From assembly GCF_964204645.1 (NCBI RefSeq), contig NC_134032.1, forward strand, positions 11,458,275 to 11,522,274: a stretch of 64,000 nt of DNA. The letters run 5' to 3'. Below, one piece after another: positions 1-64,000 of the stretch. The position numbers and the translations under genes were made by a program. The notes under the pieces are model-generated. The model saw only the letters and a program-made list of their open reading frames with translations, did not search any database and had not been told where the DNA came from. Position 1 is the first letter of the stretch, and each line of letters opens with the position of its first letter. The stretch is from Tubulanus polymorphus (taxonomy: Eukaryota > Animalia > Nemertea).

Positions 1-398
1 ATCGTAAACAATCAATGAATTAGAGCCCGGAAATGACAATTCAAAAACAACTTCTGTTGACCTTGACCTTTGACCTACAGGACCCAACATCTAATCAGTT
101 ATCTATTTGCTCTAGGACAATCCATCAATTTAATTTCACCAAGTTATCTTAAACCATTCATGAGTTATAGCCCGAAAATGAAAATAGCAAAATAACTTCT
201 GGTGACCTTGACCTTAGATCTACAGGACCCGATATGTAAGCAGTCACTGAAGGTCTCTAGGGTAACCCATCCATAAAATTTCAGCAAGTTATCTTAAATC
301 GTTCATGAGTTAGAGCCCGGAAATTAAAAACAGACAGACTGACGACGAAGTGAATATAGTATGCCCGTCTCCCACAACGCGTTGTGGGGGCATAAAAA
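1..398. mobile_element. Non-autonomous Helentron/HINE-like element (partial)
   Basis: Two ~140-bp units containing TGACCTTGACCTT, a (CAGA)n tract, a terminal hairpin CCCACAACGCGTTGTGGG, then an A-run. Confidence 0.5.
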
Positions 399-400
399 TT

Positions 401-1522
401 CAGGGAGGAAAGTCACCATAGAAGAAAAATCCGGAAAATGAACATTTATTCATCTGCCCCACCTTGCGAGCGCCGAAGGCGCGAAGCAACCCTTAAGCCG
501 CGGACACACTGGGCGATTTCGTCGGCCGACGAAATCGCCCAGGCCGCCGATTTTATGACCGATTTGATCGCCGACAGACCCAGACACACTGGGCGATTTC
601 GTCGGCTGACGAAATCGGCGAACAGCGCCGCTTATTTTGAAACGACCAGCTGCTAGCGCCACCTTTAATAAATCAAGAGCCGTGATTGGCTGGTTAATAC
701 GGCGCTCGAGGCGACTGATCGTCGTACCCGGACACACAGGGCGATTCTGTCGCCGGCGACGAAATCGCCGGCGACAGAATCCAACATATTGGATTCAGGC
801 CATTTCGTCGGCCGACTAAATCGCCGAAGGCGATTGCCCGGACACACTGGGCGATTTCGTCGCTTCTTCGGGCGACGAAATCGGGCGACGAAATTTCCCA
901 GTGTGTCCAGGCCTTTAGGGGGTTTGGGGGGCCTCCCCTAAGAAAACTTTTGAAATTACAAGCGTTTTCCGAGCACTAGAGCGATCTTGAACCCATGAAC
1001 GATCACCATATTTTGAAAGTAATGTCCATTTCCAATGCGGCACATCCACATTTCACTAACAATCAGCATCTCAAGCAGTAGAGGTCGAACCCCTAAATAA
1101 GAGAACATTGTGCATTGCGCACCGCGCTTCCCGAATGACTGTATTGAGTATAGACACTCGAGACACGACGACCCTTTGTTTTCTCACTATACATACTCAT
1201 AATAGTGGCTATAAATAGACGTAGCCTACACGTCGTACAAATGAGGTCACGTCACATAGGTGCACGGCTATCACCGAAAGATCGATAATCGTAACAGAAG
1301 GAAATTATACACTTGTTAAACGTCAGTAATAGAATCTAACTGTAAAACGAAATAAATGTTGTCCGATCTGCGGCGCTTTTACAGCCACCGGTACCAACAA
1401 ACTTTCGAATAAACCCTAACACCCCCCTCACATTTTCCCATCGTTTTTAAGCTTTTCAGAAAAATGACCCTGGACTTAAAAAATCCGAAATTCTGGATAA
1501 ATCCGGAAAACTTTCCTCCCTG
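401..1522. mobile_element. hAT-like MITE with a nested insertion
   Basis: TIR CAGGGAGGAAAGT (401) / ACTTTCCTCCCTG (to 1522); no clean TSD seen. Confidence 0.6.
496..914. mobile_element. PIF/Harbinger-like MITE with internal palindromic repeats
   Basis: TIR AGCCGCGGACACACTGGG / CCCAGTGTGTCCAGGCCT; TTA TSD at 493-495 and 915-917; repeated GGACACACTGGGCGATTTCGTCGGCCGACGAAATCGCC. Confidence 0.75.
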
Positions 1523-1770
1523 TAAATTTATTTTTCAGCTTTCAAAAACCTCAGAAATTCTTTATTCAATTAACAAGGGAAAACTGAACGGATGGCAATA
1601 AACGCGAGACTTTGTTTTACGAATGCGCAAAATGAGGTTTTAAAAAATGGAGCCTAAATAAATCGATAATTGAATAAACAAAATGGCTGTTCAAACCAGC
1701 ATTTTGAATGCGCAAAATGTAGTTTTTAAGACTCGCCAAATGAATAGATGAAATCAGTGTTAACGCCTAC

Positions 1771-3348
1771 CTGACTGATCAAAATCTCCACTTGTTCCCG
1801 GTTGTCGATCATGTTGTTGTTGTTGTTGTTGTTGTTGTTGTACAATTGGTTGAGTTGAATAATCTTCATCATCGTCGCTTCCAGAAGATATTTCAACCAG
1901 TTCTATTTTCGTAAGTTTATTTCTAACACCTTCTCTGCAACCTTGGTGATGATGCGATTGTTTGAATGGAAGCGTATTGATATCAGCAGTAATTGAATCA
2001 ATTAATTGTTCACGGTATTCAAGTTCCACTTTTTCGGGATTGGCGGCGCCACTAAAAAGTTCAAATTGTTCAAACAACGGAGAGGAACTTACGATCAATT
2101 CTAATTGTTCTAACGCGTTATCGCAGCTGGAGACCGCTGGGGGCGGGGCCGTCGATAATCCACTTTCACTCGGCTGTTCCACGTAAGTTTCATTTTTATT
2201 TGTCGATGTCGCGTCAACGTTTAATTGTTCACTGCATTTTAGTTCCATTTTTTCATAACTGATGGCGCCATTAAATAGTTCTAATTGTTCAAACGACGGA
2301 GATGAACCTACAATTGGTTCTAATTGTTCTAACTTATCGCAGCTAGAGACCGCCGGGGGCAGGGGTGTCGATAATCCACTTTCGCTCGACTGTTCCACGT
2401 AAGTTTCATTTTTATTTGTTGATGTAGCGTCAACGTTCAATTGTTCACTGTATTTTAGTTCGATGTTTTCGCCACCAGTGGCACTGCTAGACATTTGTAA
2501 CTGTTCAGACGGAGCTGAATTTACGATCGATTCTAATTGTTCTAAGGCGTTATCGCAGCTGGAGACTGCCGGGGGCGGGGCCGTCGATAATCCACTTTCA
2601 CTCAACTGTTCCACGCAAGTTTCATTTTTATTCGTCGATGTCGCGTCAACGTTTAATTGTTCACTGTATTTTAGTTCAATTTTTTCATAACTGGTGGCGC
2701 CACTAAATAGTTCTAATTGTTCAAACGACAGAGATGAACCTACAATTGGTTCTAATTGTTCTAACTTGATATTGCAGCTATTTAATTGTTGCTGCAATGC
2801 AACATTAGTTACCAATGGTTTCAAGCCGATTCCCGATTGTAACGATATTATCGGTGATTCACCACCAGGTGGAGCTGGTTTAACGGGTGTTGTTTGTGTA
2901 ATAGGACGCTGTGATGTCCTCTGTTGTTGAAACTGCATATTAAGATTACGAACACTATTAGCCCGTGATATTTGACGGATTCCGGATTGGTTTCCCATAT
3001 TCATAGGAGGAATGTTCATAGCCGGTGAAACGTGTTGAGGAGGTAAACCTCGTCCTCTTCCGCGACCTCCTCGATTGGGCGTCATTCTCTGTTGAGCTGG
3101 TAACAGACCGATCGGTTGCTGCCCGACAGTCGTCATTGTTTGTGATTGAACTCGTTGCTGCGGTAGCGCCCCCTGTACAGCTGCACTTCCTCTCCGACGT
3201 CTCACAGCTTTTAAAACATTCTGAGCGACAGTTTTTGTTCTACTTTGAACTTCAAATCGTCTTTTTTGTCTGGTTTTTGATTGATTCGTGCCGATGTACA
3301 TAACATCTCCATCTCCGGACATTTGATTCATTTGTCCTCCCGTCTGAC
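1771..3348 (-). CDS. Constant module A, large exon (RGG, ~73-aa repeats, SIM-like acidic tail, polyQ)
   Basis: ORF 1760-3358; acceptor TATTCAG|GT at 3348; phase-1 donor TCAG|GTAGGC at 1771; paralog of C and D. Confidence 0.8.
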
Positions 3349-3499
3349 CTGAATACAAAAAGTATATATTTACAGAGAATAAACCAATATTTAGACAATT
3401 TTAACCCTTTACTATTCCGAAACTGCCTTAGTGATTAGATAATATCAGATTTAACCAATTCAATCGCTGAATTTGAGAATTGAGATTTTAAAGACGAAC

Positions 3500-3649
3500 C
3501 TTTAGTTTGACGTTGAAACATCCATCTAAACCAGGTATTATCATCAGCATCAATAACTAATTCATCTAACCAATCCATGTGTCGACGCAGACAACTTTTG
3601 AATGCATCCTCGTGTACGTGCACCTTCCAGCACTTTCCAGCAGCAACAT
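3500..3649 (-). pseudogene. Constant module A first coding exon with a +2 frameshift
   Basis: ATG to donor is 150 nt versus 148 nt in B, C and D; GAAAGTGCTGGAAGGTGCAC versus GAAGGTGTCGAGGTGCAC. Confidence 0.7.
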
Positions 3650-6600
3650 TTTAACATCAATTCTCTTAATAAACTACAACTGTAAATAGAAAATATTTTT
3701 GAGTTTGGTGGTCTTACTGCAGCTGAGGTCACCTTTCTACAGTGTGGTGCTAGTATCTGCATCATAGGGAAATAATGTCTATGTTAGGTTAGGTAGGGGC
3801 ACACGAGCGTATTTTTTCGCCCGATCGCGGCGAATTTGTAAATCGCCCGAAAAAAATGCTCGTGTGGCCACTCACGGTGACTACGATTTTGTCAATGATT
3901 TTGACGATTTTGAAATGAAAAACATATAATCAAAATAAATTATAAGCCTCCTAATAAATCATAACGTTTTGTTTAATCAAAAGCATCTCGGATCATATCT
4001 ATATTTTTGTTGCTGAAGCTGAAATCTAATCAAGCTGTATCGGGAGATGAGAAAGTATTCTAAGTTCCATACAAACTCTGTCAGAATTTTCAGGATTCAA
4101 AGCCACGACCTAAGGCAAAAAAATTGATACCTTGACCCTCCACTCTTTGCCGAGCTTAAAAGTTGACTCAGTTGACCACCTATCTATCCCTGTACATTAC
4201 TTCTTTAAACCATGATCAATGAAATTTTACCATAACAGACCCGGCAAGTATAGAAATGAACCGATTACAAAGTTTATAACATTTTACAACTCGAAAGTTT
4301 CTGTGCGGTCGGGTTAGCAACAAGTTCGACATTTAAATGAATTATCTATCTATTCTTACACTATGGTAGATCAGTTCGATATTAAAATTCTAATTGAATC
4401 TATTCAAATTCTATTCACTCAAATGTTTAATAAGGATCAAATAGATTCAACAATAAAATTAATCATCTAACTAGCTAGTATCATTCTAGTATTATTTTAC
4501 TAGAATATATATAGACCTAGATATAATATTAACAATATATTTATAAAATTTTCTAAAATATATTGTTAATATTATGTGTATTAATTTCAAATGATACGTA
4601 TTATGATAAGTATCAAAAACGTATTATTTAATGCATAATCTATGATAATTATTTCAAGTACTAATAAATATAAAGATATATTCTTTATGTACTAGAAGTA
4701 CTAAAGACATAAAGACACAGGAGGGTATTATTTGAAATATTTTATATTGATATTATTTCATAAATTCATATTCATATGGAAATTGAAGTCTCAGAAATAA
4801 TTTGGAACCTTTATTTTCTTTTAATTTATTCATATATTCATCATGAATTCAGTAGGTATAGTTTGATTTTCTTCCAGAGATTTTTGCATAGATTTTTTAT
4901 CCTTGTTATATAATAAATAAAAATCCTATATTCTCTCTAAAATCTTTCATAATTGAATTATATTTTTGATTTAAAAGCCGTACTGTTGTTCCAAAATGTC
5001 TACCCGACAACGTATATGTATATTGTACATGTATATGTACATGTATATATGTGTGTATGTATGTGTATACATACGTACATATCTTGTTGAAGCCACAGTA
5101 TAATAGCTACCAAATTTCAGGACGTCATGTATGAAATCGCTACCAAGATGTTTATAAAATAAATTTACCTCTCAAACTGACAAAGCTGAATTATATCACG
5201 AAATGCGAGTGTTGACTAAATCCTGTGCATGCACGCGTGTATATGAAACTTCCAGTTATTCACTCAACACCATCGTCCATTGTCATGATGGTAACATATG
5301 GTTCGATCCTTAATCATTCTAACAATAACTCGATAATTACGTGTAAGCGTGAGTCAGATGTTTTCATGTACAGGCAATATCACAGAGAAATTATCAGGCT
5401 GCTGTTGCTGTTATTCTATTCGATAACTCAGTGAATTTTTCAGCTTTTGCTAACTGTTTATCACATACAATTTCATATCTTGGACATCCTAAATATTTCG
5501 AAAAAAAAGAGAATGTTTTGCGCGTTTGAAACCCTCGATCAACAAAATCGGTGAAGGATTTCCCGTCAAACTCGACAACGTTTTAAATTTCGAAATCGGC
5601 AAAAACCGGCGTTATAGCATTTTCGGTCCAGGCGATTTTGGCCCTAATTTCGCGTTCAAACACATATAATATAATTCACGAACTATTCAACGCAACTATT
5701 CATTGGAAGTTAACGGGATTAGTTTCGTTAGAAGCAGGAAGCTATAAGTAGCTTCCATAATCTACCATGCCTGGATGGATTATCGAAATTGGATGAGAAA
5801 TAACGAGGTAGTAAGCGACCGAAGTTGAGTAGTGTGTGAACGTCATTAGCTCCGTTCTTGTTAGGGTTTTCTGTTACATCACAGAAAACCCTATTGAGAT
5901 TCGCATGTTTCTTATTAGGGTTTCTGCTGCCTTCGCAGAAACCCTATTGTATTCCTATATTCGTTAGCTCCCTTGTTGTTATTTTAGGCTATATAAACTA
6001 TAGTCTGAATACCAGTCGTTGATGTATCACATAGAGGTTAACTCCTGTTAATTGCAATGCAACAACTGATTTTAATGTCATATCATACCTTTGTACTAAA
6101 ATAAATTAATTAGTTACCTTGTTGACTTTGAAAACGTGTTTTATAATAGCATTTTTGTTGATTTAAATCGCGAATGAGTGAATTTATTGATTTGAATTGA
6201 TTGCCACAATCGGGATTTCCAATACAGACTTAATTAATAAAATGTGCAAATTCAATATGTCTCTCAAAAATTACTCTAAATGTTAATTGTTGTTGATAAA
6301 CGCATAAATTTTGGTCAATTTTAACCTTAAGAATTTGAAACAAGAATAATATCTGCATTGGCATCAATGTCAGTCCAAGTTCAAGTCCGAATCCGTAATT
6401 TACACTCCCCTGATGCACCACGAAAAACCGCCATATTTGTTATGTTGCTTCACTTCAACTATTTTTTGAGGCGACTAGTCAAAAGTTTGAGCTACTACGA
6501 TCGTCAAAAGCTACATAGGATTACCAATTTATGCACAAACAATAGTTAACTTCCGTCTGATTACAGAAAAGTCAGTTTGAGGTAAGTTGATGGTGTTTTA

Positions 6601-6738
6601 AGGGGTGAAATAGACGCTCTAAATCTCGTCCCTCAAAATGAGGGACGAAAATTAACCTTATATGAGCACCTTATATGAGCACTTGCCCTAGACGTTGTTT
6701 GGGAACAACGCGGGGCTAGGTACTAGACTATATAAACT

Positions 6739-7186
6739 AGTGGATATTTTGCCAATGCGGCATATTTTAGTAAAAACGCTAATTTGCCAATGGCTTTATA
6801 CAATAGGATATAGTAATAAAATAAGACAATAAAATCATTATATTGGGTGTAGGGTTAGGGTTTCGATAGGGTTAGGGTCTAGAGGGTCCAGAGGGTTAGG
6901 TTTAGGGTGAGGATTAGGGTCTGTTTTTATCCCTAGGGATAGGGTTAGGTAAAGGTGAGGCTATATGTGTAGTGAAAATTACATGTGGTTTTGAGTGAGC
7001 CTGGTGGTCTAGTGGGAATATGTTACGCTAGTAATCTGCTGGTCCGGGTTCGAATCCTCTGTTCTCCACACTTTCCTTGAATTTTCGCACCTCTGTACGC
7101 ATGCGCGGCGTCAATTAGCCAATCAAAACCCACCACTGGCAAAATAGCGTTAACAGGAATAATACCGCATTGGCAAAATATCTACT
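6739..7186. mobile_element. MITE with ~60-bp imperfect TIRs, carrying TTAGGG-like repeats and a tRNA-like segment
   Basis: AGTGGATATTTTGCCAATGCGG ... CCGCATTGGCAAAATATCTACT; degenerate GGGTTA at 6850-6960; A-box TGGTCTAGTGG and B-box GGTTCGAATCC at 7000-7060. Confidence 0.65.
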
Positions 7187-7492
7187 GCCTAAAAACTATA
7201 GACATTGGATTAACGGATTATCGTTTTTACGATTACCTACTACAACTCTGGGTTAAGTGCAGATCCGCACCTCTCGTGATTGACACAATCTGCTGAATGA
7301 CAGAATCCAGGCTAAAATCTTTCTAGTGAAGATATCTTAAATTAACCAATGGCAATGTACTGAATTGCTGAATTTTGAATCTGAAACATCCAATCCAATT
7401 GACCAATTAATGTAATTGGAATTGAATTTGCAATGCCGATATCGTAGATCGTTAAGTCTCCTAACGGGAGAATATCAGTAATACCGACGTAC

Positions 7493-7640
7493 CTGGTACC
7501 AATTACGAGTTATATTCATCAATTCAAAAGCTTAATTAAGCATGAAAACGGCGTTGAAACGTGGCAGCCTCATTCGATTTTCGCTTTCTCAATTGTGCAC
7601 AGCACCAGTCTTTGTAGATGGCGCCAACGTACGGTAGAGC
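7493..7640 (-). promoter_or_regulatory. Putative promoter/non-coding first exon of module A
   Basis: Homologous to 34975-35120 upstream of C; donor CAG|GTACGT; YY1-like AGATGGCGCC. Confidence 0.45.
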
Positions 7641-8405
7641 ACAGTCCATTCAAGTCAAATGTCCTTTATTCAATTTTGATATATATAAATATCGAAATTG
7701 AAATAATTATTTCACGAAAGAGCAGCCGAAGCAAATTACATAAGACAACTACGGAAAGTTGATTCTTACGCACGATCTAGCAATCTCATCAAATTTCCCC
7801 GACTTTTCCCTGAATTTCTTTCACAAAATTCCGTGACAATTCAAGGAAAAGACTCATTATCCCTCACTTTTAGTTACTGATAAGTCACCGCGCTGGGCAC
7901 CGTGCGATTTTATCAAAATACAACAATACATGTTATAAAAATCGAATGTGTTCAGGTCAAAATTATGAACCGTTTTCATGTGCCGTTAGCCTTTAATTTT
8001 CTGCTAAAACGTTGGTGTTCACCCATGACTGGGAATTTTAGATGCGCAACTCGGATGACTCCAAGGTTCAACCGACATCGCCACAGCGCATCCAATAGTC
8101 GATTTGGAGATACCACACTGGTTCGATTACAGTGAAATTGCCATCAGAATCCGGATTCTAATTATCATTTTATGATAACAGAATCGAGCATCGTTTACGT
8201 ACCACATTCAAAAGACAGAACAAGACTCCGTCAGAATCCCACTTGAAAGAGTGCAAGACTCGGTTAAAAACACATGAAAATCTCTCAGTTTTTATTTCAA
8301 TATACATGTACAGTAGTTATTTAGACTTATGAGTTCCAATCATTTTGAATCGAATATAATCATAGGATATAATATTTCACGATAAGAAAATTGATGACAT
8401 CAAAT

Positions 8406-9193
8406 TTATGCATTTCGAGTACAATTCAGTTTTTCGCCGGTGTGAATTCGCTCGTGATACTCACGACTAGCAGGATAAGGAAACCATTTATCACAAAACC
8501 GACATTTGTACTTCTTAGAAACAACAGCCTTGACCTTCCCAATGTTATGAATCAGTCTTTCATGCCGACTAATGCTTGATTTCAGCGTAAAACGTTTCTC
8601 GCACATCGGACATTTGAACGGTTCTACACCAGTGTGAACTCGCCCGTGTTCCTTCAAATGGAGACGAGTTTTCATCCGCTCATCACGAAACCGACATTCA
8701 AGGTCGTTCATTGTAATGAGCCCGTTTCATGTGCAAGTTACAGGATCCTCTCCTGAGTGAAACGTTGATCACACATTTGAACGGTTTTTCAAACGGTGTG
8801 AATTCGCTCATGGACCTTCAAATCTGAGCGATATTTCCTTCGTTTATCGCAAAACTGACAATGAAACGGTCGTTCATTTGTACATCGAAGAACACGTTTC
8901 ATATGCCGATCAAGGTTCAGCGAGAAATGTATCCCGCACGTCGGTTTTTCGCCGATGTGAATTCGCTCGTGTTGTTTAACATCTGCAGCTGAATTGAACC
9001 TGTCATCGCAAAACTGATATCTAAAAAGGTTTTTCATCGATATGAACGCGTTTCATGCGCACATCACATTGTGAAGTGAAACGACGCTCGCAAATCGGAC
9101 ATTTGAACGGTTTTCACTGGTGTAAGTTCGCTCATGGCGTTTGAAACATTTAGATATTTCATTCTCGTTTATCGCAAAACTGATATTTATCGT
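8406..9193 (-). pseudogene. Frameshifted continuation of C2H2 fingers (3' part of B-V2)
   Basis: ZF fragments in different frames (8406-8711, 8789-9037) with broken linkers. Confidence 0.7.
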
Positions 9194-10233
9194 TCATCGG
9201 TATGAACCAGTTTCATGTGCGTTTTTCGGGTCGATTCCGAGCAAAACATTTCTCACACATCGGACATTTCTCATGTGCTCTTTACAATGTGATTTCCTTT
9301 CGAAGCCTCGTCCGCACGTTGGACATTTAAACGGTTTTTCGCCGGTGTGAATTTGCTCGTGTCGGGTCAAATGTTGGCGACATTTCAATCGTTGATCGCA
9401 AAAATGACATTTCAAAAGTCGTTCAGGATGAACCCGTTTCATGTGCAGCGTTAAGTTCGATTTTAGCACAAAACACGATTCACACTTCAGACATTTAAAC
9501 GGTCGTTCATCAGAATGAACGTGTTTCTCGTGGCGTTTACAGGCTTCTTTCAGCGTGAAACATTTCTTGCACATTGGACATTCAAACGGTTTTTCATTGT
9601 TATGAATCAGTTTCATGTGCCGATTACAGTTTCCTTTTTGATTGAAACACAACTCGCACCTCAGACATTTAAACGGTTTTTGGCCGGTGTGAATTTGCTC
9701 GTGTTGTTTCAAATGGCGACTAGTTTTCAAACGTTTATCGCAAAATTGGCATTTAAACGGTCGTTCATCGGTATGAACCAGTCTCATGTGCCCTATACAC
9801 TGTTTTTTCAGTGTGAAACCTCTCTTGCACATCGGACATTTAAACGATTTTTCACCGGTGTGCTCATGTTCCTTAAGATTGGCGCTAGTTTTGAAACGTT
9901 TATCGCAAAACTGACACTGAAATGGTCGTATATTTGTATGAACACGTTTCATATGCCGATTACAGGTCGCTTTCTGCATGAAACGTTTCTCGCACGTCGG
10001 GCATTTAAACGGTTTTTCACTGGTGTGTGTTCGCTCATGTTGTGTATGATCTGCGGTCATCGTCGAGTCAGACCCAGATCGATAGATGACTCCACTAGTA
10101 CTAACAGGGTTGATGTCAACCCCTTTACACCCTGTAGCTACTTTCATTCGACCTTGAGCATTGACCTTTCCAGCGGGCAGATGACTCAGGTCAACAGACG
10201 GCAGTAATTCACACGGCACATCGTATACGACAC
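9194..10233 (-). CDS. Variable exon B-V2, ~9-10 C2H2 fingers, probably truncated by a frameshift
   Basis: Acceptor GGATTCTCTCCCTTCTTTTGTAG|GT at 10233, phase 1, in frame with ORF 9194-10219. Confidence 0.7.
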
Positions 10234-10449
10234 CTACAAAAGAAGGGAGAGAATCCAGATTTTAATTAATGATGGCACATCAACATTTCCGTCACCACAG
10301 TTCGGACCAGTTAGAATTCAACAAATGGCAAAATTAAGGGTATCCGATTTAGGATTCGGACACTGTCCCTTCAAAAGGTTGAAGAAATTACAATATTCCA
10401 ACCAATAGTTGAACTTGAATATATCGCATTTGCGATTTTATCCTCAAAA

Positions 10450-10750
10450 TACAACAATAAAGTTCTAAAAATGTGTCTAGGTAAAAAAACGAACCATTTT
10501 CATGGTTTACTTCCTGCGTTAACATTGTTCGGCCGCACACCGGACATTTAACGGTTTTCACGAGCACTCATGTCGTATAACAATCTCTACGGTTTTTGTC
10601 CATGCAACCTCGACGTAATCAGTCTCCAAAGCTACGAAGTCACCATCCCCGACATATTCCGCTTATTTTCGATCTGTGTCACCATCAATTTCAGGTTGCC
10701 ACGTCAGTCCAATTAAAAAAAAACCATTGAAATAGCCACCAGAATCTGGA
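10450..10750 (-). pseudogene. Relic variable exon (D-V15/C-V7 type)
   Basis: Residual GATTCTGGTGGCTATTT acceptor motif and degenerate KPxKCP coding; a similar relic lies at ~7960-8155. Confidence 0.4.
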
Positions 10751-11058
10751 TTTCAATTTTCCATCTACTGATCACAGAATTAAGCATCGTTTACATGCCG
10801 CATTTAAAAGGCAGAAATAAGACTCCAGATATCTCTGTCAGTGTAAGCATTCCGCTTGGAGGAGTGCAAGAGTCAGTTAAAAACACAAGAAAATCTTTTA
10901 GTTTTCAATTTAATATATAATATTCTACAAGAATTTAAAACATCGAATTATACATTTTGATCCCAAGTAGAGACTTTACCTTATCTTAATTTGATAATTA
11001 ACAAAAGAGCAGAACGTAAGATAACCGATGACCAATCATTATCCGAGGTACATCAAAT

Positions 11059-12472
11059 TTACAAATCAAATGTATTTGGCTGAAAATAATGAATGCGTTT
11101 CATGTGCTGTTTGCAATTTCCTTTCTTATTGAAACGTCGCTTGCACATCGGACATTTGAACGGTTTTTCGCCGGTGTGAATTCGCTCGTGTTGTTTCAAA
11201 TGGTCGTGAGTTTTCGTCTGTTTCTCGCAAAACTGACATTTAAACGGTCGTTCAATGAGATGAATCCGTTTCATGCGCAGCATTTCAGATTGGTTAAGAT
11301 TGGTTTCAGCGCGAAACATGATTCATGCATCGGAAATTTAAATGGTCGGACGTTCATTTGTATGAACACCTTTTATATGCCGATTACAGTTCTATGACTG
11401 CGTGAAACATTTCTCGCATGTCGGACATATAAACGGTTTTTCACCGGTGCACACTTGCTCCGTGTCGTTTAATATCTGCAGCGGTAATGAACCTGTCATC
11501 GTGAAACGGACATTTAAACGGTTTTCATTGATATGAACCAGTTTCATGGGCGCGTCACTTTGTGATTTAACTGTGAAACAATGCTTGCACATCGGACATT
11601 TGAATGGTTTTGGTGTGTATGTGCTCGTGACGTTTCAAATCTTTAACGGTCGTTCATCGGCATTAATCGGTCTCATGTGCTGTTTACAGTTCTTTTTCAG
11701 CGTGAAACCTCTCTTGCGCGTCAGACATTTAAACGGTTTTTCACCGGTGCGAATTTTCGCTCATGTTCCTTAAGATGGGCGCGAGTTTTCAAACGTTTAT
11801 CGCAAAACTGGCATTTAAACGGTCGTTCATCGGGATGAACATGTTTCAAGTGCGCGTAACTGTGTGATTTCTGTTTGAAATGTAGCTCGCACATCGGACA
11901 TTTAAACGGTTTTTTCGCCGGTGTGAATTCGCTCATGTTCCTTAAGATGGGCGCGAGTTTTGAAACGTTTATCGCAAAACTGGTATTTAAACGGTCGTAC
12001 ATCGGTATGAAACAGTCTCATGTGCTGTTTACAGTACCTTTTCAGCGTGAAACCTTTCTTGCATGTCAGACATTTAAACGATTTTTCACTGGTGTGTATT
12101 AGCTCGTGTCCCTTGAGATTGGCGCGAGTTTTAAAACGTTTATCGCAAAACTGACACTGTAATGGTCGTATATTTGTATGAAAACGTTTCATATGCCGAT
12201 TACAGTTCACTTTGTGCATGAAACGTTTCTCACACGTCGGACATTTAAACGGTTTTTCACTTGTTAGTATTCTGTTGTGTTCAGCGCGATCCGTATTCAT
12301 CAACTGTTTAGACTTATGTTTATAGGTGGCTCCACTAGCACTACCAGGCTCGATGTCAACCCCTTCAAATCCTGTTGTGATATTAAATCGACCTTGACCA
12401 TTGAACTTTCCAGGGGGCAGACGACTCAGTTCAACAGACGGTTGTAGCTCACGCGTTAGTTGTATCCGACAC
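11059..12472 (-). pseudogene. Variable exon B-V1, multi-finger, pseudogenised
   Basis: Acceptor CTCTTTGTAG|GT at 12472, but phase-1 reading hits TAA at codon 6; several further frameshifts. Confidence 0.8.
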
Positions 12473-12899
12473 CTACAAAGAGTTGTGAGAGAATCCAAAT
12501 TTTAATTTAGCTTACCATCATTTCATATATTTCCACCACCGCAATTCGGACTAGTTACATTACAATTCAACAACTTGCAAAATTTCGGGTTGGACACTGT
12601 CCCTACTACTCAATAGAAACTAAATTCAGTGTAAACTAGAATTTATTTCTTGTTCCTTTTATCATCAAAATAGAAAACACCGTTCCAAAAATAAAATATG
12701 TCCAGGACAAAATTATGAACTGTTTACACAAAATCGGCATCTCATTTTTGTGGATTTGTCTCCATGGATTTGTCATTATTGGACGCAGTGATATTTGCCT
12801 GTTACGCCGCTATTGGTTTTTCCTTGCGACACAGTATTTTTACGTTTGATGACCAGACACCGCATCTAAGAAGTGGTCAGTTCCCATGGTCCATCGGTG

Positions 12900-13430
12900 A
12901 AAGCACCACCTGCAAAGACCCACAAGAACTGACGATGTCGACGATTCGACGAAGGGGGCGTTTCATCAACTTGAACACGAAATGCCGGTTCGATGAGAAA
13001 AACAAGATATTTCGCATCCTTGGAAAAAACGATGAGACCTAGAAAACTCATATAAAGTAATCGGTTGCACAGGAAGGTTATAAAGTGCGTTTGTTCTAGT
13101 ACTCAACTTTCCTTGACGAGAACAAAAAACTGGGTAACGAAAATTCCACAACATTTATCAAATATCGAGACGATAAGTCAATATTTTTCTCAAAAACCAT
13201 TTTCTATCTACAAACGAAGACCGATGACACTGAGATGACTGCTGATTGCATCACGCCGCTTGACTGATGGAAAAACCTCTTCCCAAAGTATACCCATCAG
13301 AAATTTCAATGAAAAATGGCATACTATTTGGAAGCTGCAGCTCTCGGAATTCAGGGCAAGAATTACCTTTTCAGGCACAAAATAGGTCACCCACAGCTCT
13401 TGTGTGTCTAATCGACCCAATTGTACTCAT
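12900..13430 (+). mobile_element. Possible degenerate Penelope-like retroelement fragment
   Basis: Conceptual translation includes PFSIYKRRPMTLR*LL ... CVSNRPNC, resembling the PLE RT-endonuclease linker; contains stops. Confidence 0.3.
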
Positions 13431-13757
13431 GCTGATGTGCTATAGGGGTTTAAAAACATACGTGAAAGATCAAAATATTGATTGAAGCGTCTTAAAAATC
13501 AAAACTTCAAGAATACGTAAAAACATTGAAACCATTCTTCGAAACTTCCAGATATAACTGGATTCCATATACTGATGAAAAGTGAACGCAATTGCCGGCA
13601 GCTACTAAAAGTCCCAAGTGGGCTAAAAACCCTAAATTCTTCATACAATGAACAAACTGGACCAGGGGCAAACTTATTAAGATGCTTGCTTTTTCAACAA
13701 ATTTGGTCTTTAAAACTCAACCATATATGAATAGGTAAGATCACTGTTCTCACCTAC

Positions 13758-14580
13758 CTGTACGAATAACACTGTCAGCGGTTCCCGGTTGTGTATCATG
13801 TTGTTGTTGTTGTACGATCTGTTGAGTTGAATAATCTACGTCATCGTCGCTTCCTGAAGATATTTCAATCGGTTCAATCATAACGCCTACGACTTTTCTG
13901 TTACCTCGGTAACGATGCGATCGTTTGAACGGATGCGTATTGGTATCTGCGGTATTTGTATCAGTTAATTGCTCACTGTATTTTAGTACGACTTTTTCGC
14001 CACCGGTGGCGCCGCTGAACAGTTCTAATCGTTTGAATGACACAGATGAACTTACGATCGATTCTAATTGTTCTAACGCGTTATTGCAGCTGGAGACCGC
14101 CGGGGGCGGGGGTGTCGATAATCCACTTTCACTCGGCTGTTCGATATAAGTCTTGATTCGTCGATGCTTCGTCAACATTTGAATCGTCGGGAATCGTAGA
14201 ATCGTTCGATTCGTCCTCGGCATTTTTAATACTTTCTAAAGTTGATTTGCTTTCGGCGCTCAATAAAATTTCACAACCATTTGAATCTAGAACTGAGAAA
14301 TTGACGGTTTCCGCCGATGCTGAGCTGACCGGAGCTGTTGCCGTCGACGACACAACATTCTCCGATTCATTCAATTGTTGCTGCGATACATCGGTAACCG
14401 ATGGTTTCAAGTCGATTCCTGAGAGTAACGAAATTTTAAATTCACCACCAAGTGGAGCTAATTCAACAGGTGTTGTACCGCTTTGAACTTCAAATTGTCT
14501 TTTTTGTCTGGTTTTTGGTTGATTCGCATCGGGCGTTTCGCTTCCATCTCCGGACATTTGTATTTGTCCATGTCTCTGAC
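13758..14580 (-). pseudogene. Constant module B large exon, internally deleted and frameshifted
   Basis: Acceptor at 14580; donor ACAG|GTAGGT at 13758; ~5-nt deletion near 14150 splits the ORF (14129-14557 / 13750-14223); RGG region missing. Confidence 0.75.
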
Positions 14581-14909
14581 CTGATTACAAAAAATGTATA
14601 TTCACAGGGAATTTACCAATATTTAGACAACTTTAGCCCTTTACTTTTCCTAAAGTCGCTTATCAATGAGTGTTTACACCGGAAGATGTCTTTCCATAAG
14701 TTAATTAGTAAATATAAGATTTAACTAATTTTCAATTGCCTAAGGCTCCTCAAATTAGTATTACCACCAGATGTTGTATTCCAATACCACCTGTACCCCA
14801 TTTTTCTATTTATGAATCAATTTGTTTTTGTTACGAATCCCTTTCATCCTGACTTCTATTTGAAGCCCAAAACCAATGAATTTGAGGTAAGATTTTTTTA
14901 AGGACAAAC

Positions 14910-15057
14910 CTTTAGTTTGACGTCGAGACATCCATCTAAACCAGGTATTATCATCGGCATCAATAACTAATTCATCTAACCAATCCATGTGTCGACGCAG
15001 ACAACTTTTGAAAGCATCGTCACGTACGTGCACCTCGACACCTTCCAACAGCAACAT
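14910..15057 (-). CDS. Constant module B first coding exon (49-aa conserved domain)
   Basis: MLLLEGVEVHVRDDAFKSCLRRHMDWL...RRQTK; 148 nt; donor AAG|GTTTGT. Confidence 0.75.
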
Positions 15058-17157
15058 TTCAACGTCACTTCCCTAGCTCAATCTATCTTCTCGGTTTCAG
15101 AAATTGAAAGTAGGGCACCTAAAAACGTCTGGCATTCACATTTGACTATAGCTAGTTACCTAATCGTTGGTGGTAAGCTTTTAATGTGGTTTGTGAAAAT
15201 ATCCGATCGTGAAACTAAACCACAGACAGGTTACTGACTAATTTAACTACTACCATTGTATCGCCACATCTTTGTTTGTTTGTAGAACAAAATTGTAGAG
15301 TTGAGTAGCAAGTGATGTATTTTGTAGGTAGGGGAAGCCTAAATAAATATGCTATATTTCATTTCATCTCGGTTCATCTCGGCAAAATACGTCATCTCGG
15401 TAATAAGGATGACCCCTGATATGAGCCACAGGGACTTGTCACAGTTGATATTGAATGAATAAAACCAATATCAATGACCAGATCCACTATCCCTGTATAA
15501 TATAAAAATGTTATCTTATTATACAGTTGCAGGAATACTGGTACCCCCATCGGCCCATCATTCGTCTTATCCATATTATCAATATCAATCGTGACAAGTC
15601 CCTGTGATACGAGCCCCTGTGGTTTAAATCAAATTCTTCATACATTAGGTGGGTAAAAGTGCATATCCGCACCTCTACGCGTAAACGGTTCAATCAATTA
15701 CGTTCAATATCATTGTTTCAGATTCAAAATGTCATCAGCAATTCAGTACATTGCCAGGCATTCCTTTACTTTCGCACCGCACTATGTTCCACTCTGTCTA
15801 CGTCCTTCAAACTTATGTCACTGGTGTATTTTTGTATGAGGAATCTTATGGTGAAGTCCGTTTTTTAATATCTCCAACAGAAAATAAAATTCGCTTTTTT
15901 ATAAAAAATTTAGATTTTTAATCGAGGTCGAATCCTAGCCGTGCTCGTGCAGGTCTCAGAAATCACCGGTCCCCAGAATTACGAGCTCAGCGGAGTTGAC
16001 TGTAATGCCAAACCAAACTATCATTATTCCGGATGCTGGAGATGTAATTAGTCGGTTATTCGTTATAGTTTAGCGTTCCAATAAAGGCCCCACACTAAAC
16101 CAGATAGGCCTATCAAACCTGGCCAAAACTACTGAAATTCATTTGTTGTGTTTTTATTGTTTGTGGAATAGCTACAGAATTCTGGTGCATACGATGCTCG
16201 CTTTCCTATATAGAACATACAAAAGTGCCCTTTTTATAATTTAAGAACACCCGTTTCAAAAATCCTGGCTACGGGCTTGTTTATGAAGGGTTAATTAAGA
16301 TTTCAATAGAAAATAATAGTAATAATAAATAGTACTTGAATTCAATTTTCCCACCCTTCAGGACCCAGAATGCCATGGGACAAAGATTAACATTTCTAAT
16401 GAGCAGTTCCAAGATGCATGGAATCGACTTCGGTCGGGCACCGGCGGCGTGCATTATGGGAGGGTATGTGCAGCTGAAAAATAGCGCTATTTTTCAGATT
16501 TCCGCTATGATTATCAGGTTCCCACTGTAGCACGTATTCACTCTTCGTTTAATGAAAAAAGAGAAATACCTTTCGGACCTAAGAAGGACCTTGATTACAG
16601 GACCTTGTGGGTGCTGATTATTTCTACGAGCATGTGCTGCTAGAAGGGTTTTCTAAATCAGGGAAAATCTTCCAGTCCAAAAACAACGAATTGATATCCA
16701 GGGAGGTTAAAAATGGAACTGGTTCCCGATTAATTACGAGATTATTTACAAACGTTTATCACCATTGTTCAAGTAGGTTTTGCTTCCAGACGGGATCCGC
16801 ATGATAACAACGAAAACTAAATTTGATTAAATTAATTCACGATTTTATTTCAAACGAAAAAAATATATCCTTAGAAGTGAATGAAAATACGAAAAAACAC
16901 GGGATAATAATTTTTTAGCAAATGTGAATCGAGTTTTTAGATAGATTTGAATCGAGTGTTGCCGAATCCAGTGATTACTTCATGGTGGTCAGGTCAGGTT
17001 TTTCAGAATGTTGTTTTCAAAATAATGATAGAATAGAATTACGTATTTTCAATGAGGTTACCTCTATTTTAGAGAGTCCATGCTGGAATTAACTATCTTT
17101 AAATAGAATGAATACAACGAGACAAATACAACTGTCTCGTTGTATTTATTCTACACC

Positions 17158-17277
17158 GGGGTCCGGTCCAGTTCCACAGTTCTGATTTAAGATTTCACTC
17201 CGAGTTAGCTCATCGAAAATGAGCTAACTTTAACTCAGAGCTCAATCTCACTCACAATTACAGTGGAACTGGGTCCA
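17158..17277. mobile_element. Short MITE (CCAGTTCCAC...GTGGAACTGG family)
   Basis: Inverted ends; relatives at 18383-18487, 41898-42011, 42690-42800 and 60286-60421. Confidence 0.55.
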
Positions 17278-18988
17278 GCTGGTTAACACGGCTACTCTAC
17301 GAAAGTTTGAGGCCATCATCAAAGTCCAAAGTTGACCTCTTCGATATCTTTTTTTAATCAAAACATATTCTTTTATACAAGAAAATACCCATGTTTTCCG
17401 ACCATGTGAGTTTTCAATTCCACTTTCTGTTTGTATCGTTTGGGGCAGAGATGACAGGCGTACGGGCGCTCGCCAGTATGTACGCGGATGTGAGTTTGAC
17501 AAGCGCTTCTCGATGGGAATCCTTTGTTACATAAGCTACACTTGTAAGGTCTGGGCGGACGCGGATACAGATGCGATAATGTATTATCCCAAATAACTTC
17601 TGGTCTGTTGCCTTCACCTGCAAAATTCCGGAAAAAAATGTTTCAATTCTTTTCATATTTCATCAATGGAAATCCAGTTCGTTCTGTTCATACATATCGA
17701 GTATTGTACCTTCAAAGAAAGTCGGGGAATAAAGTTGCGCACTTACGTAAGAATTTTAAGTTATAGACTCATCAAAACATATATACGTGCAGAAACTATA
17801 TAAGGGGTGGGGGTGGTACCCTCGGGTGCCAACTGAAGCCTGCCTCTTTTCGCCAAAATCCCAGTGTCAAAAATAAGATATGAAATGTTCCTTTGATCCT
17901 CAACCTCAACAACATGAGAGAATCCTCATTCCAGCAGCCAAAAATTAGTAGAACAACCCATCAACAATTTATGATTTTTTCATAGGAAAAATATCTTTAT
18001 TTTCAAATATTACACTAAAATACATGTACAATTCATTTACACGTGTCATTTACAACGAACCACATAAATAGGTATTGATTTCTTAAGTTCCATGATTCCA
18101 AGTGTTAAAAGTCAAAAATATTTGACAATCACTGGCAAAGATTCTGAAACCATTTGAAATCTCACATTAAATCACAGAAACTGGAAAATGATGATAAAGA
18201 ATCGAATGTCTGAAATAGGGGGAGGGTGCAGGTCCAGGTCCAGGCTTAAGAACGATACCTGCATAGGTTTTGTTTCCATTACAACCCTTATAACAAAAGC
18301 GTATGAATGATTCTAACATTTCTTCGCCACAAGGAACATTTACCAATTGATATTCATTAACATGTATGTATAAATCCCATACAGGGATCAGTTGCTCAAA
18401 ATATCATAGTTTCAATGATTTTTTTCATTGTCACTACGTTAACTATCCACTGGTTAAATCTAACCAACTTTTGAGCAATTGGCCCCAGGTTATTACAATT
18501 TTTACGTGAAAATAAACTAATGAAATACATCTATTATCAACTAAATAGCATCAATTCAGGTACGCACATACAAATTAAAGCTTAAAGTAGTTCTAGAATC
18601 TAAAAATGAAATTTATGTCACATCATGGCTAAGGGTTTCTTAAGATGATTGGAAAAAAATAAGCGAAAAAAAACATATTTTTAAAGAGTTAGAGAGCTTT
18701 TTCTACTATAGCCTGAATCAAAACAAGAATGAGAAATGACATACACGAAAACACGTAACAGTTGGAATGAAAAGCCAAAAACCCTTGGGCCATTTATCGA
18801 AGAATCTTCTCGTTTAAGAAAAACTTATCTTAAAAATAATTCTAATCTAAAATCGTTAAATCTAACAGTAGACAAATCTAAAAAATAAATTGCTTGTCAT
18901 TGATTTTTTATAACAAATGTCTGGAATACAACTGGCAAACGTTGGAACATCTTTATAGCTTTAAAGTTCGAGATACAACACGAAGATT

Positions 18989-19278
18989 CTAATCAATCGG
19001 GACGCAACTCGCGATGTTGTGTTTAGCTTTCAGATGTCGATTTAAGCTACCCTTTTGCGAGAACGCAATCTGACAAATCGGGCAGGCGTGAGGCTTCCGT
19101 CCGGTGTGAACATTCAAATGAATCTTCAGAGCAGACGGATTTTGACAATCTTTCAAACAAACTTGACACGTTCGCGACCAATCGTCTTTTTGCGGCGTCG
19201 CTCTCAATTTCGGAGACGCGGCCGTTTTCAAGCCTGCGCTTGTATAGTGAGCTCGTTGCCGCGGGGACCAGTTCACAC
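18989..19278 (-). CDS. Variable terminal exon C-V12 (2 C2H2)
   Basis: GGGTTTTCCAG|GT at 19278, phase 1; CQVC..H..H TGRKP CPIC..H..H, stop. Confidence 0.8.
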
Positions 19279-20161
19279 CTGGAAAACCCGAATAACATGA
19301 ACATTTATTTCGAAAATCATATTTCTATCATGCCATGCTCCATATTTCCATTCGGTTAGGTAAAGTAATTTTGGGAAAACATCTAAAAAGCTTAACCATT
19401 GAAACAGTTTTCACAGTTTTGGTACACCTATCTTAGCTATTTTAGTTGTGGTAGTCAATTCATAATTTGGTATAGAACTAGGTCTCTAGGTACACCTAGC
19501 TCACTTGGAAAGTGGTCTGAAATGTTCAACAATCTGACAATTCCAAAATTGAATGCTCCTGGTGAACACGACTTTGAAACTCGCCAAAATCATAGAACAT
19601 CATTAGCTTCAACTTTGCAATGAAATGTGGTGAAAATATGCATAGATCTCGAATATATATATATTAGGTAAAATGATCATTCAACACCCCCTAGTGAGCA
19701 TATGCAGAAGCCAATAACCGTGAAAACAACTCATACTCTGGGTAATCCAAATGCCATGTTAGATGTGTCCGATGACAGTGCTAACAATATCATCAAATAT
19801 CAAGACTTTAAGGTGGACATTCTTATTTCCAACAGACCCAATTTTTCTTGTGATACTAGGTGGACATATACCGAGCAATTGATGAAAATGTCTCTAAATT
19901 TCCTCCTGCAAAATATGCATAAGTGCATCTCAAAACGTATCAAAAACTTCCCAAGAAAACTAGATTTTCAGACAGGAGCCGCACGATAGACTAAGAGTAA
20001 ACGCAATCGCCTGCTGGGACTGAAGTACTAAGTGGGCTGACCATTTGTCAATTATTTCCAGTAATCTCTTGTTGCTAGAAAGAAAAATCTAGATTCACAT
20101 GAAAGGTGACATAAACCCAAAACGGTAGCTTAGAATCAAAGAACGACAGCAAATGTTCCCT

Positions 20162-20601
20162 CTACTGAATGTTGTGAACTTTTTTCATGTGAATGTTCAA
20201 ATGTCCGGATTGTGTAAAACGTTTTTTGCACACGGTGCAAATGTAAGGTTTTAACCCGATGTGAACGGTTTTCACATGACTGTTTAAATTTCCGAGTTGC
20301 GTAAAACTTCTCTTGCAGACGTTACAAACGTGAGGTTTCAATCCCATGTGAACGGTTTCCAGGTGAACTTTTAAATGTCCGATTCGCTGAAAACCCTTTT
20401 TGCACATGGTACAAACGTGAGGTTTTAAGCCGGCGCGGATGTTCAAATGCACATCATGGTTGAATCTGTCATGAAGAAGCTGCTCCGATTGATAACTTTC
20501 AGCAGATTTTCCAGGAGGTGTAAACTCCTCTGCAGTCGGAGTTGCTCCTATGTCTAAACTGATTTCGTCCTGCTCTTGAAACCGCGGTGACCATTTCACA
20601 C
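20162..20601 (-). CDS. Variable terminal exon C-V11 (3 C2H2 plus a relic finger)
   Basis: GGATTTTCCAG|GT at 20601, phase 1, in frame with ORF 20162-20599. Confidence 0.8.
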
Positions 20602-20929
20602 CTGGAAAATCCGAATTACGTCAAAATTATAGTGAATTGTGTTGATGAATTTATTTTCACTGCGTCACCTTCACCAAAATTCTTATAGTCAGATTTATAA
20701 AGTCATTGAAGTGAACAAATACGTTCGATACTTAGGCTATATGCTGATTTTGGTCTGCATGTTTTTATCAACCTAGATCCCAAAAGATGGTGCCATTAAA
20801 GTATCCGGCCGAGTGACTGAAAGTCCAGTACACTCAAAATCTACTGGAATAATGGAATCAATAGCTAAACTCAAACTTTTGTGATATTGAAACATTGTAT
20901 ACATTGTAAATCCAGGTTGAATTGTTGAA

Positions 20930-21262
20930 CAGGATTCATGTGCGCAATTTAAGGTTAGCTCTCAGATTAAAACATTGCTCGCACATCGGACCTTTAAAAG
21001 GTTTAATGTTTTGATCCTGTGTAATTATTAGCCTGTGATGCCTACAATCAATGGAGACGAAAATGCGTTATCACCAAACCTACATTTATGTTTTCTGCTA
21101 TCACCACCGGTGATGCCGCAAGTCATCAGAGTAGATTATAGGTGTCACCACCAATACTAGGAAATCAACACCTTATATCTGGTCGCTATTCTAAATCGAC
21201 CGTTCCAGATGACTTCGTACAAAAAGCGGCTGTAGTTCAAACAGTATGTCGTATCCAACACC
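20930..21262 (-). pseudogene. Dead variable exon C-V10
   Basis: GGATTCTCTCATG motif kept but acceptor AG lost; degenerate KHKC..KPFK.PMCEQCF coding. Confidence 0.6.
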
Positions 21263-21413
21263 ACAGAGTTACATGAGAGAATCCAGTTTTTTAATCAGTC
21301 AGTACTTTCGAATTTGTTATCCAACGACCAGCGACATTTACGGTAACCAAGATGAAGACACATACTATCACCTAAAAAGGTTGAAGAAATTAATATTCCA
21401 TTCCAGACTTAAA

Positions 21414-21739
21414 TTATGATATTTCCATCTGAAAATGGAATATATTCGGGTCAATATTATGAATGCGTTTCATGTGCTTTACACAGTTTGATTTCAGATT
21501 ACATCGCAGCCCACATATCGGACATTTAAACGGTTTTTCGCCGGTGTGAATTCGTTCGTGTCGCGTCAATTCGGCACGAAAATGAAATCCTTTATCGCAA
21601 AACTGACATTTATGCGTTTTACTATCGCTGCTGTTGGCGCCAGTGGCTAACTTGAATCGACCTTGGCCATCGACCATCCCGGATGGCAGGCGGAGTCCAC
21701 CAGCCAACAGTGGTTCAAATGGTAACTTGTCTCGGAAAC
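21414..21739 (-). CDS. Variable terminal exon C-V9 (2 C2H2)
   Basis: GGATTCTTTGCAG|GT at 21739, phase 1. Confidence 0.85.
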
Positions 21740-22497
21740 CTGCAAAGAATCCAGATTTTACAATTTTCAATATATGATAATGAAATCAAGCAGATGGTTG
21801 TAACCTGTCACTGTCAGTATTCCTGGTGGAGAACATAAAGGAAATTAAAAAAAACACAAAGAAAATCTTCATTTTCAATCTTTTATTCTATGTCTAAAAC
21901 ATGAAAATGAAATTAACACATTGCTACTGACAAAAACAGTAGAGCTTAAATAAAAAATCTTCCTTTGCATTTTACGAATCGAACTACCGAGATTACTCTC
22001 CAACTTTGTACATGCATTTGTTCCAAAATTTAAGATTTAACAAGATCCTGATTTTGATTTGTTTCTTACAATTCAATATCTTCAGAAAATGAAACTACTA
22101 TGAATACAGTACATCGACAAAAAATAACGTTTTAGGAAACTTTTTTCCATCCGATGAACTAACGAACCATTGAAACATCAAAACAAGAAATGTGTTCATG
22201 TTAAAGTTATGATTAAAGTTGTAAAAGTTTCATATACAATAATACAATCATCGTTCCCACTTAAGACATTTGAATGATTTTAGCCCATGTGAAGTTGCAT
22301 TTTGAATGTGCAGATTACAAAAAAAAACAATATTTGCAAAGACTGAACTGATGCTTACGATGCTTATTGTAATCGCCATCTACCTTATCCTGGCCAACTG
22401 ATTTTGCCATCTCTGATGAGTTCTGTCAAATGTCAAAACCAGGATTTCACACACACACACACACACACACACAAGTCCGGTCAGATTTTAGAACTAT

Positions 22498-22808
22498 TTA
22501 TGAATCTTTTAACGTAAACATTTCCGTATCGATATTGTGAATGCGCTGTAAATGTAGTTTACGATTTGATTTCCGATTGAAACGTCGCTCGCACATCGGA
22601 CATTTAAACGGTTGTTCGCCAGTATGTACAAGTATGTGCCGATTCAAATCTCTGGACGACATAAAACGTTTTTCGCAATAACCGCACGGGTGTTTCCGAC
22701 GCTTTTCGTTATCTACGGGTTTTCCCCCCGGGATCGATAGATTCTGCCGATAATTGATCGCATTGTAAGTGTGGTATTCAGGATTCCACGACAGTCCGGA
22801 CCCAACAC
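22498..22808 (-). CDS. Variable terminal exon C-V8 (2 C2H2; not in ORF track)
   Basis: TTCTGATGGCTACTTGCAG|GT; open frame [12 protein letters not shown]...[17 protein letters not shown]...MFTLKDS*. Confidence 0.85.
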
Positions 22809-23496
22809 CTGCAAGTAGCCATCAGAATTCAAATTTTATAATTACATATTACCATATTATGGAGACCGTTGCAGAGCCGTTCATGATCCAAAACTGAACC
22901 AACAACATCACTCTCAAACCTTGAACCTTGTCACAATTTTGCCCATGCCCTCTTGAAAAATAACAGCAATTTTCTCAGGGCAACATTCTTTTCCATTATG
23001 TCACTTTAATATCAGAGTCTAGCTTTTGATTTTAATTACATGTTCATTTAGTCTTATGAATTCTAATATTTCCAAATACTTATGATCATCGAATATATAA
23101 TCTAACGATAAAAGATATCAAAACATCAAATTACACAGTTCAGTTCATCGAATGCTGATATCTTCCTAGTAACAAATGGAGTAAAACATTAGAAAACCAA
23201 TGATGGTCTATTTTAACTTAACAATCTAGAAACTGAATGGTCGAAATTATCTATGCGTTTGATGTGCCATTTACAATTGGCTTCCAGCGGGAAATATTGG
23301 ACAATTAAACAGTTTATAGCCCAAATTGTTTGTGGCAATATAAATGTGTAGATGACAAAATGCCCTTTTTTATCAAAACTGAACTGATGCGTACGGCGCT
23401 TATTGCGGCCAACTGACATATTGCCATCTCTGATGAATTCCGTCCGATGTCAAATCCAGGATTACACACACAAGTCCGGTCATATTTCAGAACTAT

Positions 23497-23807
23497 CTAT
23501 GAATCTTTTAACGTAAACATGTCCATGTTGATATTGTGAATGCGCTGTAAATGTAGTTTCCGACTTGATTTCTGATTGAAACGTTTCTCGCACATCGGAC
23601 ATTTAAACGGTTTTTCGCCGGTGTGAATTCGTTCGTGCCGGTTTAAATCTCTGGATGACAAAAAACGTTTTTCGCAATAGCTGCACAGATGTTTCCGACG
23701 CTTTTCGTCATCTACGGGTTTAGCCCTCGGAGCTGATAAATTCTGCTGATAATTGATCGCGTTGTAAGTGTGGTATTCGGGATTCCACGACAGTCCAGAC
23801 CCAACAC
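23497..23807 (-). CDS. Variable terminal exon C-V7 (2 C2H2; not in ORF track)
   Basis: GGATTCTGATGGCTATTTGCAG|GT; 103 codons including the stop; paralog of C-V8 and D-V15. Confidence 0.85.
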
Positions 23808-24532
23808 CTGCAAATAGCCATCAGAATCCTATTTTATAACCACATATTACTACATTATGGAGACCGTTGCAGAGACCGTTCATGAGTCCAAAACTGAACC
23901 ACCAACATCACTCTCAAACCTTGGACCTTAGGGCCATTTCGGACTTTGACCGAACTCTGGAGAATAACAATATTATTTTCTCATGTCCAACCTTATTCCA
24001 CACTTAATACAATAGCTTCCAGTCCCAGGGGTCGATCCAAGAGCACAAGGAGCATGCATGCGCCTTGTCAGAATTTTCCCCATGCCCTCACGAAAAATAA
24101 CAGCAATTTTTTCAGGGCAACATTATTTCTCATTATGAATGTGTCTGGAAATTGCATTATAAAATTCACTGAAATACAAAGCTTTCCAAACGCCCATTTT
24201 GGCTTTGCTCACTATGCGTAGATAATTAAGCACTTTTTAAGAGTTTGCCCGTTTTAAACTCTGTCGCTGCGGACCATCAGTTTCTCCTCGAAGGACTCGG
24301 TGAAAAATCACAAGACAATCTTAGTTTTCAATTTTACATATATTTATCTAGTCCTTTGAATTCTACTATTTCCAAAGATTTATGACTATCGAATACATTA
24401 TCTTATGACCAAAGATATCAAAACATCAAATTACACAGTTCAGTTCATCTAATTCCAATATATTCCTAGTAACAGTCGACATTGGAACATTATATAACAA
24501 ATGATGGTCCATTCTAACGAACATCCAATCTT

Positions 24533-24985
<453 letters not shown>

Positions 24986-26326
24986 TCAGTGTTCAAACTA
25001 TCAATTATCGGAGTGGAGTCCCCAAAGAACTGCATGAAGAAACTCTGTCCCTGTCTCAGTATTCAAACTATCAATTGTCGGGGTGGAGTCCTCAAAGAAC
25101 TGCATAAAGAGAAACTCTGTCACCGTATCAATATTCAAATCATCAGTTAGTTAACTGTGGTGGAGAGTTCGGAGAAGAATCGCAGAAAGAATCTTCATCA
25201 AATCACGATTCAAAGTAGGTATGACTTGTTGGAGGAGAGCTTTGAGAAAAACAGTATCAAGACCTCATACTTTGTATAAAAATGCTAGAAAAAACAATTT
25301 CGGTTATGAATCTTATATTTATTCATCTATTGTAATATATATCTAAATATCGCTCGAATAACATGAACACAATGCAGTCGATAAATAATTAGAATTTACA
25401 ACATAACTCCCGAACTTTATGAGCGGTTCTAACTTAAATTCAATCTATAAGTAAAAAAAGTCGTACAAAATTCCTCCAAATTCCATTTCACCAAATAAAC
25501 TTAACACTCCTTTCTCGATATTCGAAGAAGCGTTTGAATATGAATTTGTTCAATACTGAATTATAAACGTATTTAATGCGATTTGCAATTTATAGTCAAA
25601 TTAAAGTGGAACCTCGATACAAGGAACTCGGATAGAAATGATTCATCGGATAAAAAAAATATATAGAATTTCGTCCCGAGTAAGAAAATTTAATCAAACA
25701 TCACTCTCAAACCTTGGACCTTAGGGCCATTTCGGACTTTGACAAAACTCTGGAGAAAAACAATATTATTTTCTCATGTCCAACCTTATTCCACACTTAA
25801 ATAGAATAGCTTCCAGTCCCAGGGGTCGATCCAAGAGCACAAGGAGCATGCATGCGCCCTTGTCAGAATTTTCCCTATGCCCTCACGAAAAATAACAGCA
25901 ATTTTTTCAGGGCAACATTATTACTCTTTATGAATGTGTCTGGAAATTGCATCATAAAATTCACTGAAATACAAAGCTTTCCAAATGCCCATTTTGGCTT
26001 TGCTCACTATTTGCGTAGATATTAAAGCACTTTTAAGAGTTTGCCCTTTTTAAACTCTGTCACTGCGGACCATCAGTTTCTCCTCAAAGGACTCTGTGAA
26101 AACACAAGACAATCTTAGTTTTCAATTTTACATATATTTATCTAGTCCTTTGAATTCTAATATTTCCAAAGATTTATGACTATCGAATACATTATCTTAT
26201 GACCAAAGATATCAAAACATCAAATTACACAGTTCAGTTCATCTAACTCCGATATATTCCTAGCAACAGTCGACATTGGAACATTAGATAACAAATGATG
26301 GTCCATTCTAACGAACATCCAATCTT

Positions 26327-26862
26327 CTAGAAACTGAATTTGCTGGGGTCTAAATTATGAATGCGTTTCATGTGTCGTTTACAATTTGCTTTCAGCGGGA
26401 AACGTAGCTCGCACATCGGACATTTAAACGGTTTTTCGCCGGTGTGAATTCGCTCGTGTCGTTTAATGTCTGAGAGAAAAGTAAACCCTCGATCGCAAAA
26501 ACGGCATTTAAACGGTCGTTCATTGGTATGAACCATTTTCATGTGCGATTTACGGTTTGATTTCTGAGTAAAACGTAGCTTGCACATCGGACATTTAAAC
26601 GGTTTTTCGCCGGTGTGAATTCGCTTGTGACGCTTCAATCCGGTCGGATAATTAAACCTTTTACCGCAAAACTGACAACTATGTCTCTTACTTTCACCAC
26701 CGGCAGCAACGACACCAGCCCTGGATCCACAGATGGTGCCACTCGTGCCGGATTCAGCTTTAACCCCTTCATACCCCGTCGCTACATTGAATCGACCTCG
26801 AGTGCTGGTCATCCCCGAGGAGAGAACGCCTCGTCCAACTGACGGCAACTTGTGTCGACGAC
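26327..26862 (-). CDS. Variable terminal exon C-V5 (4 C2H2)
   Basis: GGGTTCTCACGACTCTTTGCAG|GT at 26862, phase 1. Confidence 0.85.
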
Positions 26863-27991
26863 CTGCAAAGAGTCGTGAGAACCCAGATTTTAGAACTCTG
26901 TGTATATATGTATGAATAGATATTCCCAAGGAAAACTGTCACTGTTCTGTCACTGTGTCAGTATTAAAACTATCAATTATCGGAGTGGAGTCCTCAAAGA
27001 ACTGCATTAAGAGAAACTCTGTCACGGTCCCAGTATTCAAACTATCAATTATCGAAGTGGAGTACTCAAAGAACTGCATAAAGAGAAATTCTGTCACCGT
27101 CTCCGTATTCAAATCATCAGTTAGTTAACTGAGGTGGAAAGTTCGGAGAAGAATCGCAGAAAGAATCTCCATCCAATCACGATTCAAAGTAGGTATGACT
27201 TGTCGGAGAGCTTCGAGAAAAACAGTATCCAGACCTCATACTTTGTATAAAAATGCTAGAAAAAACAATTTCGGTTATGAATCTTATATTCATCTAGTCT
27301 AATATAAATCTAAATATCGCTTGAATAACATGAACACAATGCAGCCGATAAATAATTAGAATTTACAACATAACTCCCGAACTCTACGAGCGGTTCTAAC
27401 TTAAATTCAATCTAAAAGTAAAAACAGTCGTACAAAATTCCTCCAAATTCCATTTCACCAAATAAACTTAACACTCCTTTCTCGATATTCAAACAAGCGT
27501 TTAAATATGAATGTGTTCTGTTCTGAATTATAAACGTATTTAATGCGATGTGCAATTCATGGTCAAATTAACCTCGATACAAGGAACTCGGATAGAAATG
27601 ATTCATCGGATAAAACAAATATAGAATTTCGTCCCGAGTAAGAAAATTTAATCAATTTCATACTGGATATAAACGAACTATCGGCGAGAACGAACAGATT
27701 TTCTGGTCCGGTGAAGTTCGTTGTAACGAGATTTAACTGCATAACAAAACCGACATTCAAAAGGATTTTCGTTGTCATGAACCTGTGTGAAATTGAAATT
27801 TATTTTCATTAAAATGTTACATCATTAGACGATATAACTAGTATGATTAAACGAAGAAAAATGTAACAGGATAATGGGGTTTCATGTATTGTTTTAGATA
27901 TATGTCTGTGTAAAACATTGCTCGTGTACATTTAAATGGTTTTTCACAAGTTCGTATACGCTCATGTTCCATATAATATATTCCATATAAT

Positions 27992-28176
27992 ATGTATCAT
28001 TCTACATAATTTGATGTATCATTCTGCATAATTTGATGTATCATTCTACATAATTTGATGTATCATTCTACATAATTTGATGTATCATTCTACATAATTT
28101 GATGTATCATTCTATATAATTTGATGTATCATTCTATATAATTTGATGTATCATTCTATATAATTTGATGTATCAT
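27992..28176. repeat. 22-bp minisatellite ATGTATCATTCTACATAATTTG, ~8 copies
   Basis: Direct tandem repeat. Confidence 0.9.
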
Positions 28177-28258
28177 GTTCCTACCGCAGGAAATAAGTAC
28201 CGGTAAGTAAATAACCACCAATACTTAAGTAAATAACGAATGACAATCCATTTCAAAC

Positions 28259-28629
28259 CTAGAAGTCGAAAGTGTTTGGGTCGAAGTTATGAACGCGTTT
28301 CATGTGGCCTTTACGGTTTGATTTCTGCGTGAAACGTAACTCGCACATCGGACATTTGAACGGTTTTTCGCCGGTGTGCACGCGTTCGTGACGCTTCAAT
28401 TCGGTGGGCGAATTAAACCTTTTGTCGCAAAACTGACATTTATATTTCTTGGGACTGCCGCCGGTGGCGCCATCTGCCAGCAGTTTCGGTTTCGATTCAT
28501 CCGGTTCCATTTTAACCCTTTCGTATCCGGGCGCTACATTGAATCGACCACGAGCGTTGACCTTTGCGCATGGCAGACGGTATCGTCCAACATTCGGCTG
28601 CGGTTCCCATGGCGTCCCGCGTCGGAAAC
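28259..28629 (-). CDS. Variable terminal exon C-V4 (2 C2H2)
   Basis: GGTTCTCGTGGCTCTTTGCAG|GT at 28629, phase 1. Confidence 0.85.
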
Positions 28630-28963
28630 CTGCAAAGAGCCACGAGAACCATAACGTTACTAATCGCGACAATGTGGGAAAAAATTTATGAAGATACCGA
28701 TTGTCGAGGGCGAACGATCTACGGAAAAAATGATTCAAACGATCGAAAAGTATGAAGAATTAAAAAGCCATCAAAAATCTTTGGACAAAACAAAAATTAA
28801 GAAAAAAAAAACATTTTGATTTATTTCTATAAAATTTATTTCCAAACCATTAACTAAAATAAATATAAACATGTTTTGACACACGATAAGAACATGAATT
28901 AATAATTTATTTATTTTTAGCGTCGCTTACTCCTGCTGTACGAGGGTGGAACATCTCTTTAAT

Positions 28964-29349
28964 TCAATCTGGTTCAATTTTACCGAAACCGTGAACTTTT
29001 TCGACGTGCGTTTTCAGGTGAAATTTATGAGAGAACAATCTGTTACAGATGGGACACGCGAACGGACGTTCACCGGTATGTACGCGCTCGTGACGAACCA
29101 AACCCGACGGTTTCAAAAACCGTTTATTACAAATCCGACACCGATGTTTATTTTTATTCATCGGGTTCTTCGAACAATAGTCCGGACCGGCCATGCGCGA
29201 ATCGCGTGAGCGCTCCGCGCGGTTCTTAGAACCCGACGGAGTCATCGTCGGAGTCACCGGTAACCATAGCGCAGTCGTAGCAACCGTCGCCATTGTCGCG
29301 TCGTCGAACTGTTCCCATGGCAATAGAGGTGGCACGGCGATTCGGCTAC
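28964..29349 (-). CDS. Variable terminal exon C-V3 (2 C2H2), mirror of D-V3
   Basis: GGTTCTCATGGCTTTTTGCAG|GT at 29349, phase 1. Confidence 0.85.
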
Positions 29350-29422
29350 CTGCAAAAAGCCATGAGAACCTTCGTTATAATTTCAATAATGACTAATAGA
29401 TGGCGTCCGAGTCTCATAACGA

Positions 29423-29766
29423 TCAATCTTTATCTTTCAGCGAGAATAATTCCGTATTGAATTTATGAACTCGTATCAGGTGACGTTTTCGGTCGCATTT
29501 CGTTTTGAAGAAATATTCGCACATGGGGCATTTAAACGGTCGGTTACCGGTGTGAACGCGCTCATGTCGCGTCACTTTAGACAAACACGTAAAACGCTTA
29601 TCGCAAAACTGACACTGGAACGGTTTATCGCCCACGTCGCCGTGGTTATGGTTATTACGCTGATATCCGTATTGATACGCCGATTGTTGCCATGGTAACG
29701 ATGGCTGTTGAAGCGTGTCATCAGCCATTGTTGTCAATGACGACTGAAGTGGTTGAATCCACAAAG
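29423..29766 (-). CDS. Variable terminal exon C-V2 (2 C2H2), mirror of D-V2
   Basis: TTCTTCCAG|CT at 29766, phase 1; 2 aa differences from D-V2. Confidence 0.85.
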
Positions 29767-29856
29767 CTGGAAGAATGAAATAGATTTATGATTAGAGAAT
29801 AAAATTTCGTCTTTTTGTAACCTGCCCCAAAAATTGTCTGAATTGTTTCTATCTAC

Positions 29857-30136
29857 TTAGTTTGTGAAATCAGTCCAATCAGTCTGCTAGTTTATGAAAT
29901 CAGTCCGCTAGTTTGTGGAATCAGTCTGCTAGTTTATGAAATCAGTCTGCTAGTTTGTGAAATCAGTCGCCTAGTTTGTGAAATCAGTCTGCTAGTTGGT
30001 GAAATCAGTATGCTAGTTTATGAAATCAGTCTGCTAGTTTGAGAAATCAGTCTGCTAGTTTGTGGAATCAGTCCGCTAGTTTGTGGAATCAGTCTGCTAG
30101 TTTATGAAATCAATCCACTAGTTTGTCCGCTAGTTT
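29857..30136. repeat. 21-bp minisatellite GAAATCAGTCTGCTAGTTT(G/A)T
   Basis: ~12 copies; inverse copy at 43448-43685. Confidence 0.9.
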
Positions 30137-30460
30137 CCGAGTTCCTGAATCGCGAATGTTTCCATGTTGAAATTATGACGCCGTTCCAGGTGACCTTTAC
30201 GATGAGCTTTCTGCGTGAATCTCAAATCACACATGATTTAAACGGACGTTCGCCGGTATGAACACGTTCGTGTCGCGCTAAATCGATAAATCCACGGAAC
30301 TGCTTCTCGCAAAAACGACAGATCTATATTTCTCGGATTTGTCACCAGGTGGAGCTGCTTTCGCTCGACTCGGAGCAGTGATATTTTCCTGATCCGCTGA
30401 TGTTCGTTTTTCTTTACAATATCGGGTATTCATTGATTTCAGCGTTGACGATCACCGCCA
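30130..30460 (-). pseudogene. Dead variable exon C-V1 (mirror of D-V1)
   Basis: Homologous to 43080-43453 but with +2 and -4 indels in the fingers; no recognisable acceptor. Confidence 0.75.
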
Positions 30461-32084
30461 TATTTGAGAAACGGCTCATAGCAATGACGACTCGTAAGAA
30501 AGTAAACAAGGGCTGCTTTTGATCTGCTTAAATCTTAAATCCCTCGAAACAACAATGACAACTATTAGACCGGAAAATTGGAGCAAAATTGCAACAAATA
30601 GGAACACAGATAATCAAATAATGCAACTAGGGGTCCAGGGAGACCATGCCCACTTTCAAAGTGGCTTGAATTGCCCGACGATTGGACCATTTCAATACTC
30701 AACGCCCCCTGGCGAACATTTACTGAAACCAATGACCTTGAAATTCACCATGATTATAGAACACGTGATGAGCTACAATTTTTGCAATTAATCGTTGCAA
30801 CGATATATGCCTTGGTACCAATACAAAATGGAGTCTGACAGTAATTCCACTATTCAATACCCCGTGGTGACTACATAGAGAAAAACTAATGACCTTGATA
30901 CTCGCCCCAATTGATCGAAGCGTCTTTAAAATTTCCATGGAAAACTTTTAAAATGTGTGAAAACAATGGCCGCCAGTCAAGGATCTCGATTCTAATCAGC
31001 TGGGCTATTGGGCTGAATATGTGTCTAGCGGAAATAAAAACAAAATATCAAGACAATCTATAGAGCTTCTTCAAAACTTCCCAAAATAACCCATCAACGG
31101 ACAGCCTATGAAAAGTAGACGCAATAGCTTGCAGGAACTCGAGTCCCTGATTTTACTACTAGAACAGTGACACCGACCTATGCACCGACTATTGTTTTGG
31201 GACTGCTAGTATCATCAGGGTCACAAGAAATAAATACAGTTGATAAGGCACATCTGAAATATATGATACATAATTGCGGTCTCTGTACCATGATTCATGA
31301 TCAGAAATCTAGACTTTGGTAGCCACCAGGCAGCCATCTTTGATTTTTCTTGGTGAATATATCATAGGTGCATAACTACAACTGCATGCTCAATGTGCGT
31401 CACCAAGTTTCATCAGAATAAAAAAAAAAGAAAATTGACTAAAAAGATGTCAAAATGGCAGCCATCTTTTAATATTTTTCTTTTAAATTATTCGTAGGTG
31501 CACAACTAAATGGTTAAGACCAGGCGTACTCTGCACGAGATTAACAACGCATAGGCCTATGGATAGGCAGATGTCTGAATCTAGCATATGCTCTTCCTTC
31601 ATTGCGGAGGGTATAATAATAATAATTGAACTCAGCTAAACCTGGTCTGATACCAAGTCACGCCTGTGGAGTCACACCAGCTCCTATTAGGTCAGAAGGT
31701 ATAGAGAAGGTATACACTGGTACAAGGCTCAGTTCGACAGTCCTTCTTTCAGATAGAATTCAAATCCTTTGAGACCAAATGAAGTCCATCATCGACGACT
31801 TGCGAGTTTAAACAATATAGGCATATCGAAAACTTTCAGCTGTCGAACTGAAACCTACGATGTAAAGTATGTATTTTCATGCAGTAACAAGGTACGATAC
31901 TGAATTCTCTATTTCATCTCAAAATCAATTCGAAATAAATTTGTTCACTTAAATCAATTAGAAATGTCTCATTTTTGAAGTCCCAAAAGTATTTATTAAA
32001 TATCATTATTCAATAGCATATCAGGAAGATCAAATTGTTTGAAAATGCTCATGACCAGTTTAAATGAAATTTCATGAACCTTGT

Positions 32085-32101
32085 TTACTGCATGGGACGA
32101 G
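32085..32101 (-). CDS. Candidate micro terminal exon C-V0 (ARPMQ*)
   Basis: GGATCTGTGGTTTTTGTAG|CTCGTCCCATGCAGTAA, identical to 40164-40180. Confidence 0.5.
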
Positions 32102-32342
32102 CTACAAAAACCACAGATCCGCAAACTTAATCGTCAGATATTCTTATTTCTAAAATCAACAGGAAATTTAATCAGTCAACCTTTTAATAGCCAAAAACCA
32201 GAACAGCCTCCAAAAATCTTAATTCAATAATCATCGTTAAACTGGACCAACATAATTCGATTAAGATGCTTGCTTTTTGAATGCGCAAAATGTGTTTTTA
32301 AGACTCGCCACTTGAATAAATAGGATCGCTGTTAACACCTAC

Positions 32343-33533
32343 CTGATTGATCAAAAGCTCCACTTGTTCCCGGTTGTGGATCATGTTGTTGTTGAACGAT
32401 TGGTTGAGTTGAATAATCTTCATCATCTTCGCTTCCTGACGATATTTCAACCGGTTCTATTTTCATCGGTTCATTTTTAATGCTGCCGTAACCTTGGTGA
32501 TGATGTGATTGTTGAAACGGAAGTGTATCGACATCAGCGGTATTCGTATCAGTTAATTTTTCGCTGTATTTTAGTTCGATGTTTTCACCACTGGTGGCGC
32601 CACTAGACATTTCCAATTGTCCGAGGGATGGAGCGGAACTCACTATCGATTCTAATTGTTCTAATGCGTTATCGCAGCTGGAGACCGCCGGGGGCGGGGG
32701 TGTCGATAATCCACTTTCACTCGGCTGTTCGACGTTAGTTCTATTTGTTGATGTCGCGTCAACGTTTGAATCGTCAGGAATCGTAGAATTATCTGATTCC
32801 TCTTCGGCGTTTTTAATACTTTCTAAAGTTGATTCGATTTCGGCGCTCGATAAAATTTCACATCCGGTCGAATCTAGAACTGAAAAATTGACGGTTTCTG
32901 CCGATGCTGAGCTGACCGGAGCTGTTGCCGTCGACGACACAACATTTTCAGATTCATTCAATTGTTGCTGCGATACGACATTGGTAACCGATGGTTTCAA
33001 GTCCATTCCCGATTGTAACAATGTTCTCGGTGATTCACCACCAGGTGGAGCTGGTTTAACGGGTGTTGTTTGTCTAAAAGGACGAGGTGGCGTCCTCTGT
33101 TGTTGAAACTGCGTATTAAGATTGCGAACACTATTAGCCGGTGATATTTGACGGACTCCGGATTGGTTTCCCATATTCATAGGAGGAATGTTCATAGCCG
33201 GTGAAACGTGACGAGGAGGTAAACCTCGTCCTCTTCCTCTTCCGCGACCTCCTCGATTGGGCGTCATCCTCTGTTGAGCTGGTAACAGACCGACCGGTTG
33301 CTGCCCGACAGCCATCATTGTCTGTGATTGTTGAACTCGTTGCTGCGGTAGCGCCCCCGGTACGGCTGCACCTCCTCTCCGACGTTTCACAGCTTTTAAT
33401 ACGTTCTGAGCGACAGTTTTTGTTCTGCTCTGAACTTCAAATCGTCTTTTTTGTCCGGTTTTTGATTGATTCGAGCCGATGTACATAACACCTCCATCTC
33501 CGGACATTTGGTGTATTTGTCCTCTTCTCTGAC
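32343..33533 (-). CDS. Constant module C large exon
   Basis: Acceptor AATGCAG|GTC at 33533; donor TCAG|GTAGGT at 32343; both phase 1; intact ORF. Confidence 0.85.
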
Positions 33534-33649
33534 CTGCATTGAGACAATTAATTATTTACAGTTACAATCAAATCCCTTTCATCCTACCATTTCTTATCTT
33601 TAAAAGGCCCAAAATCGATGAATTAGAGGTAATAATTATAAAGACGAAC

Positions 33650-33797
33650 CTTTAGTTTGACGTCGAGACATCCATCTAAACCAGGTATTATCATCAGCAT
33701 CAATAACTAATTCATCTAACCAATCCATGTGTCGACGCAGACAACTTTTAAATGCATCCTCGCGTACGTGCACCTCGACTCCTTCCAACAGCAACAT
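33650..33797 (-). CDS. Constant module C first coding exon (49-aa domain)
   Basis: ATG at 33797; 148 nt; donor AAG|GTTCGT; joins the next exon in frame (K-G-Q-R-R). Confidence 0.85.
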
Positions 33798-34974
33798 TTT
33801 AACGTCACTTCTCTAACTATCTAACTTCTAAAATTCAACAAATTAAATTTTTTTGAATTCCACGAAAAATTTTGAATACTGGTATATCATTTTCTAAGGC
33901 CATGTTCCAACAGTTCATACAAGCCAAAATACTAGCTGTATAATTTCTTTTTCAGAAGTTACCCAAATCCTGACCCTAACTATTCATCCAAGCTTGCCCT
34001 AATGGCAATATCAAGGGGCATTGTTAAGTGTATGCTTTCAATCGCACAGCTTGAATTTGGAGTATTCTTCTATTCTGCTAGGGGCAGCTGATATGTTACA
34101 AGTGAGGCTGATTTTCAGAGGGGTGGATGTAAAAATAAAAGGGGACGGCGGCCATCCCTCTTAAACCTGTTGTCGGATTCACTCAAAAACCCTTTTCATC
34201 TGTTTCATACTGTATTATTATGATTGGCCAAAGAATGTTCATTTACTCCAGTGGAACCAGAGAAAAGAATCATATGTATTTTTTTTTCAGCTGCAGATTT
34301 GCTCTAGCAAAACATTGCATCTGATTGGCTAAAATAAATACACTGGTAGCCGAGTGGCAACCTGTCCGCCCAAGAAATTTGGGCCGTTTTGGAAACCAAC
34401 GGTGGAAGAGCAACCAGGGTTAGTGTATATTTAAGCTTCGGCAGGAGGACAGTCTAATGGTTCAGAAGAGTAATATTTACAAAACTTAGAAAGTTTATAT
34501 TGATTAATGATTGATTTTTCAGATCAATTCATCGCATCTAAACCAACAAAATTATTGTTGTGAAATATAGCTCTAAAGCCTCTCTTGACTCAAATTTAGT
34601 CTTTAGTTTGGTGTAGGTTAACTGGAGGTACTAAGTACCCCAAAATACAGTAATACAATAGGCCAATACAATAATAATAGGGCCTACATATCGGTCATCC
34701 TTATTACCGAGATGACGTATTTTACCGAGATGAAATTAAATATAACATATTTATTTGTTCCATATCGATTTTAACACTTGAAATCATATTATATTAGTAA
34801 TAAATGCCTGCTGGAGTCATATTTTACATATTTACATATACATGAAATCTGGCATGGCTGATAAAATGGCCAGTCATCCTCTGAAAGGGTTAACCTTTTA
34901 CTTATATTTGGTTAAAATCAAGCAGTGAAAATCGGTTTGAATGAGTTCTCCTCATAGTGACAACACTGACGTAC

Positions 34975-35120
34975 CGATTACGAGTACTATTCATCAATTT
35001 ACAAGCTTAATTAAGCGTGCAAACGGCGTTGAAGCGAGGTCTGCCCAACCCGTCGACTTTTCACTTTTCAGGAGCGGCTACCAGTCTATCATATAGATGA
35101 CGCCACAGTACGGACTAGCG
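34975..35120 (-). promoter_or_regulatory. Putative promoter/non-coding first exon of module C
   Basis: Homologous to 7493-7640; donor TCG|GTACGT. Confidence 0.45.
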
Positions 35121-37033
35121 CACCTGTTTTAACGCCGGACTCGCTAGCCGCCGCCGGTCTTCTGCGAAACCTTCAACGACAAAATTGTCTAGCTATAGTT
35201 AAAGTTATCAACCCCTAATAACCACATTTGAAAACGATTTCTCCCTGGTCTGTCCACTGCCGCTTCTGCCAGCCAGGCCGGGGAGGTGCCAGTGCTTCCA
35301 AGGTTCAAGCAGGGGGCAGTCTCGAGGTGCACACATCCAAATAGGGCGCTCTGGGGGTTCTCCCCAAGAAAATCTTTTAAAATTAGACGTGCGGGGACGC
35401 GTTCTGGGCACGATCAGAGTCCGGAACCAGAGTCCATTCCATTCAAAACGACCCGCGGCAAACGCACTGAACCGGCCGGCGATGAACGATACAGGACTGC
35501 CGCCGTAAAAATCGCTGGTAATTGTAAACGACGACATAAGCTAACGTATTCTCAGGGATTTTTCACATGCTTATCTTCCGTTCTCACGAAAACGCCAGTC
35601 CATAAAAAAAATCAACGAGGACTTTAGAGGGCCCACGTGCCCCCGTGCACCTCCCGGATCCGCCGTTGTCAAGTTCAAGTTCTACGACGATTTGCCGCTG
35701 CTTAACCATGACTTGGATCTACGAGCAATAATTGCTCGATCAGCTGGATTATGTAATGGCCGCAGCTGAGCACTCGATTTTTATCGCAATTTCTCTCATT
35801 CCACAATGATCAGCTCTTTCTCATATCATTCTCCGGGGCCACTCCTAGACCACACGCAGCTTTTTAGCTACGTAATTCGTTTATCGTTCATTTGACCGCC
35901 ACAGCCTTGATTATGAATGAATAGAACGTAAATGAACACTTTCTGACGATAAATTTGCTATTTTAGAATCAACTGAAATGCCGGCGGGGATGCGGAAAAA
36001 AACTTTTAGCCTAATTTTTGCAATGCTTCATTAAACACAACGACTAGCAGCAAAGTACGTTTTTTGTATAACATTCTCTCATTAGAATAACGTAAACATA
36101 GCTAAGTTGCATGCCTCAATCGCCTCGCTGAGTCCAGCTCCTCCTAGTCGCCTGTCGTACCCGCCGAGGCGTTAGTAGGATACACTTAATGACTCTTAAT
36201 TGTGAACTTCATCCAGACTCTATCGTAGGAGGGCAATAAATCCATATTTATGGGCCATGGGCCGGACAGTGGTCCAATTAGGGCCCAAGCCGTGATAAGT
36301 TCACATTCGTAAAAATTTTGACCTTGTGGCCGGGAATAGTCTGGCCGGCCGGCTTGAATCACGCGTCAGGTAGAGGTACTGAACTGTAAAAACACTAATC
36401 TGTTAATCTACTAATGTCTATAGTAAATACAAAATAACTTATTTTATATACATTATAGAAATTGGATTAATAGATTATCGTTTTTTCATTAATGTTTTTA
36501 CATTTATCTAGACTCTGATACGAGCCCGTGACCATGAGATTGTTGTTCCGAACTGATTCCTACTGCGGCAAGTGAGTCTATGAGACTGGTTCCCGGGTAA
36601 TTATCATAGAGCGTCTCTATCAAGAGTGAAGGGTTGTGGCTTTGTCCTGGGCCGTTTTTCGAGCCTCATTTAACTCGATCTCGAGTAAACTTAGGTAAGT
36701 TGATTGCTCAGTCGTCTGTAGAATATTGTCAAGTTTATTCATGTGAGTTTTGGTGATTTAAAAGCGCTTTTCTGACCAGTGTAGAATCATAGATGCGACG
36801 GGTGCGAAATCTTCCAGATTCGCAACAAAATGGCGACACTTAGTTCTCCCGACCTAGTTTAAGCTAAATCCAATCGTTTAATTATGGCGTCCAGCCACAG
36901 GGGCTTGTAAACTGGATCTCGCGAGGATGGCGCTAAATTTAAACAGCAAATAAATTCAAAATATCACAGAAATACCTTGTGTTGATGTTGTTTATTTATC
37001 CAATAAACAATTGGCTGTTATGGATCAGTATTA

Positions 37034-37519
37034 GGCCAAATAAAAAAAATTAGTTGTTTATAGTCCTCGTCCTTTTTTTCAAAAAGTTGGGTCGGCCGGG
37101 AGGGTTTATTTTTTATTTTAGATCGAGTGTTGTAAATGCGACGATTGATAAAATAAAGCATGTTTTCCATCGACTGGAAGTGTGGCGCCACAAGCAATAC
37201 AAATACAATTCAATTCATAGAACTTTATTAACTTAGATTTTAAAATCGCTCTAAATATGCTCCACAACCGGAAATCCACGCTGTGTACGCTCCATAATCG
37301 AATATTGACTTCAATTTGTTATCCAGTGAACGTACTTCGTCGATCAATAAATTGTTTTGTTTGCTGCTATACTGTCCTACAATCGACATGAAACGGTAGC
37401 TATGGCAAATATTTTCGATTGGAACCAAAATAGAACACAATAAAAAAAAAAAAATTGGGTCGAGTATTTTTCGTAGGGTCGGGCGGGGACGATAAACAAC
37501 TAATTTTTTTTATTTGGCC
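37034..37519. mobile_element. PIF/Harbinger-like MITE
   Basis: TIR GGCCAAATAAAAAAAATTAGTTGTTTAT; TTA TSD on both sides. Confidence 0.8.
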
Positions 37520-37592
37520 TTAGCGGGCGCGACGCCTTACTTTATTAAAATAACAAGGGATGAAACGGCTTCGCTTTTGCCTGTGACCGTAT

Positions 37593-37819
37593 TGATGCGA
37601 CGGAAACCACTGTGCATGCGCAGCAACTTTCCGAAAGGTTAAGATCAGTTCAAGTTCAATTGAAATTCTCGAAAACCTCTGTCAAGCCAAGGCAATCACA
37701 TTTCTGAGGAAAGTATCAATTTTTAAATTGATGTAGAAAAACTATAATGTGTAGTTTGATTGACAGCTCACTAGCACTCGGAAAGTTGCCGCGCATGCGC
37801 AGTGGTTTCCGCCGCATCA
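37593..37819. mobile_element. MITE-like element with ~42-bp inverted repeats
   Basis: TGATGCGACGGAAACCACTGTGCATGCGCAGCAACTTTCCGA ... near-perfect reverse complement. Confidence 0.65.
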
Positions 37820-38268
37820 GGCTTCCATACCGTCAATAACATAAAAAATTTCCTAGTTTTGTAAAATACATGCGTTTGTTGATGGGCTTGGGTTGGGTTT
37901 TAACTGCAGTTTAGGTCACTGTGAGGCGCTAGTGTTATTAAAGAATAGTGTTATGGTTAGATTAAATACAAAACCTAAATTATTCTTTATTACCAGTAAT
38001 CATTTTCCTGATTGACCTTATATAAAATCAATGAACAATATCCAAAACAATTTAAGTGCAAAGGATAAGGACTTAAGAGGTGGTTATGGAGGTTTGTCGA
38101 GGAGATCGAAGAGGTTTGGGCGTAGGCTACTGGTAGGGTTGGTCTAAGGCGTGATACAACACTTCAGCCCAGCCCTTTTCAGAACTTCTTGTACAATTTT
38201 GAAAAACTACTGAAATTATGAATTTTTTCAATTTTCTGAAGGTAGATCGATAATTGATTGACGTCAAA

Positions 38269-38416
38269 ATGTTGCTGTTGGAAGGTGTCGAGGTGCACGT
38301 ACGCGAGGATGCATTTAAAAGTTGTCTGCGTCGACACATGGATTGGTTAGATGAATTAGTTATTGATGCTGATGATAATACCTGGTTTAGATGGATGTCT
38401 AGACGTCAAACTAAAG
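38269..38416 (+). CDS. Constant module D first coding exon (49-aa domain)
   Basis: ATG at 38269 with an in-frame stop upstream; donor AAG|GTTCGT, phase 1. Confidence 0.85.
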
Positions 38417-38688
38417 GTTCGTCTTTAAAATCTCAATCCTCAAATTCAGTGATTTTTGGCCTTATAGAACTGTCAATGTATTTAGAAATGGAAGGGGTAT
38501 AAATGGAACTGGTGTACTAAACCAGGTGATAGGATGCTTAGAAAAATTTAAGGGGTAACAATTGGCTTAGTTTAGGTATATATAGACCTATTAGTTATTG
38601 AGGGTCAGAAATATGAAATATTAAGTGACTCTAAAGTAGTTTAATCATTGTTAAGTTCCCTGTCAATATTTGTTTTCTTTGTATTCAG

Positions 38689-39882
38689 GTCAGAGAAGAG
38701 GACAAATGAATCAAATGTCCGGAGATGGAGGTGTTATGTACATCGGAACAAATCAATCAAAAACTGGACAAAAAAGACGATTTGAAGTTCAAAGCAGAAC
38801 AAAAACTGTCGCTCAGAACGTATTAAAAGCCGTGAAACGTCGGAGAGGAGGTGCAGCTGTACCGGGGACGTTACCACAGCAACGAGTTCAATCACAAACA
38901 ATGACGGCTGTCGGGCAGCAACCGATCGGTCTGTTACCAGCTCAACAGAGAATGACGCCCAATCGAGGAGGTCGCGGAAGAGGAAGAGGACGAGGTTTAC
39001 CTCCTCGTCATGTTTCACCAGCTATGAACATTCCTCCCATGAATATGGGAAACCAATCCGGAGTCCGTCAAATATCACCGGCTAATAGTGTTCGTAATCT
39101 CAATACTCAGTTTCAACAACAGAGGACGCCACCTCGTCCTATTACACAGACAACACCCATTAAACCAGCTCCACCTGGTGGTGAATCACCGAGAATATCG
39201 TTACAATCAGGAATAGACTTGAAACCATCGGTTACCAACGTCGTATCGCAGCAACAATTGAATGAATCTGAGAATGTTGTGTCATCGACGGCAACAGCTC
39301 CGGTCAGCTCAGCATCGGCAGAAACTGTCAATTTCTCAGTTCTAGATTCGACAGGATGTGAAATATTATCGAGTGCCGAAATTGAATCGACTTTAGAAAG
39401 TATTAAAAATGCTGAGGAGGAATCGAATGATTCTACGATTCCCGACGATTCAAATGTTGACGCGGCCTCGACGAATCAAAATGAAACTAACACCGAACAG
39501 CCGAGTGAAAGTGGATTATCGACACCCCCGCCCCCGGCGGTCTCCAGCTGCGATAACGCATTAGAACAATTAGAATCAATCGTAAGTTCCGCTCCATCGT
39601 TCGATCAATTAGAACTGTCTAGCAGCGCCACCTGTGGCGAAAACATCGAACTAAAATATAGCGAGCAATTAACTGATACAAACACTGCCAATATCAATAC
39701 GCTTCCATTCCAACAATCGCATCATCACCAAGGTTACGGCAGCGTTAAAAATGAACCGATGAAAATAGAACCGGTTGAAATATCGTCAGGAAGCGACGAT
39801 GATGAAGATTATTCAACTCAACAAATCATGCAGCAACAACATGATCCACAACCGGGAACGAGTGGCGGCTTTAATCATTCTG
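38689..39882 (+). CDS. Constant module D large exon (NLS-like, RGG, SUMO/SIM-like)
   Basis: Acceptor TTTGTATTCAG|GT; donor TCTG|GTAGGT at 39882/39883, phase 1. Confidence 0.85.
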
Positions 39883-40163
39883 GTAGGTGTTAACTGCCAT
39901 TTTGTTTATTCAATTATTTATTCATTTAGGGTCAAGTTTTAAAAACCACATTTTGCAAATTCAAAAAAACCACTCATTTGCCATCAATCCAGTTTTGCTT
40001 GGTTAATTGAACAAAAAATTTAGGCCCTTGTTTTTTTTTCAAGTTTTTTTTTTGGTGCTGAGAAATAGAATTCTAATTCCGTATTGATTTTTAAAAAAGA
40101 GGAAATAAAGGTAGCTTTGAGTTACATCGCTAGTTATATTTTGCGGATCTGTGGTTTTTGTAG

Positions 40164-40180
40164 CTCGTCCCATGCAGTAA
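40164..40180 (+). CDS. Candidate micro terminal exon D-V0 (ARPMQ*)
   Basis: Acceptor-like GGATCTGTGGTTTTTGTAG|CT inside a ~48-nt block identical in C and D. Confidence 0.5.
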
Positions 40181-43079
40181 ACAAGGTCTCATGAAATATG
40201 TTAAGTTATCAGGTCGCAGAGTGAATGAATGAGTAACCTTCATCGGAATTATAGCGAATGTCAAATATTAGGAAGATTTAATCCTGTGTATGAACTTAAG
40301 GCCCTAGTGTCCGTAGGGTAAATCCCATTACGGTTAAAGTTTAGGATGAATCATAGGGCTTGAACTTTTGTGCTTATAGTTAAGGTCTATAGACTAGATT
40401 TGAATTCAGTCTCTTGACTGCGCGAAGTTGGAACCAGATTCACATTGATCTTGAGTATTTTACTAAAATTGTTAGGGTTCAGATTTAGCAGGATTTGATT
40501 TCAGACACTAATGGTTGAAGGCACCACACAGCGCGGGTCCAGCTCTCACCCGAGCTTGTGCCAACCATGAAAAAAGATTGTGCGTTTCGCAAACTTCTTA
40601 GACAGCAGGCCGGGATTTGCAAATTTATTTATCGTTTAATTCAGGAAGAACAAATTTATTTATCGTTTAATTCTGACAAAAATTTCAAGCATATGATAAC
40701 GATGCACGATTTTCATATAAAAGAATAACAGCTGTTGTCGATTGTAGATTTATGATACGTAGTCAACGAAAGCCGTCATGCCCTGAGTTCATTGCGCTCC
40801 GTGGCGCGTTCGCCGCCTTGCGGTGATACAGTGCTGCCCCCTGGTAGCACGGGGCTATTGAATAGTCGGCGTCATATCATGAATGATAAGCGAGCATTCG
40901 GAATGAAGCGGAGTGGGTTGGTACTGTAGAGCTAGTTACATAGTCAGCTTTTGCTTGCAATTTGAACCAACGAGCATTGGGAATGAAACAGAGAGCATGC
41001 CGACATTGCCAGCCAATCAGGAACTGTGTCGTTCCCGCGTGCCAGACTTCAAATATCTTAACAGTGAATAAGAGGTATTAGCTTCAAATATACTCATAGT
41101 GGCGCTGGCTGAACTACCCAATAACTCCTATAGTAGCCAGCAACTGCGTTAAAACTCATATCATAACATAGTTGGAGGAAATAGGACAAGTCGAGGTTGA
41201 TACCGCTCTCATTTCTTTGCCGTTAAGAAAGAATTCCCCGTCGCGTGGGAAGAATATCAGAGCGTTAGGAAGAGTAGGAACTAGATGAAATTTAGAAATA
41301 TCAGTTTGAATACGAACAGTATCGGCCGCTCTACTCTATTACTGCATTGTTTATACTCAAAGATTTGAATCTTATTTGCGGGGGGGGGGGGGGGGTAAGG
41401 AGTTTTCTAAGTAAGTAATATCAGACCTTGTTTCTGCATGAAATATTTTACGATTCGAGGAGGCTCGTGTTCGAAAGTTGTCCCTTCCTCCGTGAGTTTT
41501 GAATCCAATTTGAAATCGTTGAAAAATTATTTCAATTCGATCTCCCTGTTAAACGACATCTAGAAATTCGCCTCGAGAGTTTGAATTTTTGCGACAGCTT
41601 TTGAACCGGACCCAGCACGCATGTCATAGGTTGATTAGTCAGAATTACAGTCGGTACATATCCGGGCTATTGTAGAGACGAAAGATTTGAAAATTAACAA
41701 GTTTTACTTAGAAAAAAAAGTAATTTTGCTTGAAATTGATATTGTTGTCTGGTACTCAGCGATTGAGGATGTATCAGAATCTGACGCAGTCTCTGGTAGA
41801 TGGGTCAGAAGTACAATTGACGACTATTTTGACTTCGAACCTGTGACAAGCGTGCGCGTTATATATGCACTACCTAGTGACTAAATAAGGTTCGCACGGA
41901 ACCCAGTTCTGCAATAGTGTGAGTTAGAGAATTTTGTTGAATAATTGAAGTGAACTGATTCTAAATTGGGAGTAGTTGCATTCGAACTGGCGATATTGCG
42001 GAACTGGGTCCTGATGAGAATCTCTGTACGCATTAGTTTGATGCTTGCTATAATTCCGAAGCGACAGTAGACTCGTTTTGTTTGAGGCTAGTCTCGAGAA
42101 ATTCTTTCCGGTTTAACGGGGAAAAAACTAGTTTGAGAAATTCTGTCTTTGAGATGAATATGTACATTGTTAATCCGGTGATACCAGTGTACTACCGATC
42201 CATCTCTCACTCAATGGAATTCCAATTATTAGGGAAATATGAACTGTTCAATCTGGGCTTCGGAAACGGGTAAAATTATACCTTCGGGGAACTAGGCGAC
42301 TATAGAGTCTACTGTCAAACCTTGTAGCAAGCTTTTGCGAAATACATGTTCTGTTTATTTCTTGAATGCTATGTTCGCTGAAAATGAGAAACTTTCTGAA
42401 ACTTGAGTGACTTAAACGCTATCGCGAAATACTTCGCCGATTCTTGAATCGTATCTCTCGCAATTGAAGCGAAAGATGAAAGATCAACATAGATCATTCT
42501 TTGAAGACGAGTACTGATTTAGAGAGACTCATTTTGTTGTGAACCGGTATTACGCTCTTTTATGAAGTATGTTTGAACCTCAGATATGTTAGAGGGCGGG
42601 GCGGGGGAAATTGGCAGTTCGCAAATTTAGCAAGTCTTGGAAAATTTAGCGTACCGGAACAAACACACTTTATAAAGAGATCTTACTTGCGGAGCTGGTT
42701 CTACAGTCATGACTTGTTATCAGACAAAGTTAAGATCGAGTTTGATAAGAGTTTCAAGCCTCAATTTTTAGATCATGAGTCCTGTAGTGGAACCAGGCCC
42801 ATAAATGTTTGTATTTCAGGCGACCCTTAAGCAACTGTATATATTCCATGACTCACCGTTATATTTGATGTCAGCTGCGAGGAACAGGATTTTTCTAGGT
42901 CTCGTCATTTTCCCCAGGATACGGAATCTTATTTTTTTCTTCTGACCGTCATTTCACGTTCAAGTCAATTAAACGCCGCTTAAGTTTTAAGTCCTCGGGA
43001 AATTTGTTCTGACCCCCTTTCGTACGTAACGTCATTATTTAAACGCACGCATATCATCGGTTCTCATGGCTCTTTCCAG

Positions 43080-43453
43080 GTGGCGCTTTCACCGACGAGC
43101 CATGGGAACCAACCACTTCCGGAATGCGGTGGCCGATCGTCAACCGTAAAAATACTGCGTCGCAACGAAAACCCAACATCGACGGATCACGGAGATATTA
43201 CTCTGCGCCCAGTATGTCAATAACAGCTCCACCTGTGGACAAATCCAAGAAATATAAATGTCGTTTTTGCGAAAAGCAGTTCCGAGGATTTATCGATTTA
43301 ACGCGACACGAACGCGTGCACACCGGCGAACGTCCGTTTAAATGTCCGATGTGCGATTTGAGATTCACGCAGAAAGCTCATCGTAAAGGTCATCTAGAAC
43401 GTCGTCATAACTTCAACATGGAAACATTCGCGATTCAGGAACTCGGAAACTAG
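43080..43453 (+). CDS. Variable terminal exon D-V1 (2 C2H2)
   Basis: GGTTCTCATGGCTCTTTCCAG|GT, phase 1. Confidence 0.85.
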
Positions 43454-43685
43454 CAGACTGATTCCACAAACTAGCAGACTGATTTCATAAACTAGCAGAT
43501 TGATTTCACAAGCTAGCAGACTGATTTCACAAACTAGCAAATTGATTTCACAAACTAGCAGACTGATTGAACTGATTTCATAAACTAGCAGACTGATTGG
43601 ACTGATTTCATAAACTAGCGGACTGATTCCATAAACTAGCGGACTGATTCCATAAACTAGCAGACTGATTTCACAATCTAGCAGA
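43448..43685. repeat. 21-bp minisatellite starting at the D-V1 stop codon
   Basis: AACTAGCAGACTGATTTCACA, ~10 copies. Confidence 0.9.
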
Positions 43686-43756
43686 AACATTTTTGACATT
43701 TTGGGGTTAAAAACACAATTTTGCTCTCTAATCATAAATCTATTTCGTTCTTCCAG

Positions 43757-44100
43757 CTTTGTGGATTCAACCACTTCAGTCGTCATTGACAACAATGGCT
43801 GATGACACGCTTCAACAGCCATCGTTACCATGGCAACAATCGACGTATCAATACGGATATCAGCGTAATAACCGTAACCACGGCGATGTGGGCGATAAAC
43901 CGTTTCAGTGTCAGTTTTGCGATAAGCGTTTCACGTGTTTGTCTAAAGTGACGCGACACGAGCGCGTTCACACCGGTAACCGACCGTTTAAATGCCCCAT
44001 GTGCGAATATTTCTTTAAAACGAAATGCGACCGAAAACGTCACCTGATACGAGTTCATAAATTCAATACGGAATTATTCTCGCTGAAAGATAAAGATTGA
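43757..44100 (+). CDS. Variable terminal exon D-V2
   Basis: TTCTTCCAG|CT, phase 1; 2 C2H2. Confidence 0.85.
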
Positions 44101-44173
44101 TCGTTGTTAGACTCGGACGCCATCTATTAGTCATAACTGAAATTATAACGAAGGTTCTCATGGCTTTTTGCAG

Positions 44174-44550
44174 GTAGCCGAATCGCCGTGCCACATCTAT
44201 TGCCATGGGAACCGTCTGAGGAGGCGACAATGGCGACGGTTGCTACGACTGCGCTATGGTTACCGGTGATTCCGACGATGACTCCGCCGGGTTCTAAGGA
44301 CCGCGCGGCGCGTTTAGGCGATTCGCGCACGGCCGGTCCGGACTATTGTTCGAAGAACCCGATGAATAAAAATAAACATCGGTGTCGGATTTGTAATAAA
44401 CGGTTTTTGAAACCGTCGGGTTTGGTTCGTCACGAGCGCGTACATACCGGTGAACGTCCCTTCGCGTGTCCCATCTGTAACAGATTGTTCTCTCAAAAAT
44501 TTAACCTGAAAACGCACGTGGAAAAAGTTCACGGTTTCGGTAAAATTTAA
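44174..44550 (+). CDS. Variable terminal exon D-V3
   Basis: GGTTCTCATGGCTTTTTGCAG|GT, phase 1; 2 C2H2. Confidence 0.85.
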
Positions 44551-44932
44551 CCAGATTGAATGAAGAGATGTTTCACCCTCTCATACAACAGGAGTAAGCA
44601 ACGCTAACAATAAATAGATTATTAATTCAAGTTCTTCGTAATATGCCAAAACTTGTTTATTTATTCTAGTTAATGATTTGGAAATAAATTTTATAGCATG
44701 AGTCGAAAATATATCTTTGTTTTACACATATTTATTTTTGTCCAAAGATTTTCGATATTCTTCGACTTTCAATTTCATTATAGATGATCTACTTGATTTT
44801 TCTGGTCGCTCGTCTTGGAATGAGTATATACCTATTTTTTGGCGCATTTATTTATTAGTTACTGTAGTAACTCTTGCCGACATTTGTTACTGCTACAGTT
44901 AGTAACGCTATGGTTCTCGTGGCTCTTTGCAG

Positions 44933-45225
44933 GTTTCCGCCGCGAGACGCCATGGGAACCGCAGCCGACCGTCGTCCAACTGGGCGGCTTGACGTACGGA
45001 CTTCTGACGGGTGGCGCCATCGGCGGGGAAAGTAAGAAATACAGGTGTCAGTTTTGCGATAAAGGATTTTCGTCGCCCGCCGAGTTGACGCGACACGAGC
45101 GAATTCACACCGGCGAAAAACCGTTCGAATGCCCAACGTGCAAGCTACGTTTCAACCAGAAAGGAAATTGCAAAAAGCACATGAAACGCGTTCATAACTT
45201 CGACCCAAACGCATTCGATTTCTAG
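44933..45225 (+). CDS. Variable terminal exon D-V4
   Basis: GGTTCTCGTGGCTCTTTGCAG|GT, phase 1; 2 C2H2. Confidence 0.85.
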
Positions 45226-46108
45226 ATACGATAAATCGCCGATAATCGGACAATCATTGTTTATCCTATTTTCATCCTTGTTATTATCGGAATGGTTTTA
45301 AAAATCTCGAGACTGTCGCATTCGAAATGCATGATTCGATGTTATCAGTTTTCTTAATGCAAAATATTGTTATGTCCTATGATTGTATTCACACTGATTA
45401 GAATTCACCATTAATTTTACACCAGTTGTTCGAATTCCCGCTGGTTCAAACAGTCGCGTCGGAAACATATATGAAATGTTGTTGACATGCCTTGAATTAA
45501 TATCTATCATCCATCAAAAACAGACTATAGTTTTCTTATCTTCAATTTTAGGGAGTAATTTTGGTATTTTAGTTTTCGACGCGGAAGAGTGGCCAAAAAG
45601 GTTGTTTTCTAAAAATGCCTTTCTACCTAGACGAGCTATGATGACCGAGCCTTTTGTTCAGAAGCTGCGATCTGTTCATATGTTACTCAAGCGGTTGTAA
45701 GATTAATCTAATGAACAGGATTAAAAATGAAGATTTCCTTCGCGTTTGTCTTTAAAAAAATTGTACGAATGAGAAACTATTTTTAACATTCAATGTGCGA
45801 GTTATATATCAATCAGAAAAGAAACCATTAATGGCATATGAAACACCATCTTCGCTTCCCTGGCCGCAGACTACTTTCTTATACATCGCCCAATATTTTG
45901 AGCGGCAACCAGTCTATAAATCTAGCCAATCAGCTGCATTGTTTTTCACGGGCAGATTCGCTGTATCAATGCAACGCATCCGATTGGCTAGATGTATCGA
46001 CTGGTGGGCGCTGAGCGGCAACCTTTCCGCCCAAGAAATCTATGGCATGGATTCAGAGGCTGAATTGTGTAGATGTAGCTTAAACCGGATTCTCACGACT
46101 CTTTGTAG

Positions 46109-46485
46109 GTGTCGGATACCACGTGCCGTATGGATCACTGCAATTTGTTGAACAGCGCCATCTACCGTCGTGGGATACCGTGCCTCAATATCGATGGCCC
46201 GTACACGGCGACGACGTCGCGGGAACGCGTCTAAGCGGCGACACCTATGCAACGCGGTCAAAACCGCCGCCGTCGACCGGTGGCGATGGTGATCAAAAAC
46301 ACCGATGCGAACGCTGCGGCAAAGGGTTTAAGCACCTTTGGCATTTGACGCGACACGCGCTCGTTCACACCGGTGAGAAACCGTTCACGTGTCCGATGTG
46401 CGAGCAATGTTTCAATCGCAAGTCGAGTTGTATGAGACACATGAAACACGTTCATAAATTTGACCGAAATCGATTCGATTTATGA
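46109..46485 (+). CDS. Variable terminal exon D-V5
   Basis: GGATTCTCACGACTCTTTGTAG|GT, phase 1; 2 C2H2. Confidence 0.85.
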
Positions 46486-46720
46486 AAAGGAGATATTCTA
46501 GATTCAACGTCGACGGGAATGCACGCGCGACGCGCGCGTTATTCCAGCCGTTTCGACCGTTCGAATGGACGATGTTTGTCATCTAAATGCGGCATTCATC
46601 CTTCGCCGGGTTTTGGTTCTCGATGGCAGGCGGCGCTGAAATGTATGATCGGGGAGATACGATGCGAAAAATGCTGATGTGCCATAAATCTTAACTGGAT
46701 TCTCTAATGACTCTTTGTAA

Positions 46721-46910
46721 GTGTCGGATACCATGACATGCCGCCTGAACTGATGCTGTCCGTTGAACTGAGTCTTATGCCCGCTGGAAAGGTCGATAGT
46801 CCTAGGAGATCAACGAAGTGACCACCGAGCGAAGTGAAAAAGCATAAATGTCAGTTTTGCAGTAAAGGATTTCTCGCCCAACTTGACCAAATGCTACACG
46901 AGCGAAACTC
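46721..46910 (+). pseudogene. Dead variable exon (acceptor AG to AA, truncated)
   Basis: GGATTCTCTAATGACTCTTTGTAA GTGTCGGATAC; one broken finger. Confidence 0.7.
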
Positions 46911-47645
46911 AGTGTTGAGAGTGATATTGTGGTTTATGTTACTACCGATGTCAAGTGAGTTTTTCTATGTGAGGTTTTCTGCCGAGACTGGTTATTGTGT
47001 TCATGTTTTTAAAGAGATGTTGACTAATATAATAATTGACGAATAGATAAGATTCATAACCAAATTTGTTTTTATGGTGTTTTTATTTTTCCAATAAGTT
47101 TAAAATTTTCCAGTCAGAATCCTGACAGTGACAGAATTTGTTGCTGCAGTTCTCCGAGCTCTCCTAGCCTGACAATTGATAGTTGAAGTCCTGACAGTGA
47201 TGGGGTTTGTTTTCAGTTGTTTCTCTTAGTTGAGCATTCCTTCCTGATATTCCTGACAGAGACCAACTTGATTCTGTAATTCTTTGACCTCTTCTAGCCT
47301 CTTCTCTGGACTGTGACCGAATTTCTTTGAAAAGATACTTCAAAAGTGCTAAAATCTGGACTCTCATGTTTAGGTTTCCTACTCGAGATGCCATTAGTTG
47401 GACTAGGCTTTCAGTGCTGTGGGCTTACAGACACAAGTGCGTATATGCCCTTGCCCATATGGAATCAAACCAAAACGCCCTTATTTGGAATCAGCGCCCT
47501 GCCCTATTTTAATGCTAGATGAAGCACTGCTTAGATTCCCCTCTTTCAGCCCTTCGCCTCAAAAATTTATAATTTGAATCCTGGCAGGATTTCTTGGGAA
47601 TTTCCATTCGTAGATAGTTCTAAAATTTCGATTCTCATGTTGCAG

Positions 47646-48004
47646 GTTCCCTACACAAGACCCCGTTGACCTGGGGACCGAACAATGCAATAACTGAATA
47701 TGAAGGGGTTTACGTTCAACCGGGTAGTAGTTCTAGCGGCGCCGTCTGGGAAACGAAATCTTTACCGAAGGCTAGTGGCGCCGCCGGTGGTGATAACAAG
47801 AAACATAACTGTCGATATTGCGATAAAGGATTCGCCCACCTGTGGCATTTGACGGCGCACGAGCGAATTCACACCGGCGAAAAACCGTTTAAATGTCCCA
47901 TGTGCGAACAACGTTTCAATCAGAAATCAAGCTGTAATCGTCACATGAAAACCGTTCATAACTTCGACCCTCACGCGTTCAACGTTTTGATGGAGATGTC
48001 ATAG
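47646..48004 (+). CDS. Variable terminal exon D-V6
   Basis: GATTCTCATGTTGCAG|GT, phase 1; 2 C2H2. Confidence 0.85.
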
Positions 48005-48651
48005 TTTCGATTACGACCGAAACGTAATTCGTTGTTTCGACGTTTCAGTTTAGTGTATTCGGTAATGCTGAGTTGCGAGGAGTTGCGTACTACTGAACGG
48101 GTTCATATTTTTTCGAATTCAGTGGATTCTCAATGTTCGTTACAATCATACAGTTTTAGAGTTACATTGTAGATGTGATCCGGTGAAAACCATGTACAAG
48201 AAAGAGCCTCTTTTTTTCATTCATAAGATTTTATGATAAGACTAATTATTTGTGAGTTGCAGCGTGTTTCATGTTATTCAAGCTATGTGAAAATATAGCC
48301 TATAAAATTGGTGGAATAAATACAAGATTCGTAACTAAAACTGTTTTTGTAGTGTTTTTACAAAGTCTGGGCTATTGATGCAGTTGATACAATACAGTTC
48401 TTCTCAGAATTCCTCACCTGATACTTGGAATCTGGCAATGACTGAGAGTTTCTTTTTGTTGCTCTTCTCCAAGCTCTGCACCCTAGACAATTAATAGTTT
48501 GAATCCTGACTGATAAATTTCTGCGGGTCTTCTCTGAGGTCGCCACCCCTGACGATTGATAGTTTGACTCCTGACAGGGACAGAGACTTTTTTATGGGGA
48601 GAATCTAATCATAGATAATTATAAAATCTGGATTCTCATGACTCTTTGCAG

Positions 48652-49031
48652 GTCTCCGACACGAGTTCTCATCAGTTGGACTAAGCCTGCTCTCCGCGGG
48701 GATGACCGAAACCGCTCGAAACCGATTCGATGTAGCGAACGGATACGAAGGGGTTAATTTCGAATCGAGTAGTACTAGTGGCGCCATCCGTGGATCAAGG
48801 TCGAACGCGATGACCGGTGGTGCCATCAGTGGCGATAACAAGAAACATAAATGTCAGTTTTGCGGTAAAGGGTTTAATTATCCGGCTGAATTGACGCGGC
48901 ACAAGCGAATTCACACCGGTGAAAAACCGTTCGAATGCCCGGTGTGCAAGCTACGTTTCAATTGGAAGTCGAGTTGCGATAGACACACGAAGCACGTTCA
49001 TAATTTCGACTCGAATGCGAACAATTTTTAG
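48652..49031 (+). CDS. Variable terminal exon D-V7
   Basis: GGATTCTCATGACTCTTTGCAG|GT, phase 1; 2 C2H2. Confidence 0.85.
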
Positions 49032-49226
49032 ACGGAAATAATTGAAGATAGTTAAGTTAGTTCGACTTTTCAAAGGGACGGTATTCATCTCCAATCTCTG
49101 ACGCTATGAACTCATTCTCCGGTCGTTAGATTCCTCGTCGACCCACACCGACCGAACCTATCTCCAGAAAATGAAATGTGTTGATGTGCCATAAATTAAA
49201 ACCTGGATTCTCATGGCTCTTTGCAG

Positions 49227-49912
49227 GTGTCCGATGCAAGTTGTCATGGGAACCGGTGCCGATCGTCGGACTAAGCCGTCTACCGTCGTGGAAGGTCAAG
49301 GCTAAAGGGCGATCAAAAGACGCGACCGAACGAGAAGGTATGGACGTTGAACCGGATCAGACTAGTAGCGACACGTCCGGGTCGATATCTACGCCGTCGA
49401 CCGGTGGCGCCACCGGTGCCGAGGGTAAGAAACACCGTTGTCGGTTTTGCGATAAAGCGTTCAGCGAACGCGGGAATATGGTGCAACACGAGCGAATTCA
49501 CACCGGCGAACGACCGTTCGAATGTCCGATGTGCGAGCTACGTTTCACACAGAAATCGAACCTCAAAACGCACATGAGACGCATCCACAACTTCGACCGG
49601 AGCAGTTTGACCGTAACATTGTCAGGGATGGTCGACGCCGGGAACGAAGACGACGCTGACGTGACGCCGCGCGGCCAATCAATCGCTAGCGGTGCTGGCG
49701 CCGCCACCGGTGGCGCCGGCAAGAAAAACAAATGTCAGTTCTGCGACAAAGGGTTCAAGTCTCGTTTGGAATTGGCACGACACGAGCGCGTGCACACCGG
49801 CGAAAAGCCGTTCCAGTGTCCGATGTGCGAGTTGTGTTTCAACCAGAAAGGAAACTGTCACCGACACATGAAGGTCGTTCATAACTTCGACGTGAACGCA
49901 TGCGATTTTTAG
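49227..49912 (+). CDS. Variable terminal exon D-V8 (two fused ZF doublets)
   Basis: GGATTCTCATGGCTCTTTGCAG|GT, phase 1. Confidence 0.85.
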
Positions 49913-50160
49913 ATGCGTCGTGGAAAAACATCTAGGTGTTCGAAAATTTTTCGACGGAACTGAACGGTTTCTTTAGCCGTTCAAGAGAACGGTCTTCCTC
50001 ATCTTCTTTGGTCTCTGAAGCCGTTACATTCGTCGGTTTTTTAAATTGTCGCTGAAATCGACGACGGAATATCGTGTAATCATGAACAAAAAATATGAAA
50101 TGCCCTAATGTGAAATGAGACTTAGATTTTAAACCAGATTCTCTTAACGACTCTTTGCAG

Positions 50161-51146
50161 GTGTCGGATACGACGTGCCGCGTGAATTGTTGCCGTCCGT
50201 TAGATTAAGCCGTCTGCCGACCGCTACGATCGACGCCAGCGTTTGCTTAAACGTCGGGACCGGATACGAAGGGGATGACGCGAAACCGGGCGGTTCTAGC
50301 GGAGACCCGGATGGGTCGAAGTCGAAACCGACGACGGAAACCAGCGCCTCGGGTGGCGTAATGAAACAATGCGAATGTCACTTGCGCCGTAACGGATTTA
50401 GTCGCGCCGTGTTAAACGCGCGACACAAGCGAAAACGCGCCCGCGAAAAGCTTTTCAAATGTCGGACATGCGAGTTAACTTTTATCGATTTATCGAACCT
50501 TAATCGGCACGTGAAACAGATTCATACCGACGAAAAACCGTTTACGTGTCGGTTTTGCGACAAAAGGTTCATCTTTCCCAACCAATTGACGCAACACGAG
50601 CTGATGCACTCGGGCAAAAAACCGTTCAAATGTCCGATGTGCGAGAAATATTTCACGCAGACGTCGACGCGTAATCGACACGTGAAACAGATTCACACCG
50701 ACGACGAACAGCCATTCGCGTGTCGGTTCTGCGATAAAGCGTTCAACGCTCGCGCCGATCGTAATCGACACGAGCGAATTCACACCGTCGAAAAACCGTT
50801 GGCGTGTCGGTTCTGCGATAAAGCGTTCAATAATCGCGGCGATTGTAATCGACACGAGCGAATTTACACCGGCGAAAAACCGTTTAAATGTCCGACGTGT
50901 GAGAAATGTTTTGTGCTGAAATCACATTGTCAACAGCACGTTAAAATGGTTCATATCAACGAACGAGCGTTCGCGTGTATGTTCTGTGATAAAGCGTTCA
51001 ATACTCGCGCCGATTGTAATCGACACGAGCGAATTCACACCGGCGAAAAACCGTTCGAATGTCCGACGTGCAAGAAACGTTTCAATCTGAAGGATAACCG
51101 TAATCGGCATTTGAAAAGAATTCATAACAGTGAAAACCCGTCTTAA
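50161..51146 (+). CDS. Variable terminal exon D-V9 (~8 C2H2)
   Basis: GATTCTCTTAACGACTCTTTGCAG|GT, phase 1. Confidence 0.85.
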
Positions 51147-51530
51147 TGTTCGACGCGCGAGCTACATTTCACACAGAAATCGAACCTCAAAACGCGCATT
51201 AGACGCATCCACAACATCGTCCAGAGCAGTTTGACCGTAACATTGTCCCGGGTGGTCGACGCCGGGCACGAAGACGACGCTGACGTGACGCCGCGCCGCC
51301 AATCGATCGCTAGCGGTGTCTCCACCGGTGGTGTCGGCAAGAAAAACAAATGTCAGTTCTGCGACAAAGGGTTCAAGTCTCGTTTGGAATTGGTACGTCA
51401 CGAGCGCGTGCACACCGGCGAAAAGCCGTTCCAGTGTCCGATGTGCGAGTTGTGTTTCAAACAGAAAGGAAACTGTCACCGACACATGAAGGTCGTTCAT
51501 AACTTCGACGTGAACGCGTGCGATTTTTAG
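51147..51530 (+). pseudogene. Orphan copy of the 3' half of D-V8 (no acceptor)
   Basis: Near-identical to ~49520-49912, fused behind the D-V9 stop. Confidence 0.7.
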
Positions 51531-51806
51531 ACGCGTCGTGGAAAAACATCTAGGTGTTCGAATATTTTCGACAGAACTGAACGGTTCTCTCAGCCGTTCA
51601 AGGGAACGGTCTTCCTCGTCTTCTTTGGTCTCTGAAGCCGTTACATTCGTCGGTTTTTTAAATTGTCGCTGAAATCGACGACGGAATATCGTGTAATCAT
51701 GAACAAAAAATGTGAAATGCCCTAATGTGAAATGAGACTTTTATATGAGAATTTTGTATGAGAAAATGAGAATTTTAAACCGGATTCTCTTAACGACTCT
51801 TTGCAG

Positions 51807-52537
51807 GTGTCGGATATGACGTGCCGCGTGAATTGTTGCCGTCCGTTAGATTAAGCCGTCTGCCGTCCGCGACGATCGACGCCCGTGTTTGGTTAAACGT
51901 CGGGACCGGATACGAAGGGGATGACGCGAAACCGGGCGGTTCTAGCGGAGACCCGGATGGGTCGAAGTCGAAACCGACGACGGAAACCAGCGCCTCTGGT
52001 GGCGTAATGAAACAGCGTGAATGCCAGTTGCGTCGTAAAGGATTTAGTCACGTTGCGTTTAATGTGCGTCACAAGCGAAAACGCGCCCGCGATAAGCTTT
52101 TCAAATGTCAGGTATGCGAGTTAACTTTTACCGATTTATCGAACCTTAATCGGCACATGAAACAGATTCATACCAACGAAAAACCGTTTACGTGTCGGTT
52201 TTGCGACAAAAGGTTCATCTTTCCCAACCAATTGACGCGACACGAGCTGATGCACTCTGGCGAAAAACCGTTCAAATGTCCGATGTGCGAGAAATATTTC
52301 ACGCAGACGTCGACGCGTAATCGGCACGTGAAACGGATTCACACCGACGACGAACGACCGTTCGCGTGTCGGTTCTGCGATAAAGCGTTCAACGCTCGCG
52401 CCGATCGTAATCGACACGAGCGAATTCACACCGGCGAAAAACCGTTCGAATGTCCGACGTGCGAGAAACGTTTCAATCTGAAGGAGAATCGTAATCGGCA
52501 TTTGAAAACAGTTCATAACGGTGAAAAACCGTTTTAA
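51807..52537 (+). CDS. Variable terminal exon D-V10 (5 C2H2), duplicate of D-V9
   Basis: GGATTCTCTTAACGACTCTTTGCAG|GT, phase 1. Confidence 0.85.
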
Positions 52538-53274
52538 TGTACGACGCACGAGCTACGTTTTAAGCGGGAATGGAATGGTAAACGGTTCATCAATGAAAGA
52601 CCGGTTTAATGTCGAGTCGCGTTTCAAGCTCGAATTTCAGGGTAAAAAATACGTGAAAGGCGTTCATAACTTGGACGAGAACAGTTCAGTTATTTCAAAA
52701 TTGTACGCGTTGGCTAGGTTCGGTAATGTGAAGTTAGGAGGAATTAACATGTACGTGTAATACCTTCTCCTTTTCTTTTCAAAGATAATTGAAATAGTTG
52801 TTTTAAGATGGAACTGAATACGATCTTCGAGAGGTGTATATTGTACGTTTGCTAGGACTGCAAAACACCAATTTTTCTTTTTTAAATTTTCTACTTGATT
52901 GTCAGCAGCACTGTATTTGTGTTCAAGTGGTGCATATGCATATGCATATGCATATACATATATATATTAGAATAGCTGAATAAATATCCGATCTAAATTG
53001 ATCATCCTCAATCTCAGATCAAAATTGTTTCAGTGTCTTAATTTTTGATCGAGTCTTTGCGAGACCTCCATCCCCCTCTACGACAGACATCAAGACATGA
53101 AGCTGCTTCATTACTTCAAACCCGAACGTAATTGACGAAAATTTCACATATGGAATACGGGAGGAAATGTTCATTACGGCCTTTGATTGGAGAGCATGTG
53201 TCATCAATCTTTCTCCTGCTAAAATTGTTACAAAATCAGGACTTAAATCTTGATTCTCTCAAAACTCTTTGCAG

Positions 53275-53999
53275 GTGTCGGATACGACGTGCCGCGTGAA
53301 TTATTGCCGTCCGTTAGACTCGATCGTCTGCCATCGGGGAAGGTCGATGCTCAAGGTCGGTCGTATTTAGCTCCTAGTGAAGGGGTTAACGCGAAACCCG
53401 GTTGTTCAAGTGGTGACGCAGATGGATCAGAGTCTAAACCGACGACTCGTGGCACCATTCACACCGATGTAAAACCGTTTACATGTCCGATGTGCGAGCA
53501 GCGTTTTATGCGTATGTCAAATCGTACCCGGCACATGAAACGGTTTCATAGCAAGGAAAAACCGCACGTGTGCCAGTTTTGCCATAAAGGGTTCATTTTT
53601 CTCCGCCAATTGCAGCGGCACGGGCAAATACACGCCGGCGTAAAACTATTCAAATGTCCGATTTGCGATCAGGGTTTCAGTCAGAAAGTAAACCGTAAAC
53701 GACACATCGAAACAGTTCATAACAACGTAAAACCGTTTAAATGTCCGACGTGCAAGCGGCGATTTACGCAGAAATGGAATTGCGAAGCGCACATGAGTAG
53801 AGTTCATTACGACACCAAACCGTTTAAATGTCCGATGTGCAGGTTAGGTTTTAACCAGAAATCCGGCCGTAACTGGCACATGAGGACGTTTCATAAGAAT
53901 GAAAAACCGTTCGAATGTCCGATTTGCAAGGTATGGTATAAGCTGAAATCGAGCTGTAGACGGCACATGCGAATGGCTCATCAAGGAACGACCCGTTAG
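53275..53999 (+). CDS. Variable terminal exon D-V11 (6 C2H2)
   Basis: GATTCTCTCAAAACTCTTTGCAG|GT, phase 1. Confidence 0.85.
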
Positions 54000-55088
54000 A
54001 TGCGCGATGAGCAGGTTGCGTTTTTAGTCGAGGTCTGACTGACCGTCAGAATCATGAAGAAACGCGTTCATAAATTCCAATGAATATTGTAATATCGAAA
54101 AAGGAGTTTAAGTTCGATAAAGTTTATATATGGTAGAATAGATATAGTTTATGTGGTAAAATAGAGTATAACTATAAATAATAAATAAGTAAATTTGAGT
54201 AAATTGTTTTTAAGTTGTTACTAGATACACTGTTTGAGAGTATAATCATAGAATTGACCAGTAAAATACTGAGGATTTTTCTTACTGAGGATGTGATCAT
54301 TACTTGTCAGCCATAATGTGTTCGTGTACAGGCAATATAGAGATATACAGTTACATAGGTGAATAAATTCTCGATTAATGATGAAAATTGTTTTTATGAT
54401 CATTTAAAGAAGTCCGGGCACTGAATACGGTTCTGAGCTCTCCATTAACTTCTCAATTGCAGCATTCTCCCTCGGCAGGGATTCGAACCTTTGATGGCAC
54501 ACTGGACCGAGTGCCCAGGTCTATCGCGCCGAAAAATTGCGGCGAAAATCAGTTTGCTCGTTGAGACGAATTTCACAGAAGTGCCAATCGACGATTTGAA
54601 TCCAGGTTGTGACAGATTTTCACATTTAGAAAGATTCGTTGACAATGCTCATGACTATGACTTCTGACGCGCGTTGATGAGGGCTCAACTATTGACGATC
54701 TGGTGCCATTTTGGATACAGAGGATGAACGTTAAACTCTGTAGTCTAGCGGTGACACTTATTGAGCAATATCTAAAACTGATGACTGTTTCCACCATCAA
54801 TGATGACAGTAGAAAACATGTCACTTGTTTAATGATACAGGTCAAATGAGGATGCGGCTATGAAAGAATGACTGGGAGACCATTTAATTGTTGATGCGCG
54901 GTGACAGATTTTTGACAGTAATTAACCTGTGATAGACACATGTTTCTGGTTCATCAATTTAAACCCCAAACAGAATTCACCAGAATATCGAATTTTGAGT
55001 ACTGAAAGGAATATTAGTAAATTCCACCCTTCGAAAAAATGCTGATGTGCCTTAAATGAATTAACTGGATTCTCATGGCTCTTTGCAG

Positions 55089-55480
55089 GTGTCGGATGCA
55101 AGTTGCCATGGGAACCACAGCCCAATGTTGGACGCTGCTTTCAGTCCGCTGATAGGAGCCAGGCTCAAGGTCGATTCATGGTAGCACACGAATATCAAGG
55201 GGTTAACGTAGGCATGGGTAGTACTAGCGGCGCCACTGGTCAACCACTATCTCAAGCGATAGCTGGCGGCACGGCGAGTGCCGATATAAAAAAATATAAA
55301 TGCCAGTTTTGCGGTAAAGGGTTTAGCCAGAACGGAAATCTGAAGCAACACGAGCGAATTCACACCGGCGAAAAACCGTTCAAATGTCCGATGTGCGAGC
55401 TACGTTTCACGCAGAAATCGAACCGTAAAGGTCACATGAAACGCGTTCATAACTTCGATCAGAATACATTCGATTTCTGA
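55089..55480 (+). CDS. Variable terminal exon D-V12
   Basis: GGATTCTCATGGCTCTTTGCAG|GT, phase 1; 2 C2H2. Confidence 0.85.
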
Positions 55481-55859
55481 ATATCAGTTTGGACATCCAA
55501 AAAGATCGTGAGTTAAAGATTAATGGTTTAGACGACGTTAGGGAATTAGATAGAAAGAATGGAAAGTGTTATACAGTTTTTACATTATTCCTCTTCATAT
55601 GTGACCAGTATGTTTTATATTTTTTATTCTGTACATTCTAAGAAGCTGAATTGACTACTGGATTTGAGACTAACATTGTTAAGTTCGTTTTGACTGGTAA
55701 TGTGCGGGTAAAGAGTCGTTCCTAGATTGATTATTTGTCGGCCCTGATGTGTTCATGTTGTTCAAGCATGCGTTCAAGAATTTTAATGATGTGTATCCAA
55801 GGTATAAATAGATATAAGATTCATAAACGAAAATTGTCTTAACTTTGTGTCTCAAACAG

Positions 55860-56110
55860 TTGGAACCTTGACAGTGATAGAGTTTCTTGATGCAGTTCTT
55901 TGAGGACTCCACCCCGACTATTGATAGTTTGAATACTGAGACAGTGATAGAGTTTCTTCATGCAGATCTTTTAGGACTCCACTCCGACAATCGATAGTTT
56001 GAATCCTGACAGTGACATAGTTTCTTTATGCAGTTCTTTGAGGACTCTGTCGCGACAATTGATAGTTTGAATCCTGACAATGACTGAATTTCTTTCTGCT
56101 GTTTTTCCCT
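55860..56110 (+). repeat. ~68-bp intronic tandem repeat recurring through the arrays
   Basis: Core GACAATTGATAGTTTGAATCCTGACAGTGACAGAGTTTCT..GCAGTTCTTTGAGGACTCC; further copies before other variable exons. Confidence 0.8.
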
Positions 56111-56298
56111 GAGTTCTTGAACCCAGGCTTTTTTATGAAGGGACAGTATTCGTCAACTATTGATTGCTTATACCCTAAAATATCACCAGTTGCTATATTC
56201 TCGCTAGGATGAATTGTGTAAAGAGAACGACATAAAATGCATGGAAAACATAAAATGAAATTAGAAATTAAAATCTGGATTCTCGCGGCTCTTTGCAG

Positions 56299-56705
56299 GT
56301 CTCTCGTGCGAGGTACCGTGTGCCATGTCTGTTGGACGACGCCGCCAATCGGCTGTTAAGGTCGATGCTCAAGGTCGATTGGAAGTTGAAACGGCTTGTA
56401 CTAGTGGCGCCGCCGATGCGAAAAGCGATAAATTCAAATGTCGATATTGCGATAGAGGATTTGCGTTTCGCGCGATCTGGATCCGACACGAGCGTACGCA
56501 CACCGGCGAAAAACCGTTCAAATGCGCGATATGCGATCAACGTTTCAATCTGAAGGGAAACCGTAAATTGCACGTGGAACGCGTTCATTCCGATGAAAAA
56601 CCGTTCAAGTGTCCGATGTGCGAGAAATGTTTCAATCGTAAAGGCAACCGCAAACGTCACATCGAATGCGTTCATAACTTCAACCCGAATGCGTTCGGTT
56701 TTTGA
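56299..56705 (+). CDS. Variable terminal exon D-V13 (3 C2H2)
   Basis: GGATTCTCGCGGCTCTTTGCAG|GT, phase 1. Confidence 0.85.
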
Positions 56706-57031
56706 ATTCTAGATTGAATATCGACTGGCGTAGACAATATCGTCTTTTAACTCGGTTCTCCAACCCGAATGATGACAGTAACAGATTTCCTTTCAGTGGT
56801 TCTTCTCAGAGCTCTGAACTGCTTCTCATAGTTTGAAGCTTATAGTCGTAGGATTTTTTGGAATTTGTAGTGGAACATCATTGACCCCACCTTTTCAAGG
56901 GGCGTTATTCGTCTTTGCGCACTGGTACCCTAATATTCACCAGTTGTCAAATTGTCACTGAATTATGTTATAAAATGCTCATGTACTCATGTACCATGAA
57001 TTTAAATCTGGATTCTCACAACTCTTTGTAG

Positions 57032-57558
57032 GTTCTGAGCGCGAGGTGCCATGGCAACCAGCGCCACCTGTTGAACGCCGCTGTCAATCGACTCGAGGTC
57101 GATTGAAAGGGGCCGATGTCGAACCGGTTGGTACTAGTGGCGCCACCGACGTGGACGGCAGATTCAAATGCGAATATTGCGATAGGACGTTTATTTTTCG
57201 CGCGATCTGGATCCGTCACGAACGCGTGCACACCGGCGAAAAACCGTTCAAATGCGCGACGTGTGGGCAACGTTTCGCGCAGAAATCCAGCCGCGACCGG
57301 CATACGAAATCGGTTCACAACGTCGACCCGAATAGTAACCTGTCATTAAGGAGAGCGGAGGCTCGTCGATGTCGGTTTTGCGATCGAGCGTTCAATTTTC
57401 CCGCGGAGCGTAAACGTCACGAGCGAATTCACACCGGCGAAAAACCGTTTAAATGTCCGACGTGCGAACAGCCTTTTTCGCAGAAATCGAGCGTTATAAG
57501 ACACATGAAAGGCACGCAGAAATGCAACTTGGATACATGCGATGTTTTTGATTATTGA
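57032..57558 (+). CDS. Variable terminal exon D-V14 (two doublets, last finger degenerate)
   Basis: GGATTCTCACAACTCTTTGTAG|GT, phase 1. Confidence 0.85.
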
Positions 57559-58058
57559 TATTTTCTGAAATGGTCGTTTTAAGTTGAGATTATTCTTCAA
57601 GTCGAAAGCATTTATGATTGATTATATGTCGGCTGTGTGTTTGTGTTATTCAAGCAATGTAACAATATTAGAATGGATGTTTGGATTAAATGCTGATATC
57701 ATCACCTTTGTGGTCTTTTAACTCAAAACACCAGTCTTGACAGAGGCCCTTCTCATTCTCAGGTTCTCTGAGCTCTCCAACCCTAACAATTGATACGTTT
57801 GAATATTGACAGAGACCAACTTCATTTTGAGGTTCTCCTCTGAGGTCCAACCTTGACAAATTGATATAGTTTGAATCCTGACTGAGACCAACTTCATTCC
57901 GTGGTTCTTCTCTGAGCTCTTCAACCCCTGACGATTGATATAGTTTGAATGTTAATGGCGATTCTATAGCTAGCCCCTTGGACTTAGACGACGTGGGCGC
58001 TCAATCGTATGATCACAAAAATACTAACTAAAATCTGGATTCTGATGGCTATTTGCAG

Positions 58059-58390
58059 GTGCTGCGACCGGACTGCTGTGGAATCCCGGATTCGACGCTC
58101 ACGCCGACGTCATCAGAAGTCGACAACCTTTCCTGGGATTACGCAGAAAGCCGGTCGATCACGATACGCGTCGCAAACACGCGTGCAGCTATTGCGAAAA
58201 ACGTTTCCTATCGTCGGGCGATTTGAAACGACACGAGCGAATTCACACCGGGGAAAAACCGTTCGAATGTCCGATGTGCGAGCAACGTTTCACGCAGAAA
58301 GTCACGCGTAAATTACATCTGCAACGCGTTCATAATATCAACATGGAATTATTCACGCTGAAAGACTTATTCACGCTGAAAGACTCGTGA
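58059..58390 (+). CDS. Variable terminal exon D-V15 (2 C2H2; not in ORF track)
   Basis: GGATTCTGATGGCTATTTGCAG|GT; 110 codons including the stop, [11 protein letters not shown]...[17 protein letters not shown]...LKDS*. Confidence 0.85.
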
Positions 58391-58767
58391 AAAAAAAACG
58401 ACGCGAATCAAGTTTTCGATTGATGGCGGATTTGAAAAGGTCTCGAGTCCACAGGTTCCACGCGTAGAAATCAAGATATCCATTGAATGAGTTACTTTTG
58501 GGAAATTTTCAATCGAAACAGCATTTAAAACCTTTAGTAGTTAAAACCTATTTTTCCCAGCTTACTATTCATTGACAAAAAATATTTCTATCATCCAGAT
58601 TTATGACACCAAAAAAAATCTAAAAACAAATTATTTTAGAATTATGACTTGTTGAATTTTTCTATCGACCGACAAGAAACTGTTTTTAATTTTCTGTCGA
58701 AAATTTATGTTGATGTGAAATCTTAACCTTCAAGTTTACTGATGATGGTTCTCATGGCTTTTTACAG

Positions 58768-59102
58768 GTGGGTACTTCCCCGCGCCGACACACGCGTTGC
58801 CATGGGAACCAGAATTCTACATCGGCGACGGTAACTACGACGACGGCGGCGACGGTAACTACGGAGCTGCGCAACAATCGACGTCGCCGACGACGATGAG
58901 TTTACGTCGGAATTACGAGTGTCAACACTGCCTGCGGCGGTTCATGTGTCGACGCGATCTGACGCGACACGAACGCGTTCACACCGGCGAACGTCCGTTC
59001 AAGTGCCCGATCTGTACGAGGTCGTTCGTGCAAAAGGTCCATCGCAAAAGTCACCTGCGTAAAGTTCATCAGTTCGACCTCGATTTACTCAACGATAAAT
59101 AG
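58768..59102 (+). CDS. Variable terminal exon D-V16
   Basis: GGTTCTCATGGCTTTTTACAG|GT, phase 1; 2 C2H2. Confidence 0.85.
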
Positions 59103-59126
59103 ATGTCAGGTCGTGACTGTTGTAGG

Positions 59127-59241
59127 TCGAATATCTCATTGAATGTCAGACGTTTGAGGTCGGATATCTCAATGAATGTCGGACGTTTGAGGTCGGATAT
59201 CTCAATGAATGTCGGACATTTGAGGTTGGATATCTCAATGG
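59127..59241. repeat. 33-bp minisatellite, ~3.5 copies
   Basis: TCGGATATCTCAATGAATGTCGGACGTTTGAGG. Confidence 0.8.
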
Positions 59242-59700
59242 ATTCGTAATGATGACTCGATCCTTCGATTCTAGTTGCCGGCTGATTTTTTATTTTGATT
59301 GTCGTCAGTCTAGAAATGCTACGTACTCGTGTGCTCGTAGTGATGATATTGTACTTGGGAATATGGTACTCATTTTTGAGAGAAATTCAGTTACTTTTGC
59401 CGTTTGACAAAAATCGACTCTCGGAGTAAAACTTATTATTAAGTTATTGTGTTGACAGTTGACACCCCCCTCCCACTTTTAACCCCATAATCAGATTCAA
59501 TTTTAAGAACAGGTTATACCCTTTCATCCCTGTTGCTATGGTTATAATCTCGTCGTCCTGATCGAGGTCATGTACTCGTCCCGGTTTTGGGTTAAAATCG
59601 ATTTCGTTAATAGATTATGTAATCATCGTTTTTAGTAATCTAAAATAAAGTCGAATTTTATCGATTAATTCTCAAGCGTTTTCGCCTCGATTATTTGTAG

Positions 59701-59999
59701 GTTTCGCCGCCGGTGAGCACGTTCATCTACACGAGTTGTTGGCAGCACCGCCTACCGGACAGCGGTCGTCGGACGGCCGGACGACGGGATCGAAGGAGCA
59801 TCGGTGTCGATTTTGCGGTAAACGGTTCACAGCGCCGTCGTTGCTCACGCGACACGAGAGGACGCACACCGGCGAGAAACGGTTTAAGTGCCCGTTGTGC
59901 GCGCGTCCGTTTTCGCAGAAAGCGCATTGTAAAGATCATCTGAGACGCGTGCATCGATTTACGATGAATGTTCTTAGCGATTTAGGAGGATATATGTGA
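59701..59999 (+). CDS. Variable terminal exon D-V17
   Basis: ATTATTTGTAG|GT, phase 1; 2 C2H2. Confidence 0.8.
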
Positions 60000-60285
60000 A
60001 ACGGACTATAAACAGCGGCTTCCGGTGATATTCTGTACCAGACAGTGGACTACGACCCTTAATCAATGCGGTAGACTCTACCTCCCTCGGATTTATGCAT
60101 TTGCGGACGGAATCTTCGACATTTTCCTCTCAATTCATACAACAGAGACCTAAAGTCACTTCGTCTGCCTGAAAATTCACTTACCTTCTTTGTAAATCTA
60201 TGTGTAATAATTGGTCCTGCAAAATCCGAAGCAAGCCGTGACTTCTGTGATAAAGTTTACCGAATGTAGTGAATTTAGTAGTCAA

Positions 60286-60421
60286 GGGCCGGTTCCATAG
60301 ACGGCTTAGACTTAAGACCAGTATAAGACAAACTTAGTTCTATAGCCAATCTAACAACTTAAGACCAGTCTTAAGGTTTAAGACCAGTTTTGGTCTTAGG
60401 TCTTGACTATGGAACTGGCCC
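60286..60421. mobile_element. Short MITE
   Basis: GGGCCGGTTCCATAG ... CTATGGAACTGGCCC. Confidence 0.7.
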
Positions 60422-60645
60422 CAAGAGTTTGTCGGGTTAATGACCTGATTTCGTCCATGTTATGCTGTGTGGTGCCGGTTGGATTTGATTGGACTGAGAG
60501 TACTTGTCCCAGATACACGTTTAAATCCTCACTCATTTTCAAAAAAGGTTGTTCCGTATTCATCAAATGCTGACTGAATAATGCCATATTGAGCCCAGTT
60601 AACGGATTCATAAACTTGGTTCGTTCAAACTTCGTATACCTAATT

Positions 60646-60862
60646 CAGAGTTGCCAACTATTTCTGATTTTCGGTATTTGTTACTGTTTTGAGGAATACT
60701 GATTTCATTTATTTGATGTGTACAGAAATATGAAAGATGTTACTGAGGGTCTTACTGTTGATTAGTGATTAATTCAAGCATTTCCCTTCATGTTTCGATG
60801 AAATGTTACGGAAAAAGTATCAATTCGTTGCTGATAGCACTTTTCAGAGGTTGGCAGCTCTG
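60646..60862. mobile_element. MITE
   Basis: TIR CAGAGTTGCCAAC / GTTGGCAGCTCTG; CTAATT duplicated on both flanks. Confidence 0.7.
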
Positions 60863-61105
60863 CTAATTAAGCAAATACCGAGTCTAACCATTCATAGGTG
60901 GATTTACGATAATATATTCTTCAGCGTCAAATAGCATTTGAAATAAGAAAGTGAGATCCCTATATATTCAAGTATGTGCTTACATGGTATGGTGGCATAT
61001 GTAATTGTTAATTGTAATCACTGTAAATGAAAATTTCAATTCAATTTGAAATAAAGGCATTTTTTCCGATAAATACTCAAGAGTTCTTGCCTCCATTATT
61101 TGTAG

Positions 61106-61383
61106 GTTTTGCCGGTGAGCAGTTGGCAGCGCCACCTACGGGACGACGTCAATTATCGGACAGCCGTACGGGAACGAAGAAACACGCGTGTAGATTTTGT
61201 AGCAAATGCTTTCGGGCTCCGTCGCTGCTCGCGCGACACGTCAGGTCGCACACCGGCGAAAAACAGTTTAAATGTCCGTTGTGCGCGCGTCCGTTCGCTC
61301 ACAAGTCGCACTGTAAAGACCATCTTAAACGCGTGCACGGTTTCGATGTAGACGTCCTTAAAGATCTACGAGGATATCTATAA
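61106..61383 (+). CDS. Variable terminal exon D-V18 (paralog of D-V17)
   Basis: ATTATTTGTAG|GT, phase 1; 2 C2H2. Confidence 0.8.
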
Positions 61384-61851
61384 AAAACAATTCGAAGTTT
61401 TCTCGTAGAAATCTACGCCGATTGCCAATAGACCGGTACCTGAATCAGTAAAGAAGTCGCTTTAAGTGTAGGATTTTATACTGAGTTTGAGAAGCAGACT
61501 CTGTCTCCTATTTCTTTGATGTCTGTATCCGTAGTTGGGAAAGGAGATGACTATATCAGATCTGTGCTGGAGTAGCAATCTGTTGTTGGAAATAATTGGT
61601 AGTCCTAGTTTTTCGAGGTTCTAGCCTGGATTAAGTGAATACATGTACAAAATGAACGGGGCCGAATTGACCCATGCATTTTGATACAATACCGTTTGTA
61701 CTACTCTGAAGATCTAAGGCAGGTTCTTGCTGTAGTCCCAAAGCATAAGCCTGGCAACTGTAGCCAAGCAACTCTACCAAAGTGATTTCGCCATTGTTAT
61801 CGGAGATGCCCTGTTCGATATGTTCGCTAATGATTCGTCGCTTATTTTTAG

Positions 61852-62156
61852 GTGGTGCCCCGGTTACTGGACAACAGCTCTCCGGCGACGGACTTTATCC
61901 GACTGTTCGGTCATCGAGGACGACCGCGACGACGACCTCGTTTCGCGTGAAAAAACACGAATGTCGATATTGCCCGAAACGCTTTATGACTCCCTTCTTG
62001 GTCAAACGACATGAATGTACCCACACCGGATACCGGCCGTACTATTGCCCTGTTTGTATGCGCGCGTTCACGCAGAAGGTCAGCATCAAACGCCATTTGT
62101 TCAATGTGCACGGACTGAACGAGCTGAAACATTTCCACGATTTCGGACTCCGTTGA
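61852..62156 (+). CDS. Variable terminal exon D-V19
   Basis: CTTATTTTTAG|GT, phase 1; 2 C2H2. Confidence 0.8.
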
Positions 62157-62661
62157 AAAACGCTTCGCGGCAAAATATGAACAGCGAAAAATGCTTTTTT
62201 CGTATAATTGATATGACTTTGAACAATCTTAATTTCACCGTGACAATCTGACATCTGGTTTGTCATCATTTTTTCACTTGATGTATTCAAATGGACTGCG
62301 AGTTTTATTCGGTTTCACGAGGATTATGAGAGGCGAGGCTTCACAGATGGTTTTGACGTTATCTTTAGCGACAGTTGCTACTGGAGGCATAACGTTAGGT
62401 GCGAATTTTCCTCGATTCAGTTTCAAAATCGTGAGTTAGATTTACCTCTGCGGTGAAATTATTTTGTAAGGAACTCGTCTGAATTATAGATTTTAAGATC
62501 TGAACCTACAATTCAGAAACTGGGAGTTGTGAAATTTTGAGAATTCGGGAAATATTTGAACTCCTGAATCTATGATGTTATGATGTAACTATTACTCAAA
62601 ACTCTTTGTCACAAAAAAAGAATTATTTTTTGTAACCAGTTTCCTAATCGGCATTTTGCAG

Positions 62662-63029
62662 GTTATCCGACTTACGACCCGCTTGCTGCGCAATTCGGGA
62701 CTGGTGGCGCCGTCTACGATCATCAGCGACAGTACGTTAACCTGCCGGTGAGCGACGCCGCCAAACGCGTAGATTTCTCGGATTTGCTTCCGTCTGCCGA
62801 GAAGAAGCCTCACGTCTGTTCGATTTGCGGCAAGAACTTCGCATATTTGTCGCTGTTGAAGGCTCACTTACGCAGCCACACCGGCGAGAAACCGTTCGAA
62901 TGTCGCATCTGCACACAGGCATTCTCGATGAAGGGCAATCTGATGGCGCACATGAAAAGCAAACACAATATCGATAAAACGATCATCAAAGAGTTGTTTC
63001 GGCAGACGGCGCGTAGTATGGACCCGTAA
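62662..63029 (+). CDS. Variable terminal exon D-V20
   Basis: CCTAATCGGCATTTTGCAG|GT, phase 1, open into ORF 62748-63029. Confidence 0.8.
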
Positions 63030-63546
63030 CACGAAAACATCTCGAATAGAAACTGACAATCCAACAGAGTAAGGATTGAGAGACAATGGTAGAGCTGAAT
63101 GTTTTTGACTTTTTTGAGTTTCTTAAGTAGTTGTTTAAACCGAATGCATGCGAAATGGACCTTTACCGGGAACGAAACTGGAGCGGGAATGAAATAGAAA
63201 TCGAAGTGGAATTCAAACTTTTCAACGGCAACTTTTCAACGGATTGTTAACCCGCTTCTACTGGCATATCACAGGACCTGGTCGAAGAATTTCCTCATTT
63301 TTTTTCTAAATCTTTAGATGCCCTGCGTCAATTCGAAATTAGACTCACTGAATTCAGTTCCACAGTTGTGAATCAAATTTGACTGAAGTTTATTTACGTA
63401 AGACCCCCTCCCCAAAATCTATTTTAGAACCCCAGCTATATCTTAAAGCCCTTATTTTAACAAAAGCATATTTGTTGGATTTTGAGGACCACTCATTTCT
63501 AACTAGAGTTGAAGTTTTCTAACACAATTTTTGTGCAATTTTGCAG

Positions 63547-64000
63547 GTTCGCACCGGTTCTTCCCTGGTATGCCAGTAGGTGGCGGTAGCGCGCCGATGT
63601 ATCATCATCAACAACAACAACAGCAAATGTTTTATCAATCGAAACCGATAACTGCAGGTAGGGGGCGCCCTCGCGGAAGCAGGGGTGGACGAGGTCGACC
63701 AGTATCGCGTTCTGTCGGCGAGATGGCGCCGCCGTTTCAGCAGCAGCAGCAGCAGCAGGCGCCTCAACCCAGTGGCGGCGGGAGTCGAATTTTATACGAC
63801 GAGGAATCGGGCGAGAAACGCTACGTTTGTTCGTCGTGCGGCAAATCGTACGCGTCGAAGTCGGCGTTGGCAATTCACAATCGTACGCACTCCGGCGAGA
63901 AACCGTTCAACTGTCGCATCTGTCAACAGGCGTTCCGTCAGAAGGGGCACCTGATGTCGCACCTGAAACGCATTCACAACATCGACCAGTCGTTCATCGA
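63547..64000 (+). CDS. Variable terminal exon D-V21 (polyQ, AT-hook-like motif, 2 C2H2; runs off window)
   Basis: AATTTTGCAG|GT, phase 1; ...GRGRPRG...CSSCGKSYASKSALAIHNRTHSGEKPFNCRIC...HLKRIH. Confidence 0.8.

Follow-up and report, generated by a model that had tools for sequence, protein, structure and literature searches.

To our knowledge, arrays of alternative DNA-binding exons placed behind a constant effector part are essentially a feature of arthropod BTB genes, namely lola, mod(mdg4), fru and broad. Both cis and trans splicing operate at lola. In mod(mdg4) the variable exons, some of which are on the opposite strand, encode FLYWCH-type domains and have promoters of their own; trans-splicing is the only way in which they are joined to the common exons. 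Over 30 isoforms of mod(mdg4) are made from the common exons and a single 3' variable exon out of many, and its last common intron contains conserved elements (PMC4387717, PMC6237743, PMC13490949). The constant part of lola is a TTK-type BTB domain, of a family confined to arthropods (PMC11426971). In fruitless, broad and tramtrack, alternative pairs of C-terminal fingers behind a common N-terminus alter target specificity (PMC3969260). Our literature search found no such locus described outside arthropods and no description of the gene family presented here.

The locus of interest lies in the nemertean Tubulanus polymorphus, on a 16.68-Mb chromosome. We refer to the whole stretch of DNA that was analysed (64,000 nucleotides) as the window and give all positions in its numbering. 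The plus strand of the window contains a gene, called gene D, in which one phase-1 donor is probably spliced to one of many cassettes, giving proteins with the same N-terminus and different zinc fingers. Its layout resembles that of lola, in which constant 5' exons precede some 20 alternative 3' exons of one orientation, mostly encoding finger pairs with their own stop, and also that of mod(mdg4), with common exons, many 3' variable exons and a conserved block in the last common intron. Gene D is unlike lola in that it has no BTB domain, carries an unrecognised 49-aa domain and belongs to a nemertean; it also has more cassettes per gene (34) and is part of a unit amplified at least 15-fold in one cluster. 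It is unlike mod(mdg4) in that all of its cassettes are co-oriented and of the C2H2 type, and nothing in it demands trans-splicing. Fruitless, broad and tramtrack differ in having only two to five alternative finger exons and a BTB domain, and in being insect genes. The KRAB, SCAN, ZAD and FiNZ zinc-finger clusters are similar as lineage-specific, fast-evolving tandem C2H2 genes with an N-terminal family module and with variability concentrated at the DNA-contacting helix positions; however, each of their genes combines one finger array with an effector exon of its own, whereas gene D has many arrays for one effector part. The clustered protocadherins and UGT1A share with it the principle of one constant part and tandem variable exons of which one is chosen, but their polarity is reversed (variable first exons with their own promoters) and the proteins are unrelated.

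The constant part of gene D is made up of two exons on the plus strand. Exon 1 (38269-38416, 148 nt) contains the ATG and 49 codons of a conserved N-terminal domain and ends in the phase-1 donor AAG|GTTCGT, while exon 2 (38689-39882, 1,194 nt, phase 1-1, cag|GTCAGAG to CTG|GTAGGT) holds 397 full codons of a constant low-complexity region. The two exons join in frame, both junctions are phase 1, and the constant part amounts to 49 + 1 + 397 = 447 codons. An earlier, sequence-only reading of this DNA had proposed these exon limits, the phase-1 G|GTAGGT donor and a shared N-terminus of about 447 aa, and the limits, the donor and the length are confirmed; its statement that the constant part has no BTB, KRAB, SCAN or ZAD domain agrees with our Pfam searches, in which neither exon matched any family at E <= 0.01. 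Three elements can be told apart in the constant part. The first is the 49-aa N-terminal domain and the second a basic KRRFEV..AQNVLKAVKRRR motif; the third is a long disordered region with psi-K-x-E motifs and an acidic stretch at its end. A profile search with the 49-aa domain matched T. polymorphus proteins only, and the gene D family has so far been found only in this species. The fold predicted for the domain is a beta-hairpin with three helices (pLDDT 83), and a Foldseek comparison of this model with the PDB gave no matches. The best VIA-align wide result (Z 3.5) is noise for a small helical model, the best score in an ESM Atlas feature search (0.82) is uninformative, and the homodimer prediction (score 0.00) counts neither for nor against binding.

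Downstream of 39882 the plus strand of the window has 22 open frames with fingers, 21 of which have a phase-1 acceptor. These are the 21 co-oriented C2H2 cassettes of the sequence-only reading, and we confirm that each is open from a phase-1 AG acceptor to its own stop. The array continues to window-equivalent 78189, 13 cassettes and 14 kb past the window, so that the whole gene has 34. A cassette consists of 24-100 variable codons, followed by two to seven C2H2 fingers and its own stop. All the cassettes described here are on the plus strand. The first three have two fingers each: cassette 1 (43080-43453, stop TAG), directly behind which there is a 21-nt tandem repeat array of 11.5 copies (43447-43685, plus strand); cassette 2 (43757-44100, stop TGA); and cassette 3 (44174-44550, stop TAA), with AATAAA at 44609 and 44683. 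Two fingers are also found in cassettes 4 (44933-45225, stop TAG), 5 (46109-46485) and 6 (47646-48004), none of which has an in-frame ATG, and in cassette 7 (48652-49031). Cassette 8 (49227-49912) has four fingers arranged as two pairs and cassette 9 (50161-51146) has seven; the 22nd finger frame is a read-on fragment behind cassette 9 (about 51147-51530, plus strand) with two fingers and without an acceptor of its own. Cassette 10 (51807-52537, five fingers) is a recent duplicate of cassette 9. It is followed by cassettes 11 (53275-53999, six fingers, no ATG), 12 (55089-55480, two fingers), 13 (56299-56705, three fingers) and 14 (57032-57558, three fingers, no ATG). The last seven in the window have two fingers each: cassettes 15 (58059-58390), 17 (59701-59999), 18 (61106-61383), 19 (61852-62156) and 20 (62662-63029), all without an ATG, cassette 16 (58768-59102), and cassette 21 (63547-64000), which continues for 49 nt beyond the window to a stop at window-equivalent 64047-64049. 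An in-frame ATG between acceptor and first finger is absent from 10 of the 21 cassettes in the window and from 15 of the 34 in the whole gene, and the earlier statement that most cassettes lack their own ATG is therefore only roughly right.

The C2H2 identity of the cassettes (C-x2-C-x12-H-x3-5-H, TGEKP-type linkers) comes from a regular-expression scan, and all three cassettes tested with Pfam gave PF00096 / PF13465 hits. When 38 finger pairs were aligned, the helix positions were the most variable columns. A search of 5.8 billion proteins with one cassette protein (55091-55477) returned only unrelated zinc-finger proteins from other animals. No exon 1 or constant exon occurs between 39890 and 93366, and no Rfam RNA families were found in the window.

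The acceptors of the cassettes follow a common pattern: a sequence resembling a branch point, TTAAAAYC or CTAAC, lies some 25-30 nt ahead of the acceptor, and the acceptor itself has the conserved form GGATTCTCATGGCTCTTTGCAG|GT. The reading frame opens a median of 34 nt ahead of the acceptor and stays open from the acceptor to the first finger, over a median of 197 nt. When acceptors were scored crudely and without regard to frame, a phase-1 site was chosen in 27 of 35 cassettes, and one that was both phase-1 and open in 23 of 35; by chance this would be expected in about a third of them at most. The sequence AG|GT is present at 28 of the 34 acceptors; its T is a synonymous third codon position and is kept in 28 of 28, compared with a GGT usage of 26%. 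At a recursive (ratchet-point) site GT directly follows the 3' splice site, and the first splice thereby recreates a 5' splice site. Positions +3 to +6 after AG|GT show no GTRAGT consensus, and 27 different hexamers are found there.

Transcript evidence was found in a public run, X2, that behaves like RNA. Summed contig depth in X2 is 2109 on exon 2 of gene D and 1-7 in the intron that follows, and this strong exon bias indicates that the run holds spliced RNA. Its contigs contain the junction 39882->43080 with GT..AG ends, and cassette 1 is the only cassette for which a junction from 39882 was directly seen. The support is one 265-nt contig (depth 47.7) with a 26-nt anchor and the joint at 39881/2->43079/80, where a 3-nt ambiguity is consistent with the ...CTG of gene D. 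The anchor matches gene D's own exon end; the other copies in the examined stretch differ from it at 4 or more of the 26 nt, with the exception of one copy that differs at 1 nt. A retrocopy may be an alternative source of this contig. Two more X2 contigs pass from a constant-exon end into other finger sequence, and their gene of origin is ambiguous. Of the junctions that the sequence-only reading had proposed from 39882 to the variable exons, the one to 43080 was thus seen, while those to 43757 and 44174 were absent among the X2 junctions listed. A second run, X5 (2015, possibly RNA), had no contig matches on the stretch. The earlier claim of 21 or more isoforms is partly supported, by the layout, by one real junction and by the paralogue models described below; we infer the use of the other 20 cassettes.

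The same run contains information on transcript ends. X2 coverage extends from 43079 to about 44700 over cassettes 1-3 and ends after the AATAAA at 44683; depth is 0 in 44700-44899, and coverage returns at about 44900 and continues past 45699. One contig matches the genome colinearly from 43642 to 44495, through the stop of cassette 2 and into cassette 3, which means that this stop is retained in the RNA. A single transcript end near 44700 appears to serve cassettes 1-3. A search for AATAAA or ATTAAA within 600 nt of each stop was positive for 20 of 35 cassettes, roughly the number that base composition alone predicts, so that for many cassettes no separate end signal is obvious. Because cassettes 1-3 apparently have one end and the hexamers are not enriched after stops, alternative 3' splice sites within composite terminal exons fit better than the earlier idea of 21 separate terminal exons. 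The most likely mechanism would be alternative 3' splice site choice in cis combined with alternative transcript ends, several neighbouring cassettes having one common end. The donor at 39882 would be joined to one of the downstream phase-1 acceptors (21 in the window, 34 in the gene), and the acceptor chosen would open a self-contained segment of variable codons, C2H2 fingers and its own stop. One gene would in this way give many proteins in which the N-terminus is common and the DNA-reading fingers are different. The anatomy, the one junction, the coding constraint on the cassettes and the comparable isoforms of RefSeq paralogues are the observations in favour of this explanation, under which the remaining cassettes would also be used, splicing would occur in cis rather than in trans, and the fingers would bind DNA.

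The sequence-only reading had described a single gene, but gene D is one of at least 15 genes in a cluster, which is itself part of a wider family in the genome. Exon 1 has 15 near-identical copies in a 225-kb cluster, all transcribed outward from the cluster centre, and about 18 diverged copies elsewhere in the genome. The window contains three constant-exon copies beside that of gene D, all on the minus strand. The nearest belongs to the head-to-head paralogue, gene C (LOC141910365, 32343-33797; exon 1 33797-33650, exon 2 33536-32343, constant-exon copy about 33555-32335), whose sister array of cassettes extends from 29785 down to 17376 on the same strand; the others are at 14584-13753 (frameshifted) and 3400-1763. 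The RefSeq model of gene C crosses the broken constant exon of a neighbouring gene. Exon 1 of gene D is 98.6% identical to the gene C copy with zero non-synonymous changes, and exon 2 has a dN/dS of 0.15 against its gene C copy. The RefSeq paralogue models join the same donor to the first cassette (P0020), the second (P0025, which is gene C) or the third (P0002, P0024); in the gene C model the constant exon is joined to the cassette-2-equivalent acceptor and reads 'DQS|ALWIQPLQ'. Isoforms X1 and X2 of LOC141901926 are identical over residues 1-198 and have different finger tails, and isoforms X1 and X2 of LOC141909516 differ in their 3' parts.

It could be argued that only the cassettes nearest the donor are used and that the array is mostly made up of young duplicates, which are out of use, decaying or maintained by gene conversion. 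We consider this unlikely, although it would agree with a junction seen to cassette 1 only and with the broken cassettes of the sister arrays, some of which are visibly decayed (for example, the gene C copy of cassette 1). The high identity of cassettes 2 and 3 to their counterparts in gene C (95-98%) is suggestive of conversion, and the dN/dS of cassette 3 against its gene C copy is near 1; cassette 2 (98% identity) has a dN/dS of about 0.1. However, 34 of the 35 finger frames in the whole of gene D are intact in acceptor, frame and stop. From comparisons of nearest paralogous cassettes, the cassettes evolve as coding sequence from the acceptor onward, with a pooled dN/dS below 1 in the stretch before the fingers (0.55) as well as in the fingers (0.39). 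Distal cassettes 31-36 kb from the donor are kept in both mirror copies, with partners in the gene C array (76282 with 17617, 70702 with 19278) and a finger dN/dS of 0.24-0.49, and the paralogue models skip proximal cassettes. Use of many cassettes along the array remains our preferred reading.

The 3.2-kb intron ahead of cassette 1 contains a conserved block at 40139-40197 (plus strand), in which a cassette-acceptor-like sequence (GGATCTGTGGTTTTTGTAG|CT) precedes a frame of five codons and a stop. The block is 98% identical to the gene C copy, compared with 73% in the surrounding intron, and is also present, about 200 nt past the donor, in six further copies in the stretch examined. No splice into it was found among the X2 junctions listed. 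The possibility that it is a 'micro terminal exon' is weakened by the replacement of its acceptor AG by TG in three paralogue copies, and as a candidate U1-binding trans-splicing element of the mod(mdg4) kind it has, on reading, no strong 5' splice-site-like sequence. Trans-splicing of gene D, in which cassettes with their own promoters would be separate pre-mRNAs joined to the constant transcript, possibly across paralogues, is in our view quite improbable. X2 depth in the 3.2-kb intron is far below that of the cassettes, as separate transcripts would predict, but efficient cis splicing also gives low intron depth. The conserved block about 260 nt past the donor could be counted in its favour, but it has no strong U1-type site on reading. 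Phase 1 is common to all acceptors of the family and any constant exon would fit any cassette; against this, the array has no opposite-strand cassettes, and the sole junction seen joins the gene D exon end to a gene D cassette.

The sequence-only reading had suggested that automated annotation could split the locus into dozens of tiny zinc-finger genes, whereas RefSeq chains cassettes through their stops into models of 1,200-1,600 aa (P0023, P0024, P0025). It is highly improbable that the cassettes are, as in these models, joined in series as internal exons of a single, very long protein with many fingers, since each of them has its own stop at the end, introns of about 50 nt would be required exactly over these stops, the intronic 'WFSWLFAG' would be read as protein, the X2 contig over 43642-44495 is colinear across the cassette 2 stop, and the gene C model traverses a neighbour's broken constant exon. 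The RefSeq models of the cluster are partly artefactual, and their chaining of cassettes through stops has consequences for the number of finger genes counted in this genome and for its orthology calls.

Returning to the splicing of one donor to one of many cassettes, an origin of this arrangement outside insects and independent of them is plausible. A bolder proposal, to which we would give only a small chance, is that the family is an independently evolved, lola-like generator of transcription factor diversity in a nemertean, its exons freely combinable by stepwise re-splicing from one cassette to the next (hopping) within a gene and also across neighbouring genes; the constant exons and cassettes would be freely combinable because phase 1 and the AG|GT junction are found family-wide. 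If free combination is true, hundreds of factors could be encoded in the 225-kb cluster by its roughly 15 constant units and over 100 cassettes. What is distinct here is the different N-terminal module, the presence of up to 34 cassettes per gene and the amplification of the unit about 15-fold. The locus would offer a natural comparison for how one donor picks among dozens of acceptors over tens of kilobases, and an unrelated spiralian example beside the arthropod genes would show a convergent origin of this route to the multiplication of transcription factors.

Gene D, the plus-strand gene that begins at 38269, opens with two constant exons, the first (38269-38416) starting with ATG and ending AAG|GTTCGT and the second (38689-39882) starting cag|GTCAGAG and ending CTG|GTAGGT. 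Joined, they form a 447-codon frame with phase 1 at both junctions. A six-frame scan of the window for C-x2-4-C-x12-H-x3-5-H units confined the plus-strand finger units to 43259 through the window end and the minus-strand units to 30320 down to 8442. On the plus strand 22 stop-to-stop frames contained fingers; 21 of them had a phase-1 acceptor a few codons past the frame opening, while the 22nd (51147-51527) continued cassette 9 past a stop. The coordinates and the count of 21 finger cassettes proposed in the sequence-only reading were therefore right. In the 160 kb that we fetched to the right (224 kb together with the window), the array extends to 78189 in window numbering carried on past the window end (window-equivalent), giving 34 cassettes with acceptors. 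The median distance from frame opening to acceptor is 34 nt, and beyond the acceptor a median of 197 nt remains open up to the first finger. A deliberately crude acceptor score, blind to reading frame, landed on a phase-1 site in 27 of the 35 cassettes, and in 23 of the 35 the chosen site was both phase-1 and open. Pfam recognised C2H2 fingers in the cassettes but no domain in the gene D constant part. In many cassettes the last finger is followed by a short conserved motif, H-NFD-x-N-x-FDF or N-I/F-x-x-E/D-L-F, at the very C-terminus (for example at 45196-45222, 49883-49909 and 55451-55477). The best-supported reading of the locus is that splicing joins the constant 5' part to one out of many 3' segments that encode fingers.

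Contigs of four runs, none of them recorded as RNA, were aligned on window 39700-45699, where one run (X5) placed nothing; depths are rough sums over contigs at least 90% alike. One public sequencing run, X2, behaves like RNA, and we infer its type. Its summed contig depth reached 2109 at the constant-exon end and 56-459 over cassettes 1-3, against 1-7 across the greater part of the intron. A 265-nt contig of this run (depth 47.7) placed its first 26 nt on 39856-39881/2 and the rest on 43079/80-43317, skipping 3,197 nt that start GT and end AG; the predicted junction from 39882 to the cassette 1 acceptor at 43080 was thus present. Compared with the other copies in the fetched stretch, the final 26 nt of the gene D constant exon show at least four differences in every case but one, a copy 140 kb away that differs at position -2 only, and the three-letter ambiguity at the joint agrees with the ...CTG of gene D, not the ...CAG of that copy. 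These features point to a junction that pairs the gene D exon with a gene D cassette. Trans-splicing of the constant part to the cassettes is not required, but it may occur. At least two other X2 contigs bear the constant-exon end, followed in one of them by GT, and their remaining sequence matches cassette 4 (acceptor 44933) in its conserved finger part only; because that stretch is also matched at 90% or better by six further cassettes of gene D, both contigs probably represent splicing to other cassettes. Coverage was unbroken from 43079 to ~44700, fell to zero in 44700-44899, just past AATAAA at 44609 and 44683, and restarted at ~44900 near the cassette 4 acceptor, so cassettes 1-3 appear to share one transcript end. 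Poly(A) hexamers were not enriched behind cassette stops (one lies within 600 nt in 20 of 35, close to chance), which is compatible with shared ends. Contigs break at 21-nt tandem repeats (11.5 copies, 43447-43685) directly behind the cassette 1 stop. Many also break at the edges of a short element at 41003-41043 with CCAGCCAATCAG (CCAAT-box-like), where contig depth was far above the surroundings in all three runs; this element is probably a dispersed repeat.

Some 25-30 nt upstream of each of the 34 gene D acceptors lies an A-rich branch-point-like element (TTAAAAYC, CTAAC, ATAAC), followed in most by GGATTCTCATGGCTCTTTGCAG. The cassette exon starts GT in 28/34 cases in gene D and in 65/85 over the whole 224 kb, as at window 43080, 44174, 49227 and 55089. 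The junction codon is G + GT, and its synonymous third position was T in all 28 cases with G at +1, whereas among the 332 glycine codons of these exons GGT accounts for just 26%. This T, fixed despite synonymy, is under non-coding constraint; positions +3 to +8 are free to vary. The AG|GT acceptor is laid out like a recursive splice site, CTG|GT... being regenerated once spliced. Stepwise re-splicing between cassettes is nevertheless only a low-probability idea, since positions +3 to +6 of the cassette exons show no 5' splice-site consensus, and an acceptor preference specific to the species or to a factor is the simpler interpretation. About 200-260 nt past each constant donor lies a conserved block, a cassette-acceptor-like motif and then a five-codon frame (ARPMQ) with a stop, copies of which are found at window 40139-40197, at window-equivalent 94807, 137230, 167406, 169276 and 170632, and on the minus strand at 32125-32069. 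Because its AG is TG in three paralogues, the block does not serve as an acceptor in every copy; a role as decoy or as regulatory element is possible.

Gene D and its minus-strand, head-to-head paralogue, gene C (exon 1 at 33797-33650), are an inverted duplication. Their identity is 98.6% in exon 1, 91.9% in exon 2, 70-73% in introns, 98% in cassette 2 and 95% in cassette 3; the gene C copy of cassette 1 is broken. Between the two genes exon 1 had no non-synonymous change, and dN/dS was 0.15 for exon 2, ~0.1 for cassette 2 and ~1 for cassette 3. Gene D cassettes far out in the array, 31-36 kb past the donor, are matched by mirror-positioned partners in the gene C array with finger dN/dS of 0.24-0.49, and the most variable columns of 38 aligned finger pairs were DNA-contacting helix positions. 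That the cassettes are mostly dead duplicates is unlikely, given that 34 of 35 frames are intact and dN/dS is below 1; individual dead cassettes are possible. Pooled over 46 nearest-paralogue cassette pairs of the 224 kb, which are not independent, dN/dS was 0.55 from acceptor to first finger and 0.39 in the finger part. The stretch ahead of the fingers nevertheless behaves like coding sequence, contrary to what a translation start at an internal ATG near them would give. An in-frame ATG between acceptor and fingers was absent in 10/21 window cassettes and in 15/34 of the whole gene, so the earlier claim that most cassettes lack a plausible ATG of their own is only roughly right. In the fetched right-hand stretch the next exon 1 after gene D is at 93366, with no exon 1 or constant exon in between. 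The view that the cassettes are independent small genes is contradicted by three features: ATGs are missing, frames open at the acceptor, and there is no other exon upstream.

Splicing from the constant donor to a cassette was also found in RefSeq protein models (P numbers) that we mapped onto the fetched stretch. The donor is joined to the first cassette in P0020 (LOC141910368), to the second in P0025 (LOC141910365, gene C; 'DQS|ALWIQPLQ', the same acceptor as gene D 43757), and to the third in P0024 (LOC141910369) and P0002 (LOC141909526), the latter skipping two of its own gene. On another chromosome, isoforms X1 and X2 of LOC141901926 are identical over residues 1-198 and then have unrelated finger tails starting D... 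and G..., which fits a phase-1 junction following a G. The isoforms of LOC141909516 diverge in their 3' parts, and its X1 splices one constant exon (the copy at window 1763-3650) in frame to the next gene's constant exon 2, a join that the 1-1 phase of exon 2 allows. LOC141909519 isoforms have two or three consecutive constant units. Several family models are clearly artefactual, chaining cassettes through stops and reading the intronic WFSWLFAG as protein. XP_074657199.1 (LOC141910365, 1577 aa; window 8409-33797, minus strand) chains gene C cassettes through stop codons and continues over the frameshifted constant exon (14584-13753) of the neighbouring gene to take in the cassettes of that gene, an annotation artefact. 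An 854-nt contig of run X2 is colinear with the genome over 43642-44495, so the cassette 2 stop is kept and there is no splice between cassettes 2 and 3 (acceptor 44174). This RNA contig contradicts the chaining in the models and, with the cassette stops, one giant chained protein. We took the RefSeq models as support for constant-to-cassette junctions and alternative ends, not for full lengths.

The constant exon matched two RefSeq models of Tubulanus polymorphus. In the 268-Mb assembly, exon 1 has 15 copies with 90-100% protein identity inside 11.41-11.64 Mb of C8 (NC_134032.1; 16,677,571 bp; window at 11,458,275-11,522,274) and ~18 diverged copies (30-72% identity) on seven chromosomes. The six minus-strand copies of the cluster all lie to the left and the nine plus-strand copies all to the right, so that the 225-kb cluster (C8:11,413,659-11,638,761) is transcribed outward from one 4.5-kb centre between genes C and D (window 33813-38253). 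The 224 kb contains 12 exon-1 copies and ~110 finger frames, 85 with a recognisable acceptor. Three further constant exons lie on the minus strand of the window; one is frameshifted, and RefSeq model P0022 (199 aa) ends at it. The constant exon at 1763-3650 (minus strand) has an internal threefold repeat and a 546-aa open frame.

With one constant part and alternative finger ends, gene D works in a mode like that of lola, fru and broad, but it falls outside that family because it lacks the family-defining BTB domain and comes from a nemertean. We found no open-access paper on such a locus outside arthropods or on the family of the 49-aa domain of the constant part. A profile of this N-terminal domain matched 28 of 1.84 billion representative proteins; every named match was a T. 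polymorphus RefSeq model, and the single unnamed one was a 78-aa NCBI fragment. The domain has the consensus L..CL..H.D.LDE.V..ADD.TW.RW with W39 and W42 invariant, and its predicted fold (pLDDT 83) is a hairpin and three helices, to which structure searches found no similar solved structure. By eye, a basic motif, KRR[FL][ED]..AQNVL[KR]AVKRRR, and a [VIM]-K-x-E-P motif resembling a SUMO-acceptor motif and followed by an acidic stretch recur family-wide. The domain stands ahead of two to many C-terminal fingers in P0027, P0028, P0029, P0033, P0036, P0039 and P0041, and, in P0026 and P0030, ahead of tails that lack fingers and have no Pfam match. In the RefSeq isoform P0031 (LOC141908832 X2; exon-1 copy at C7:16169802-16169930, minus strand) it precedes a homeodomain (Pfam E 8e-20). 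Because a homeodomain rather than fingers lies behind it there, the 49-aa domain would be a general transcription-factor module in T. polymorphus.
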